Shown one piece after another: positions 1-64,000 of a stretch of DNA of 64,000 nt. Origin of the DNA: Macrostomum lignano (lineage: Eukaryota); assembly GCA_002269645.1 (NCBI GenBank), contig NIVC01001664.1, positions 62,001 to 126,000 on the forward strand. The letters are read 5' to 3'. How positions within the stretch are numbered: the first letter of the stretch is position 1; every line of letters starts with the position of its first letter. The translations under genes were made by a program, and so were the position numbers. The notes beneath the pieces were generated by a model that saw nothing but the letters and a program-made list of their open reading frames with translations, had not been told where the DNA came from and searched no databases.

Positions 1-276
1 GATTATTCAATCATAGACTGACGCGCCTTGCACTCTGGTTTGTACACTTAGCATTGCATGAGTGCGTTTGCATTTGACTCTGTCAGAATAGGTACTTGCT
101 TTTCAGTTTTTTTTCAACTCTTTATATAATCTCTGTCACTCTTGCTGCTCCTGCTGGAGCTTTTCACCGAAATATATAAGTGCACAATTTTGTTCAATTA
201 ATACTGTCTGTTGTGGCGGCTGATGTTGTCTTCATCAGTTTTTGTATATGGATTATGTGAAATTATCTGTCTTTCT

Positions 277-1030
277 GCTCCCCTCAGTGTCCTTGAATGT
301 GCCTCTCCGCTCCCCTTAGTGTTCTTGAATGTGGCTCTCCGCTCCCCTTAGTGTCCTTGAATGTGGCTCTTCGCTCACCTCAGTGTCCTTGAATGTGCCT
401 CTCCGTTCCCCTCAGTGTCCTTAAATGTGGCTCTCCGCTCCCCTTAGTGTCCTTGAATGTGGCTCTTCGCTCCCCTCAGTGTCCTTGAATGTGCCTCTCC
501 GCTCCCCTCAGTGTCCTTGAATGTGCCTCTCCGCTCCCCTCAGTGTCCTTGAATTGCCTCTCCGCTCCCCTCAGTGTCCTTGAATTGCCTCTCCGCTCCC
601 CTCAGTGTCCTTGAATGTGCCTCTCCGCTCCCCTCAGTGTCCTTGAATGTGCCTCTCCGCTCCCCTCAGTGTCCTTGAATCTGCCTCTCCGCTCCCCTCA
701 GTGTCCTTGACCCTGCCTCTCCGCTCCCCTCAGTGTCCTTGAATTGCCTCTCCGCTCCCCTAGCTCAGTGTCCTTGAATGTGCCTCTCCGCTCCCCTCAG
801 TGTCCTTGAATCTGCCTCTCCGCTCCCCTCAGTGTCCTTGACCCTGCCTCTCCGCTCCCCTCAGTGTCCTTGAATCTGCCTCTCCGCTCCCCTCAGTGTC
901 CTTGACCCTGCCTCTCCGCTCCCCTCAGTGTCCTTGAATCTGCCTCTCCGCTCTCCTCAGTGTCCTTGACCCTGCCTCTCCGCTCCCCTCAGTGTCCTTG
1001 AATCTGCCTCTCTGCTCCATCTTTCAGTCC
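277..1030. repeat. 32-bp (31-bp variant) minisatellite, unit cccctcagtgtccttgaatgtgcctctccgct
   Basis: Tandem copies read directly, e.g. gtccttgaat at 481 and 513. Confidence 0.97.
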
Positions 1031-1220
1031 CTAAATCTGCCTCTTTGCCCCTCAATTAACCAGTGAAGCAGTCAGTTTCAACGTAAAATTGAAAAACAAA
1101 AGCCAACAATTTATGCCGCTAATCGCCAAGACTCTGTCCACAGCCGGACCAGCTCTCTCACTATTAGCTACTATCAGTAGACATTCAAGCTCTAGCTTTA
1201 AAAACATCAAAACTATAAAA

Positions 1221-1847
1221 ATGATTGCCCCAGCAGCGGAGCGCAACAAGGAGCCAATCTTGGCCATCATGCGGCAGTACGTGCCCGCTGATGGAGCCGC
1301 CTGCCGAATGCTGGAGATCGCGTCCGGCACCGGACAGCACTGTGCTCATCTGGCCGCCGGCCTGGCCGATCGCGGCCTTCAAATCCAGCCGTCCGAGATT
1401 GACAATCAAGACCAGAGCAGCAGCAGCAGCTTTGCCAGCATTGAGGCGCACTGCCGCAGCCTGTCTAATGTCTGCCTGCCGCCCATGCGGTTGGACATTT
1501 CTAAACGGCCGTGTCCGGAGCCGCCTTTCGGCCGGCCGGACATTATATTCTGCGCCAACATGATTCACATCAGCTCCACGGCCGCTGTTGAAGGCCTGTT
1601 CGCCAATGCTGGCAACCTGCTGCCTGCCGGTGGCCGCCTCATCACCTACGGACCCTACGCTATTGACGGCGCCATCTATCCGCAGAGTAACGCCGATTTT
1701 AATCGGTCGCTTCGCGCCCGAAATCCCGACTGGGGCCTGCGGGACACGGCCTATCTGGCCGGCTTGGCCGAAGCCGCCGGGATGGCCCTGTCGGCCAGGC
1801 ACGAGATGCCGGCCAATAACTGGATGCTGGTCTTTGATAAGAGCTAG
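1221..1847 (+). CDS. METTL26: Methyltransferase-like 26 (DUF938 / C16orf13 family), intronless
   Basis: Starts MIAPAAERNKEPIL. Contains the SAM-binding LEIASGTGQH, NMIHIS, LITYGPY, SNADF..SLRARNPDWGLRD and EMPANN motifs typical of DUF938. ATG at 1221 is in the frame of ORF 1089..1847. Confidence 0.93.
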   Translation: MIAPAAERNKEPILAIMRQYVPADGAACRMLEIASGTGQHCAHLAAGLADRGLQIQPSEIDNQDQSSSSSFASIEAHCRSLSNVCLPPMRLDISKRPCPEPPFGRPDIIFCANMIHISSTAAVEGLFANAGNLLPAGGRLITYGPYAIDGAIYPQSNADFNRSLRARNPDWGLRDTAYLAGLAEAAGMALSARHEMPANNWMLVFDKS

Positions 1848-1935
1848 ATAGGCTTTCTCTCTCAACTCGATGTAGGCATGAGCACGAACATTGATAGCAA
1901 TGCGATGTGCTATTTGGAGCGCAGGTTATAACTAC

Positions 1936-2698
1936 TTGAATGTGGCTCTCCGCTCCCCTCAGTGTCCTTGAATGTGCCTCTCCGCTCCCCTCAGTGTCCT
2001 TGAATTGCCTCTCCGCTCCCCTCAGTGTCCTTGAATGTGCCTCTCCGCTCCTCTCAGTGTCCTTGAATGTGCCTCTCCGCTCCCCTCAGTGTCCTTGAAT
2101 TGCCTCTCCGCTCCCCTCAGTGTCCTTGAATGTGCCTCTCCGCTCCCCTCAGTGTCCTTGAATCTGCCTCTCCGCTCCCCTCAGTGTCCTTGAATTGCCT
2201 CTCCGCTCCCCTCAGTGTCCTTGAATTGCCTCTCCGCTCCCCTCAGTGTCCTTGAATGTGCCTCTCCGCTCCCCTCAGTGTCCTTGAATGTGCCTCTCCG
2301 CTCCCCTCAGTGTCCTTGAATTGCCTCTCCGCTCCCCTCAGTGTCCTTGAATTGCCTCTCCGCTCCCCTCAGTGTCCTTGAATTGCCTCTCCGCTCCCCT
2401 CAGTGTCCTTGAATCTGCCTCTCCGCTCCCTCAGTGTCCTTGAATTGCCTCTCCGCTACCCTCAGTGTCCTTGAATCTGCCTCTCCGCTCCCCTCAGTGT
2501 CCTTGAATCTGCCTCTCCGCTCCCCTCAGTGTCCTTGAATGTGCCTCTCCGCTCCCCTCAGTGTCCTTGAATGTGCCTCTCCGCTCCCCTCAGTGTCCTT
2601 GAATGTGCCTCTCCTCTCCCCTCAGTGTCCTTGAATCTGCCTCTCCGCTCCCCTCAGTGTCCTTGAATCTGCCTCTCCGCTCCCCTCAGTGTCCTTGA
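1936..2698. repeat. Second array of the same 32-bp minisatellite as 277-1030
   Basis: Same unit, about 24 copies. Confidence 0.97.
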
Positions 2699-2924
2699 TT
2701 CTTCATGTTTAGTACTGTTTATAGTAAACTGAAGAATGGTTCAAGCATAATTTTTTTGTAAATTAATAGTTTTATTTAGTATGGACCTATTTATGAGCTT
2801 AATAAATATACTAGTTAGGATGTCTTCATTGTGTACAGTAGCTTGCTTATTAAATTATTTAATACTTCGGCTTTTTTCTAGAATTCCTATGTCTTTGTAG
2901 TATATCTTTGTCATCTCTTTCGCC

Positions 2925-3535
2925 TCTCCGACTTATTTGTCTACTCATATATACGAGTACTTATCTGTCTACTCATTTCTCTACTTACCTGTCTACGGCT
3001 CGTACTCATCTCTCTACTCATCTCTACTTATCTGTCTACTCATCTCTACTCATCTCTCTACTTACCTGTCTACGGCTCGTACTCATCTCTCTACTCATTT
3101 CTACTTATCTGTCTACTCATCTCTACTCATCTCTCTACTTATCTGTCTACTTTTCTGTCTACTCAACTCTCTACTTATCTGTCTACTCATCTGTCTACTT
3201 TTCTGTCTACTTATATGTCTACTCATCTCTCTACTTATCTGTCTACTCATTTCTCTACTTATCTGTCTACTCATCTCTACTCATCTCTCTACTTACCTGT
3301 CTACGGCTCGTACTCATCTCTCTACTCATCTCTACTTATCTGTCTACTCATCTCTACTCATCTCTCTACTTATCTGTCTACTTTTCTGTCTACTCAACTC
3401 TCTACTTATCTGTCTACTCATCTGTCTACTTTTCTGTCTACTTATATGTCTACTCATCTCTCTACTTATCTGTCTACTCATTTCTCTACTTATCCGTCTA
3501 CTCATCTGTCTACTCATTTCTCTACTCATCTCTCT
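2925..3535. repeat. Degenerate ~12-bp-based repeat (ctactcatctct / ctacttatctgt) upstream of RFC3
   Basis: Pyrimidine-rich periodic tract with internal block duplications. Confidence 0.9.
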
Positions 3536-3567
3536 GTCGCGCCACCCCTCAGATCTGACCAGTCACA

Positions 3568-3958
3568 ATGAGTCTCTGGGTAGACAAGTACAGGCCCAAG
3601 CGGCTGGACAAGCTAGACTATCACACTGATCAAGCCGACCGCCTTCGAGCCCTGGTGGAGTCTGGCGACTTCCCCCATCTGCTGGTGTACGGGCCCCCTG
3701 GGGCGGGCAAGAAGACTCGCATTCACGCGCTACTGCGGGAGCTGTACGGAGCCGGCGTTGAGCGGCTCCGGTTGGAGCAGCAGAGCTTCACCGCGCCGTC
3801 AAAACGGAAAGTTGAAATTGAAACTGTTTCGTCGAATTTTCATCTGGAGGTCAGTCCGGGCGATGCCGGCATCTACGATCGGGTTGTTGTCATGGAGTTG
3901 ATTAAACAGGTGGCCTCGGTTAATCAACTGGATGCCAGTCAGCAGCGCGAGTTTAAAG
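3568..3958 (+). CDS. RFC3: Replication factor C subunit 3, exon 1
   Basis: MSLWVDKYRP, Walker A GPPGAGKKT, DRVVVMELIK. Donor AAG|GTGATT at 3959 (phase 1). Confidence 0.96.
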
Positions 3959-4034
3959 GTGATTTTGCTGTGTATTTGGGCAGCTGATTTGATTGTTGGT
4001 AGCAATATCTCTTTATACCGGTTATACCGGCTCC

Positions 4035-4805
4035 TTTACCTGCATACAGGGGTGTCTCTTACCTGCATGCAGGGGTGTCTCTTACCTACAGAAAGGGGTG
4101 TCTCTTACCTACGGATAGGGGTGTCTCTTACCTGCAGATTGGGGTGTCTCTTACCTACAGATAGGGGTGTCTCTTACCTGCAGATTGGGGTGTCTCTTAC
4201 CTACAGATAGGGGTGTCTCTTGCCTACAGATAGGGGTGTCTCTTACCTACAGAAAGGGGTGTCTCTTACCTACAGAAAGGGGTGTCTCTTACCTACAGAA
4301 AGGGGTGTCTCTTACCTACAGATTAGGGTGTCTCTTACCTACAGATAGGGCTGTCTCTCACCTACAGATAGGGAGTGTCTCTTATACCTGCAGATTGGGG
4401 TGTCTCTTATCTACAGATAGGGGTGTCTCTTACCTGCAGACAGGGGTGTCTCTTACCTGCATGCAGGGGTGTCTCTTACCTACAGATAGGGGTGTCTCTT
4501 ACCTGCATGCAGGGGTGTCTCTTACCTGCAGACAGGGGTGTCTCTTACCTGCATGCAGGGGTGTCTCTTACCTACAGATAGGGGTGTCTCTTACCTGCAT
4601 GCAGGGGTGTCTCTTACCTGCAGACAGGGGTGTCTCTTACCTGCATGCAGGGGTGTCTCTTACCTGCATACAGGGGTGTCTCTTACCTGCAGACAGGGGT
4701 GTCTCCTACCTGCATATAGGGGTGTCTCTTACCTGCATACAGGGGTGTCTGTTACCTGCAGAGAGGGGTGTCTCTTACCTACAGCCAAGGGGGTCTCTTA
4801 CCGAC
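4035..4805. repeat. 23-bp minisatellite in RFC3 intron 1 (caggggtgtctcttacctgcatg and variants)
   Basis: Tandem units read directly. Confidence 0.95.
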
Positions 4806-4944
4806 AAACAGGAGTGAATCATTCATACATACACCGATCCTTTCCCTCTGCTAAATAGCAGTATCCTTTGCGACAAAAAACAGTTCTTTCCTATTAAACG
4901 GGGATTAATTAAGGCGCCGTCACATTCTCCTGTTTCTGTTTCAG

Positions 4945-5126
4945 TGGTGGTGCTAAACGAAGTCGACCGGCTTACAAAAGACGCCCAGCACGCTCTGCGC
5001 CGCACCATGGAAAAGTACATGGCCACCTGCCGGCTCATCCTGTGCGCCAACAGCACTAGCAAAGTTATTCAGGCCATTCGCAGTCGATGTTTGGCTGTTA
5101 GAGTATCTGCGCCTACAGAGGATGAG
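4945..5126 (+). CDS. RFC3: RFC3 exon 2
   Basis: Acceptor tttcag|. [24 protein letters not shown]...IRSRCL (Walker B-like and SRC motifs). Donor GAG|GTCAGT. Confidence 0.96.
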
Positions 5127-5149
5127 GTCAGTTTTATTGCGGGTCTACG

Positions 5150-5612
5150 GATTCGCTGGGAGTGGGTTTCGGTGGGGAATGAGCGCCGCTGATTGGCTGG
5201 GAGTGGGTTTGGTAGGGAACGAGCGCCGCTGATTGGCTGGGAGTGGATTCGGTGTGTAATGAGCGCCGCTGATTGGCTGAGAGTGAGGTTTGTATGGAAT
5301 GAGCGCCACTGATTGGCTTGGAGTGGATTCGGTGGGTAATGAGTGCCGCTGATTAGCTGGAAGTGGGTTCGGTGGGGAATGAAAGCCGCTGATTGGCTGA
5401 GAGTAAGGTTTGTATGGAATGAGCGCCGCTGATTGGCTGGGAGTGGGTACGGTGGGAAATGAGCGCCGCTGATTGGCTGGGAGTGGGTTCGGTGGGGAAT
5501 GAAAGCCGCTGATTGGCTGAGAGTGAGGTTTGTATGGAATGAGAGTTGCTAATTGGCTGGGAGTGAGGTGGGTGTGGAATAAAAGCCGCCGATTTGCTGG
5601 AAGTGAGGTGGG
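5150..5612. repeat. 40-bp minisatellite in RFC3 intron 2
   Basis: gagcgccgctgattggctgg recurs at 5181, 5221 and 5261. Confidence 0.93.
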
Positions 5613-5654
5613 TTATTTTTAGAACTGTGGATTCCCCACTCTCTACCCTTACAG

Positions 5655-6149
5655 ATTGTTCAGGTGCTGCAAGGCACCTGCCGCAAGGAGGGCCTGAGCC
5701 TGCCGGACAGTCTGGCCCGCCGCATCGCCCAGGCGTCCGAGCGCAACCTGCGTCGAGCCCTGCTAATGGCCGAGGCCTGCAGAGCCCAGCAGCAGCCCTT
5801 CGATCCGGACCAGTCAGTTTGCCTGGGCGATTGGCAGCTCTACCTGAAAGAGACGGCCAAGAAAGTGCTGGAAGAGCAGAGCCCGGCTCGCCTGCTGATT
5901 GTCCGAACTCGCCTGTACGAACTGCTGAGCCACTGCGTCCCGCCTGACCTCATCATGCGCTGCCTGGTCACCGAGCTGATCAGCTCATGCGACGGTACGC
6001 TGAAGGCCGAGGTGCTGACTCTTGGCGCCGAGTACGAGCACAGGATGCGGCTTGGCCAGAAGGCCATCTTCCATCTGGAGGCTTTCGTGGCCAGGTTCAT
6101 GGCCGTGTATAAAAAGTTCATGGACGAGGTTATCATGGCCGATTGGTGA
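5655..6149 (+). CDS. RFC3: RFC3 exon 3 (spliced product 355 aa)
   Basis: Acceptor ttacag|. ERNLRRALLM, RTRLYELLSHCVPP, HLEAFVARFMAVYKKF. Exon lengths 391+182+495=1068 nt, in frame. Confidence 0.96.
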   Translation: MVQVLQGTCRKEGLSLPDSLARRIAQASERNLRRALLMAEACRAQQQPFDPDQSVCLGDWQLYLKETAKKVLEEQSPARLLIVRTRLYELLSHCVPPDLIMRCLVTELISSCDGTLKAEVLTLGAEYEHRMRLGQKAIFHLEAFVARFMAVYKKFMDEVIMADW

Positions 6150-6438
6150 GAGCGGTTGGCTCCGCTATTCACGATGCGTTTACAAATACGACACCTGGCA
6201 TTTTTACTCCGCAAGCAGTTTATTCTTCTATTGACTATTTCTACTCGTAATTGATTTGCTTTGAACTGCTCTGTAATACAAAATAACGGCGATTAATAAA
6301 TAATCAATATACCTGTAATAACAGCCAGCTTTGCGCGGGTTCTGATAGTTTATATTTATAATCAGTTAATATATAGTAATAAATTCGCAATAATTATCTT
6401 CATCCTGTCATTCATTCTGTTTAGAGCGACACTTTCTG

Positions 6439-6531
6439 CTATACAGTGCTGCTGTGCATCTGGTCAATGCAGTCTTCTGTTAGTAGGCAGTTTGGTGTCC
6501 TGAATGACAACTGCAGTCCTGCTCGGTTGGT
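6439..6531 (-). CDS. Putative terminal exon of the protocadherin (TNRAG...MHSSTV*)
   Basis: Pyrimidine-rich acceptor ttctgttcccattgcag|. Phase 0 matches the preceding exon. 30 codons plus TAG. No homology evidence. Confidence 0.55.
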   Translation of the reverse strand, partial: TNRAGLQLSFRTPNCLLTEDCIDQMHSSTV

Positions 6532-6554
6532 CTGCAATGGGAACAGAAATTAAA

Positions 6555-7190
6555 AGCTTTTCGTCCTCTGTTCCACCTGCGCCCCGGTCGCTTCCTCATT
6601 CCCTGTTCCACCTGCACCCCGGTCGCTTCCTCATTCATTGTTCCACTCGCGCCCCGTTCGCTTCTTCATTCCCTGTTCCACCTGCGCCCCGGTCGCTTCT
6701 TCATTCCCTGTTCCACCTGCGCCCCGGTCGCTTCCTCATTCCCTGTTCCAACTGCCACTCAGTGGCCTCTTCATTCCCTGTTCCACCTGCACCCCGGTCG
6801 CTTCTTCATTCCCTGTTCCACCTGCACCCCGGTCGCTTCTTCATTCCCTGTTCCAACTGCCACTCAGTGGCCTCTTCATTCCCTGTTCCATCTGTCCTTC
6901 GGTGACCTCTTCATTCCCTGTTCCATCTGTCCTTCGGTAACCTCTTCATTCCCTGTTCCACCTGTCATTCAGTGACCTCTTCATTCCCTGTTCCACCTGT
7001 CCTTCGGTGACCTCTTCATTCCCTGTTCCACCTGTCACTCAGTGGCCTCTTCATTCCCTGTTCCACCTGTGCCCCAGTCGCCTCTTCATTCCCTGTTCCA
7101 TCTGTGCTCCAGTCGCCTCTTCATTCCCTGTTCCACCTGTACCCCAGTCGCCTCTTCATTCCCTGTTTCACCTGTCCTTTCCAGTGGCCT
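6555..7190. repeat. 35-bp minisatellite (cttcttcattccctgttccacctgcgccccggtcg)
   Basis: Tandem units with graded variants. Confidence 0.94.
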
Positions 7191-7695
7191 CTCACCTGTC
7201 ATTCCTTGTTAATAACGAAATTGGCTTCAAGCATGTCTTGCAACTGTCAATCATTAATTTATACCACTAGTTTACATAGTTTTACCATATATTTTAGCCT
7301 TGTACTCGTATTTGCCAATAAAGTACACCATCTACTTTTCTGTTAGCTAAAACAACAGTTAGACTGCCGCACATTCCATTTCGTTCGTTAGAGTATCAGA
7401 TTCTGGCTTTGATAACTGAGCATCGAAGCATTAATGAGCATCTGCTGCTCACCTGTCGTACAAATTTTATTACGCATTTTCGCGAACCGGCTTTGGCTTG
7501 TCTGATTTGCTTTGATTTAAAAAAAAGCAAGACGTTGGTCAGGCGAATTTTCCCTCTACTCAAAAGTGGGCCGAATCTTTTTAGTCTTGCTTTCTAGCCA
7601 AGAAAGCCGGCTGAGCTCATTAAGACAGCTTGTTAGTCCTCTGCGGTTTCTTATCTTACTCGCAAACTGTTGTGGGGAACAGCTTTTGCACTCAC

Positions 7696-7781
7696 GGTTC
7701 CGTTCACTGAGCTGGAGAATTCATCTGTGCTGGCAGCGTGACCCATCGGCTGTTCTCCAATAGTATAATATGCTTGTTGCT
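7696..7781 (-). CDS. Putative cytoplasmic exon of the protocadherin (EQQAYYTIGEQPMG...VNGT)
   Basis: Acceptor tttcag| and donor |GTGAGT. 86 nt; phase-1 entry matches the upstream exon; open frame. Confidence 0.6.
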
Positions 7782-7869
7782 CTGAAATCATTGCAGTTCT
7801 CTTGCATAAACACGCCACAGGGTGAATGAAAGTCAATGATCTAACGTAATCTCCGATTCTCAATGAAAA

Positions 7870-8815
7870 TATCAGATGATTCTCATGGAATCTCATCGAT
7901 TCTAACTGATAATCTCATGGAATCTCATTGATTCTTATGGATAAACTCGTGGAATCTCAACGATTCTAATTGATAATCTCATGGAATCTCATCGATTCTA
8001 ATTGATAATCTCATGGAATGTCATTGATTCTTATGCAATCTCATCGATTCTAATGGATAATATCATGGAATCTCATCGATTCTAACTGATAATCTCATGG
8101 AATCTCATCGATTCTAATGGATAAACTTGTGGAATCTCAACGATTCTAACTGATAATCTCATGGAATCTCATCGATTCTAATGGATAAACTTGTGGAATC
8201 TCAACGATTCTAATTGATAATCTCATGGAATCTCATCGATTCTAATGGATAAACTTGTGGAATCTCAACGATTCTAATTGATAATCTCATGGAATCTCAT
8301 CGATTCTAACTGATAATCTCATGGAATCTCATTGATTCTTATGGATAAACTCGTGGAATCTCAACGATTCTAATTGATAATCTCATGGAATCTCATCGAT
8401 TCTAATGGATAAACTCGTGGAATCTCAACGATTCTAATTGATAATCTTATGGAATCTCATCGATTCTAACTGATAACCTCATGGAATCTCATTGATTCTT
8501 ATGGATAAACTCGTGGAATCTCAACGATTCTAATTGATAATCTCATGGAATCTCATCAATTCTAACTGAAAATCTCATGGAATCTCATTGATTCTAATGG
8601 ATAAACTCGTGGAATCTCAACGATTCTAATTGATAATCTTATTGAATCTCATCGATTCTAATTGATAATCTCACGGAATCTCTTCGATTCTAATGGATAA
8701 TCTTATTGAATATCATCGATTCTAATGGATAATCTTATTGAATCTCATCGATTCTAATGGATAATCTTATTGAATATCATCGATTCTAATGGATAATCCC
8801 ATGGAATCTCATGAA
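7870..8815. repeat. 32-bp AT-rich minisatellite (ggaatctcatcgattctaattgataatctcat)
   Basis: ggaatctc recurs at 8163, 8195 and 8227. Confidence 0.95.
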
Positions 8816-8850
8816 GCGCCACATCAAGCAAGAAGCTCTCGCGCACTCAC

Positions 8851-10471
8851 CCGCTCCGTCCTCGCGCTGCTGCTGCACCCGTAGCCGCCGCGCGCAAGCC
8901 ACGGCGAAGCCGGTCAGGGCGATCGCTGTGATCAGAACAACGCCGACACCCACGCACAGGGTTGCAACGGCGACGGCGAAGACCAGCTTGCGGCTGCCGC
9001 TTCGGCTGGCGGACGCCGCTCCCCACCCCGCTGGCTGCCGCCGGCGCTGTCGCAAGGCGGCCGTGACGAGCAGCCGGTAGGTCCGCCCCGCGGAATCCAC
9101 AGAAACCGCGCGATTTATCAGCCGCATCGGCAGCAGGAAAGTCTTGACCTCCAGCTCGCCCTGTGCAGCGGAGGAACTCTTTGGAGGAAGTCGCCGAAGA
9201 CAGATGCGTTGACTTCCTTTGTCTGGTGGCAGCTCGAAGTAAAGCTCGCCGTGAGAGCTGTCTGGCTGAAGCGGCTGTGGCTCACCGAATGTCGCCTCAA
9301 AGCTGCCGCCAGCCAGCGACGCGACTCCGTAGCTCAGCACTGCGCAGACCAACCGGCCATCCGCGTCGACCACCGCATCGTTGACGAGATCGACAGGCAG
9401 AGGGTCGGGCGGCTCCACGCATCCGCGCTCGGGACAGCGTGCGGCAGCCGGCACAGTCGTGGAGGAAGCTCCGGTACCGGCGGCGTTGAAAACATCGGAG
9501 GAGGAGACGATGACGGCCGACCGACATCGATGCAAATCTCGGCAACTGAAGCCGGTGAATATCCGGTGCCGTGCTCCAGCGGCAGCTCATTGTCGACACG
9601 CACCCGGAAACGGAACTGGCGAGCCTCCGCAGATGAGGCGGCGTCTCTGAACGGCGCAGCCAGCCGGATCTCCCCGGTGCTCGGGTGAACCTCAAAATAG
9701 CGCCGCGCTATCATCGATGTCATCGTCGCGTCTCCGCTGCCCGTCTGTCGGACAATGCTGAAGCGCAGGCGCCGGTTCCGAGGATCGCCGTCTGCATCGG
9801 CGGCTTCGAGTTGGCCGACGAGGCTGCCAGCTGGCGCCGTCGGATCCAGACGGAATCGCCGCCTGCCCGGCAAAATGATCGGGGCGTTGTCGTTAGCATC
9901 GACCACTTTAATGACTATGCTCGTTTCGGCGATGGCGGTCGCGTTGCTGGCTGGATCGACGGCCAGAGCGCGGAAGCTGAACGGCCTGCTGCGCTCCTCA
10001 AAGTCCAAGACTGAAGACACTCGCAGCTCTCCACTGCGCTCCTCGACGCTGAACGCCGAAGCGTCTTTACCGTCGAGTCGATAGGCGACACGGTTGTTGG
10101 GTGCGGCGTCTCTGTCCACGGCTGTCAGTCTGGGCAGCGACAGCGCGGCCCAGCGGCGAGTTCTCCGCCACGCGGCCGGTGTAGGCCGGCGCCGCGAACT
10201 CCGGCGCGCAGTCGTTCTCGTCGGTGACAGCCACGGTTAGCGTTGCTGTCGCTGTCAACTTCGTTGTCGTTGCGTCGCTGTCAGTCCAACAGGCGACTCG
10301 CAGCAGGTGCTCGGCGATCAACTCCCTGTCGAGCGTCGCCGAGGTGATGAGAAGAAACTCCCTGGCGCCGCCGCTGCCGGGCCGATGCCTGGTGCGTGGG
10401 TTGCAGCTGCTGGCTGGAGTCTGCGCGATGAAGGTGTTTTCGGACATTCGTGAAATCACGACTTGAAGAAA
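8851..10471 (-). CDS. Protocadherin large exon: EC4-EC6/7 plus transmembrane helix, with 2 frameshifts
   Basis: LDRE, DENDCAPEF, VAENSP, LDFEE, DANDNAP and AADADG cadherin motifs. TM segment LVFAVAVATLCVGVGVVLITAIALTGFAVAC. Donor |GTGAGT at 8850. The 5' boundary and phase are uncertain. Confidence 0.85.
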
Positions 10472-11306
10472 CTGATGTTCGAAGAAATAGTGGTACTATT
10501 CGGGTAATGCCCTCCAGAGCGACGCTATGCACGAGCAGAGTGCATACGAGAACAAGGACCACTAGAAGTTGCGTTTGTATCAAGACGCAACAGTCACGTT
10601 CTATGGACAATCTTCATACGCCGCCAACTTTACCCCACCCAGTCGAGGTGGCAATAAAACTGATCCACTCTCTCCTTTCAGCAACAAAGCCGCCGCCGCC
10701 GCCAGCTTCCAGACAGCGGGAGAGAGGCTTGGCTACCACTATTTTTGTTTACAGAAGTTTGTTATTGCCTATAAAATTATATAATAAAGTATTAGTATAA
10801 TACTGAATACAATAAAATATCGCTGATATTTGCCAATCGCTCAACACAATTTCTAGAGATTCCCCTAGCTCGGCTTTGTGCATACTTGCGGATTCCTCCA
10901 TGAGGCGCCTATGTACTCTCATTAGGAGTCTACGGAATTCCCATGGCTTTGCCTGCGGCAGAGTTGAGCTATGCAAACACATAGGCGCCCTTCTGATCGG
11001 GCCCACGGAATTTCCGTGGCTTTCCCTGCGGCAGAGTTGTGTTATCCTCTACTACTCGTGTTCAACCAAGATAGAAATTATCCACTTTTCCACTTTTTCC
11101 AACACTCATTGGACGATTCCGTACCTTCAACTATCACGTGATTGTGAATCTAGCAAGCATTTGGTCCAAGGTGACTTCACAAGTGCATGGAATTCATTCA
11201 GGAAAAAATGCTACTGGAGACTGTTGAACGCGCCAAATCGGAGAAAAACTACTGTGTTATGAAAACCTTGGGTTAGCGCTGTTTAGCGCGATAGCTACAG
11301 TCCCAC

Positions 11307-11748
11307 CTGAAGTAGCCGTTGTCTACGTCGCCCGCATCCAGGCGGCACCGGACGCGTGCTTCGGCTTCGCCTGGCGACGCAAAGTCCAGGTCCCGTGCCT
11401 CCACTGTCGCCACCTGGAGGCCGGCGGCCGATTCTCCGGGACGTCGACGCGCTGTCGCCTGGAACCGCCGCGCCAGATGGTGACTGTCAGCGGGTTGTCG
11501 TCTAGGTTGGCAACTGACACAGTCAGCGTGGCGGTGGCGTCGAGCGGCGGACTGCCGAAGTCGCTGGCCACCAGCAGGAGCTCTAGTCGCGGCGTCAGCT
11601 CGTAGTCCAGTCCCGCGGCGCCAAGATCTTCCAGTTGGAGGCGCCTTTCGATAAAAGATCGGAGCCGAAACCTGCACCGTCAGTTCGGTGCAGCTCCAGG
11701 TGACGCTCGGGCAGCAGATGCCGGGCCAGCAGCGCCGCCGGCAGCGGT
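11307..11748 (-). CDS. Protocadherin exon 3 (EC3-EC4), with 2 candidate frameshifts
   Basis: LDYE...ASDFGSPPL...ANLDDNP...VPENRPP then VATVEARDLD in another frame. Flanked by AG and GT. Confidence 0.82.
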
Positions 11749-11899
11749 CTGTTCAACACGAATTCAAGGGGGGGTGCAAGGCGTAACTATTAACCTGACT
11801 GCTGTTTATGCCGCCTAAAAGGTTAGATGGCCCAAGTATGGCCACAGTAAAGGAGTTCAAGGTCTTTTATATAATAAATGATTGAGAATGGGCAACCGA

Positions 11900-12120
11900 C
11901 AGCTCAGCCGCAGCTATTGCGAGGCGCATCCGAAGGCTGCGTACGGCTGTTCAGCCCAAGGACTGGGGAGTCGCCACACACACCCTCAATTACCCAGCTA
12001 ATGCTGTCACCCATTTACAGCTGGGTGAACTGAAGCAATGCAGAGTGAAATGTCTCACTCAAGGACACAAATTGTACCAGACGACCTTTCAGTAGTGAGT
12101 CCGACGCTACAACCGAGACT
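11900..12120 (+). mobile_element. SINE-like fragment with Meta-domain-like core (12006-12071)
   Basis: cacccatttacagctgggtg...aaatgtctcactcaaggacacaa resembles the MetaSINE central domain as I recall it. 3' part resembles a SINE tail. Confidence 0.5.
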
Positions 12121-12176
12121 AAAACCTACCCTATAATGGCACTTTGACTTTGCAAGGTCCATCAAAACAGACGCAC

Positions 12177-12701
12177 CTGATCTGACAGCTAATTCGCCCA
12201 TTCTCTCCAAGGTCTTCATCCACAACTGCGAATCGAATCAGAGACCGGGCGGCTTGTCTCGTTAACTAAAATTGCGGTCAAGCCAGATTGCACTGGCCAG
12301 ACAAACCGCGGTCGTCGATCATTGACGTCTACGACCTCCAGCGTTACCGTCAGGCAGCCGGTCAGCGCAGGTTCTCCGCCGTCCACTGCCGCCAAGACGA
12401 AGCCAAAACCGTCAGGATTGGCCTCTCGATCCAGTGGCGCTAGCAGCTTCACTGTCGGCTGTTGAACTTCGCCAGACTCGAGCGGCAGCAGACGAAAATG
12501 CCGATCGAACTGCGCCTCGTCTGGCCGCTTAGCAGCCAGCCGGTACTCGCTTATCGCCCCGTTCAACCCCGGCTCGTCAGCGTCCAAAGCGACCGGCAGC
12601 GACAGGCTGAATCCCGACGGCGTGTCCTCTGTCAGCGCGTAGCGGCGACGGCTGCCGTCTTGAAACACTGGCGGGTTGTCGTTGACGTCCAAAATTACAA
12701 T
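12177..12701 (-). CDS. Protocadherin exon 2 (EC2-EC3), with 1 frameshift
   Basis: DVNDNPPVF, ALDADEPGLNG, LDRE, DGGEP, DVNDRRP. AVVDEDLGENGRISC follows in a shifted frame. Confidence 0.88.
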
Positions 12702-12931
12702 CTGGATTGTATGAGACGATGAGTAACAACACTTTTAGCTGCTGTACTTGCTTGGGCTCTGGAACACCTTAATCCGGGCGGGATCTTTGCCGTCTGACTC
12801 GTGCTCGTAATTTGCAAGGTTGTAAACAGTACTTTCAAGTCATTGTCACCAACCACTAACGCAAATATAAGCGCACTGATGCATCTAATTTCGCCGCTTT
12901 TGTTGAAAATAGGAAAGATTCTGGCACTCAC

Positions 12932-13321
12932 CTTCACTAAGCTGAATTGAGGTTGATGGAAACCCACTGGTTCCAGTCTGAGCAACCGACAGCACTCAAC
13001 TTGGCATTGCGATGACTGCCCCCCTAGTGCGCCGCACAGTGCCTCTCGGTCAAGCGGCCCGTTCAACGTGAGCCACCTGCCCGCCTCAATCACAAACGGT
13101 TGCGCGGTCGCAGCACCTCGGCTCAGTGCGAAGCCGCTTTCGCTGACTGGCAGCGGCAGGTCTGACAGCTGGACGCGAAAATCGTCACTGGAGGCGCCTT
13201 CGCAGACGGTCAGAGTGGCGGCCAACTTGGACGCCCGCGGACGCCCTGCTGCTAGAGCTGGCAAATCCGCTGTGACTGACTGGTACAGAGTCAGCAGAAG
13301 TGCAACAGTGAGCAGAAGCAT
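12932..13321 (-). CDS. Protocadherin exon 1 (signal peptide plus EC1)
   Basis: MLLLTVALLLTLYQSVTA signal peptide, GPLDREALC, donor AAG|GTGAGT. 390 nt, phase 0. Confidence 0.85.
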
Positions 13322-16300
13322 TGCTGTCCTCTGATTTTTCCAGTAGCAGCAATTTCTATTTATAGTGCCGCAACTTGTACGAAGCAGGCTTATTGAAGCT
13401 TTGTGCACTTGATGCATAATTAGTGGCGGCTTATTGCATATGGCACATGTAGAGTTTGACGCCTAAAGTAGAAAGACGAATGTGAAATCCGTCCTCCAAA
13501 TGCTATTGGCTGAGGCCAATACGAGATTGCAATTGGAGAGTTGAAAAGAATGTTCTCTTTGCCATTGGATGGCTTGATGATTGGTCAGTGTACCACTGTT
13601 GATAGTCTGCCTTGGGCCACTTTACATCCTGTTTGAGCGTGTGTACATGCATGAGTGCGTGCCTGTGTACAGTATTGGCGCGCTTGCATGTGCTCAGGAG
13701 TCAGCGAAATGTCCAGAATTGCCTCGGTGCTGGCTGTGGGATTGATTTCGCCGTGAAGGCGTTGCGTCAGGGTTGCCCATAATTTCTAAAACGTTTTCAA
13801 ATTGTAGTGAACTGGATTAAGTTTTCAGTGACTAAATGAGCTTACGAGCTCGTAATTACGAGTATGTTATTCAACAGATTATGTTTATATCAAACCGATA
13901 AAGGCTTAGAAAATGTTTCAAGCAACCAGCTTTCACTTTGAAACTTGACCTACCGCGTATCTGGTAAGACAAGGTGCGATGTGAGGTGTTGAGTTAGCGG
14001 AACAACTGGCCTTATCTCATCAGCTGTGCATCGCTGTGCCTGATTCGGCTTTGAACAAGAAACAGGGTGTGAAGTCTCGGCGCGAGAGACAATTTTAACA
14101 CGCGCCTTTTCCCAGCACTTAAGCCAGTCAGTTGCAATTCGACTGTCAAAGCTTCTTAAGTCCGGACTGACTACATACAAGGCATACATGCTTTCAGCCG
14201 TTGGGAACTTCATCCGTCGAAACCTTTTACCGTTTGGTGAAGAAAAGTGTCCGAGAAAACGACGCGCTGAAACCTGTCATGCCGGGATGCCAGTCCTTTA
14301 TACCGATGCGAAGTATTTTCCGGAATGGGAGGAAACGGAGGAAGGCCTGCGTGGCAACGGGGACTTCCGATAAAGAGATTTAGATGCCTGATCTGCGCCC
14401 CTCGCATCTCAGCTTTACGACGCATCGCCATGTTCGATGATCGAATTGCACTCAACTCGCTTGCAATTCGCTATCTGATGCCACAGTGTGCACTGTAAGA
14501 AAATGCAAAATCCTCTGGCTATACATCTGTTGGAACTGCACTTTTGTCAGTCTCCGATAGGGCTCGGCGCCAGGAAAAGTTGGGACAGTCGGGAATTCAA
14601 TTCAAGAACCAGGAGAAGGCTGCATGAAATTAGTGATGTTATATGACCTCCTTTGTTTATTTTTAATAGAGTATAGTGAGGCAGAAATATTATAAGCCTG
14701 TTAGGCCTTTGCATAGGACTTCTCTAGACATGGCTGCTCAGTCAGGAGCCACTAGCTAAGCTGCTAGGTGATATCGAGCGCCTGTCATTCTTAGCATCGC
14801 AGCTATGGCTCGAGAGAAAGCGGTGGTGACGTGTCGATCAACAGCTGCCCGATTAAGAAGTACAATTTAAGAGTTTCTTCCCGACTGCGACAGGTTTGGG
14901 AAGTTCCAGTTGTAATCCGATAATTAAAACATTACACTGTAATAGAGAGCCTTTGCGACAGAGCAGCTCAGCGGTAACGCGTTCGACTCTCTCAAGCCGG
15001 GTTTGTTTCCGCGTGTGGCCGCAACAAATTGCCTCAAATGGCCTCAAATTAGCACAGAGTGTGCACTCCTGACGATCGGAAAGCCAGGACCGCTATACAC
15101 CCTGTGCGAGTCTGTGCCTGCGGAATCAACATGACCATTTGTCTCCTAGCTGGTGACAGGGTCAGTGTCCTAAAGACTCGTTTACAGTGCCATAAAATGA
15201 GCCGTTGGATCACACGAGTTATGGTCAAAGTGACGACAAACTATGTATACAACCGTGTGACCGACTTGATTTGATGGCAATGTAAACGAGCCTTAAGCCA
15301 GCTGCAACCAACTAATCGTAGTTAAAGTAAAGTCCAAAGCTTGACAGCTGTGCCACAAAATTGCACAAAATTGTATGAAGCAGTGTCGCGAAAAAAAGTC
15401 GTCCAATACTCGTTGTGTAAGCGCTTAACTTTCTACTAACTCAAGTAGACTAAACAGAGTTGTTAGAAATGCGAGATGCGATTCTAATTCATAAAATGAT
15501 GCAGATGCGCTTTAGACGCAACTCAGTTATTCTAAAGCGACTCCAGCACGCCTCAGATACGACTCTGTGGCCCCAGAGACATTATAGAAGCGCCCCAAAG
15601 TCCCTTGCGTCGTCCCATGCAGTGTCGTTTGAGAATCTCTTTGACGACTTTTGGGCGACTTTCACTGTTACATACTCGTATATCGTTGTCTTAAAGTCAT
15701 TTAGAGTCACTTCTTTCCTATTTTACCTGCGTTACCTACAAAGACTCTGAAAAGACTCTGGGGGCGACGCAAGTGACTCTGGGACGCTGGGTTTATATAA
15801 GCTTTGCGTCCAGATGCAATTAAAGGTGCTTTCAGAACAAAACTTTATGCTGCAGTGAAGTGTCGAGCCTTTTTCCACTCATTTTTTCTATAAAAAAACC
15901 GCACGAGGAAGACGCCATCCCCACTGTTGACAAATTTTTCGATGCCTAATTCTTTGAAACACTTGAAGCTTGGGTGCACACAATTTAACAAAATGCAATA
16001 AGAATCCAGTTGACAACGGTCATGACTATAAAAATATTCAAAGATGTATAGGATGTTTCAATCAAAACTAGGGGTTTTTACATTTCCAGCATCAGCCAAC
16101 CAGGACTTTAACGAAGCACAAATAAAATAAGTATAACTTCCCACATGATCCAAAATGCACTCAATTTTCACTGCGGCTCAGTAGCACTCTGAGTCCCGCC
16201 CATCGGAAGACTATTTTTACCATGAAATTGTGAGTGACACGGCGATTTTGACCACTTTGATCAATATTTCAATCAAAGGAAGACAAGAATATGAAGTGTG

Positions 16301-16480
16301 ATAAATGAATAATGTTTTTCCGTTGTATACTTTTCTAATTAAAAAATAATTAGAAATATAATTTAAGAAGTACTCTGAGCGTGGAAATACGATACATCAA
16401 CATCAGCAAATCAAGACGGCAGTGGTGGGCAGAGTCCGGTCCGTGTCCGAGGTCAGTCGGTGCAGCGGAGCACCTGCGGC

Positions 16481-16756
16481 CTACTTGCCTGGGAACGGCA
16501 AGTGGCGGTAGATCCTGTAGGCAGTGCGAACCACGCGGTACACCCGCCTCCACCTGATGCGGATGCGACGGAATCTGATGCGCCACTTCTTCTGCAGCTC
16601 AGCAGCCTTCTCGTCCGTCATCTCCGGCTCGTCCATGTCAGCCAGAGCCTCCAGAGCCGCCATCGACTCCGCGTCCTCCTCCGACATCTCCTGGCTGGGT
16701 CTGGCGACGGCCAGAGCTGCGCACAGCAGGAGTCCGAGAACGAACTGCCACCTCAT
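16481..16756 (-). CDS. Secreted cationic (antimicrobial-type, arminin-like) peptide precursor, copy A, intact, 91 aa
   Basis: Signal MRWQFVLGLLLCAALAVA, acidic propiece, KK, mature WRIRFRRIRIRWRRVYRVVRTAYRIYRHLPFP, then GK*. Confidence 0.9.
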   Translation of the reverse strand: MRWQFVLGLLLCAALAVARPSQEMSEEDAESMAALEALADMDEPEMTDEKAAELQKKWRIRFRRIRIRWRRVYRVVRTAYRIYRHLPFPGK

Positions 16757-16900
16757 GCTTGCTTGGTTGAGTTGTGTAGCCTGATGAAGCTGAGAAGCTG
16801 AGAGATATCTCGTTTGCTGTTGGTTTATTTTTGCTCTCTCAGGCGTCTCGTATTTATGCAGAGAAACTCGGCACGTTTTTCCGCAAGTTGTTCTTTTTCT
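16757..16900 (-). promoter_or_regulatory. Conserved proximal promoter/5' UTR block of the peptide genes (TATA-like CATAAATA about 95-100 nt upstream of ATG)
   Basis: Near-identical upstream of all 7 copies. Function is inferred. Confidence 0.6.
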
Positions 16901-17585
16901 GTTTTCGCAATGGCCTTCACGAGCGGCTGCTTTCTTTTAGACTCAGGTCAGGAACAATAAAATTGCTTTCATATCTTTGAACGCTGTTGCTATTATCATA
17001 ATTGGGCACTTCTCAAGAATAGAGTGGCATTGACCGCAGCTACTGTCACCCATTTTGGTATTGTATTTTTCTGCAAAGCTTCGCGGAATGCAAGCCGTGT
17101 TTACATAGCCAGAAATCTTGCCATGCCACATCAGATAGCAATTTGCTCTTATTGTGGCCCTGAGTTCGTCGGCACTGCAAGTTCAGATGAAATTGCACTG
17201 CATTATTGATGCTTACTGAGAAGAACTGCATGTAACTGCAATCTGATTCGATTCAATCTGCTTCGACTGGTTCTGCTCGGAAATTTCCTATCGAATTGAA
17301 TTCCTTTATGATTTGCTTATCGCTTTTGCAGTTCAGTTTCCAGTCTGAATTACGAACGGATCTCATAATCGTATTAACCTTGGTACGATATAATGCTCCT
17401 ATTTTATTGAGTTTTTTACCTGTACGAATGCAAGAGCTGAGGGCACCCTGACTCAATGCATTGTGGGAGACCACGGTCATCAGTTCCATGGAGCTGTCAC
17501 ACGATAAATACAAAGCCAAAGCATTGGCTTTCCAGCCTCAACAGGGTGATATGGTACATTGTCACTTCTGCAGCAGCTACCTAAG

Positions 17586-18622
17586 GGCAGCTAGGAAAGC
17601 AGCAGTCTGTGCCTGTCTGTGCCTGTCTGTGCCAGTCTGTGACAGTCTGTGCCAATCTGTGCCTGCCTGTGCCTGCCTGTGCCTGTCTGTGCCTGTCTGT
17701 GCCAGTTTGTGCCAGTCTGTGCCAGTGTGTGCCTGTCTGTGCCTGTCTGTGCTAGTCTGTGCCAGTCTGTGCCAGTGTGTGCCTGTCTGTGCCTGTCTGT
17801 GCCTGTCTGTGCCAGTCTCTGCCAGTCTGTGCCAATATGTGCCTGTATGTGCCTGTCTGTGCCTGTCTGTGCCAGTGTGTGCCAGTCTGTGCCAGTCTGT
17901 GCCTGTCTGTGCTTGTCTGTGCCTGTCTGTGCCTGTCTGTGCTTGTCTGTGCCAGTCTGTGCCAGTCTGTGCCAGTCTGTGCCAGTGTGTGCCTGTCTGT
18001 GCCTGTCTGTGCCTGTCTGTGCCTGTCTGTGCCAGTTTGTGCCAGTCTGTGCCAGTCTGTGCCAGTCTGTGCCAGTGTGTGCCTGTCTGTGCCTGTCTGT
18101 GCTAGTCTGTGCCTGTCTGTGCCAGTGTGTGCCTGTCTGTGCCTGTCTGTGCCTGTCTGTGCCTGTCTGTGCCTGTCTGTGCTTGTCTGTGCTTGTCTGT
18201 GCCAGTCTGTGCCAGTCTGTGCCAGTGTGTGCCTGTCTGTGCCTGTCTGCGCCAGTGTGTGCCTGTCTGTGCCAGTGTGTGCCTGTCTGTGCCTGTCTGT
18301 GCCTGTCTGTGCCTGTCTGTGCCAGTGTGTGCCTGTCTGTGCCTGTCTGTGCTAGTCTGTGCCAGTCTGTGCCAGTGTGTGCCTGTCTGTGCCAGTCTGT
18401 GCCTGTCTGTGCCTGTCTGTGCCTGTATGTGCCTGTCTGTGCCTGTCTGTGCCAGTCTGTGCCAGTGTGCGCCTGTCTGTGCCTGTCTGTGCTAGTCTGT
18501 GCCAGTCTGTGCCAGTGTGTGCCTGTCTGTGCCTGTCTGTGCTAGTCTGTGCTAGTCTGTGCCAGTCTGTGCCAGTGTGTGCCAGTATGTGCCTGTCTGT
18601 GCCGGTCTGTGCCAGTCTGTTC
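17586..18622. repeat. 10-bp minisatellite (tgtgcctgtc / tgtgccagtc)
   Basis: About 100 decamer units. Confidence 0.97.
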
Positions 18623-18649
18623 CAGTCCGAGAACGAACTGCCATCTCAT
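18623..18649 (-). pseudogene. Peptide gene stub B (MRWQFVLGL only) fused to the decamer array
   Basis: Full promoter plus the first 9 codons, then minisatellite. Confidence 0.85.
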
Positions 18650-19497
18650 GCTTGCTTGGTTGAGTTGTGTAGCCTGATGAAGCTGAGAAGCTGAGAGATA
18701 TCTCGTTTGCTGTTGGTTGAGTTCTGCTCTCTTAGGCGTCTCGCATTTATGCAGAGAAACTCGGCACGTTTTTCCGCAAGTTGTTCTTTTTCTGTTTTCG
18801 CAATGGCCTTCACGAGCGGCTGCTTTCTTTTAGACTCAGGTCAGGAACAATAAAATTGCTTTCATATCTTTGAACGCTGTTGCTATTATTATAATTGGGC
18901 ACTTCTCAAGAATAGAGTGGCATTGACCGCAGCTACTGTCACCCATTTTGGTATTGTATTTTTCTGCAAAGCTTCGCGGAATGCAAGCCGTGTTTACATA
19001 GCCAGAAATCTTGCCATGTCACATCAGATAGCAATTTGCTCTTATTGTGGCCCTGAGTTCGTCGGCACTGCAAGTTCAGATGAAATTGCACTGCATTATT
19101 GATGCTTACTGAGAAGAACTGCATGTAACTGCAATCTGATTCGATTCAATCTGCTTCGACTGGTTCTGCTCGGAAATTTCCTATCGAATTGAATTCCTTT
19201 ATGATTTGCTTATCGCTTTTGCAGTTCAGTTTCCAGTCTGAATTACGAACGGATCTCATAATCGTATTAACCTTGGTACGATATAATGCTCCTATTTTAT
19301 TGAGTTTTTTACCTGTACGAATGCAAGAGCTGAGGGCACCCTGACTCAATGCATTGTGGGAGACCACGGTCATCAGTTCCATGGAGCTGTCACACGATAA
19401 ATACAAAGCCAAAGCATTGGCTTTCCAGCCTCAACAGGGTGATATGGTACATTGTCACTTCTGCAGCAGCTACCTAAGGGCAGCTAGGAAAGCAGCA

Positions 19498-20265
19498 GTC
19501 TGTGCCTGTCTGTGCCTGTCTGTGCCAGTCTGTGACAGTCTGTGCCAATCTGTGCCTGCCTGTGCCTGTCTGTGCCTGTCTGTGCCAGTTTGTGCCAGTT
19601 TGTGCCAGTGTGTGCCTGTCTGTGCCTGTCTGTGCTAGTCTGTGCCAGTCTGTGCCAGTGTGTGCCTGTCTGTGCCTGTCTGTGCCTGTCTGTGCCAGTC
19701 TCTGCCAGTCTGTGCCAATATGTGCCTGTATGTGCCTGTCTGTGCCTGTCTGTGCCAGTGTGTGCCAGTCTGTGCCAGTCTGTGCCTGTCTGTGCCTGTC
19801 TGTGCCTGTCTGTGCCTGTCTGTGCTTGTCTGTGCTTGTCTGTGCCAGTCTGTGCCAGTCTGTGCCAGTGTGTGCCTGTCTGTGCCTGTCTGCGCCAGTG
19901 TGTGCCTGTCTGTGCCAGTGTGTGCCTGTCTGTGCCTGTCTGTGCCTGTCTGTGCCTGTCTGTGCCAGTGTGTGCCTGTCTGTGCCTGTCTGTGCTAGTC
20001 TGTGCCAGTCTGTGCCAGTGTGTGCCTGTCTGTGCCAGTCTGTGCCTGTCTGTGCCTGTCTGTGCCTGTCTGTGCCTGTCTGTGCCTGTCTGTGCCAGTC
20101 TGTGCCAGTGTGCGCCTGTCTGTGCCTGTCTGTGCTAGTCTGTGCCAGTCTGTGCCAGTGTGTGCCTGTCTGTGCCTGTCTGTGCTAGTCTGTGCTAGTC
20201 TGTGCCAGTCTGTGCCAGTGTGTGCCAGTATGTGCCTGTCTGTGCCGGTCTGTGCCAGTCTGTTC
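19498..20265. repeat. 10-bp minisatellite, second array
   Basis: Same decamer, shorter. Confidence 0.97.
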
Positions 20266-20292
20266 CAGTCCGAGAACGAACTGCCATCTCAT
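20266..20292 (-). pseudogene. Peptide gene stub C (MRWQFVLGL only)
   Basis: Same junction as stub B. Confidence 0.85.
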
Positions 20293-21460
20293 GCTTGCTT
20301 GGTTGAGTTGTGTAGCCTGATGAAGCTGAGAAGCTGAGAGATATCTCGTTTGCTGTTGGTTGAGTTCTGCTCTCTTAGGCGTCTCGCATTTATGCAGATA
20401 AACTCAGCACGTTTTTCCGCAAGTTGTTTTTTTCTGTTTTCTCAATGGCCTTCACGAGCGGCTGCTTTCTTTTGAGTCTTTAGGCCAAGTGCAATAAAAA
20501 ATTTTTACCGCTTTTTCAATTGTCACCGCTGGGCGCTTCTCAAGCATAGGGAGGGGGGCATTGACTACAGCTGCTGTTAGCCATCTTTCTTTGCATTGTC
20601 TTTCTCTGCACAGCCCTTCGCCCTGCCAAGGCCGCTTCGTGGAATACAAGCCGTGTTTACGTAGCCAGAAAACCTGCCACATACGATAGCAATGTGCTCC
20701 TTTTATGGCCCCGAGTTCGTTGGCACAGCAAGTTCAGATGAAATTGCATTGCAATTATACTTATACCCAGACGCAATAGCAAAATATTTTGGCCATGATT
20801 CCACACTTTTCAGGTTCTAGGCCATAGACAAAAGGATTTGACAGTAGAGGCTTCCTTGAAATAATATATATATTAATTGATATTGAACAAATGCAATGTT
20901 GAAAACGCCAAATTGCATGAAAAAATGATAATTATCTTAAGCAAAACTTTTGCAACACACTTCATCAGTTTGTATAGTCAACATTTTACAGCGAGTGTTT
21001 ACTTATCGCCCCGAAATAAAGCTGCAGTTCTCAAAGCGGCAGTTCCATCTGCTCATTGAAGCCACTCACTTCCGGCAGGTCCGGCAGTTCTTCAGTTCCA
21101 TGGTCGTTCTCAATCCAATCAATGAAATCCCGCAAGGCCTGGTCATCGTGGTGGTCCGTTGAACTGAGCTCAGACAGCAGTTGCAACTCGTCCATCTTGA
21201 CTCCGTTTAGCGAGTCCGCGGGAAGATGTTTCCAGTAATAAGCGCAGCCATAGTTGCCTTGTAGAGAGAGAGCTTGAATTTTTGAGAACCGCATAACATA
21301 ATCAAAGACTTTGAGGAAACTGTTTTGTCTATGGCCCATCTAATTATATGGTAGACCTCGTATAGCTCTCGTGTGTTTCGTCTATGGTAAACTAAATCGC
21401 AAAACAGCCAATAGCACCAGGGCCAAGAAGTGTTGAATAATGGCAGCGACAAGTGTTAAA

Positions 21461-24400
21461 TAATGGTAGGTTAATATGAAGCACAAATTCACGTTAATGG
21501 CCAAGGGTACGCGCACGAGTGGCAATTTGGCCATTAACTTGAATTTGTGCTTCGTATTAGCTGCATTGATTGAATTGTCTATGGGTGAAAAGGCAGGAAA
21601 GAAAATATCGATGCGTACACTTCATGTCAATGGCCAGTACCGCAGATAACATTGGTGAAGCAGTTGTCTATGGCCGAAATTGGAGGCAGAAATAATAATA
21701 ACGCAGAAAGAATACAGACTTTGGACAGAATTTTCCCCAGTTGCTCTACTGTAGCTATGTCCGTTATCAACTTAATCAATTGGGGCAATTTGCCCTGCGA
21801 CGAACTTGGCAACATAACGAGTTCGGAGTTGGACTTCGTTGCTGCTGCTTCTGCGAGCGAACGCCATGACGAAGAGTTCGCAGCTTTTTTGCAATTCATT
21901 CAAGAGCCACCTTCGGATACCAGCAGTTTGCCGTTGCTTGAAGAAGACACGGTTGATATATCGGAGATGGACAGAGTCGAAATCGACAGTTTGCCACAGG
22001 ACACAAGGAAACAAATGTACCAGTTTGGACAACGCTTCCAGGAGTTCATAAAGTCCGAGAAACTAAAAGATATTGAATTCACTACAAACGAAGCACTGAA
22101 TCAGTATCTACGTTATTTTTCTATTTCAAGCTAAAAAAGCAGGAAGGATCAGTCTACTCTCCAGCAACGCTTATATGCATTCGGGCCGGCATTCAACGTT
22201 TTCTGCGGATGGTTTTGAAACGATCGGTTGACATCATCAATGGTGAGGAATTCCGATCGAGCAACGAAATGCTGCGCGTAAAGGTGCGCGAATTCCATCG
22301 AGCTGGACTGACCACTAAACAGTACAAACCAATCGAGACTGGTGATATGCAAAAGCTTGCATGCTACTTTGAGGGAGGTACGGCAGTGGCAGAGCAGGAC
22401 AAATTTCTGTTTTGTCCTTTATTGCTTGAGCGAAAGAGGCCAAGAGCACCTGCAGCATCTGACACGACGAGATGCATTAGAGCTGCACACCGACTCTGAT
22501 GGTAAGGAGTTCTACTGTCTCCCGCCCCTTCCGTCTAAGAATAAGTCCGCGGATCCAGTGAGAAGTAAAGCAAAACCCGACAACAAGCAGGCAAGGATTT
22601 ACGATACTGAAAAGGTACGACGGTATCTAGACCTTCTACCAGTTGAAACCAAGGATGAAACCAAGTGAGGAGGGCAAGGTGGAGACCAAGAAAGACGGGA
22701 AGCGCGCCGCTCCCGGAGCTGGGGCTCAGGCTCCGCCGGCCAAGCGGCAGCAGCAACCCGATTCCGAGCCTAAGAAGGCTATTCGCGCTGCTGAGTCCGC
22801 CTCGCGCGGACGTAGACCCGCCCGCAGTAACCGGCGGTCCGGTCTAATCCAGCGCGCACTTGACGAAGCTCAGTCTCTGAGACTTCACCTCGAGCAGACT
22901 CGTGCCGCTCGCAAAAGCACTGAAAGCCAGCCGAGGGAACTGAACGACGGCATGGCTCAGCCTTCCAACTGGTGGGATTACCACCAGCAGGACGCTGCCG
23001 GCCGAGCTCAGACTCCCGACGGCGGGGCGCAAGGCGAAGGCAGCAGCCGTACCCCAGTCGCTGGGGAGGAGGGCGGTGTGGCGCGGCTAGGTGACTCACC
23101 TGCCGTGGGCGCCGTGTCCGTCTCCGCGGCGGCTGGGGAGGCGGCTGAGCCTGAGCCAATGGAAATTGGCGACTCAACTCTCACCGATGAGGCTGAGAAT
23201 GAGTTGCTTTTCTCCTCCCCTGGACAGTAGACATGACTGTCTCCCAGGGCATCCACTGCTTGCAGGTCAACCTGCAGCACAGCATTGCTGCTTCAGTCAA
23301 CCTCTTGAAGCACACTGACCAATACGCGCCAGGGATTATCCTTATCCAGGAACCTTGGACGCTAAGGGGCAGTCCCCAACATGTCCCCACCGGCTACCAG
23401 TGTTTAACCGCTGGCACCCCGGGAGGGAAACCTGGCACCAAGATCCTGCATCATGGTGTCCAATTCTATTAACGCATGGCTCAGATCGGACCTGTCCACC
23501 AGGGACATCTGCGTCATCCAATCTGAAGACATACTCCCTGGGAGGACTACCCTCATCGCCTCGGTTTACCTACCGGGCGACGGCGAGATGATCCCAGTAG
23601 AGCTTGTCACACTGGTCGAGCTCTGCTCCACCAGAAATTATGAGCTGCTTGTGGCAGGCGATATCAATGCCCACCACACCCACTGGGGCAGTTCTGATAT
23701 AAACCAGAGAGGTGAAGACTTCCTGGCTTATATTGCTACTACAACCCTTGAGTTCTGTAACTCGGGTAGTACCTCTACCTTCAATAACGGACGCCGATCG
23801 GAGGTGCTGGATGCCACCCTCGCCACGCCCAGGCTCTTCCAGAGCACTAGGGAGTGGCGAGTGCTTTCTGAGACGTCCCTCTCCGATCACAAGTTCATCT
23901 CTTTCACGCTGACCAGCGCCCGAAACGCAGGCCAGCTTTACTGGAAACGGAATGCTAGGAATACCGACTGGACCGCCTTCAGGCTTGCCCTGGAGGAGAC
24001 CTATCGTTGCACTAGCACTCCAGTCTCCATCAACACCTGCGAGGAAGCAGATGAATTTGCGGCCGCACTTACGGACTCGCTCACTGAGAACCCAGGAGAA
24101 ACACTGGAAGCGATGCTAACAGCGTTTTTTCCGAACGAGCCAGCCAGGCCCGACCCCCCTGATCACTCAGTGGGCGGACACGTACTGGCCGACTCAATCA
24201 TCACGGAGGACCGCGTTACTAAAGCAGTCTCCTCCTTCAAACCCTTCAAATCCCCAGGACCGGACGGCGTTGTGCCAGCCTTCCTACGGGAGGCGGTGAA
24301 ATGCACACTGGTTTTCTGCGGAACCTTTGCCGGCTTCTGAAAGCCTGCATTGTTCTCGGCTTTGTTCCGAAACCCTGGACCGAGGCCAAGGTGGTCTTTA

Positions 24401-27185
24401 TCCCCAAGCCCGGCCGACCGGACTACCGGTCCATTAAATCCTTCAGACCAATTAGCCTCACCTCCTCATTGGTGAAGCTGTTGGAGAGACTGGTGCTTTG
24501 GCGCCTCCTCTCTGTGGAACTAAAGAACAAGCCGCTCAGTGAGAACCAGCACGCCTTTCGGGTAGGCAGGTCCACGGAGAGCGCGCTTCACGTTTTGGTT
24601 GACATGCTGGAGAAAGCCGTTCTTGGTAATGGCTACGCTCTCGCTGTCTTCCTCGACATTGTTGGAGCCTTCGATAATGTCCTCTTTGAGGCTTTTGACA
24701 GAGCTCTACGTGCTAGAGGAACCCACTCGCACCTCACTCGGTGGATCATGTATATGATCAGCCACCGTACTGCCACCGCACACCTGTTGGGCCACCAACG
24801 GACGGTTACCGTCTGCAAAGGCAGCCCCCAGGGCGGTGTCCTCTCTCCAGTTCTCTGGAACATGGTCATCGATGAGCTCCTCCAGGACAGCCATCTTGAC
24901 CCCATCCTTAAGGTCGGTTACGCCGATGATGTCACAGCCGTGGCATCCGGACCGTCACCTGAAACCCTTAGGGATCTTCTGCAAAACTTTATTTACTCTG
25001 CTGAACGATGGGCGGACAGGTGCGGCCTCAGGCTCTCTGAGACCAAAACTGTCGCGATCATGTTCACCAGCAGGGTAAACTGGCGTATTCGCCCACTAAA
25101 GCTTTACGGGGTGGAAATTCCATCCTGCAAGCAAACCAAGTGTCTCGGCGTGACGCTGGACCATCGGCTGAGCTGGTCCACCCACGTCCAGGCCAAAACC
25201 AAAAAAGCCCTCGCGATTCTTGCGCAGCTGCGCAGAGCCGTCGGCACCACCTGGGGCCTCACCCCGAAACGGCTCTGGTGGATCTATACCGCAATGGTCC
25301 GACCGGCCGTTACTTACGCCCGCCTGGTCTGGACCAGCGCCTTGCAGATTAAAACCTGCCACGAAGCCCTCAAAAAGGTGCAGGGACGTGCATGCCGCAT
25401 GATCCTGAATGCCCCGCTCTCTGCTCCCTTTGACGGCCTCAACGCCTTTCTTTGCCTTCCGCCTCTGGACATCTTTGTCCGTCGCGAGGCTGCTAAAACG
25501 ACCCGCCGGCTCATCGAGGCTGGCGTTAGCTTCAAGCCACAAAGAGCGATGGCGAAGCGCAAGCTCCTGCCGCACTCTGACCTGTGCATTAAAGTTCTGG
25601 AGGAGAGTGGGAGTGCGGCTGTCCTGTCGGACGCTGAGCCGCGCTCCCTCAATCTCTACCAACGCTTCAAGGTCACTATCCCCTCCAGGGAGAACGCCAA
25701 CGACAGCTGGGCCCCTCAGGAGGTTCACTGCTTTACTGACGGATCCTCCAAAGACGGTTTATCCGGCTTTGGAGTCTGCATCCTTATCAACGGCCGCGTG
25801 ATTGCTACTCACGCCCAACACACTGGCAGACTCTCCAGCGTCTTCCAGAGTGAAGTCCTTGCTATCAGCTCCTGTGCAGCTGAACTCCACTGCAAGGACT
25901 TCAAGGACAGAAGAATCTTCTTCCACTCTGACAGCCAGGCCGCTTTACAGGCCCTGTGTCACACCACTACGAACTCCCGAACAGTCCGCGACTGTATCGG
26001 GCAGCTCAACAAGCTGGCTCGGAGGAACACCGTCCGGCTTACGTGGATCCCAGGACACGCCGGCTTTAAAGGTGAAGACGCCAAGCACTTCGTCTGCTAC
26101 TGCCCGGCCTTCAACCGAGACCGGCTCAACCACCTCGGGCCCAACCCGTCCCTGGACGACGTTTGCCGGCCCGAGAACATCCCACGGCTCATCCGGTTCC
26201 TCCGGGCCACCAAGCGAGCCTCCGTCTTCCTCACCGAAGACAACGCTGCAGACAGGACCGGCAGACCTCCCTGACCGGCCCGCGCCCTAGCCTATGCGGG
26301 TCTTTCAGGGATTAGCGGAATGGGCGACGCTCGCCTCCCCGCTGCGTCTTCGGACCGCCCTGCAGCTAAGTCAAAGTAAGTCAAGGATAACCATCTATTT
26401 CCACAAACTCTGCGAACGGAAGTCCTACGTATTCAACGAAGCAGAATCGCGGTGTCAACTATCTTGTTCGATTCATGCATAACTTGAGCGAGAAGGCTGG
26501 GCTATCAAAGATGTATTCCAACCATTGCACCAGGTAGTACGACTAATTTTTTTGATCTCGAAAATAACAGATTTTAGATCTTTAATTTATGAGAGAAACA
26601 TTGTAAACTACATGCATTAGTAATTTAACATCATTAATCATATTTTCTTAGGGTCACCAGGATTACGGATCTAGAGGCCGCGGGACATAGCATGGCCGAC
26701 ATTATGTCCATCACCGGCCAGACATCTGAACGAACGGCACGCAGGTACCTTACAAAACGTCGGGACCGATCTCTGCAAGCGAGCAGCTCTGCTGTGACAT
26801 TGGCATTGGCACTGCAAACTAAAGAAGAAGAAGTTAAAGTTGACCAGGCCGGACACGTAGGACCAAGCAATTCTGGGGCCAGTGAGCTTGATGTCAATGT
26901 GGTGTCAAACATGCAAATCACCGGCGTTAATCAGGAAAATCTGGCGACGGCGAAGTTTAGCTTTAACAACTGCACCTTCTCCGAATGCAAAATCGTTTGA
27001 TAAATAAGACAGCTAATGATATGAAGCTTAATACGACTTGATAGGAATTTACCATAAATAATTTAAAATAAATTGTTGCTTCGTTTGTCTGGTTTGCCCT
27101 TTACATTAAAATAGCTGTTTGTCTTACAGTTAATGATCGGTCATTAATCAGAGGACATTAACGTGAAGTGACATTTCGATCAATG
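21461..27185 (+). mobile_element. Crypton (tyrosine recombinase, DUF3504-type) DNA transposon, about 2.0 kb, degenerate, split by a LINE
   Basis: FYFKLKKQEGSVYSPATLICIRAGIQRFL, EFRSSNEML, ERGQEHLQHLT, LSEKAGLSKMYSNHCTR | intron 26534-26651 | ITDLEAAGHSMADIMSITGQTSERTARRYL, and FSFNNCTF. Several frameshifts. Subterminal palindromes at both ends. Confidence 0.82.
22657..26381 (+). mobile_element. Non-LTR retrotransposon, R1/LOA-like (APE-RT-RNase H), frameshifted and internally deleted
   Basis: ORF2 from ATG 23233: LQVNLQHS, IQEPW, GDINAHH, SDH; RT PQGGVLSP and YADD; RNase H FTDGS, SDSQAAL, WIPGH. 7-bp TSD caaggat (22650-22656 / 26382-26388). TAAGTCAAG-type tail. Confidence 0.93.
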
Positions 27186-27456
27186 CCACTCTATGCTTGA
27201 GAAGTGCCCAATTATAATAATTGCAACAGCGTTCAACAATATGAAAGCAATTTCATTGTTCCTGACCTGAGTCCAAAAGAGAGCAGCCGCTCGTGAAGGC
27301 CATTGCGAAAAAAGAAAAATAACAACTTGCGGAAAAACGTGCCGAGTTTATCTGCATAAATACGAGACGCCTGATAGAGCAGAACTCAACCAACAGCAAA
27401 CGAGATATCTCTCAGCTTCTCAGCTTCATCAGGCTACACAACTCAACAAAGCAAGC

Positions 27457-27728
27457 ATGAGATGGCAGTTCGTTCTCGGACTCCTGCTGTGCGCGCTCTG
27501 GCCGCCGCCAGACCCAGCCAGGAGATGTCGGAGGAGGACGCGGAGTCGATGGCGGCTCTGGAGGATCTGGCGGGCTTGGACAAGCCGGAAATGACCGAGG
27601 AGAAGGCCGCTGAGCTGGAGAAGAAGTGGCGCATGCGTCACCGCATCCACTTCAGGTGGAGGCGGGTGTACGGCGTGGTCCACAGGGTCTACAGGGGGTA
27701 CCGGCGCATCATCTGCGGAAAGCGCTGA
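27457..27728 (+). CDS. Cationic peptide precursor copy D (90 aa after restoring one G near 27495); frameshifted as assembled
   Basis: ATG 27457. gcgcg(g)ctctg lacks one G relative to paralogs. Mature WRMRHRIHFRWRRVYGVVHRVYRGYRRIIC, then GKR*. Confidence 0.8.
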
Positions 27729-28467
27729 AACTCAAGCAGACTCTCTGCAAAACAAGCTGAGCCGGACCTGTCTAAACTCGAGTAGTGACTCGAACCACGA
27801 AAAACAGCACAAATTTGTTACCCTTCAATATGTAATTTCAATATTCTAAATGTATATTAAGCTGCATTAAATACAACGGTCCACAATTATCGATCATCAA
27901 TAAAAATTATGATCATCTCTTTTTATCGGTCAATCGGCCGCGAACTTTATTGATCAAAATTTTTCAAGGATGGAAGTCTTATATTTGTTCCTATGACGGT
28001 ATTGAATTAACTTAGCGAGCATTTTTGCTGCATTTTTGATATTTGTTGGCCGCTGAAATTTCATAAACAGATTGCCGGCCAATGTAGAGCTGGGCTCAGT
28101 GCCAACTGGGAACAGAGGTAACTATAGATTTGGCCTGGCTGCGAAGTTTGACAACCTTGAAGAATGCCAGGTAAGCAAGCAAACTTTAACTCACATCATA
28201 AGATTCATCACTCCACTGCCACGGTCGCCGACCAACCAAATAGTGGGCGCTTCCTGCCAGGGGACGAGACTGAGCTACCATTCAGGTTGCTCGGCTGAGG
28301 AGTGGCCACTCAAAGCTCTCCACACAGCACAACTCAACTGCTCAACTGCCCGGCCAACAACTCCGACCTGGAGGTCATCGACCTCTGGCAGCGGCCAGTG
28401 AAGGCCGCCGGTTTCCTCTGCCTTCTTGATCAATCTACTGAGCAATGGTCAAACAGACACACATACA

Positions 28468-29045
28468 CACACTCACTCACTCACCCACCCACTCACACAC
28501 TCACTCACTCACCCACCCACTCATTCACTCACTCACTCACTCACTCACTCACTCACTCACTCACTCACTCACTCACTCACTCACTCACTCACTCACTCAC
28601 TCACTCACTCACTCACTCACTCACTCACTCACTCACTCACTGCCAGGCACAGACAGGAAAAACAGGCACAGACAGGCACAGACTGGCATGTGGACTGGAA
28701 CAGACTAGCACACACTGGCAGAGACTGGCACAGACAGGCACAGACTGGCAGAGACTGGCACAGACTGGCACAGATTGGCACAGACTGGCAGAGACTGGCA
28801 CAGACTGGCACAGATTGGCACAGACTGGCACAGACTGGCACAGATTGGCACAGACTGGCACAGACTGGCACACACTGGCACACACTGACACAGATTGGCA
28901 CAGACTGGCACACACTGGCAGAGACTGGCACAGACTGGCACAGACTGGCACAAACTGGCACAGACTGGCACAGACAGGCACAGACAGGCACAGACTGGCA
29001 CAGACTGGCACAGACTGGCACAGACAGGCACAGACAGGCACAGAC
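28468..29045. repeat. (ACTC)n microsatellite followed by the reverse-complement decamer array
   Basis: Read directly; mirror of 31336-31810. Confidence 0.96.
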
Positions 29046-30593
29046 TGCTGCTTTGCTAGCTCCTCTTAGGTAGCTGCTGCAGAAGTGACAATGTACCATA
29101 TCACCCTGTTGAGGCTGGAAAGCCAATGCTTTGGCTTTGTATTTATCGTGTGACAGCTCCAGAGAACTGATGACCGTGGTCTCCCACAATGCATTGAGTC
29201 AGGGTGCCCTCAGCTCTTGCATTCGTACAGGTAAAAAACTCAATAAAATAGGAGCATTATATCGTACCAAGGTTAATACGATTATGAGATCCGTTCGTAA
29301 TTCAGACTGGAAACTGAACTGCAAAAGCTATAAGCAAATCATAAAGGAATTCAATTCGATAGGAAATTTCCGAGCAGAACCAGTCGAAGCAGATTGAATC
29401 GAATCAGATTGCAGTTCCATGCAGTTCTTCTCAGTAAGCATCAATAATGCAACTGCCATAGCGTCGAGGCCGGTAGGCTGAGACGCGGTAAGGCAGTTGT
29501 GTGTTAGGCGTGAACTCTCGATACACTGTAGTGGAATTGTGTCTAGTTTCGTCCAAAAACCAATTCAAAAAAGCTAGGACACAACTTCCCAGACGGGAAT
29601 TGTTCACTAAGCGATTCTAGGGATTTGTGTCATAGGCATTTTCCACTTGGCGCAAGCCAAATGATGGCCATAGACTAAACGTATGTGGCCATTTAACCTT
29701 CATTTAAATGTTAAATGAATTGCGGTCTTATAAGCTGGAACTCTGCAGCAGAGGGTACATGTTCCTGTTTCCTCCGTTTGCCCTAACCTCTATTCATGCC
29801 ACTCATACGAATGATAAATTGGTCGAATTTGCTGATTGAAAGCATTGACGGCTTGAATGGAAATGAGGTCAACTTTCTCAGCGACTTGAGTATGGGTGGA
29901 CGTGATGAGGCGGATGACAAAGAGTTGATGGAGTTCATCCGATTCATTGAATGCGGTACCGATGATGCTCTGCCAACACTGCCAAGCAAAGAAGAGGCTT
30001 GCCCTGAGGATTCCATGCGGAACAAGCCGTGCGATTCGGCCGATGTGAGTGTAATTATTGTCGATTATAGCTCTACTCATCGATTATTGCGGAACAATTG
30101 GTCTACGTTTCATTATGCCCACGTTACGGCCGTTTTCGTACATGTATACAATCTGTTTATTCGGCTTTATTGTATTGAATAAAAAATATCCTCGCAAACG
30201 CATTGATACAGGAATATACAGATTGCTTATCTGCAAATAGGTATATCCAAATATAACCCGTTGGGAATATCCAAAGATGGGGGCGGCTTGACCATAGACT
30301 ATTCGCAGATAAGCAATCTGTTGTATTCCTGTTTCGATGCCTGAAAGGCGCGCAAAAATTTACTTAGTTCACAATTTCCGTCGACGCAATCGTTTGTGGC
30401 CCAAACGAAACTAGACACAATCTACCATTGTGTGGTATGCAATTGAGTTGAATAATGGCCAAAACACGAGTGCGCGTAGCGCACGTATGTCTATGGCCAT
30501 TATTCAACGAAGTTACGAGTACATACCATACAAGTGCATTGTATTTATGCTTTTACCCCGGCACCATGTCGTTATTCCACACTTTTTGGCGGC

Positions 30594-30763
30594 CATTGAT
30601 CGAAATGTCACTTCACGTTAATGTCCTCTGATTAATGACCGGTCATTAACTGTAAGACAAGCAGCAATTTTAATGTAAAGGGCAAACCAGACAAACGCTA
30701 CGCGCACTCGTACCCTTGGCCATTAGCTAACTTGAATTTGTCCTTCATATTAACCTACCATTT
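30594..30763 (-). mobile_element. 170-bp internally deleted mini-Crypton (both termini joined)
   Basis: 30594-30697 is the reverse complement of about 27080-27185. About 30705-30763 is the reverse complement of about 21461-21515. Confidence 0.8.
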
Positions 30764-31335
30764 ACCGCAGCTACTGTCACCCATTTTGGCATTGTATTTC
30801 CCTGCAAAGCTTCGCGGAATGCAAGCCGTGTTTACATAGCCAGAAATCTTGCCATGCCACATCAGATAGCAATTTGCTCTTATTGTGGCCCTGAGTTCGT
30901 CGGCACTGCAAGTTCAGATGAAATTGCACTGCATTATTGATGCTTACTGAGAAGAACTGCATGGAACTGCAATCTGATTCGATTCAATCTGCTTCGACTG
31001 GTTCTGCTCGGAAATTTCCTATCGAATTGAATTCCTTTATGATTTGCTTATAGCTTTTGCAGTTCAGTTTCCAGTCTGAATTACGAACGGATCTCATAAT
31101 CGTATTAACCTTGGTACGATATAATGCTCCTATTTTATTGAGTTTTTTACCTGTACGAATGCAAGAGCTGAGGGCACCCTGACTCAATGCATTGTGGGAG
31201 ACCACGGTCATCAGTTCCATGGAGCTGTCACACGATAAATACAAAGCCAAAGCATTGGCTTTCCAGCCTCAACAGGGTGATATGGTACATTGTCACTTCT
31301 GCAGCAGCTACCTAAGGGCAGCTAGGAAAGCAGCA

Positions 31336-31810
31336 GTCTGTGCCTGTCTGTGCCTGTCTGTGCCAGTCTGTGACAGTCTGTGCCAATCTGTGCCTGCCTG
31401 TGCCTGCCTGTGCCTGTCTGTGCCTGTCTGTGCCAGTTTGTGCCAGTCTGTGCCAGTGTGTGCCTGTCTGTGCCTGTCTGTGCTAGTCTGTGCCAGTCTG
31501 TGCCAGTGTGTGCCTGTCTGTGCCTGTCTGTGCCTGTCTGTGCCAGTCTCTGCCAGTCTGTGCCAATATGTGCCTGTATGTGCCTGTCTGTGCCTGTCTG
31601 TGCCAATCTGTTCCAGAGTGAGTGAGAGTGAGTGAGTGAGTGAGTGAGTGAGTGAGTGAGTGAGTGAGTGGGTCGGTGAGTGAGTGAGTGAGTGAGTGAG
31701 TGAGTGAGTGAGTGAGTGAGTGAGTGAGTGAGTGAGTGAGTGAGTGAGTGAATGAGTGGGTGGGTGAGTGAGTGAGTGTGTGAGTGGGTGGGTGAGTGAG
31801 TGAGTGTGTG
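31336..31810. repeat. Decamer array plus (GAGT)n microsatellite
   Basis: Read directly. Confidence 0.96.
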
Positions 31811-31993
31811 TATGTGTGTCTGTTTGACCATTGCTCAGTAGATTGATCAAGAAGGCAGAGGAAACCGGCGGCCTTCACTGGCCGCTGCCAGAGGTCGATG
31901 ACCTCCAGGTCGGAGTTGTTGGCCGGGCAGTTGAGCAGTTGAGTTGTGCTGTGTGGAGAGCTTTGAGTGGCCACTCCTCAGCCGAGCAACCTG

Positions 31994-34943
31994 CAAGGAC
32001 TACTTAACAACTCAGGACGCTACACTCGCGAATGGTAGAAATTCTAGAAAAGGCCGCTTGCTTTAGCTGTGTCTATGGCAATGAAGCCTTTTCACTAACA
32101 TTCTTTCATATTCTCAATGCTGGTTCAGACCAGCACTGCTGGTTTGTAGCAATAATTTGTTTCGTCTAAAATCTTGATAAATAGCAACACTCTTTTTCAT
32201 CAAAATGCCAATGAAGTGCTGCATCCCTGGATGCAGAAGCAATTATAAGAGCGGTGAAAAATGCACTGTTTTTGGCTTTCCAAAGGAATAAGCTGAAGCT
32301 GAGGCATGGCTCCATGCGTTGCCTGTGCAAATTAAGGTAATTTATGTAGCCTTTTGAACCTAATTTTTCGTTTTTACTATAAAGATACTTATATTAACTG
32401 AATTGTGATGATCATTCCATTCTATCTGTAGAAGGCTAGCATCTACATGGGAGTCTGCAAAAATCACTGGCCTGAAAATGCACCAATGAGACGAATTAAC
32501 CGCCATACACGCCCCATCGACCCACCCTCAATCTTTAAAGATTTTTCATTGACTTCCCTGCGTCAGACTGTCTCAAGTAAGTATGAATGGTTGTGTACTT
32601 AGTTTACTTACTAAGTTGTATCAGCCTGTTTCAAATATTTTAGGACGCTCTAGAGATGCTGGTCGGCGAGGCGTGCTGTTAGTCGACAGAGCTAGGGCCC
32701 CTGATGAATTGACTGCCTTCAATTCTGTCGACAGAATTGTCTCGTGGGCACTATTCATTACGTCAGCTTTGAGCCTGGATTTTGTTACCTCCGGAGGCTG
32801 GATTGTTCAATGTCAGGATTTGCGAGTCGATTTTTTGCTCATTCATGAGCGCACTGTTGAGTCTTCCGTTCGAGTTAAGAGCGACTTCACAGTCTTGGCG
32901 TATCGGCGCGATGTGCTTGTAAAAATTTCTGACATATTAGGTTTTCAGCACAGGCTGCAGCGCTACAGTCAGCTGGAAGCAATTGCCAACAGGACGCGGA
33001 GCTATGAAATCTCTGCAAGCTCTGCAGCTCAGTCACACATAGATGCGCTTCAGTCGATCTGTCTGGAATCATCTGATCCACGTCAGCAATATCTTCTACG
33101 CCAATTTCAGCTAAGCTTTAAACCACCCGGTGGCGCTCGGTACAACTGCATGGATATTTTGATGGCGGCTAAGATATATTTTGCTGGAAGACAAGCGTAC
33201 CGAGCTGCGAGAGAACTAGCGTGTCTGCCTCATCCAGCTACTCTAAAACGGCACATCGGCGGACTCGGTTCAGTTGGTACAGATAAAGATTGTCAGCTTA
33301 TTATTGAAGCTCATTTAAAGTGCTGCAGCCCGTTGCAGCGTATCTGCTCTATTGTCTTCGACGAAGTTTACGTGCAGCCTTCCTTACGTCTTCGTGGAGG
33401 CCACGTTATTGGATATGCAGAGGATGCACCACAAAATTTGGCAAGAACTATTCTAGCTATGATGGTTAAGCCATTTATGGGAGCTTCTGCTTTTGTCGCT
33501 CGACTCATTTCTATATACAGTCTACGACCAGAATTTTTGTACGAGCAAATCGTGCGGCTGTTAGAAATTTTGCATGGCCTCGGTGGAACAGCCATAGCCA
33601 TAATCTGCGACAATCATTTCACTAATCAAAGATGTTTCCGAAGATTTCAGCGGGAGAGTGACTCACAACCATGGAAGGCAGTGAATCCAGTAAACAAGAA
33701 TAAACCTTTGTTTCTACTATACGACAGTGTTCATTTGATGAAGAATATTCGCAACAACTGGTACACCCAATCGCACAGACAACTTGAGTTCCAGTCAATA
33801 TCAGACAGTGGAGTAACTAGTATAGCTAGATGGAATGATATTATTGAAATTGAGGAGCGATCGCGTGGTCACGTAGTTCGACCAACTACGCTCAGTCCGG
33901 TGTCTTGCCACCCGTCACCATTGGAACGACAGAAAGTTTCACTAGTGCTTGATGTGTTCAATGATAAAACGGTTGCTGCTCTTCGTTTGAATAGTCGTCT
34001 TGAAACAGCGGATTTCGTTGAAAGTGTACTAAAATTCTGGAAAATCGTAAACTGCAAGTCGCCATCTGCATACGTCCTACTTAATGACAAATATAGAGAG
34101 CCAATTAAGTTAAACGAGTGCGAAAATTTGACATTTCTACTCCAATTTGCTACTCTGATTAAAGGGATGTCAGGCGGCCGAGGAGCGGGACGATTGCGTT
34201 CACTGACGACAGAGACGCGAAACGCATTGTACCAAACTGTAAGAGGCCTTGTAGATTTAAGTAGCCATCTCATACAATATTACGGCTTTTCTTACGTGCT
34301 ACTTGGTGAGTTTGATAATAATTAACAACTGCTAGATGAATATGCACACCGTTGTTTTTTATGAAAATCGACAGTGCTTGTACTAAACCACTTCTGGGCA
34401 GCGTTGTGTTAACAGTTCCGTGCTTGTATTTGAGAAAATCTTCGAAATTTTTTTTGATGTTCAACTGGACCGAGATCTGCTGCGTGGAGTGTCTCGAAGA
34501 CTAGCCAACTCCATCTATAAAGGCATGGTGCGCAGAGATTCCGAGACGTCCAGACAATCAACCACCGTTTGCTCTCGCCGACTCCGCAAACTGAAGCCTA
34601 GCTGAATGTTTCTTTCAAACACCTGTATATTTTCAAACTTTGTTATAGCCATCTATGTTTTCCTTATACAGTTATGTACGGAGTTTTCCGGTTCGTTGCA
34701 TATCGTACTTTTCAATTGTCATTTACAATTCTTATGCTGGGAATATTTGCATATATTTATTGTTTGTATAACTGTAAAAATAATTATTATAGCGCAAAAC
34801 TTTTATAATTATCTATCACTTAGTACTTGCTTCTTTATCCAAAAGGCTTATTAAAAAACCATAGACACAGCTAAAGCAAGCGGCCTTTTCTAGAATTTCT
34901 ACCATTCGCGAGTGTAGCGTCCTGAGTTGTTAAGTAGTCCTTG
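31994..34943 (+). mobile_element. P-superfamily DNA transposon (THAP + transposase), 2950 bp, 85-bp perfect TIRs, 8-bp TSD GCAACCTG
   Basis: TIRs 31994-32078 / 34859-34943 start CAAGG. TSD at 31986-31993 / 34944-34951. Spliced THAP exons 32205-32336 (MPMKCCIPGC..FP..W, with in-frame TAA at 32289) and 32432-32576 (VCKNHW..PPSIF). Exon 32644-34305 has FDEVY, ICDN, DSVHLMKNIRNN and ERQKV. Confidence 0.95.
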
Positions 34944-35183
34944 GCAACCTGAATGGTAGCTGAGTCTCGTCCCCTGGCAGGAAATTCCCATCAATAAAGT
35001 TCGCGGTGATTAAATTTACTACCAATAGTGGGCTGTTGTATTTAATGCAGTTTAATAGAAATTTATAATATCGAATTTAGATATTGAAGGGTAGCAAATT
35101 TGTGCTGTTTTTCGTGGTTCGAGTCGCTTTTCATGTTTAGACAGGTCCGGTTCAGCTTGTTTTGCAGAGAGTTTGCTTGAGTT

Positions 35184-35471
35184 TCAGCGCTTTCCGCAGA
35201 TGATGCGCCGGTACTTCCTGTAGGCCCTGTAGACCCTGCGAGCCACGCGGTACACCCGCCTCCACCTGATGCGGATGCGACGGAGCCTCACGCGCCACTT
35301 CTTCTCCAGCTCAGCGGCCTTCTCCTCAGTCATTTCCGGCTCGTCCAAGCCCGCCAGATCCTCCAGCGCAGCCATCGACTCCGCGTCCTCCTCCGACATC
35401 TCCTTGCTGCTGGGCCTGGCGACGGCCAGAGCCGCGCACAGCAGGAGTCCGAGAACGAACTGCCACCTCAT
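35184..35471 (-). CDS. Cationic peptide precursor copy E, intact, 95 aa
   Basis: Same prepro region. Mature WRVRLRRIRIRWRRVYRVARRVYRAYRKYRRIIC, then GKR*. Confidence 0.9.
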   Translation of the reverse strand: MRWQFVLGLLLCAALAVARPSSKEMSEEDAESMAALEDLAGLDEPEMTEEKAAELEKKWRVRLRRIRIRWRRVYRVARRVYRAYRKYRRIICGKR

Positions 35472-35760
35472 GCTTGCTTAGTTGAGTTGTGTAGCCTGAT
35501 GAAGCTGAGAAGCTGAGAGATATCTCGTTTGCTGTTGGTTGAGTTCTGCTCTCTCAGGCGTCTCGTATTTATGCAGAGAAACTCGGCACGTTTTTCCGCA
35601 CTGAGCGCATAAACAACAATGCAATGAATAACACATTACATTGTTATTGGCAACCGGATTCTGAAGCAAATACTAAATTATTTTCATCAATGGCATTTGC
35701 TTTTATTCTGTGTGTGCATAGCTCTGATTCGCTGTTGACTGCTGCTGATCTTCGGCCAGT

Positions 35761-36572
35761 GGGTCCCTGTCAGTGTCAATGGCCAACAAAAATTTAGCAA
35801 TTTTCAAGGGTACACCAGCTGCTGCTGCAGTGTCTGTCTATCCATCTCTCTACGCCTCAAGTTTTCCGCTTGAGAATATTGTTTCTGCAGGGAGAGCTTT
35901 GCAGGCCACAGTCGGCCCTTGCAGCCAACGAGAAAGCAGCCAGACCCATTCTGCTGATCACCAGCAGGCACACGCGCACACAGGGTGCACAGTGGCCCTG
36001 GCTTTCTAACCGTCAGGCATGTACATCTCTGTGCCTTAGAGGTCGAGAAAGACACGAGCAACCAGGCCAATCTTCGTGCAGGAGCTCCAAATGAATGTGG
36101 ATTCAAGAGGACTCAAGGCACGGAATCGAACCAAGGATGACATGAGAGTTGAAGCACAAAAACGGCTGTCTGTGCGCTAAAACACTACAAAAATGATTTG
36201 CGCTTGGCTGCTATGCTAGGCTTGGTTTGCGGCAATTCTCCCTAACAAATATGTTAGGGAGAAGTATCTAACAAATATGTTAGGGAGAAGTATCTAACAA
36301 ATATGTTAGGGAGAAGTATCTAACAAATATGTTAGGGAGAAGTATCTAACAAATATGTTAGGGAGAAGTATCTAACAAATACTTCGCTTGCGGAGAAACA
36401 CTTTTCAGGGAAAAACTGTGTGCGCCACTTGTTTGGGAAGGTCGTTTGCAAAAGCAGAAAACTTGACGCGCAGAAAGATGGATGGACAGACAGTGCAGTT
36501 ACAACTTGTTTACCCATAAAAAATTTATCTTTTTAAGTTAAGTTTATCTTTGCCATTGACACTGACAGACCC
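35761..36572. mobile_element. 812-bp non-autonomous TIR element (GGGTC.. termini, 3-bp TSD AGT; PIF/Harbinger-like) with an internal 26-bp tandem repeat at 36241-36380
   Basis: gggtccctgtcagtgtcaatggc ... gccattgacactgacagaccc, with AGT on both sides. Confidence 0.75.
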
Positions 36573-36803
36573 AGTAAACAGGCTAGGCAGTAAACAGCTA
36601 AAAATAGAAGCAAATACCACAGATGAAATGTAATTGCCAATAACAATGTGTTATTCATTGTTTATGCGCTCAGTGCGAAAGAAACGTGCCGAGTTTCTCT
36701 GCATGAATACGAGACGCCTGAGAGAGCAGAACTCAACCAACAGCAAACGAGATATCTCTCAGCTTCTCAGCTTCATCAGGCTACACAACTCAACCAAGAA
36801 AGT

Positions 36804-37057
36804 TTGAGGTGGCAGTTCGTTCTCGGACTCCTGCTGTGCGCGGCTCTGGTCGTCGCCAGACCCAGCTAGGAGATGTCGGAGGAGGACGCGGAGTCGATGG
36901 CGGCTCTGGAGGCTCTGGCCGACATGGACGAGCCGGAGGTGACGGACGAGAAGGCCGCTGAGCTGCAGAGAAGTGGCGCCGCATCAGGTGGAAGAGGATG
37001 TACCGCGCGGTTCTAACCACCAAAAAGATCTACCGCCGCCTGCCGTTTGGAAAGTAG
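36804..37057 (+). pseudogene. Cationic peptide pseudogene copy F
   Basis: ATG->TTG, CAG->TAG at 36867, and a 1-nt deletion in the KK codons. Reconstructed mature WRRIRWKRMYRAVLTTKKIYRRLPF, then GK*. Confidence 0.9.
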
Positions 37058-37494
37058 GCCGCAGGTGTCCGCTGCACCGACCGACCTTGATTCGCTGAGT
37101 CGCCTTGTTTTTCTAACGCTCGTGTACCGCATTTCCATGCGGAGTGTACGTCGTATAGTTCTCGGAGCGAGTTCCATGTTAGGTTTTGTAGCGATCCAAA
37201 CTATCCCTTCCGCCCTCCGATGACGCGTTTTCTCTCATTATGTTTGTAATTAGTTTTGTAGAAAAATAGAATACGGAAAAATGTATTTATTTATCATTCT
37301 CCATATCCGTGTTTTCTTCGCATGAAATATTGACCAAATTAGTTACATGCAGATAATGATAGATTCAGTTACATACTAAGTAAGCGCATTGTATATGCAC
37401 TTATGCCCGGCCCTGATGTCATTATTCCAAAGTTTTTTGCGGTCGTTATTCCACACTTTTTTATCATGCTTTTGGCTATTTTGAATTATCCTAC

Positions 37495-38255
37495 CCATAG
37501 ACAACTGGGGTGTATCTTAGTTTGACCATAGACAACCCGGGGTGTGTCTTAGTTTGACCATAGAAAACCCGGGGTGTGTCTTAGTTTGACCATAGACAAC
37601 TGGGGTGTGTCTTAGTTTGACCATAGACAACTGGAGTGTGTCTTAGTTTGACCATAGACAACTGGGGTGTATCTTAGTTTGACCATAGACAACCCGGGGT
37701 CTGTCTTAGTTTGACCATAGAAAACCCGGGGTGTGTCTTAGTTTGACCATAGACAACTGGAGTGTGTCTTAGTTTGACCATAGACAACTAGGTGTGTCTT
37801 AGTTTGATCATAGACAACTGGGGTGTGTCTTAGTTTGACCATAAACAACTGGGGTGTGTCTTAGTTTGACCATAGACAACTGGGGTGTGTCTTAGTTTGA
37901 CCATAGACAACTGGGGTGTGTCTTAGTTTGACCATAGACAACTGGGGTGTGTCTTAGTTTGACCATAGACAACTGGGGTGTGTCTTAGTTTGACCATAGA
38001 CAACTGGAGTGTGTCTTAGTTTGACCATAGACAACTGGGGTGTGTCTTAGTTTGACCATAGACAACCCGGGGTGTGTCTTAGTTTGACCATAGACAATTG
38101 GGGTGTGTCTTAGTTTGACCATAGACAACCCGGGGTGTGTCTTAGTTTGACCATAGACAACCCGGGGTGTGTCTTAGTTTGACCATAGACAACTGGGGTG
38201 TGTCTTAGTTTGACCATAGACAACTGGGGTGTGTCTTAGTTTGACCATAGACAAC
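37495..38255. repeat. 31-bp minisatellite (catagacaactggggtgtgtcttagtttgac)
   Basis: Units at 37871, 37902 and so on. Confidence 0.96.
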
Positions 38256-38299
38256 ACTGTGATGAGACAAAGCTTGCATCCTGCAAGAAATCAGAAAAG

Positions 38300-38770
38300 C
38301 GAGTAAGTACGAGTTAAAAGCTATTTGTCTTGTCAAACAACTTTTGGCTGGTGCATCTCGTCAAACAGCCGCGCAAATTAATTGGAAAATCTTTCTGCTA
38401 AAGACTGAACGAACCGTGCAGCGCTACCTAGGAAGAGGAAGAAAACGCGACCATGCAGTCTTTAAAGCCTCGACGGCTATAAGCGATGCCTCAAAGCGGC
38501 CAATAGATTCAGTCGAGCAGCTGACAGTCCCAAAGAATCCCAACTTGGATACTGCAGTACCAAAGAAGCTCATCAGACGAACTATTCACTGCAAGCCAAG
38601 GCGTGCATCTTTCAAATGGTAAGTTCGGCATCTATTGTTAAGCACCTGTATTTCTCTTTTTCACAGAAAAAATTCTATATAGACCAACTCCTTTTGCAGG
38701 GCAAATCATCAAGCTAAAGTGTCGAACATCTTTGGGAACTGCGGCTTTGAGAACTGTGCATGTTTCATTT
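38300..38770 (+). mobile_element. Possible C-terminal fragment of a second Crypton-like recombinase
   Basis: ..LLAGASRQTAAQI..KTERTVQRYL resembles SERTARRYL. A later segment IFGNCGFENCACF resembles the FNNCTF tail. Confidence 0.35.
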
Positions 38771-39639
38771 TGGGTGAGAAATTGATTGCCGCATTGTAAA
38801 ATTTCGACCAGAAATTGGTGAACTGCACCAGCTGTGACATTTATTATGAACTCTTTTCGTTTACCTGGCGCTGTAGTTTTATTGATTTTTTTCCTTTTTG
38901 TTCAATTACTCCTTGCTGTTATGCATTTATTCACAAAAATACTGTGCAATGGGTTTTTTCAATCCAAATGTCAATGGTAATTTTAAAACTGTGGAATAAT
39001 GGCCTAAAATTTTTGCTGCGCCGGAACGGAGCAACGCAGGCACACGAAATCGAAAAAATGCGCCAACCTTTTGTTGCGCACCTTCTCAAACAAGAATCAA
39101 ATCGCCAGCCCACCGGATCGTCGAGTTATTCAACAATTCTGCTGAAAGGATTTTTGTCACAAGCGCTAGTATGTTCAATACACCCCTGTGTGCCAACTAG
39201 CACTGCACCTCAGTGCTGCATTGCCAAGCCTCCAAATTTCATCAGCACGTCGACCACACGTGTCTGCATCAGCTCCAACTTGGTTGGTCACTGGCCTTCA
39301 CCCAGGCGGAGCTTCTGAACTTTCAACAGTTGGCACCAGCCACCTAGTGACCAATTGGATACCCTATTGCGAATTGTTTCATGTCGCTGATCAAACTTCA
39401 ATAATGAGCGAACCTCAACTGCTGGACATCTGATGGCCATGATCTCCAACAATGTATTGAGCCAAGTTGCCCTCTGCTTTTGAATTCGTACAATTAAGTT
39501 ACTTCGTATATACAAGAAAATAGTAGGAGCAAATCTTGAAAGTGCGACCACTTCTGCGTTATTTATTCTGAGTTGAAAACTTTGTCTATGATAATATTGT
39601 ACATAATCCTCGTAGGCTGTCCAAATAGGAGAAAAGGAT

Positions 39640-40110
39640 ATGAGCAGCACAGGTGTTCTTCACACCCGACAAACCAGTCGACGCCAACCTGCACTGGAAA
39701 GATCGAAGAAAAAACTGTATAAAGACACCCGATGATGAAAAGCGGGACAAAGCAACTGCGTGCCTTTGCTGTGGAAAATCGCTTGTCACATCAAGAGTGA
39801 ATGCCGGCACAAAGCGCTTAAATGCGATAATTGCGGCAAGACAGGACATCTGAAAGCGCTATGCAAAGCCGCAAAACCCCAGCGTAGAGAACAGCAGGTT
39901 AACTTCGGGGGTTCGAGTCATGCAGCAACAGCCTGCAGTGAACGAAACAGAGGATGATGAGCAACAAAATCAAAGTTTCTCGCTGCTGAGCCAACATAGG
40001 ATTTCTCGACAGGTTCGCATCATTGGCACTGCAGTTGACATGGTGTTTGACACTGGAGCGGACGTTTCCCTCGTATCTAAGAATACATTCGAGCGTCTGT
40101 CTGTCATCCC
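39640..40110 (+). mobile_element. Degenerate Ty3/Gypsy gag-protease fragment
   Basis: CCHC knuckle CDNCGKTGHLKALC and aspartic protease VFDTGADVSLV, in broken frames. Confidence 0.75.
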
Positions 40111-40856
40111 CGTACTGAATTACTACACTATTTTACCTCCTATTTTGAACAAAGTCTTGTTCAAAAGAAACAAGAAGAACTTCTATTCAAACACTTTAAG
40201 AAATCTTACCGCTTGCGGAAATTCAATTCAAACGAAGTCCCTTTCTCAAGGAGTTCTATAATTAGCAATCTGGAGTGGAAACGAGTTTTACCTCATGAGG
40301 CCACGCAAATTGTTAAGATAAGGGCCAGCACTGAATGTCTATGGCTCTGTCTGACTCTGTCTGACTCTGTCTGCTAGTCTGGCCTCACGAGGTAAAAAAC
40401 TCGTTTCCACTCCAGATTGCTAATTATAGAACTCATTGCCCTTTCTTATTGAAAAAGAAGAAATTCAATTCAGACTGTCTGTGGCCCTCATGGACTGATT
40501 TAGCTGGCCCACATACAAGACTGAGGACTGCGTTGATTGGTCGAGGCGAAGCCGAGGGACAGCTACATGTAGTGATCGTGGCAAATCAACCTAGACTAGA
40601 CTTTTGAGGCCATATAAAACCTCGCCTTTAGCGCCAAACTAAGTTCCGCGGTTGTTAAACAGGCGCCAAAAGGGATTAGTGTGTGCGCCAACAAAATGGT
40701 GTCAATTTTAACTTTTGTAGCTACCCGAACATGCGTCAAGTTATCGGAAATTTGTGTTTTATCAAAAATATTCGATAAATGTCAAAATGTCAAATTGTGT
40801 GTTACCTACCAGTAGGTAGGAAGTCTCACTGGTTTGAACTTGAACAAAAACTGCGT

Positions 40857-41935
40857 ATCAGAGACCGGAGGAGACTGGATATCAGAGACAGGAGGAGACT
40901 GGATATCAGAGACAGGAGGAGACTGGATATCAGAGACAGGAGGAGACTGGATATCAGAGACAGGAGGAGACTGGATATCAGAGACAGGAGGAGACTGGAT
41001 ATCAGAGACAGGAGGAGACTGGATATCAGAGACAGGAGGAGACTGGATATCAGAGACAGGAGGAGACTGGATATCAGAGACAGGAGGAGACTGGATATCA
41101 GAGACAAGAGATTGGATATCAGAGGCAGGAGGAGACTGGATATCAGTGACAGGAGACTGGATATCAGTGACCGGAGACTGGATATCAGTGACCGGAGACT
41201 GGATATCAGAGACAGGAGACTGGACATCAGAAACAGTAGACTGGATATCAGAGACAGGAGACTGGATATCAGAGGCAGGAGACTGGATATCAGTGGCAGG
41301 AGACTGGATATCAGAGGCAGGAGACTGGATATCAGAGGCAGGAGACTGGATATCAGAGGCAGGAGACTGGATATCAGTGACAGGAGACTGGATATCAGAG
41401 ACAGGAGACTGGATATCAGAGGCAGGAGACTGGATATCAGTGGAAGGAGACTGGATATCAGTGACAGGAGACTGGATATCAGAGACAGGAGACTGGATAT
41501 CAGTGACAGGAGACTGGATATCAGAGACAGGAGACTGGATATCAGAGGCAGGAGACTGGATATCAGTGGCAGGAGACTGGATATCAGAGACAGGAGACTG
41601 GATATCAGAGACAGGAGACTGGATATCAGTGACAGGAGACTGGATATCAGAGACAGGAGACTGGATATCAGAGACAGGAGACTGGAAATCAGAGGCAGGA
41701 GACTGGATATCAGAGACAGGAGACTGGATATCAGAGACAGGAGACTGGATATCAGAGGCAGGAGACTGGATATCAGTGACAGGAGACTGGATCTCAGAGG
41801 CAGAAGACTGGATATCAGTGACAGGAGACTGAATATCAGTGACAGGAGACTGGATATCAGTGGCAGGAGACTGGATATCAGAGACAGGAGACTGGATATC
41901 AGTGGCAGGAGACTGGATATCAGTGACAGGAGACT
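40857..41935. repeat. Minisatellite with 24-bp units (about 10 copies) switching to 21-bp units (gagacaggagactggatatca)
   Basis: Read directly. One more unit lies at 43112-43133, after the LINE. Confidence 0.96.
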
Positions 41936-43111
41936 GTCCCGCATAGCGACCTGTGCCTCAACTTTCTCAACGAGTGTCAGGCCAATCGCGTCTTCACCGA
42001 TGGCATTGCCTCAACGCTCAACCTGAGACAGCGCTACTCCGTAGCTATCGATTCGCGCGATAACATCAATGACCAATGGAACCTTGGTGAGCTTCATTGC
42101 TACACCGACGGTTCTAAGCAGTCAGCCAACACCGGCTTTGGTGTTGGAATCTTTCTGAACGGGAGGGTCATCGCTTCCCACGCTCAATACACTGGGGTCA
42201 ACTCCAGTGTTTTCCAAAATGAAGTTCTGGCCATCAGCTCCTGCACTGCAGAGCTTCTCGCCACTGGCGTTATTGGCAAGAACATCATTTTCCATTCGGA
42301 CAGCCAAGCTGCCTTGCACGCCATCAGTGGCTGCAGCACCAACTCTGCTACAGTCCTCGACTGTATCAAACTTCTCAACGTGTTGGGTTCCGCCAACAAA
42401 ATTACCCTTAAGTGGGTTCCGGGGCATGTGGGGATCCGAGGAAATGAGCTGGCTGACACCCTTGCAAAAGTTGGTGCCTCCGGCTCCTCTCTCGGCCCCG
42501 AACCTCTTGTCCCGATTCCTGGCTGTGTCATCGACTCGCGCATCAAAGCGTGGATCAGGACTCAGCACCGCTCGACTTGGGCGAACCGCACGAACTGCAG
42601 GCAATCCAGAGGCGCTGTCCCTCTGCCCTCTCACCAGCTCCGGAAGCTCCTCTTGCGCCTCTCGCGCAGAGACATCCGGGCTGCCACCATGACCCTCTCT
42701 GGTCACGGCTGCTTCTCCAGGCACCAGTACCTGCAGGGCAACGCCACCAACGCCACCTGTAGTTTCTGCAACTCAGGTGACGAAACCGCTGAGCATTTCG
42801 TCAGCATCTGTCCCGCCTTCACGCGGGCCAGACTCACTTACCTCGGGCCACACACATCTATTACTGAAGCGTGCAAACCCGAAAACTTTAATCAGCTCAT
42901 GCGCTACCTTCGGGCCACCCGCAGGGCTGAACTCTCCTTTCCAGAGAGCACCATAGCTGCTGGCGACACTGAGGGACCTCCCTGGGCGGCGCCAACCCTC
43001 CGTCCATAGCGACGCGTCGGACGTTCAGGGATTAGCGGAATGGGCGCCCGCGCCTTCCCGCTGTGTCCCCTCCGGGACAGCCCTGCAGCTAAGTCAAGTA
43101 AGTCAAGTAAG
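41936..43111 (+). mobile_element. 5'-truncated R1/LOA-like LINE (RNase H + C-terminal zinc finger) inserted in the minisatellite
   Basis: Open frame from 41936: YTDGS, NEVLAI, SDSQAAL, WVPGHVGIRGNELAD, CSFC..ETAEHFV..CP. Tail ctaagtcaagtaagtcaagtaag matches the copy at 22.6-26.4 kb. Confidence 0.92.
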
Positions 43112-43543
43112 GCAGGAGACTGGATATCAGTGAGGCAAGATCGGGCACATCGCACGCGCATGCAGAAAAGTGCATGCACACTGTTTACTCGTATAGTATC
43201 GAAGGCTAAATAATTTGATGCCAGTTCACGTATCTACTCATTATCTGCATGTAACCACTTTGGTGAATATTTCAAGCAAAAGAAGACAGGAGTATCAAGT
43301 GTGATGAGTGAATCCATTTTTCCGTATTATATTTATTCAAAAAATTAAATTAAAACATAATGGAAGAAGTACGTATCATTGGAGGGCGAAAAGGATATTT
43401 TGGGTCGCCGCGAAACCTACCATGGAACTCTCTTGCTTGGCATGAAAATACGCTACACGAGCGTCAGCAAATCAAGGCGACTGAGTGATGGGCGGAGTCC
43501 GATCCGTGTCCGAAGTCGGTCGGTGCAGCGGAGCACTGGTGGC

Positions 43544-43810
43544 CTACTTGCCAAGCGGCATGTGGCGGTAGATCCTGTAGACGAGACGAAGCACCTTCCT
43601 CCACCTGATGCGGACGCGGCGACGCCTCCCGAGCCACTTCTTCTGCAGCTCAGCGGTCTTCTCGTCTGTCACTTCCGGCTCGTCCATGTCGGCCAGAGCC
43701 TCCAGAGCCGCCATCGACTCCGCGTCCTCCTCCGACATCTCCTTGCTGCTGGGTCTGGCGACGGCCAGAGCTGCGCACAGCAGGAGTCCGAGAACGAACT
43801 GCCACCTCAT
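43544..43810 (-). CDS. Cationic peptide precursor copy G, intact, 88 aa
   Basis: Same prepro region. Mature WLGRRRRVRIRWRKVLRLVYRIYRHMPL, then GK*. Confidence 0.9.
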   Translation of the reverse strand: MRWQFVLGLLLCAALAVARPSSKEMSEEDAESMAALEALADMDEPEVTDEKTAELQKKWLGRRRRVRIRWRKVLRLVYRIYRHMPLGK

Positions 43811-44066
43811 GCTTTCTTGGTTGAGTTGTGTAGCCTGATGAAGCTGAGAAGCTGAGAGATATCTCGTTTGCTGTTGGTTGAGTTCTGCTCTCTCAGGCGT
43901 CTCGATTTATGCAGATAAACTCGGCACGTTTTTCCGCACTGAGCGCATAAACGATGCAATGAATAACACATTACGTGTTATTGGCAACCGGATTCTGAAG
44001 CAAAAATACAACTATTTCCATCAATGGCATTTGTTTCTATTTTCTGCTGTTTACTGCCTGTTTACT

Positions 44067-44283
44067 GGGTCTGTCAGTGTCAATGGCAAACATAAACTTA
44101 AGAATTTTTTTATGGGTAAACAAGTTGTTAATGACTGTGGCCTGCAAAGCTCTCCCTGCAGAAACAATATTCTCAAGCGGAAAACTTGAGGCGTAGAGAG
44201 ATGGATAGACAGACACTGCAGCAGCAGCTGGTGTACCCTTGAAAATTGCTAAATTTATGTTGGCCATTGACACTGACAGACCC
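44067..44283. mobile_element. 217-bp internally deleted copy of the 35761-36572 element
   Basis: Same TIRs. Both subterminal regions match in reverse orientation. Confidence 0.8.
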
Positions 44284-45016
44284 ACCGAAGGCGCCCGAGG
44301 GATTTCTCATTATCGCCCGCAAAGCCTGCTCTGGTTAATACGGTGATTATTGTAGCATAGACCATGGGGCTGAGTTATACGAGCGCATGAGCTGCATTGA
44401 TGAATATGGACATATGGGCATTGAATATGTGTCAACCATAAACATAATGATTAAATGAGTAACTGTACAGCTCAATTATGAGAGGGAATAAAGAAGCGGA
44501 GCAAAGCTAAAAACGAGAGAAAGAAGAGAGACTACCGTCATATTTAATTAGATTCACAATGCTGGACTACAAAGGAGTCGCAGAGTAAGATCATTTCCGG
44601 TCTTTCTTCCGACAAACTTCAATTCGTGACAATGCTTAGCATTGGACGGTGCGAGGAAGAAGCTGTTTCTCAGTTCACGGGACAAGCAAGCATTGTCTTC
44701 ATGCCTCTACGTCAAGCGTGGTCAGTCATCAAGCACACGAGTCACACGAACAACCATCTAGCGTTCCAAATGCCGTCTCAACTATTCATGGCCAGCCTGA
44801 TAAATCCGGTCCGACGATCGTCTTGGAGAAAAACGGGGCTAAATTTAACGTTTATATGAGTGCATGCTATACTGTCCGTCAAAAGTTCCGGAACCCTTGC
44901 TACGATGTCTTCTAGCGGACATAATTTCAGTCCGTTTCAATTGTAACTTGATTCAAATGAAAGCTGCGGATCTCAGCTCCATGATGTGGTCAAGAAAAAG
45001 TTTATTCGAAGGAGCG

Positions 45017-45328
45017 CGTGTGAACAGGCCAGTGTTATGTACATAAAGGTTAGAAAAAAAAGTGAGGAAAAGACAAACAAGCAATTGTCTATGGTTGCTG
45101 AGTCTATGGAGCAAACACACATGGGAAGGAATCGGTTTGCGCGAAGTGTTCAGCCTGGCTAACATTAGTCTATGGCCAAAACTTGTGTTGAAATCAACAG
45201 GCTCTTATGGATTCTTGTGCAGTCAGCTTTCATGGGAGAGTAAAAAAGAGTAAAAAACAATTGCTTGTTTGTCTTTTCCTCACTTTTTTCTCTAACCTTT
45301 ATGTACATAACGCTGGCCTGTTCACACG
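45017..45328. mobile_element. Foldback/MITE-like element with ~70-bp inverted arms
   Basis: 45017-45088 vs 45257-45328, near-perfect reverse complement. Confidence 0.6.
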
Positions 45329-45879
45329 GCCAGGCCAGTCTATGGCCTGGGCCATAGACTAAAATTTATTTAAATTTCATTGTAGAAAGTGGGGGCTTCA
45401 CCCCCACACCCCCATTCTCACTCTCCCCCCTCCTCGACTCCTTCCGGCGCCAACTAATGATATAACGAAAGCGCAGAGCAATGTTTCTACTGCACTATTT
45501 TTGAGTGTTAATGTCATTACCACGCTCGCGCGAAAAATAGTGAGTGTGGCATGGCGAATGCTATCGCGCTCGCGCGCTAATAACATTAACACTCAAAAAT
45601 AGTGCAGAAGAATATATCATTAGCCCGCCCGTTAGCCACGTAGTCATGGTACAATTCTCATTGGCGCAAATTCATTCATGCCACACGGACATGACTACAT
45701 ACATTCAAATGCATTAGCATTTACTTTATTGCCGAAACCCCTCGCGAGAATCAGTATGGCGTATTTTTGTGTAGCAATCGTGTAATAAAGTTCGATTTCA
45801 GCCTATTGCAAAAACACTCAGTGAACCAGCACAGGTGCTAGCTATTTCTGTAGTGGGGCGCCTTCCGAAATAGAGTTCA

Positions 45880-46620
45880 TGGTCAGGTAGTGGGTGACTA
45901 AACCGGCTCTCCCACTTGGCTTTTCTTAGAGCCAACGGCCTTCACACCAATAGGAGAGGAGATTGGCCCCACTGATTTGTGTTCTAAACACCCATGAAAT
46001 GACAACGACAACCAATCATATACCGAATCGATCTAGCACGAGTCAACAACGGCCGCGCGCTGCCAATTCTGAACTCCCTGGAAATGGACTCCCTGGAGTG
46101 GAAAGTAAGGGAAGGAGACTGGTGAAGGTACATGTAATCACCACGATTGTTACTTGTTGGAATGTGCGATCGCTGCGTCAGAGTGGAAAGATGGAACCTC
46201 TGGCTGAGATGGCCTGACGGACTGTAAAAGCCTTGGAAGGCCTGAGATGCGTTGGAAAGAAATCGGAGAAGGAAAAACAGAGGCAGGACACAAAGTTAGG
46301 TTTGAAGGCATGAATGACAAAAGAGCATTCACTATTTTCTAGTTCATGGTTAACCAAACTCTATTCCGGAAGGCGTCCCACTAATTAGTGACAAAATATA
46401 ATTGCAATAAGGGCTGCGGGAACAATGTGAAAATGCTACGACCTACTGATCGATGACTGCGGCGAGGATGTGATTGTCAAACTCTACGAAGACCTGGTGA
46501 ATTTGACAAGAGCAATTAAAAGGAAGGACGTTTTGGTGGAGCAAGGAGACTTCAATGCGAAAATTGGAAAGGACGCTGTGACGTTGCCAGTTTGAGGTGG
46601 TCCCGCAAAAGGGCCGTTGG
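45880..46620 (+). mobile_element. Degenerate RTE-like LINE 5' end / APE endonuclease fragment
   Basis: TCWNVRSLRQSGK and LYEDLVNL...GDFNAKIG, with stops and frameshifts. Confidence 0.75.
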
Positions 46621-47913
46621 ACTGCAGTTTCTCTACAATTTTTCATTTTAATTTCTCCAATAGTTTATTTTAACGTTTACTCGTAGTAGCGCCCAACGAA
46701 TCTGTGTCAATTGCTAAATCACTGCGTGACTTTGCAATCCTCGCGCGCGACCGTAGAAAACTTGCACGATCGATAATTTCAAGTTCTCCCGCCAGCCAAT
46801 GAAAACTCTCCGCGTGTATTATGCTAACCCTTCTGCGCTCTTTATTAAACCCCGCCTGGCGGCGGGCTGTGGGGTTTTTTCCCCTTTATGCTCTCTCGTT
46901 CCTTCGCCTGCCTTTGCTTTCCTTCGTGGCCTCTCGTTTTCCTTCTCTCGCCACGGCTCCACTCGCCAGCCAGACTGTTTACGCCTCTCCCGCCAAGTTG
47001 TACTCTACCACGGCTAGCGCCAGCTCTCCGCCGTTTCTGCCTACTCACGACCTCTACTCACTGCCATTGTCTCATCGCCATCCTTCATCGTCTACTCATC
47101 TTATCATTAACTCTGTTGCAGCCGCCAGTGCCCATATCGTTATTGCATTTGTACTACTATTAATATTTTTAGGAGACAAATATAAAAGCCACGACTTCAA
47201 CGTTAATTAATCATCGGTCTATTACTAAGTGCTACCGCTACACGAAACCGCTACACCGCCATTGTTCAATTCACCTTCCTTTTGGACTACAACGACAATT
47301 CTCGTCAAAACGGCCCTTTTAAGGGTTATAGCCACTACGACTCAAAACGTGACAACGCTTATGGTGAATGGAAGCTATAGGGGACAGTTCAGCCTGGCAC
47401 TGACTGGCACAGACTGCTGGACTAACTGGCACAGACTAAAACAGAATTTTGCATTTCCAGAGTCCCACTAGTCCGCCTTGACGCCATGCAGCGGCCGTTT
47501 TGCATAAATTTTCAGGCAAAAATCCTTTGTCTTATTATAGCAGCAGGTTTCAATGCAAAACTGCTCAAGGTGAGCCGTCACACCGTCAAGTATTAAGGGA
47601 AAAAGATCGAGAAACAGATGTAACTACTGTTATATTAGCATAAAGCTAAGCAACCCGTAAGGTCTATACGATCGGGGTGCTGCAAAAAGTTGCCGCGGTC
47701 TGTGCTGTATGTTGAACGACAGGAATGTCAATTAATAAGATGAGCTGAAATATTTTAACCACAACTCCTTAATTATACCTGTAGTTCCTTGCATAGCTGC
47801 TCTATTGAATGCTAAAACTGCAAAACGTTTCGACATGGTGAGAAAAACTTGCAACAATTAGTTTATATAATAGACGAATGTGGATGTGCATACACTGTAC
47901 AATATTATAATTA

Positions 47914-50900
47914 ACGAGGCCAACTCCTCCTCTGGAGGAGAAAGGGGAAGAACTCCCATCACCGGAATTCCATTCCCTGAACTCCATCAGCTGAATCCCA
48001 AGACCCGAATCCCATCATCCAACTTTTCTCCAAATCTAAAGTTTCTCCAGAAACTGGACTCAATCGAAATTTTCTCCGTGAAACTAAAATCCTCTCCGTG
48101 AAATTGAACACAATCGAAATCCTCTCCACGAAACAGAAATCCTCTCCGTATAAATGAATGGTCCGACCGGGCGTAGCTTGGTTGGGTGTTAAACCAGTGG
48201 GGCGTGGCTCTTGTGCGTTGGTGCGGGGGGTGGTGGGCCGGGCCTTGGTCACGTGCCCGCGGCTGGGTGGCGTTTATTTAATACGGTGCGGGCTGTCGCT
48301 GACCCGCCAAGCGCGTATTAATTTTTCTCCGTATATTTTTTCTCCGTATTCTCCGTATAATTCTCTCCGTATAAATGAAAACATCGGAATCGTCTCCGTT
48401 TAAACTGGACTCAATCGAATTTTCTCCGTCCAACAACTCAACTCTCCAGATTCATTGGTTAGGGTTAGGGTTAGAACTACGCTCAGCTGCAAGTTAAAAG
48501 GCACCGATAAAAATATTGAATTGAATTGAATCAATTGATTGTGCAACCGATTTCACAGTCAGTCAGTATCAGTTGAAGTTGAAGTTAACAAAAAGATTGC
48601 GCAATCTAAATCAACCCTCCAATACACAGCGATAGTAAGAATTTGAACCCTCACCCTACTTTGTCTATTATGTTCCGCAAAACTAAGTACAATCTTTGCA
48701 GGACCTTAAAAGTATGGAAACCATTTTCTTAATTCTAAGCTTTCTGTTTCCATATTTAAAGCAAACAACTTACATCCCTGAACTAAGCATTAAAAGATCT
48801 TTCCAGCAATATAAGTCTCTCCTCTCAAAGTTTAAAACTCGAGGTACAGTTAGCGTTTGAAATTTACTGATTTCCCGACTGCTTGCTAGAGAAGCTCGCA
48901 AGAATTTCACTGCCAAGCTAATACACAGGGCGCCAATAATAAAACCAATTGAATCTGGACATGTCCTATCAATCTGTTGACACTGTACAACTGCTATGTA
49001 CACTCAGCCCAAGCCCTACCCCCCGTTCTGGGGGAATCATTAAATTTAATTGAACCCCCCAACACGCGGGGGGGGGGTATTTGCATTGAACGCAGAACAC
49101 GCGCACCCACCCCCCAAAACACAGCGACCCGCGGGCGGAGGTTGGGGTGGCTATTTTTACAAACAGACTGCAACGAATCCACTGAAGAGGCAGAGTGGCC
49201 ACAGAAGGGCCAAAGAAGGTTAAGAAATCAGTTTTCTGCTTTTTTAGGGATCTCAAAATGAAAAAATTAAAGATTAAAATAGCTATAAACCCAGTCCGGA
49301 AAATTTGCAGTTTTCCCATATAAGTTTCAACGCTGACTTGCCAGTAGTCTAGGAGAAAAGTTGCAACATACGGACAAACAAACAAACATCGCATCACTTT
49401 TAGTATAAGGACGAGGCCAACTCCTCCTCTGGAGGAGAAAGGGGAAGAACTCCCATCACCGGAATTCCATTCCCTGAAATCCATCAGCTCAAATTCCATG
49501 ACTTGAATCCCATCTTCCAAATCATCTCCAAATCCTCTGTAAAGCCATAAAACCATATCTTGTTTTCCCTGTTCGCAAAAACTGACTGCCATTGTCCAGA
49601 CTCAGATTCTTCTGTCTCCTCTCTTCTCTTTTCTCTCCTCTCACGTCTCTCATCTCTACTACCTTATTTATCTCTTCTCCCTCGTCTTTCGTCTTTCTCT
49701 CCTGTCTCCTTTATCCCCTGTTTTCTCCTCTCTCCTCTCTTCTCTCCTCTCTCATCTCTCATCCCTCATGCCTCATCTCACTATTTCTTTCTCCTCTACT
49801 CTCAGCTCCTCTCTTCTCTCTCCTCTCATCTCTCCTGTCTCCCTCTGCTATCTCATATCTTCCCTCTCATCTCCTCTCTCCTCTTCTCTTCTCTCTCCTT
49901 CGTTCCCGCTTACTCCCCTCTTCTCTCCCATCTGTCATGTCTAATCTCTCGTCTCATTTCTACTCTGTTTTCTATCATCTCATCTCATCTCTCTTCTCTT
50001 TTCATTCTTCTCTTTACTCTCTTCTCTGACTGATTGAAGATGCCAAATCCATCCTCCTCTCCGCGAAGCAGAAAAATCCTGTCCATGCAACTGAAAACCA
50101 TCGAAATCCTCTCCGTGAAACTGGACTCCTTCGAAATCATTTCCTTGAAACTTAAATCCATCAAAATGGTCTCCATAAAACAGAAATCAATCATAAATTA
50201 TCTCCGCGAAACAGAAATCCTCTCCGTGAAGCTGAACATCATCGAAATCCTCTCCGTGAAACTGAACATCATCGAAATCCTTTCCACGAAACTGAACACG
50301 ATCGAAATCCTCTCCACAAAACTGAACACCATCGAAATCCTCTCCACGAAACTGAACACCATCGAAATCCTCTCCACGAAACTGAACACCATCGAAATCC
50401 TCTCCACGAAACAGAAATCCTCTTCGTCAAAATTAAAACATTGAAATCGTCTCCGCTAAACTGGACTCAATCGAATTTTTTCCATCAAACAACTCAACTC
50501 TCCGGATTCATTGGTTAGGGTTAGGGTTAGGGTTAGGGTTAGAACTACGCACAGGTTTGTGTTAAAAGGCACTGATAAAAAAATATTGAACTAATTGAAT
50601 CAATTCATTGCGCAACTGATTTCACAGTCAGTCAGTCAATCTAAATCAACCCTCCAATACACAGCAGCAGTGAGAAGTTGAACCCTCCCCCCAACTTTAT
50701 CTATTACGTCTCGCAAAACTGATTACAATTTTGCAAAAAGTTAAAAGTATGGGAATAGTTTTCCCAATGAAAAGCTTTTAGTTTTCATATATAAAGCAAA
50801 CAACTTATATCCTCGAACTCTGCGTTGCAAGATCTTTCCAGCAATATAAGTGTCTCCTCTCAAAGTTTAAAACTCGAGGAACAGTTAGCGTTTGAAATTT

Positions 50901-53571
50901 ACCGATTTCCCGACTGCTTGCTAGAGAAGCTCGCAAGTTTATTCATTGAATTTCACTGCCAAGCTAATACACACGGCTGCCTATGGAGAAAAAAGGCGCC
51001 AATAATAAAACCAATTGAATCTCGACACAGTCCTGACTCCTATCTATCTGTTTACACTGTACAACTGCTATGTACACTCAGCCCAAGACCAACCCCCCGT
51101 TCTGGGGGGAATCATTAAATTCAACCCAACCCCCCAACACGCGGGGGGGTTTTATTTGCATTGAACGCAGAACACGCGCACCCACCACCACTCAATACAC
51201 AGCGGCCCGCGGGCGGAGGTTGGGGTGGCTATTTTTACAAACAGACTGCAACCCCTCCACTGGAGAGGCAGAGTGACCACAGAAGGGCCAAAGAAGGTTA
51301 AGAAATTAGTTTTCTGCTTTTTTAGGGATCTTAAAATGTAAAAATGAAAGATTAAAATTGCTATAAACCCAATCCGGAAAATTTGCAGTTTACCCATATA
51401 AGTTTCAACGCTGACTTGTCAGTAGTCTAGGAGAAAAATTGCAACACACATACAGACAAACAAACAACGCACCAGTTTTAGTATTAAGAGACGAGGCCAA
51501 CTCCTCCTCTGGAGGAGAAAGGGGAAGAACTCCCATCACCGGAATTCCATTCCCTGAAATCCATCAGCTCAAATTCCATGACTTGAATCCCATCTTCCAA
51601 ATCATCTCCAAATCCTCTGTAAAGCCATAAAACCATATCTTGTTTTCCCTGTTCGCAAAAACTGACTGCCATTGTCCAGACTCAGATTCTTCTGTCTCCT
51701 CTCTTCTCTTTTCTCTCCTCTCACGTCTCTCATCTCTACTACCTTATTTATCTCTTCTCCCTCGTCTTTCGTCTTTCTCTCCTGTCTCCTTTATCCCCTG
51801 TTTTCTCCTCTCTCCTCTCTTCTCTCCTCTCTCATCTCTCATCCCTCATGCCTCATCTCACTATTTCTTTCTCCTCTACTCTCAGCTCCTCTCTTCTCTC
51901 TCCTCTCATCTCTCCTGTCTCCCTCTGCTATCTCATATCTTCCCTCTCATCTCCTCTCTCCTCTTCTCTTCTCTCTCCTTCGTTCCCGCTTACTCCCCTC
52001 TTCTCTCCCATCTGTCATGTCTAATCTCTCGTCTCATTTCTACTCTGTTTTCTATCATCTCATCTCATCTCTCTTCTCTTTTCATTCTTCTCTTTACTCT
52101 CTTCTCTGACTGATTGAAGATGCCAAATCCATCCTCCTCTCCGCGAAGCAGAAAAATCCTGTCCATGCAACTGAAAACCATCGAAATCCTCTCCGTGAAA
52201 CTGGACTCCTTCGAAATCATTTCCTTGAAACTTAAATCCATCAAAATGGTCTCCATAAAACAGAAATCAATCATAAATTATCTCCGCGAAACAGAAATCC
52301 TCTCCGTGAAGCTGAACATCATCGAAATCCTCTCCGTGAAACTGAACATCATCGAAATCCTTTCCACGAAACTGAACACGATCGAAATCCTCTCCACAAA
52401 ACTGAACACCATCGAAATCCTCTCCACGAAACTGAACACCATCGAAATCCTCTCCACGAAACTGAACACCATCGAAATCCTCTCCACGAAACAGAAATCC
52501 TCTTCGTCAAAATTAAAACATTGAAATCGTCTCCGCTAAACTGGACTCAATCGAATTTTTTCCATCAAACAACTCAACTCTCCGGATTCATTGGTTAGGG
52601 TTAGGGTTAGGGTTAGGGTTAGAACTACGCACAGGTTTGTGTTAAAAGGCACTGATAAAAAAATATTGAACTAATTGAATCAATTCATTGCGCAACTGAT
52701 TTCACAGTCAGTCAGTCAATCTAAATCAACCCTCCAATACACAGCAGCAGTGAGAAGTTGAACCCTCCCCCCAACTTTATCTATTACGTCTCGCAAAACT
52801 GATTACAATTTTGCAAAAAGTTAAAAGTATGGGAATAGTTTTCCCAATGAAAAGCTTTTAGTTTTCATATATAAAGCAAACAACTTATATCCTCGAACTC
52901 TGCGTTGCAAGATCTTTCCAGCAATATAAGTGTCTCCTCTCAAAGTTTAAAACTCGAGGAACAGTTAGCGTTTGAAATTTACCGATTTCCCGACTGCTTG
53001 CTAGAGAAGCTCGCAAGTTTATTCATTGAATTTCACTGCCAAGCTAATACACACGGCTGCCTATGGAGAAAAAAGGCGCCAATAATAAAACCAATTGAAT
53101 CTCGACACAGTCCTGACTCCTATCTATCTGTTTACACTGTACAACTGCTATGTACACTCAGCCCAAGACCAACCCCCCCGTTCTGGGGGAATCATTAAAT
53201 TCAACCCAACCCCCCAACACGCGGGGGGGTTTTATTTGCATTGAACGCAGAACACGCGCACCCACCACCACTCAATACACAGCGGCCCGCGGGCGGAGGT
53301 TGGGGTGGCTATTTTTACAAACAGACTGCAACCCCTCCACTGGAGAGGCAGAGTGACCACAGAAGGGCCAAAGAAGGTTAAGAAATTAGTTTTCTGCTTT
53401 TTTAGGGATCTTAAAATGTAAAAATGAAAGATTAAAATTGCTATAAACCCAATCCGGAAAATTTGCAGTTTACCCATATAAGTTTCAACGCTGACTTGTC
53501 AGTAGTCTAGGAGAAAAATTGCAACACACATACAGACAAACAAACAACGCACCACTTTTAGTATTAAGACG
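47914..53571. repeat. Three tandem copies of a ~2.08-kb unit (one diverged 1.5-kb copy plus two near-identical copies), each with a (TTAGGG)n tract; the two long copies also have CT-rich and 30-bp repeats
   Basis: acgaggccaactcc at 47914, 49411 and 51491. Duplicated ORFs are offset by 2080. Confidence 0.93.
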
Positions 53572-55927
53572 AAGGAGGAAACCGTTGTGTCAGGACGTAG
53601 CACACTCCTATGGAAACTTACGGTACAACCATGCAACGGTAACACCATTGTCTTTGATTCAATGTTTATAAGCATTTCACGTGAATTTTGCTACTTAATT
53701 AATTTTTGAATGCTTTACAATACACACTATAGGGCCTACACTGAAAACAAGTTTGTAATTTCAATTATCCATTCCTATATGATAAACATGTTATTCTTCG
53801 TACTAAAAATATTGTAAACTCAGCATAAAAACTTGTTGCATTTCTTAAAATAACTTTTAGCTTTCTATTTTCTGCTGTTTCAAGCGTAAAGCCTCAGCTG
53901 AAAAATAAAACCTATGAAAAATATTAGTTCCTAAAAAATTCTTAGAATGCTACGTAAAGCATAATTTAATTTAAACTCCTATTATTCCAAGAAAACAGCA
54001 ATGCAAACAATTTATAAATGAATCGAATCGATGCTATCCGAATCCAAATAAAACTAATGATGTAATATATTAAATAATATACTAACAGTCTCTAGTCTCG
54101 TATAAGACGATGTGCGTTTAAAAACCTAATTAACTAAGTAAATATAAAGTTGCACACGATTTTTACTATATTTTGTAAGGGATGACTTGGTTGCTCGTGG
54201 CTTGTGGTACTGGTAGGTAGGTCTATTCTATAGGTCTATATAAGCCTATGGTATGGGCTATGGCCTACCAGGAAGTCTGATCTGAGGGGCACTTCCCACC
54301 TGGCTGGATCTAGGGGTAAGGAACAGTTGCACTGCCTAGGACATAGCCGATAAACATTAAAAGAAATGGTGCCTTTGACTGGTGACTTTCAGTCAAATTT
54401 TATTGGTCTTCCTCCAGGCTCCATGACCTGGATGGCCCCTTATGTTATGGGCATGGCTTACTGAATGCCAATAAGGGTCTATCTCCCTCTTAGACAGTCT
54501 AGCTAACAAATGAAATTGAATTATTAAAATGCAATAATAGAAATTGAATTCATTTAATTTTGTCAATGGCTATATATAATATAATGTCGGCCTAGTTGTA
54601 GACTTGTAGCATCAAATCCTATTTTAATAGCTAGGTCTATAACTATATAGAGATCTCAGATCTAGTAGGCTTAGCCATCTCACTTATTTTTGATATTTTT
54701 TATTTAATCAATTTATATGCTTAGTCCCCTTATGTATTGTTTAACTTTTATAGTTTTATCCTATACTTTAATTGATAAAAATAAATCTAATATAGCTAAG
54801 GAAAGTAGCAAAAACTTTGCAATAATACCTAGTGGAATAAGCAACCCTTACTATCCCATTATATCTAGGCCTATAGACCACCCTGTATCTAAGTTGCAAT
54901 ATGCCTAATACCTAAAAATTTAGTCTTAGGTTTAAAATGCATAAAAGGACTATAAAAGAACATTTTACCATTTTTGCTATAACTAATGCCTAATCAAGCT
55001 ACTTGTTTTTCTTATAATAGACTGTGATAGGACCTATTCTGGACTAAAGCCAAGGTAGCAAATGTTTAATTTATTTGTATTTTTTACATGGATTAATGCA
55101 CATCATTGTCTTAACTCTTGACTCTCATACAAAGGCAATAGAGCAAGAAGCAATAGCTTTGAAACATGGTGCACAGATGGCGCACAAATGGCACATAGAT
55201 AGCACACAGATTGTCCCAAAAAATTATTCTGGTACACACTATGCCACTTTCTTGACTTTGGACCTAGGCCCCTATTAAAAAGAAAAACAATCAAAAATGA
55301 AAAAGCCATTTCTCTGAAAACAATAATAGTTTATTATCATCCAGTGAAAATCCTTATTGTCTCTAACTATCCCAGGTCCAATTTTTATAACATTTTTTAC
55401 CAAACCCAGCTTCCTAGTATCACTGTGAGCAGAATGACCTATCATTTGAATACATAAGTTATTCAGGCTCCACTTTATGAGCTTCAGTTGATAGGCCCTT
55501 ACTTTGCTTGCTATCTTTCAATTCATGATTTTTAGGTATAATATACTATATATCTTGATTTTGATATATCATGTAATAATATATACCCATGCTAAAATTT
55601 TATATTCAAAATTGTTATTCAGACTCTTTGATTAGGCTCTTAGTTGAGTTTCTTGTATGTTCTATGACCTTGCTATATCCTTTAGTAGATGCTATGTATG
55701 CTTCTTAATGTATAGTTCATTTGTAATTTTACTTATAATCTTTAGATTTTTATAATTGTAACTGTCAGTATGCTCATAGCAATTGACCTGATCCTTTTTA
55801 TACACCAAATTCTTTTCAGGGATATATATGCTCAGATTTAACTTCAAGCATTAACAATTCATTAACTACAAAAGCTTTATTAGATACTCCAATAAGCTTA
55901 GCTATAAATTACTTAGAAAGAGGCAGG

Positions 55928-56044
55928 ATGGGTGGACAGAGGCGCAGCGCTGCTGAAGTGAATTTTACAAGACTGGCCAGGCGCATGGAGGAGATGGTGC
56001 GAGACAGGGCTGCATCTGGTTGGCGATTTGGGCGCTACCTTCAG
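55928..56044 (+). CDS. USE1: SNARE USE1, exon 1
   Basis: MGGQRRSAAEVNFTRLARRMEEM...WRFGRYLQ resembles the USE1 N-terminus (E.N..RL..R.E.M...WR...Y). Donor CAG|GTTAGT. Confidence 0.8.
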
Positions 56045-56089
56045 GTTAGTAGTGTCTATTAGTGTGTAGTGTCTATCTCGAATGAGGAT

Positions 56090-57445
56090 AAAAATCTCAT
56101 GATGGGGATATCTGGCCAATCTCAAATGAGGATAACAAGTCAGGATGGGGATATCTGGCCAATCTCAAATGAGGATAACAAGTCAGGATGGGGATATCTG
56201 GCCAATCTCAAATGAGGATAAAGATCCCAGCAAGTCAGGATGGGGATATCTGGCCAATCTCAAATGAGGATAAAGATCCCAGCAAGTCAGGATGGGGATA
56301 TCTGGCCAATCTCAAATGAGGATAAAGATCCCAGCAAGTCAGGATGGGGATATCTGGCCAATCTCAAATGAGGATAACAAGTCAGGATGGGGATATCTGG
56401 CCAATCTCAAATGAGGATAAAGATCCCAGCAAGTCAGGATGGGGATATCTGGCCAATCTCAAATGAGGATAAAGATCCCAGCAAGTCAGGATGGGGATAT
56501 CTGGCCAATCTCAAATGAGGATAAAGATCCCAGCAAGTCAGGATGGGGATATCTGGCCAATCTCAAATGAGGATAACAAGTCAGGATGGGGATATCTGGC
56601 CAATCTCAAATGAGGATAAAGATCCCAGCAAGTCAGGATGGGGATATCTGGCCAATCTCAAATGAGGATAAAGATCCCAGCAAGTCAGGATGGGGATATC
56701 TGGCCAATCTCAAATGAGGATAAAGATCCCAGCAAGTCAGGATGGGGATATCTGGCCAATCTCAAATGAGGATAACAAGTCAGGATGGGGATATCTGGCC
56801 AATCTCAAATGAGGATAAAGATCCCAGCAAGTCAGGATGGGGATATCTGGCCAATCTCAAATGAGGATAAAGATCCCAGCAAGTCAGGATGGGGATATCT
56901 GGCCAATCTCAAATGAGGATAAAGATCCCAGCAAGTCAGGATGGGGATATCTGGCCAATCTCAAATGAGGATAAAGATCCCAGCAAGTCAGGATGGGGAT
57001 ATCTGGCCAATCTCAAATGAGGATAAAGATCCCAGCAAGTCAGGATGGGGATATCTGGCCAATCTCAAATGAGGATAACAAGTCAGGATGGGGATATCTG
57101 GCCAATCTCAAATGAGGATAAAGATCCCAGAAAGTCAGGATGGGGATATCTGGCCAATCTTAAATGAGGATAAAGATCCCAGCAAGTCAGGATGGGGATA
57201 TCTGGCCAATCTCAAATGAGGATAAAGATCCCAGCAAGTCATGATGGGGATATCTGGCCAATCTCAAATGAGGATAACAAGTCAGGATGGGGATATCTGG
57301 CCAATCTCAAATGAGGATAAAGATCCCAGCAAGTCAGGATGGGGATATCTGGCCAATCTCAAATGAGGATAGCAAGTCAGGATGGGTATATCTGGCCAAT
57401 CTCAAATGAGGATAGCAAGTCAGGATGGGGATATCTGGCCAATCT
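56090..57445. repeat. 43/52-bp minisatellite with 199-bp higher-order structure in USE1 intron 1
   Basis: Short units at 56343, 56542, 56741, 57044 and 57243. Confidence 0.95.
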
Positions 57446-57471
57446 CTCACCCTCACCCATGCTCTGCTCAG

Positions 57472-57828
57472 TCCTTACGCACTCGCCTGGGCGACCTAAA
57501 GCGGCTGGAAGGCCCTCTCCGGCCGGACGAGGCTCGGATTAAGTACTACGAAGAACGCCTGACAATGCTGCAGTCCGTTCTGGACGCTGAGCAGCGGTCG
57601 GCCAGTCTGCAGGAGAAGACCGACCTCCTCTCATCGGTGCCGGCGCCAGTAGCCGCTGCTGCAGCAGCCGCCGTTTCCGCGGCAAATTCCAACGGCTCAA
57701 GCGGCGGCGGCACTGAAGCGCAGACCGGGGCTGCTCTGTCTTCGTCTGGCGGCGGCGTCGACGAATCAATCGTGCGTGACGTTCTGTTCTCCAAGGACGT
57801 GCTGGCACTGAGCAAGGCGCATTTGGAG
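57472..57828 (+). CDS. USE1: USE1 exon 2
   Basis: Acceptor ctcag|, 119 codons (..IKYYEERLTMLQSVLDAEQ..), donor GAG|GTGAAG. Confidence 0.8.
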
Positions 57829-57867
57829 GTGAAGCTCGGGGGTCTTTACTGACACTCACCCTTAAAC

Positions 57868-58395
57868 TAGATGGAACCCTTTGACCCAGATGGTCACCCC
57901 TTGACCCAGATGGTCACCCCTTGACCCAGATGGTCACCCCTTGACCCAGATAGTCACCCCTTGACCCAGATGATCACCCCTTGACCCAGATGGTCGCCCC
58001 TTGACCCAGATGATCACCCCTTGACCCAGATGGCCACCCTTTGACCCAGATGGTCGCCCCTTGACCCAGATGATCACCCCTTGACCCAGATGGTCGCCCC
58101 TTGACCCAGATGATCACCCCTTGACCCAGATGGTCACCCTTTGACCCAGATGGTCACCCTTTGACCCAGATGGTCTTTCTTGACCGAGATAGTCACCCCT
58201 TGACCTAGATGTTCACCCCTTGACCCAGATGGTCACCCTTTGACCCAGATGGTCTTTCTTGACCGAGATAGTCACCCCTTGACCCAGATGGCCACCCCTT
58301 GACCCAGATGGTCTTTCTTGACCCAGATAGTCACCCCTTGACCCAGATGGTCACCCCTTGACCCAGATGGTCACCCTTTGACTCAGATGGTCACC
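57868..58395. repeat. 20-bp minisatellite in USE1 intron 2 (ccccttgacccagatggtca)
   Basis: Read directly. Confidence 0.96.
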
Positions 58396-58426
58396 TGCTT
58401 TTATTCACCAATGTCTCATCTTTCAG

Positions 58427-58858
58427 ACTCAAGCCCGCCGCGAGCTGCTCAGCTTCAGCCAGTCCGAGCACCGCTCCAAGTCTCGGCAGGACGCTCCGGT
58501 CGTTGCGCCAGCAAAGCCGGCAGCAGCCTCGGCAGGTGCGGCAGCAGACGAGGAGCGCGCCCTGCAGGACAGCGTCACCGAGAACATGCTCAGCTTGGCC
58601 AGGTCGCTTAAACAGTCCGCCCGCATGTCCGGGGACACTGTCCGAGCCGATCTGGACAAAATCCGTCAGCTGTCAGACCTATCGGACGTGAATTATGGCC
58701 GGCTGAAGTCGGAATCGGGCCGGCTGGACCAGCAGCTGGCCCGGCAGTGCAACTGGCTGCTGTGGTTCATGGTTGCGCTAGTTGCTGTCACCTTTGTCGG
58801 CATGGTGCTGTTTATGCGACTGTTTTCTAAGAAAATCAGACCCGCGTCTAGCGTGTGA
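58427..58858 (+). CDS. USE1: USE1 exon 3 (SNARE motif + TM); spliced product 301 aa
   Basis: TQARRELL..ENMLSLARSLKQ..LKSESGRLDQ..CNWLLWFM + hydrophobic tail anchor. All junctions phase 0. Confidence 0.88.
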   Translation, partial: TQARRELLSFSQSEHRSKSRQDAPVVAPAKPAAASAGAAADEERALQDSVTENMLSLARSLKQSARMSGDTVRADLDKIRQLSDLSDVNYGRLKSESGRLDQQLARQCNWLLWFMVALVAVTFVGMVLFMRLFSKKIRPASSV

Positions 58859-59134
58859 GCGCGTGCAATTCGATTGGAATTACTTTGGTGATTTTTATTG
58901 ACTTGTTGATAAATTTGTGAAAATATACTGTTTAAAATATTAAATTAACCAGATTTACGCGTATTTAAAGGTGCACTGGTGACTTGTTGACACAGAAACT
59001 ATGCATTCTTCAAATTCTACACTGTATATTCTTAATCTTAAGTAGTTGACGGATTAAATTACTGTAGCTAACATGGATAAGTTAAGAGTGTCAACGTTTA
59101 ATCACACATCAGGAGCACGTACACTCGCATCGTG

Positions 59135-59605
59135 ACCCGATGTGTGTCTGGTGCCACCTTAGTGAGGCCTTGGGTGATGACCCTATGTGTGTGTCTGGTG
59201 CCACTTTAGTGAGGCCTTGGGTGAATGTACAGTGACCCGATGTGTGTGTCTGGTGCCACTTTAGTGAGGCCTTGGGTGAATGACCCTATGTGTGTGTCTG
59301 GTGCCACTTTAGTGAGGCCTTGGGTGAATGACCCTATGTGTGTGTCTGGTGCCACTTTAGTGAGGCCTTGGGTGAATGACCCTATGTGTGTGTGTCTGGT
59401 GCCACTTTAGTGAGGCCTTGGGTGAATGTACAGTGACCCGATGTGTGTGTCTGGTGCCACTTTAGTGAGGCCTTTGGTTGAATGCACAGTGATCCGATGT
59501 GTGTGTCTGGTGCCACTTTAGTGAGGCCTTTGGTTGAATGCACAGTGACCCGATGTGTGTGTCTGATGCCACATTAGTGAGGCCTTGGTTGAATGTACAG
59601 TGATT
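59135..59605. repeat. ~48-bp minisatellite (with longer variant)
   Basis: gaccc at 59282 and 59330. Confidence 0.93.
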
Positions 59606-60434
59606 CATGTGTCTTGTACTATACAGAGAACTGGGGTGTGTGTAAAATGATCCAGTTTATGTCTTAGTTGCGTGCATGATTGTACAGTGACGGATTTTTG
59701 CTAGACCTTTGTAATTTCCAGTGACTTGAAATTTCCGGTTTGAATACCACTCTGCAAGCCGTGTACGCGGAAGTAGATGTCCATTGAACATTTCCTCTGT
59801 GGGACTGTCTACTTTCAGAACAGCCTTCACCATCAGAGATGCGTAGAATGCAAACATCCTGCCGCTTGCATTTGCTGTTCAAAACCCTAATTGATCCAAA
59901 ATAGGTTAGACAGGACTAATTTAGCAGGCAGATCTGCCAGGAGCAAACCAAATGATTCAGTCAGCCAGCCAGACAATTGGCTACTTATCAGATGATATTC
60001 GATCTATTAACTACTAGGCACAACCTCTTAATGCTCGATTTCAAATGTGTTCGATGAAGCTTTGCGGGAATACAAAATTTAGACTTTATTTTCATGCGCT
60101 TCTAAGTCGAGCTTAGTTCTAAACATTTGGCATGCAGTCGTAAAGATAGTAACTGTGGTTTGAAACTGTCGATATGAATAATTATGTGTGCTTTAATGAT
60201 ATATTGCTTCAAAGCTTAACAGGTAACGGAAGCAGGTAGTGAAGTGGCGACTAAGATTAAATCAGTCGAATTTCGAGAGTAGAATGCGTCTGATGGCTCC
60301 CTAGTGAGGGTTCTATTCCGACACCTGGGGTCTGAAATAGTTAAGATTATCGGAGTCTTTGTAACCCCGTGCTCTGTTTGTTGACTCATATGAGCCTAAT
60401 GAAAAAGAAGCAATATACTAGTAAAGTCTGCTGC

Positions 60435-60559
60435 TCAATCGTTGCCGTAGATGTCCATGAACATGGTCAGCAATTGGAGGCTGTCATTGTAGGCTTCCTG
60501 CTCCTCCTTGGGCGCAAACTGGCCTTCTTCATCGATCTCGTCTCTCAGGATGTAGCCGT
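60435..60559 (-). CDS. Terminal exon of an uncharacterised gene (YGYILRDEIDEEG...MDIYGND*)
   Basis: Pyrimidine-rich acceptor ..tttcaactcag|. Phase 1 matches the upstream exon. Ends in TGA. Confidence 0.65.
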
Positions 60560-60684
60560 CTGAGTTGAAAGATAGTTGAAAAAGATTGTTCCTCAGCAAA
60601 CTCTAGTTTAATGGGGACAAATAACATTCAATCTTGGCTCCGCTAAGACCCAGCACGCAGCAAATTCAGTTGTCATGTTGTCAA

Positions 60685-61972
60685 TACTGAGCACAGCTGT
60701 TCCATGAGCCATTGACCCTACACACAGCAGACTCGCACTTGTCAGTGTTGAGCACAGCTGCTCCATGACCCACACACAACAGACTCACACTTGTCAGTGT
60801 TGAGCACAGCTGCTCCATGACCCACACACAGCAGACTCACACTTGTCAGTGTTGAGCACAGCTGCTCCATGACCCACACACAGCAGACTCACACTTGTCA
60901 GTGTTGAGCACAGCTGCTCCATGACCCACACACAGCAGACTCACACTTGTCACTGTTGAGCACAGCTGCTCCATGACCCACACACAATAGACTCACACTT
61001 GTCAGTGTTGAGCACAGATGTTCCATGACCCGTTGGCCCTACACACAGCAGACTCGCACTTGTCAGTGCTGAGCACAGCTGCTCCATGACCCACACACAA
61101 TAGACTCACACTTGTCAGTGCTGAGCACAGCTGCTCCATGACCCACACACAGCAGACTCACACTTGTCAGTGCTGAGCACAGCTGCTCCATGACCCACAC
61201 ACAGCAGACTCACACTTGTCAGTGTTGAGCACAGCTGCTCCATGACCCACACACAGCAGACTCACACTTGTCAGTGTTGAGCACAGCTGCTCCATGACCC
61301 ACACACAGCAGACTCACACTTGTCAGTGTTGAGCACAGCTGCTCCATGACCCACACACAGCAGACTCACACTTGTCAGTGTTGAGCACAGCTGCTCCATG
61401 ACCCACACACAGCAGACTCACACTTGTCACTGTTGAGCACAGCTGCTCCATGACCCACACACAATAGACTCACACTTGTCAGTGTTGAGCACAGATGTTC
61501 CATGACCCGTTGGCCCTACACACAGCAGACTCGCACTTGTCAGTGCTGAGCACAGCTGCTCCATGACCCACACACAATAGACTCACACTTGTCAGTGCTG
61601 AGCACAGCTGCTCCATGACCCACACACAGCAGACTCACACTTGTCAGTGTTGAGCACAGCTGTTCCATGACCCACACACAGCAGACTCACACTTGTCAGT
61701 GCTGAGCACAGCTGCTCCATGACCCACACACAGCAGACTCACACTTGTCAGTGTTGAGCACAGCTGTTCCATGACCCACACACAGCAGACTCACACTTGT
61801 CAGTGTTGAGCACAGCTGTTCCATGACCCACACACAGCAGACTCACACTTGTCAGTGCTGAGCACAGCTGCTCCATGACCCACACACAGCAGACTCACAC
61901 TTGTCAGTGTTGAGCACAGCTGCTCCATGACCCATTGACCCTGCACACAGCAGACTCACACTTGTCAGTGCC
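60685..61972. repeat. 52-bp intronic minisatellite whose unit contains the exon end and the GTGAGT donor
   Basis: Unit cacacacagcagactcacacttgtcagtgttgagcacagctgctccatgacc, about 24 copies. Confidence 0.95.
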
Positions 61973-62203
61973 GGGCAGCCTGCCCAGAGCTCTGTTGCAC
62001 TCTCCATCGTCGCCAAAGTACTCCTTCCAAATCTCCACCTTCTCCCCGGCAGGCGGATCCAGCCAGACTGACCGGGACTTGCCGTCGACCGTGAAGCGCT
62101 TCTCGGCGCTCTCTGTCAGCAGGGCTTTCTGTTTTTTCACGGCCGGAGTGCGACCGGCGTTAGAAGCGTAGACTGTGGCGATGAGGCGGCTGTCAGACAT
62201 GAT
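61960..62203 (-). CDS. Internal exon of the uncharacterised gene (IMSDSRLIATV...LPGTDK)
   Basis: ttctag| acceptor, |GTGAGT donor, 244 nt, open frame. Confidence 0.7.
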
Positions 62204-62280
62204 CTAGAAGTGCAGAGGCGGGTTGGATTGCTGAGATTCTGCAGCTGCGCCATTGCATAGGTATTGCCACCGAAGCCTAC

Positions 62281-62392
62281 CTGAAACAGCGTCTTGGCAT
62301 TGTCTGGCAAATCTTGCGGGAAGTTGAACGTTCCTGAATCTGCATTGCCCTTGGGTTTGTCTTTTTTGCTTCTGCCAAAGAGTTGAAACTTT
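62281..62392 (-). CDS. Internal exon of the uncharacterised gene (KFQLFGRSKKDK...KTLFQ)
   Basis: tttttag| acceptor, |GTAGGC donor, phase-0 exit matches the next exon. Confidence 0.65.
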
Positions 62393-62570
62393 CTAAAAAG
62401 ATGGGGAAATTTATTTTAATTGTTGCCTGTAGTTTTAATATGGCAATCATCGAAGTCTGAATATGTAAAGATGTACTATGTGTGCTCGGGTTACAGAGAT
62501 AGCCTAGAGCCCTCTGCGCACTAGCTAACTATTGTAATACTCGTAGATCGAAGACCAAATAGCTGCTTAC

Positions 62571-62795
62571 TTGCTGCTGCCAGAGGCCCCCGCCTTGCCA
62601 GCGCCGCCTGAGCCGCAAGTGTTCTCCCCATTGTCGCCAATCTCGCTTTCCACCGTGTTCCTGCCGCCCAGATCCGCCGCCGCCGCCGCCTTCGTCATGT
62701 CGATTTCGTCGTCCGAGCTGTCGTCGCCGTTTTCAGTTTTGTTTTCATCAGTTTTTCCGCCTTTGTTTGGCCTTTCATAGGGGTTTTTAGCAACT
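62571..62795 (-). CDS. Probable upstream exon of the same gene (..NPYERPNK..DDSSDDEIDM..)
   Basis: Open acidic/Gly-rich frame ending at a |GTAAGC donor. A phase mismatch with the next exon is unresolved. Confidence 0.45.
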
Positions 62796-63222
62796 CAAAA
62801 TATGTTTTGTTATACTAAGGTTAAAGCATTTCTGCTATTTTGTTTTACTAGCTGTACGAGCGTCTATTTATATCTATTTACAGCGTCTTCTTTGTCAGGT
62901 TGGTGGGATGGACAGTAACAGCAGTTTTTTGGCACCTGTCTTGGCGCCCATGGGACTTATTTTGGCGCCGCAGAAGTCCAGAATTATGGCTCCATTTTTA
63001 GTCCATAACTAGCAATCAGCGCCCCCCGTTGGGGAGCCAAAAATGCAGTACAAGTTGTTTTAATAAACTACATGTAGCGTCTCTTTGAATTTTACCCCAG
63101 CAGTCCCTTGTAAGCCTTGACATGTCAGTAATTCCCCCACAAGCCTTAACATTTCAACTCCCCCCTTGACATCTCAGCGATGCCCCCATAAGCCTTGAAA
63201 TCTTAAAAAATCTGTCTACTTT

Positions 63223-63232
63223 CTAACCCTAG

Positions 63233-63268
<36 letters not shown>

Positions 63269-63273
63269 CCCTA
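63223..63273. repeat. Interstitial (CCCTAA)n telomere-type tract
   Basis: About 8 imperfect hexamers. Confidence 0.9.
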
Positions 63274-63427
63274 AAGCATTGACATTTCAGTAATTCTCCC
63301 CAAGAGTCATTATAGCACTACAGCATCATATGATTCTCAAAAGCAAGTACACTTTGTTTCATTGGTTACTGCTAGCGCTTCTTTATTTCTCCACAAGTCT
63401 AAGGTGAGGCAAGGAGGCAGGTCCCTC

Positions 63428-63755
63428 CTATCCCCGCCTTCGCCGACTCCCTTGCCATGGGTTTTTTATCTTCTGATTTAAAAAAGCAGACGGACTAGCA
63501 ATGCTCGCATAGCCGTACTTTTTGCCTGCTCTAGCTGAACTGGCCGAGGGCAGAGGCAGCGACGACTGCGTAGGCAGTTCAAGGGTGCCGCTAGAAGTCG
63601 GTGGCAAAGGTTTGCCCTGCGGAGCGACGGGAAGAGCGCTGTTCACAGGCTCAGGGGGCATCTGAGCTTCAGAGGTCGCTGGTTCGCCTGGTCCTGCCAA
63701 CTGCTGCTGCTGTTGAAGTATCTGCGAATTCTGGGTTTTCTTCTTCCGGGAAAAG
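63428..63755 (-). CDS. Possible Pro/Ser/Gln-rich exon, perhaps of the same uncharacterised gene
   Basis: Strong acceptor gtcttttttcag| followed by an open frame (FSRKKKTQNSQILQQQQQL...). The 3' boundary is unresolved. Confidence 0.4.
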
Positions 63756-64000
63756 CTGAAAAAAGACAAACGTTCATTTTACGTTTGACAGGTTATTTAA
63801 ACAGGTCGGCAGCATCGCAGCTCCTTGAGCTTCAACAAATATCTTGCTTACAAATTCGACTTCTGAAATGGGAAAAAATTCGACAGAGTCACCAATATCA
63901 AGTCTTCTGTCACAGAAATCCTCTAGTCATGATAAAAATTTGATTGGTTACCTACCTTCTTTTCCTTGTTGATAGAAGATGCTTCGTCCGTGCCGCATCG

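Follow-up and report, generated by a model that had tools for sequence, protein, structure and literature searches.

The window, a 64,000-nucleotide stretch of a Macrostomum lignano contig, carries seven copies of one gene, five loci (A, D, E, F and G) and two stubs, all of which proved homologous on translation and in blastn and tblastn searches of the window against itself, with 82-92% DNA identity between copies. The initial annotation had described five full-length loci; homologous copies do lie at all five places, but intact ATG-to-stop open reading frames (ORFs) are found only at A, E and G, the four other copies being damaged. Locus A (16481..16756, minus strand) is an intact, single-exon coding sequence (CDS) of 91 aa, with the tail WRIRFRRIRIRWRRVYRVVRTAYRIYRHLPFP followed by GK. 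Locus E (35184..35471, minus strand) is an intact CDS of 95 aa with the tail WRVRLRRIRIRWRRVYRVARRVYRAYRKYRRIIC, net charge +16, followed by GKR, and locus G (43544..43810, minus strand) is an intact CDS of 88 aa with the tail WLGRRRRVRIRWRKVLRLVYRIYRHMPL followed by GK. Indels among these three copies are all multiples of 3.

Locus D (plus strand, 27331..27728 including an intact promoter; CDS 27457-27728) has a 1-nt deletion after codon 13 and, as it stands, is frameshifted and runs into an early stop. Beyond the deletion, nothing further interrupts the reading frame up to the stop behind GKR, and the peptide earlier described for this locus exists only after frame repair, the actual frame being broken by that single nucleotide. 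Either locus D became a pseudogene very recently or the missing nucleotide is an indel of the assembly. Locus F (plus strand, 36677..37057; CDS remnant 36804-37057) lies head-to-head with E. Its ATG is changed to TTG, codon 22 is TAG, deletions of 1 nt and 18 nt are present and its TATA box is mutated to CATGAAT; thus, with this multiple damage, it is a pseudogene.

The two stubs were confirmed by the window self-search. Stub 1 (18624..18775, minus strand) consists of a promoter module, a TATA box, the 5'UTR and the first 26 nt of CDS (18624-18649) and ends at an abrupt satellite junction, an array of the 10-bp satellite GTCTGTGCCT (17605..18620, unstranded) standing in place of the remaining CDS. 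Stub 2 (20267..20418, minus strand) has the same build, with a 26-nt piece of CDS (20267-20292), and lies inside a tandem duplication of approximately 1.9 kb (16731-18387 versus 18624-20270, 96% identical); a sister array of the 10-bp repeat occupies 19498-20263. Signs of birth-and-death evolution in the window are its pseudogene and truncated copies, along with duplications both inverted and tandem. The copies are interspersed among satellites and transposons.

Every copy in the window is preceded at a fixed distance by the same promoter module, in which GGAAAAACGTGCC is separated by a spacer of 10-11 nt from a CATAAAT that lies roughly 100 nt upstream of the ATG. In locus A the module and its CATAAAT TATA box (16852..16882, minus strand) lie 102 nt upstream of the ATG, and module and TATA box were also located for loci E (35567..35597, minus strand) and G (43905..43935, minus strand). 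Conserved module and TATA box recur at a fixed distance in divergent subfamilies, and an independent contig has them too. Given the level of DNA identity, the in-frame indels and the fixed position of the promoter module, the pattern of copies is far beyond chance.

The published in situ probe for transcript RNA815_1838.3 maps exactly onto locus G (43471..43834, minus strand), both primers matching with 0 mismatches and the 364-bp amplicon having the published length, which shows that locus G is transcribed. The GenBank models of the family derive from transcriptome-based annotation and lend further support to transcription. The window genes are real, transcribed and single-exon. The pattern of the probe is recorded as "gonads" in a study of socially sensitive gene expression; this is the only in situ record, and the probe is expected to cross-hybridise with all paralogues at their 82-92% identity. 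In positional RNA-seq data, which are unreplicated and multi-mapped, the transcript occurs in head-only fragments at a level equal to that in larger fragments, and regional specificity was not found (class 0,0,0); enrichment in the tail region, site of the adhesive/cement gland, was below threshold (D-C = 1.6 log2, class 0). The innate-immune role put forward in the initial annotation is not directly supported, the only in situ record being "gonads" and the positional RNA-seq lacking regional specificity.

The products of A, E and G share the signal MRWQFVLGLLLCAALAVA, an acidic propiece of net charge -8 to -9, a KK site and a tail of 28-34 aa with 10-15 Arg and no Asp or Glu, ending in GK or GKR, a terminus also present in the repaired frame of D. 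The signal, which is followed by R, has an n-region that is basic, a hydrophobic core of 13 residues and, at positions -3 to -1, the residues A-V-A; SignalP 4.1 was positive for the locus A model and for paralogues (S5 of Irvine et al. 2023, PLoS Pathog 19:e1011508). Across the window subfamily the propiece carries -6 to -9 versus +6 to +16 in the tail, and the KK is invariant; family-wide the junction is K, KK or KKK. The window tails contain 0-1 Cys and a RIRIRW core of alternating basic and hydrophobic residues, and their hydrophobic moments are of beta type in the N-terminal half and of alpha type in the C-terminal half. An AlphaFold model has a helix over residues 49-92, with pLDDT 83-87 at residues 51-80. 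A protamine-like sperm nuclear basic protein was considered for the Arg-rich tail and rejected, as the precursor has both a classical cleavable signal peptide and a signal for amidation.

Convertases do not favour a KK site that has W or F behind it. Internal RR or RK sites in the tails of window copies and close paralogues are followed by I or V, and in one case Y, residues disfavoured at P1' of convertase sites, a point in favour of the effector reading given below. ProP predicted three cleavage sites in the locus A model, and the fragment that was scored begins after RVYR, within the tail (Irvine et al. 2023), so the real products may be shorter.

The family extends well beyond the window, to at least 27 distinct members with tails of 6-37 residues. 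The layout initially proposed, of signal, anionic propiece, KK, polycationic tail and Gly-basic end, is borne out, 24 of the 27 members ending in G, GK or GKR. Short members show strict (X-R)n or (X-H)n alternation, and putative amidated tails of 6-10 residues include IFRVHVRF-amide, FVRVRVRL-amide and GFHVHFH-amide, one of them ending in RF-amide. Save for one chance low-complexity match and one contig, all database relatives are M. lignano proteins (assembly Mlig_3_7), which confirms the flatworm origin surmised from the DNA alone, and the range of the family so far is this species and that one sequencing-run contig. Pfam contains no matching family at E<=0.1, amphibian antimicrobial peptide (AMP) precursor families included, apart from one spurious 13-bit match; among PDB chains a profile found none at E<=10, and the tail alone gave one chance match (E=0.8). 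Homology to known AMP families (dermaseptin/brevinin precursors, cathelicidin, defensins, cecropins) was not detected in these Pfam and PDB searches.

Substitution rates differ sharply along the precursor, with dN/dS of 0.15 in the signal, 0.31 in the propiece and 0.86 in the tail. The tail has a dN of 0.39 versus 0.09 in the propiece, about four-fold, and in the window subfamily its dN is about equal to dS; dS itself is 0.10 in the signal versus 0.45 in the tail. These rates indicate that the prepro region is under purifying selection; positive selection on the tail was not demonstrated, the pooled dN/dS being <1. The length and sequence of the mature peptide differ among paralogues, where conservation would be expected of regulatory peptides. 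A conserved prepro region joined to a hypervariable tail, together with clustering with pseudogenes, is in line with effector-peptide families.

Parts of the family had been on record before. Locus A is in GenBank as part of a chimeric model, BOX15_Mlig001477g4, and it and many paralogues are deposited as "hypothetical proteins"; loci E and G are absent from public protein sets. The claim that such ORFs are missed by standard annotation therefore applies to E and G but not to A and its many relatives. An independent helminth AMP screen that combined SignalP 4.1, ProP and 11 AMP predictors (Irvine et al. 2023) scored a fragment of the locus A model as AMP-like in 81.8% of the 11 predictors, and the tail of the paralogue BOX15_Mlig024774g1/g2 in 100%, both in its S5. 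Locus A and its paralogues thus appear among the AMP-like peptides (fAMP-LPs) of that study, with the tail cut by ProP differently from the KK site proposed here. The screen gave them the labels "Ungrouped" or "Same genome" and left them out, since it discarded any peptide that lacked homologues or occurred in one genome only, and it did not recognise them as one family (Irvine et al. 2023); E and G are missing from that list because they are unannotated. To call the system undescribed was accordingly an overstatement, with locus A and a paralogue in S5 and a probe published for G.

The best reading of the sequences, a tentative one, is that the polycationic tails are released by processing, amidated and used as effectors of the host-defence type. 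The shared TATA promoter and the upstream GGAAA(A/C)ACGTGCC element would drive a transcript of about 0.5 kb, and the 18-residue signal peptide would direct its product into the endoplasmic reticulum. The Asp/Glu-rich propiece of about 40 residues (-8 to -9) would neutralise and chaperone the tail (+10 to +16). A convertase would cleave after KK, a carboxypeptidase would trim the terminal K or KR and peptidylglycine alpha-amidating monooxygenase (PAM) would convert the exposed Gly to a C-terminal amide. The predicted free peptide of 28-34 residues is rich in Arg, Trp and Tyr, with strict basic/hydrophobic alternation in its N-terminal half and amphipathic-helix periodicity in its C-terminal half, and would most likely serve in host defence or cytolysis by binding to anionic surfaces, microbial membranes for example, and disrupting them, possibly in or near the germline and eggs. 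That the genes are real and transcribed, how the precursor is laid out, how it has evolved and how far the family extends are shown here; all the processing steps, the amidation, the target and the antimicrobial activity are inferred. Several observations count against the effector reading: the in situ record names gonads and not epidermis, gut or gland; tails of 6-10 residues, found in many members, are typical of signalling peptides and resemble these as much as AMPs; the equal RNA-seq levels in head-only and larger fragments do not point to a tissue; and there are the pooled tail dN/dS below 1, the KK-W/F context, the ProP cuts inside the tail and the lack of Pfam or PDB homology.

It is less likely that the cassette is a prohormone for signalling peptides (neuropeptide, hormone or pheromone-like), the amidated tail acting on a receptor and not on membranes. 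Signal, acidic spacer, di- or tribasic site and C-terminal Gly form the canonical prohormone layout, many members have short amidated-type tails, one of them an RF-amide, and the transcript occurs in the head-only fragment, which includes the brain. However, the tails of close paralogues vary so widely (6-37 aa, with dN close to dS in the window subfamily) that co-evolution with a receptor is hard to reconcile, a charge of +10 to +16 is atypical of neuropeptides, and dozens of copies with pseudogenes, a gonadal in situ record and expression undiluted from head-only to whole-worm samples all argue against signalling.

Somewhat less probable again are reproduction-related secreted peptides with no antimicrobial role, such as components of gametes or of the egg coat, or peptides that mediate sexual conflict. 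They would leave the amidation and the polycationic amphipathic design unexplained, and the transcript is equally abundant in fragments without gonads, although the "gonads" record from the study of socially sensitive expression would suit them, as would fast divergence and lineage restriction, which are typical of Macrostomum reproductive genes (a theme of PMC7336406); that record comes from a probe that would cross-hybridise with the paralogues. Material-forming peptides, whose alternating tails would assemble into beta-sheets or polyanion coacervates in mucus, rhabdites, egg shell or adhesive secretions, are improbable. The strict alternation of short members, the RIRIRW core, the high beta-type hydrophobic moment of the N-terminal half and the richness in Arg, Tyr and Trp, which favours cation-pi cohesion, are consistent with such a role, but structural secretions are not usually made of very short, amidated products of low mass, tail-region enrichment stayed below threshold, and a precedent was not found in the literature on M. 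lignano adhesion. That the ORFs are decaying relics of a repeat-rich region is effectively refuted, for although D and F, out of the five full-length loci, are broken, two more copies are truncated and satellites and transposons surround them, the ORFs of A, E and G are intact and their indels all in frame, prepro selection and promoter conservation are evident, transcripts exist and at least 27 distinct members share the layout.

Flatworm host-defence peptides are barely known; one cestode peptide was called the first AMP from cestodes in the 2023 helminth screen (Irvine et al. 2023, PLoS Pathog 19:e1011508). With the transgenesis, RNAi and in situ methods of M. lignano, a defined family open to knock-down as a whole can be tested directly; this one has a single prepro sequence and a single promoter element, both conserved, and the promoter module could also serve as a cell-type-specific driver. 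The family is a clean case of a conserved cassette with a hypervariable payload, evolving in a recently polyploid genome. The payoff is moderate, as the precursor has a textbook architecture, computational screening had already flagged members and the function is putative. A more ambitious and doubtful proposal, built on the host-defence reading, is that one secretory cassette gave rise in this flatworm to dozens of different amidated peptides, the short ones being alternating (hydrophobic-Arg/His)n units of 6-8 residues and the long ones polycations of 28-37 residues. The long Arg/Trp forms encoded in the window would be the first experimentally tractable AMP family of a free-living flatworm, possibly germline-supplied for gametes or embryos, and convergent with the frog dermaseptin superfamily and Hydra periculin.

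Besides the fAMP-LPs of the 2023 screen, four known systems come closest. Flatworm neuropeptide prohormones (FLP/NPF/npp) have a signal peptide, acidic spacer, basic cleavage site and Gly amide donor; the M. lignano precursors share this layout, and some are predicted to end in RF-, RL- or RI-amide, but their tails are not conserved between paralogues, their charge is extreme, each precursor has a single C-terminal peptide and there are dozens of copies. The Arg/Trp-rich linear AMPs indolicidin and tritrpticin and the designed alternating peptides (RW)n and (IRIK)2-NH2, of 6-13 residues and either cathelicidin-precursor-derived or synthetic, resemble the window tails in Arg and aromatic content, alternation (the RIRIRW core) and a C-terminal amide, predicted here, whereas the window tails have 28-34 residues and a second, helix-like half. 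Frog-skin dermaseptin-superfamily precursors have a conserved signal and acidic propiece up to a dibasic site and a hypervariable, often Gly-amidated C-terminal peptide, and their multi-copy genes are conserved in the prepro region even at synonymous sites. The M. lignano family likewise couples a conserved prepro to a hypervariable tail in multiple copies with low signal dS (0.10 versus 0.45 in the tail), but it lacks sequence homology to them, its junction is KK rather than KR, its tails are far more Arg-rich, and it is known from the genes of a flatworm rather than from a defensive-gland secretion. Hydra arminin and periculin are made as secreted precursors restricted to one lineage, anionic in the N-terminal part and strongly cationic in the C-terminal part, as in M. 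lignano; homology is absent, the window tails have 0-1 Cys whereas periculin is Cys-rich, and a Gly amidation signal is not a defining feature of arminin. Periculin is germline-expressed and embryo-protecting, a precedent by which the "gonads" record and host defence could be reconciled.

Comparison of the window with itself by blastn and tblastn recovered exactly five copies of the gene (A, D, E, F and G), with DNA identities of 82-92%. The homology starts about 130 nt before the ATG and continues for about 100 nt beyond the stop codon. On translation, loci A (16481-16756, minus strand), E (35184-35471, minus) and G (43544-43810, minus) contain uninterrupted ATG-to-stop ORFs of 91, 95 and 88 codons, respectively, and all indels between these intact copies in the nucleotide alignment are multiples of three. 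Locus D (27457-27728, plus) loses the frame after codon 13 through a single 1-nt deletion; it could have become a pseudogene very recently, or the deletion could be an assembly error. Locus F (36804-37057, plus) has TTG in the start position and is interrupted by an in-frame stop at codon 22; its aligned lesions comprise 1-nt and 18-nt deletions, ATG to TTG and CAG to TAG changes, and a mutated TATA element. Thus, of the five full-length loci proposed in the initial annotation, all are homologous but only A, E and G are intact, D being frameshifted and F a pseudogene. The two stubs also proposed there were recovered as 26-nt matches to the ORF 5' end (18624-18649 and 20267-20292). Both retain the promoter, 5'UTR and 26 nt of coding sequence, pass directly into a 10-bp satellite, GTCTGTGCCT, and are part of a tandem duplication of about 1.9 kb. 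The observation is therefore real and non-random, although intact copies number only three. The genes are real.

Precursors encoded in the window begin with an 18-residue signal, MRWQFVLGLLLCAALAVA, followed by an acidic propiece of about 40 residues (net charge -8 to -9) with KK at its C-terminus. The remaining C-terminal tail has 28-34 residues, including 10-15 Arg, 2 Trp and 2-4 Tyr, with no acidic residue, and terminates in GK or GKR. Its first half alternates basic and hydrophobic residues (RIRIRW), giving a beta-type hydrophobic moment, while its second half carries Arg every 3-4 residues, with an alpha-type moment of about 1.0. AlphaFold, run with a shallow family alignment, predicted one long helix over residues 49-92 with moderate confidence (pLDDT 83-87 over residues 51-80, mean 71), in a model consisting of helices only. 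Internal RR/RK pairs in the tails of the window copies and close paralogues are followed by Ile or Val, and once by Tyr, residues that convertases disfavour at the P1' position. On that criterion, a KK-Trp junction is also less than ideal. The layout fits a regulated-secretion precursor from which a C-terminal peptide is predicted to be released and amidated.

Nei-Gojobori dN/dS, pooled over six copies, increases from 0.15 in the signal to 0.31 in the propiece and 0.86 in the tail, where dN is about four times the propiece value. dS climbs from 5' to 3' (0.10, 0.30, 0.45), a gradient suggesting that the 5' part is subject to gene conversion or nucleotide-level constraint. Diversifying selection on the tail is plausible; positive selection is not claimed because the pooled ratio is 0.86 and the pairs exceeding 1 rest on too few sites.

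Relatives were sought by searching 1.84 billion representative proteins with a profile and by a further indexed search. These returned only M. lignano proteins, apart from a 603-aa low-complexity chance match (E = 5e-4) and a contig from run SRR31628392. The family has at least 27 distinct members, all with the signal (M[RK]WQ..LGLLLC..) and acidic propiece, and the terminus is G, GK or GKR in 24 of 27. Tails range from 6-7 residues (FIHIHF, GFHVHFH) through alternating forms of 8-10 residues (FVRVRVRL, IFRVRVRI, WLRVRARVRI) and a Pro/Arg repeat, (PRVRL)n, to a 37-residue Arg/His/Tyr form. The window holds the long Arg/Trp subfamily and the largest cluster encountered; members on other contigs occur in pairs or small clusters. 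Tandem or divergent pairs of other subfamilies lie at 7191-7385 and 10001-10195 of one locus (L005) and at 5725-5895 and 10001-10243 of another (L009). Identical copies occur on homeologous contigs of the Mlig_3_7 assembly, which agrees with the hidden polyploidy of the genome. The member on Logan contig SRR31628392_42504 (380-813) has a Pro/Arg-repeat tail, FLRVRLPRVRMPRVRLPRVRLPRLRVRFRWSKK, with no Gly amidation signal. Pfam yielded no match to the three intact precursors (A, E and G). When the PDB was searched by sequence, neither the family profile nor the isolated tail retrieved a meaningful hit, and homology to known antimicrobial peptide (AMP) families was seen in neither resource. Judged from these sequence comparisons, the family is new, is predicted to be of a known functional kind, and falls outside every existing sequence family.

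All copies, even the stubs and the pseudogene, carry GGAAAAACGTGCC followed after 10-11 nt by CATAAAT, 101-102 nt before the ATG. The module GGAAA(A/C)ACGTGCC plus (C/T)ATAAAT is also found upstream of most divergent subfamily members on other contigs, is partial or weak at two loci (L006 and L011), and lies ahead of the gene on an independent genomic contig of 929 nt (run SRR31628392). It appears to be a core promoter that the genes share, containing a single ACGT-core regulatory site, and points to their co-regulation. A kappaB-like immune enhancer reading of the GGAAA...ACGTG element was rejected, the sequence being off that consensus; the element is better described as a putative ACGT-core (bZIP/bHLH-type) site.

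The cluster is flanked by ordinary host genes encoding a DUF938 protein (1089-1847, plus), replication factor C subunit 3-like exons (3568-6149, plus) and cadherin-repeat exons (9334-13417, minus). The satellite and its complement form arrays at 17605-18620, 19498-20263, 28646-29047 and 31336-31616, two of which begin precisely where truncated family copies with an intact promoter break off, at nt 26. Duplicates of satellite-bearing segments occur both as direct and as inverted copies (17199-17957 versus 28693-29451 is one example). At 23453-26274 (plus) lies a non-LTR retrotransposon whose ORFs encode endonuclease, reverse transcriptase and RNase H (Pfam Exo_endo_phos_2, RVT_1, RNase_H); another fragment containing RNase H sits just downstream of locus G (42314-43009, plus). 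Between a satellite block and locus E sits a 580-aa ORF (32583-34325, plus) with a TNP-like RNase H N-terminal domain (P-element/THAP9-type transposase-like). Tandem arrays with 31-bp and 21-bp periods occupy 37495-38255 and 40869-41936, and the 21-bp repeats produce long but spurious ORFs in several reading frames. Identical low-complexity ORF sets at 49560-50444 and 51640-52524, 2080 bp apart, indicate a recent tandem duplication in a strongly GC-skewed, AT-richer segment.

Locus A corresponds to GenBank model BOX15_Mlig001477g4 (PAA65325.1), a 139-aa chimera that fuses 31 codons from an E/G-type copy to the locus A 5'UTR (16757-16807), read in frame, at a join lacking GT/AG boundaries; it probably arose as an artefact when transcripts of near-identical paralogues were assembled. 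The exact sequences of A, E and G have no match in a 15-billion-protein collection, and E and G are absent from protein records. Thus, the expectation that standard annotation would miss such ORFs holds for E and G but not for A. Annotated members are transcribed, because the GenBank annotation of Mlig_3_7 was built from RNA-seq-based transcript assemblies.

Table S11 of Brand et al. 2020 (PMC7336406) has an entry for an in situ probe against the 501-nt transcript RNA815_1838.3, mapped to Mlig001477.g4 and scored there as "gonads" with reference to Ramm et al. 2019. Its primers match the window with zero mismatches at 43811-43834 (minus) and 43471-43491 (plus), spanning locus G and reproducing the published 364-bp amplicon. 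Positional RNA-seq (Arbore et al. 2015, PMC4490696) assigned this transcript 93.2 reads (log2 level -11.5) in head-only fragments, 93.8 (-11.6) in head plus testis, 48.8 (-12.6) in head plus testis plus ovary and 176.1 (-11.0) in the whole worm, and placed it in class 0,0,0. Although these data are unreplicated and paralogues share reads, this shows expression in fragments free of gonads. Full-text literature searches found no main-text mention of the gene IDs, transcript ID or peptide strings; the supplements of Grudniewska 2018, Mouton 2018 and a 2021 Mol Biol Evol paper on Macrostomum reproduction-related gene evolution (PMC8662610) contain no family entries, and a second set of family IDs has no entry in Brand 2020 (PMC7336406).

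Irvine et al. 2023 (PMC10414684) applied SignalP 4.1, ProP 1.0 and 11 AMP predictors to helminth proteomes including Mlig_3_7. Their S5 file supplies the signal-peptide and cleavage check that the initial annotation had called for, giving BOX15_Mlig001477g4 a signal peptide ("Y") and 3 cleavage sites. Its fragment VVRTAYRIYRHLPFPGK was positive in 81.8% of predictors, and the tails of BOX15_Mlig024774g1/g2, FRWRKAIRIAGKVAKAVL and FRWRKAIRVAGKVAKAVL, in 100%; the ProP cut for BOX15_Mlig001477g4 falls inside the tail, after RVYR. Family entries, labelled "Ungrouped" and "Same genome", were dropped because the pipeline discarded peptides without homologues or from a single genome. The AMP idea is thus not entirely new, and describing the system as undescribed overstated its novelty.

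The gene-family finding is solid and moderately interesting. The original description mostly holds, and its immune interpretation, though unproven, is reasonable. Host-defence or cytolytic peptides are the tentatively predicted products, a reading favoured because the conserved cassette with variable tail, copy turnover and charge balance resemble effector families; germline or egg-protective deployment would be one possible reconciliation of host defence with the "gonads" record. Signalling peptides, for which the short, predicted amidated relatives are the main argument, are unlikely, since those same features fit effector families better than receptor-matched neuropeptides. Non-immune reproductive peptides, with the "gonads" score in their favour and the expression in gonad-free fragments against them, are less likely still, and self-assembling or coacervating material peptides rank lower again. 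Non-functional relics, set against three intact copies with in-frame indels, are barely credible.

The family tails are hypervariable in sequence yet compositionally constrained, and in this they are closer to effector families than to receptor-matched neuropeptides. The pairing of a conserved cassette with a hypervariable polycationic tail, the copy-number turnover and the propiece charge balancing recall effector families of which the frog dermaseptin superfamily and the arminins and periculins of Hydra are examples.

What the first reader, a model, noticed from the sequence alone, without database searches (positions are those of the whole stretch)
43544..43640. Mature peptides share an R-[IV]-R-W-R-[RK]-V core with Hydra arminins
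Seen: RVRIRWRKV in G, RIRIRWRRV in A and E, and FRWRRV in D, after a K-K-W start and before a GK(R) end. From memory, Hydra arminin 1a-C is KPWRFRRAIRRVRWRKVAPYIPFVVKTVGKK, also preceded by a signal peptide and an acidic region. Arminins are regarded as Hydra-restricted. Inference: this is either striking convergence or evidence of a wider family.
Basis: partly seen in the sequence, partly recalled or inferred. Interest (0 to 1): 0.75.

Follow-up and report, generated by a model that had tools for sequence, protein, structure and literature searches.

The report
Flatworm cationic peptide genes resembling arminins
A cluster of small flatworm (Macrostomum lignano) genes encodes secreted, arginine/tryptophan-rich peptides that look like antimicrobial peptides and resemble Hydra arminins, but the resemblance is best explained by convergence rather than shared ancestry.

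Summary
The minus-strand ORF at 43544-43810 encodes an 88-aa precursor: signal peptide, acidic propiece, then KKWLGRRRRVRIRWRKVLRLVYRIYRHMPLGK. Copies A and E carry RIRIRWRRV and copy D carries FRWRRV.

The window is Macrostomum lignano DNA. It holds 3 intact copies, 2 disabled copies and 2 truncated copies of an unnamed gene family. The family has a conserved promoter, signal peptide and acidic region, a hypervariable cationic C-terminus and an uninterrupted coding sequence.

Homology to arminins is not supported:
- A family HMM searched against 1.84 billion proteins found only Macrostomum relatives.
- The best cross-family score is 21.9 bits, about E=14 at that scale.
- Signal and acidic regions show no specific similarity (p 0.14-0.96).
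- The shared 17-residue stretch gives p 0.005-0.37 under dipeptide-preserving shuffles.
- The motif is missing from most Macrostomum subfamilies.
- The arminin VPYIPxVV tail is absent.
- Hydra arminin genes have three coding exons.

Most likely this is a lineage-specific family of amidated host-defence peptides that converged on an Arg/Trp motif. The antimicrobial function is inferred, not shown. A residual chance of true homology is about 10%.

The parts
43544..43810 (-). Gene copy G (the finding). Intact, uninterrupted CDS of 88 aa: signal 43757-43810, acidic propiece 43643-43756, cationic peptide 43547-43642, stop 43544-43546.
43905..43935 (-). Promoter module of G: GGAAAAACGTGCC, then 11 nt, then the TATA-like GCATAAAT at -102 from the ATG. 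It is identical or nearly so in six copies in the window, and is also found upstream of divergent family members elsewhere in the genome.
43332..43337 (-). AATAAA polyadenylation-type signal about 210 nt after the stop codon of G.
16481..16756 (-). Gene copy A, intact, 91 aa. Cationic part KKWRIRFRRIRIRWRRVYRVVRTAYRIYRHLPFPGK. It corresponds to the 3' part of GenBank model BOX15_Mlig001477g4. Promoter module at 16852-16882.
35184..35471 (-). Gene copy E, intact, 95 aa. Cationic part KKWRVRLRRIRIRWRRVYRVARRVYRAYRKYRRIICGKR. Promoter module at 35567-35597.
27457..27728 (+). Gene copy D. A 1-nt deletion after codon 13 breaks the signal peptide, which is either a pseudogene or an assembly indel. 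The rest reads ...KKWRMRHRIHFRWRRVYGVVHRVYRGYRRIICGKR. Promoter module at 27331-27361.
36804..37057 (+). Gene copy F, a pseudogene. ATG is changed to TTG, there is an in-frame TAG at 36867-36869, a 1-nt deletion before the cationic part, and an 18-nt deletion within it.
18623..18778 (-). Truncated copy B. Promoter, 5'UTR and the first 9 codons (MRWQFVLGL) remain. It then runs into a 10-bp minisatellite array (17605-18620).
20266..20421 (-). Truncated copy C. Same structure as B, abutting the 10-bp minisatellite array at 19498-20263.

Best explanation
**What it is.** The window carries a tandem, partly decayed cluster of a Macrostomum-specific multigene family of small prepropeptides.

**How it probably works.** Each gene has its own TATA-type promoter and an uninterrupted coding sequence.
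- An 18-aa signal peptide sends the product into the secretory pathway.
- A 37-38-aa acidic propiece (net charge -10 to -11) neutralises the cationic part during transport.
- A conserved Lys-Lys site marks the start of a 32-39-aa Arg/Trp-rich peptide (net charge +14 to +20).
- The C-terminal Gly-Lys(-Arg) is the classical signal for carboxypeptidase trimming and amidation.
- The released peptide most likely acts as a membrane-active host-defence (antimicrobial) peptide.

**Relation to arminins.** The resemblance to Hydra arminin 1a is convergent. Both share the generic signal/anionic/cationic/amidated precursor plan and a short Arg-Trp-Arg motif that such peptides favour. It is not evidence that arminins exist outside Hydra.

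**Shown:** gene anatomy, family membership, conservation pattern, and the lack of significant arminin homology.
**Inferred:** signal cleavage, processing sites, amidation, and antimicrobial function.
For: **Organism and family.**
- Only M. lignano hypothetical proteins match the precursor.
- An HMM of the copies against 1.84 billion representative proteins finds 10 hits. All named ones are M. lignano. One comes from an unnamed SRA run and one is a likely spurious repeat protein.
- All family members share M[RK]WQ[FL][AV]LGLLLCAALAVA and an acidic region. Their cationic C-termini differ completely (for example KKFVRVRARIRLG, KKWRIKSACKIF..., LKWFSRWFRITY...), and most end in Gly.

**Real genes.**
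- The promoter module and 5'UTR are conserved.
- The CDS is uninterrupted here and at five other loci.
- Polyadenylation signals are present.
- The GenBank BOX15 models derive from an RNA-seq-guided transcriptome assembly (PMC5730564).

**Conservation pattern typical of host-defence families.**
- dN in the cationic part is about 3-9 times that of the prepro part.
- dN/dS is 0.43-1.51 in the cationic part against 0.16-0.38 in the prepro part for pairs among the intact copies and for E-D; the G-D pair is an exception (prepro 0.98, cationic 0.71).

**Physical properties.**
- Charges are as stated above.
- The first 17 residues have strong period-2 amphipathicity and the remainder has helical amphipathicity.
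- AlphaFold2 predicts one long helix over residues 49-83 with pLDDT 71-86.

**Independent prediction.** Copy A (BOX15_Mlig001477g4) is listed as an ungrouped flatworm AMP-like peptide, positive in 81.8% of 11 prediction tools, in S5 of PMC10414684.

**Against homology with arminins.**
- BLASTP gives E=0.04 (G) and E=6 (A) for a single comparison.
- The best HMM cross-score is 21.9 bits. Its analytic p of 7e-9 corresponds to E of about 14 in the library searched. The empirical p under segment shuffles is 5e-5 to 5e-2.
- Signal segment p is about 0.5 and acidic segment p is 0.14-0.96.
- Dipeptide-preserving shuffles of the cationic part give p=0.005-0.37, and there is no signal against arminins 2b and 3a.
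- The arminin HMM scores Macrostomum subfamilies that share the prepro region but lack the motif at only 3-8 bits.
- Arminins have an invariant VP[YF]IPxVV tail that is absent here.
- The Hydra arminin gene has three coding exons split by two introns.
Against: **Function untested.** No experiment or expression-site data was found for this family, so antimicrobial function rests on sequence properties and one in-silico screen.

**Mature ends uncertain.** The cationic part contains many internal RR/KR/RxxR sites. The published pipeline predicted a shorter product, VVRTAYRIYRHLPFPGK.

**Residual arminin signal.**
- hhalign gives 54.5% and 89% probability between the family profiles.
- The observed score exceeds all 300 column-permuted controls (36.9 against a mean of 18.5, sd 4.6).
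- Precursor length and segment lengths are nearly identical in the two families.
A weak true relationship therefore cannot be excluded.

**Selection not shown.** dS is also higher in the cationic part, so the conserved 5' half may partly reflect gene conversion rather than selection.
Confidence: 0.65

Rival explanations
1. True homology. The Macrostomum family and Hydra arminins descend from one ancestral gene, either by ancient eumetazoan origin with massive loss or by horizontal transfer. Arminins would then not be Hydra orphans.
For: - A colinear alignment over 71 residues at 32% identity.
- Identical total length (88 aa) and near-identical segment lengths.
- An ungapped 17-residue match at the start of the cationic part, plus a shared G-K end.
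- hhalign probability 54.5-89%, with the score above all 300 permuted controls.
- The R[IV]RW[RK] and KPW elements are among the conserved columns of the arminin cationic part.
- Both families show a conserved prepro region with a variable mature part, and both are arranged in clusters.
Against: - No arminin at E<=0.001 in the exhaustive HMM search.
- The prepro region, the best-conserved part of each family, carries no specific similarity.
- The motif is restricted to some Macrostomum subfamilies.
- The arminin VPYIPxVV tail is missing.
- Three coding exons in Hydra against none split in six Macrostomum loci.
- Dipeptide-preserving nulls remove most of the signal.
- The p-values are uncorrected for the selection of arminin from all known antimicrobial peptides.
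- Arminins are reported absent from all non-Hydra cnidarians (PMC10945409).
Confidence: 0.1
2. Same gene family, different job. The peptides are not antimicrobial but act as signalling peptides (neuropeptide- or hormone-like), or as secreted effectors of another kind such as seminal-fluid, adhesive-gland or deterrent/toxin peptides.
For: - A dibasic cleavage site plus a C-terminal Gly amidation signal is also the hallmark of neuropeptide precursors.
- Short family members would yield 8-10-residue amides, for example IFRVHVRF-amide from P0015, which ends like a flatworm RFamide.
- No expression or activity data exist.
Against: - Neuropeptide families conserve the mature peptide and vary the spacer. 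Here the prepro part is conserved and the mature part is hypervariable, with indels.
- Peptides of 32-39 residues, 30-41% Arg and charge +14 to +20 are atypical for signalling peptides and typical for membrane-active peptides.
- AMP predictors score copy A positive.
Confidence: 0.2

Closest known systems
Hydra arminins (arminin 1a, 1c, 2a/b, 3a/b, 375, 524, 4364)
   Same: - About 85-90-aa precursor with an 18-aa signal, an acidic region of about 38 aa and a cationic region of about 31 aa.
- The cationic part starts K-x-W, contains R-[IV]-R-W-R-K-[VIL] and ends G-K(-K).
- A C-terminal amidation signal.
- A multigene family with clustered paralogues.
- The first half of the cationic part is predicted helical (PMC10945409, PMC12013895).
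   Different: - No specific similarity in the signal or acidic regions.
- The arminin tail VP[YF]IPxVV is absent. Macrostomum instead continues with an amphipathic RxxRxxxR stretch.
- The start of the cationic part differs: DA|KP in Hydra against a dibasic KK in Macrostomum.
- Three coding exons against an uninterrupted CDS.
- No database-scale significance.
Trichoplax 'arminin-like' putative AMPs (PMC12013895)
   Same: They were called arminin-like purely on architecture: signal peptide, acidic N-terminal region, basic C-terminal region and a C-terminal Gly for amidation. This shows that the plan recurs in unrelated lineages.
   Different: They are 150-250 aa long, and no shared Arg/Trp motif is reported.
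Conserved-prepro / hypervariable-mature host-defence families such as frog preprodermaseptins and cathelicidins (own knowledge, not tested here)
   Same: A conserved signal and pro region with a rapidly diversifying cationic mature peptide. Expansion by gene duplication. Frequent C-terminal amidation through Gly-Lys/Arg.
   Different: No sequence relationship. Cathelicidins have a folded cathelin pro-domain rather than a short acidic spacer.
Arg/Trp-rich antimicrobial peptides such as indolicidin, tritrpticin and lactoferricin-derived RRWQWR (own knowledge, not tested here)
   Same: Short R-W-R type motifs and a very high Arg content. Arg/Trp pairing is a recurrent solution for binding membrane interfaces, which makes independent origin of RWR motifs plausible.
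   Different: Different precursors, lengths and taxa. No match was found in the PDB sequence search.

Membership tests
Hydra arminin family | Precursor plan: signal peptide, negatively charged N-terminal region, positively charged C-terminal region. | tested here: met
   Segments are 18/38/32 aa with charges -10 and +14 in G, against 18/39/31 aa with -13 and +12 in arminin 1a.
Hydra arminin family | Highly conserved N-terminal (signal plus acidic) sequence, SYEDVKEEIKNE.E.EI.EDLEEESD (PMC4820302; alignment A2). | tested here: not met
   Segment shuffles give signal p of about 0.5 and acidic p of 0.14-0.96. The arminin HMM scores Macrostomum members that lack the cationic motif at only 3-8 bits.
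Hydra arminin family | Cationic part begins KPW and contains R[IV]RW[RK]. | tested here: inconclusive
   KKW...R[IV]RWR[RK]V is present in A, E and G. However p is only 0.005-0.37 under the dipeptide-preserving null, and the motif is absent from most Macrostomum subfamilies.
Hydra arminin family | Conserved hydrophobic proline tail VP[YF]IPxVV before GKK (P76 invariant and P79 in at least 90% of the 10 arminins). | tested here: not met
   Alignment A2 against the Macrostomum alignments. Macrostomum has an RVYRVxRxxYRIYR stretch instead.
Hydra arminin family | C-terminal Gly followed by basic residues (amidation signal). | tested here: met
   GK in G and A, GKR in E and D, GKK in arminins. This feature is generic to many amidated peptides.
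Hydra arminin family | Gene structure: three coding exons (signal | acidic | cationic). | tested here: not met
   The Hydra locus L001 has exons at 10001-10060, 10276-10371 and 10458-10565. The Macrostomum CDS is uninterrupted in the window and in loci L002-L009.
Hydra arminin family | Statistically significant sequence or profile similarity at database scale. | tested here: not met
   No arminin at E<=0.001 among 1.84 billion proteins. The best cross-score is 21.9 bits. Pairwise BLASTP gives E=0.04. hhalign at 54-89% probability is inflated by the shared architecture.
Hydra arminin family | Bactericidal activity of the C-terminal peptide and expression in endodermal epithelium. | not testable with these tools
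   No expression or activity data for the Macrostomum genes were found.
Linear cationic amidated host-defence peptide precursors (generic class) | Secretory signal, anionic propiece, processing site, strongly cationic amphipathic mature peptide, and an amidation signal. | tested here: met
   The signal peptide is judged from the sequence pattern and the predicted helix only; no dedicated predictor was available.
Linear cationic amidated host-defence peptide precursors (generic class) | Conserved prepro region with a hypervariable mature region, and expansion by duplication. | tested here: met
Linear cationic amidated host-defence peptide precursors (generic class) | Demonstrated antimicrobial activity. 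| not testable with these tools
   Only an in-silico prediction exists, for a fragment of copy A: 81.8% of 11 tools (PMC10414684 S5).

The most novel reading that the evidence does not exclude
Arminins are not a Hydra orphan family. The Macrostomum genes would be genuine, highly diverged relatives. This could arise from an ancient eumetazoan host-defence gene lost almost everywhere, or from horizontal transfer of a processed (intronless) arminin transcript into a macrostomorph lineage. Some macrostomorphs (Microstomum) prey on Hydra; this is from my own knowledge and was not tested.
Probability: 0.08. Interest if true: 0.8.

Novelty: new member of a known kind. Interest (0 to 1): 0.4.

Why it matters
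Flatworm antimicrobial peptides are essentially undescribed. A 2023 survey found that flatworms lack the classical lophotrochozoan AMP groups, and it discarded species-specific candidates (PMC10414684).

This window shows a coherent, expressed, expanding gene family in M. lignano, which is a transgenic model flatworm. The family has all the sequence hallmarks of host-defence peptides and a shared promoter module. That gives a concrete set of candidates for studying flatworm immunity and host-microbe control.

It is also a caution. A striking motif match plus an identical precursor plan with arminins does not survive architecture-aware statistics. This is relevant to the growing habit of calling peptides 'arminin-like' on architecture alone.

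Tried and rejected
- **Augustin 2009.** The original arminin paper (PMC2786370) is not held, so family features were taken from reviews and from my own alignment.
- **Short query.** I used a doubled peptide only to retrieve the precursors, and its E-values are not used as evidence.
- **Pfam.** No family matched either the Macrostomum or the arminin precursors.
- **PDB sequences.** The search with the copy A cationic peptide found nothing at E<=10.
- **Literature searches.** Two searches for 12 BOX15/Mlig gene identifiers found nothing. 'Macrostomum' plus 'antimicrobial peptide' gave no relevant paper.
- **Invalid output.** The last block (options --nonull2 --nobias) printed stale output and is disregarded.
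- **Placozoan controls.** The arminin-like placozoan sequences, wanted as same-architecture controls, are not held as text.
- **HMMER analytic p-value.** I rejected the analytic p (7e-9) as a measure of relatedness. Segment-shuffled arminins reach similar scores four to five orders of magnitude more often.
- **P0016.** This 603-aa repeat protein (E=4.4e-4) was judged a compositional false positive.
- **Protamine-like nuclear proteins.** Rejected because of the signal peptide and acidic propiece.

Full report
**1. What is at the coordinates**

The minus strand of 43544-43810 is an uninterrupted ORF of 88 codons. It divides into three parts:
- MRWQFVLGLLLCAALAVA, a hydrophobic signal-type segment (43757-43810).
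- RPSSKEMSEEDAESMAALEALADMDEPEVTDEKTAELQ, 38 aa with net charge -10 (43643-43756).
- KKWLGRRRRVRIRWRKVLRLVYRIYRHMPLGK, 32 aa with net charge +14 (43547-43642).

The finding's range therefore covers the cationic part plus the stop codon. A tblastn of the precursor against the window finds seven related places:

| Copy | Coordinates | State |
|---|---|---|
| A | 16481-16756 (-) | intact, 91 aa |
| E | 35184-35471 (-) | intact, 95 aa |
| G | 43544-43810 (-) | intact, 88 aa |
| D | 27457-27728 (+) | 1-nt deletion in the signal peptide |
| F | 36804-37057 (+) | start codon lost, in-frame stop, frameshift, 18-nt deletion |
| B | 18623-18649 (-) | only the first nine codons |
| C | 20266-20292 (-) | only the first nine codons |

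R[IV]RWR[RK]V occurs nowhere else in the six-frame translation.

**2. The recalled arminin sequence**

KPWRFRRAIRRVRWRKVAPYIPFVVKTVGKK is printed verbatim as arminin 1a-C in PMC6217004. It is the C-terminus of the 88-aa precursor ARM1A_HYDVU, which was retrieved here together with arminin 1c and a third H. vulgaris paralogue. [quoted passage not shown] The observation and the recollection are both correct.

**3. Organism and family**

The only database relatives of the precursor are 'hypothetical proteins' of the free-living flatworm Macrostomum lignano.

An HMM of six close copies was run exhaustively against 1.84 billion representative proteins. It returned ten hits at E<=0.001:
- Eight are M. 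lignano proteins from different contigs.
- One comes from an SRA run assembly of unknown organism.
- One is a long repeat protein that I regard as a compositional false positive.

No Hydra protein was returned.

The wider family shares a nearly invariant signal peptide, M[RK]WQ[FL][AV]LGLLLCAALAVA, and a recognisable acidic region (..EE.AEAM.ALEAL..). Its cationic C-termini are unalignable: KKFLRVRLPRVRMPRV..., EKWRRRRRFRWRKAIRVAGKV..., KKWRIKSACKIFRRLL..., KKFVRVRARIRLG, KKKIFRVRVHIG and LKWFSRWFRITYRRRGG.... Most end in Gly or Gly plus basic residues. The RWR[RK]V core is confined to the subfamily in this window and one other (P0010, P0017 and P0018).

**4. Gene anatomy**

- The seven copies share a unit of about 500 bp.
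- About 125 bp upstream of the ATG is almost invariant. It contains GGAAAAACGTGCC, then 11 nt, then the TATA-like GCATAAAT at -102/-103.
- The same module, GGAAA[AC]ACGTG followed by a TATA box, lies upstream of divergent family members at other loci (P0002, P0009, P0012, P0017). This points to common regulation.
- The CDS is uninterrupted in every locus examined. M. lignano genes average 4.9 introns (PMC5730564).
- AATAAA or ATTAAA follows 130-210 nt after the stop in G, E and D; no such hexamer was found within 400 nt after the stop of A.
- The GenBank BOX15 models are derived from an RNA-seq-guided transcriptome assembly, so these genes are transcribed.
- Among A, D, E and G, dN in the cationic part is about 3-9 times that in the prepro part. 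dN/dS is 0.43-1.51 against 0.16-0.38 for all pairs except G-D, where the prepro part reaches 0.98 and the cationic part 0.71. dS is also higher in the cationic part, so gene conversion of the 5' half may contribute.

**5. Likely mechanism**

*Shown:* the three-part composition, the conserved KK before the cationic part, the terminal Gly-Lys(-Arg), charge compensation between propiece and peptide, amphipathicity, and an AlphaFold2 model with one long helix over residues 49-83 at pLDDT 71-86. The amphipathicity has period 2 in the first 17 residues and is helical in the RVYRVxRxxYRIYR stretch.

*Inferred from established knowledge of peptide processing:*
- Signal peptidase cleavage after AVA.
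- Convertase cleavage at KK.
- Carboxypeptidase trimming.
- Amidation of the residue before Gly by peptidylglycine alpha-amidating monooxygenase.
- Release of a membrane-active Arg/Trp-rich peptide.

An independent in-silico screen listed copy A (BOX15_Mlig001477g4) as an 'ungrouped' flatworm AMP-like peptide, positive in 81.8% of 11 predictors. It predicted a shorter product, VVRTAYRIYRHLPFPGK (PMC10414684 S5). The true mature ends are therefore open. I put the host-defence reading at roughly 0.6-0.65. The main functional rival is a signalling or other secretory role. The short family members would give 8-10-residue amides, one of them ending in RF-amide.

**6. Is it related to arminins?**

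Evidence for a relationship:
- A colinear BLASTP alignment over 71 residues at 32% identity.
- Equal total length and near-equal segment lengths.
- An ungapped 17-residue match, KxWxxRxxxRxRWR[KR]V.
- Conservation of KPW and R[IV]RW[RK] among ten arminins from two Hydra species.
- hhalign probabilities of 54.5% (close copies) and 89% (wide family) against the arminin alignment.
- Column-permutation controls that keep architecture and composition give a mean score of 18.5 (sd 4.6, maximum 34.5) against the observed 36.9, with 0 of 300 reaching it.

Evidence against a relationship:
- **(i) Pairwise and profile scores.** The pairwise BLASTP E-values are 0.04 (G) and 6 (A) for a single comparison. 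The best HMM cross-score is 21.9 bits, which scales to E of about 14 in the library searched and explains why no arminin was returned. Segment-shuffled arminins reach that score with p between 5e-5 and 5e-2. The analytic p-value is therefore inflated by four to five orders of magnitude by the shared architecture.
- **(ii) Location of the similarity.** It lies only in the cationic part. The signal and acidic segments, which are the best-conserved parts of both families, give p of about 0.5 and 0.14-0.96. The arminin HMM scores Macrostomum subfamilies that share the prepro region but lack the motif at only 3-8 bits.
- **(iii) Dipeptide-preserving shuffles.** These keep the Arg-hydrophobic alternation. 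Under them the cationic match drops to p=0.005 at best (G against 1a) and 0.05-0.37 for the other copies. There is no signal against arminins 2b and 3a. None of these values is corrected for arminin having been chosen from the whole remembered AMP literature.
- **(iv) Distribution of the motif.** It is not ancestral-looking in Macrostomum, because most subfamilies lack it.
- **(v) The arminin tail.** The conserved VP[YF]IPxVV tail (P76 invariant and P79 present in at least 90% of the 10 arminins) has no counterpart here.
- **(vi) Exon structure.** The Hydra gene has three coding exons (signal | acidic | cationic). By my reading of the splice junctions both introns are phase 1. All Macrostomum genes are unsplit.
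- **(vii) The start of the cationic part.** It differs: DA|KP in Hydra against a dibasic KK in Macrostomum. The shared 'K.W' may therefore serve different purposes; this is inference.
- **(viii) Recurrence of the plan.** The same precursor plan has already been called 'arminin-like' in Trichoplax without sequence similarity (PMC12013895).

From general knowledge, R-W-R motifs are a recurrent solution in Arg/Trp-rich antimicrobial peptides. I conclude that convergence is the best reading and leave about 10% for true homology.

**7. Comparison and novelty**

The family works like arminins and like other host-defence families with a conserved prepro region and a hypervariable mature peptide. It fails the membership tests for the arminin family that could be run: N-terminal sequence, tail motif, exon structure and database-scale significance.

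It is an unnamed, uncharacterised family. I found no paper that describes it, apart from one supplementary-table entry for a mis-joined model of copy A. I therefore class it as a new member of a known kind. Interest is moderate. It gives a concrete, testable candidate AMP family in a transgenic flatworm model where AMPs are essentially unknown. The more exciting claim, arminins outside Hydra, is not supported.

**8. Limits**

- No signal-peptide predictor, AMP database or eukaryotic transcriptome collection was available.
- Coverage of other flatworms and cnidarians in the 1.84-billion-protein library is unknown.
- The AlphaFold2 model of arminin 1a is of low confidence (mean pLDDT 55), so the structural comparison is only indicative.

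Noticed in passing
window 16852-16882, 18745-18775, 20388-20418, 27331-27361, 35567-35597, 43905-43935; L002 about 9871-9901; L004 about 393-427; L007, L008 and L009 upstream of 6001: A conserved promoter module, GGAAA[AC]ACGTG(C/G)C followed by 11-14 nt and then [CT]ATAAAT, precedes family members from very different subfamilies. P0012 has a full CACGTG E-box. This suggests one transcription factor controls the whole family. Its identity is unknown.
   Followed up: partly
window 17605-18620, 19498-20263, 28646-29047, 31336-31604: Arrays of a 10-bp minisatellite (GTCTGTGCCT). Two of them directly replace the gene body of copies B and C after codon 9. They produce the long spurious Cys-rich ORFs seen in the ORF list. 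Copies B and C lie in a tandem duplication of about 1.9 kb (16.9-18.8 kb and 18.8-20.4 kb).
   Followed up: partly
P0001 (BOX15_Mlig001477g4, 139 aa) and P0008 (UniRef A0A1I8JEL3, 634 aa 'Sushi domain-containing protein'): Both public gene models are chimeric. P0001 joins the first 31 residues of one copy, through a translated 5'UTR, to the whole of copy A. P0008 fuses a family member onto the end of an unrelated Sushi/ephrin-type protein.
   Followed up: partly
P0012, P0013, P0015 (M. lignano paralogues on other contigs): Short family members would yield 8-10-residue amidated peptides: FVRVRARIRL-amide, IFRVRVHI-amide and IFRVHVRF-amide. The last ends in RF-amide like flatworm FMRFamide-like peptides. 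This raises the question of whether part of the family has a signalling role.
   Followed up: no
window 23453-26274 (+) and 42122-43009: A non-LTR retrotransposon with an endonuclease-like ORF, a reverse transcriptase and RNase H (Pfam RVT_1, RNase_H). A second 3' fragment (RNase H part) lies directly downstream of gene G.
   Followed up: partly
window 32583-34325 (+): A 580-aa ORF with a TNP-like RNase H N-terminal domain (P-element/THAP9-type transposase relative) lies between copies D and E.
   Followed up: partly
window 1089-1847, 3568-6149, 8786-13417 (-), 57382-58858: Flanking host genes: a DUF938 protein, replication factor C subunit 3 (exons separated by introns full of minisatellites), a multi-cadherin-repeat protein, and the SNARE Use1.
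   Followed up: partly
window 49560-51640 and 51640-53720; also 40869-41936, 56097-57446, 60713-61934: A near-perfect tandem duplication of about 2.08 kb, plus several large minisatellite arrays (periods 21, 52 and 52/477). The window is unusually rich in tandem repeats, which generate many long artefactual ORFs.
   Followed up: no
L001 10001-10568 (Hydra vulgaris CP147942.1): The Hydra arminin paralogue LOC136080542 has three coding exons. The first is the signal peptide, the second the acidic region, and the third the linker plus cationic peptide. Both introns appear to be phase 1, so the three functional modules are separate exons.
   Followed up: partly
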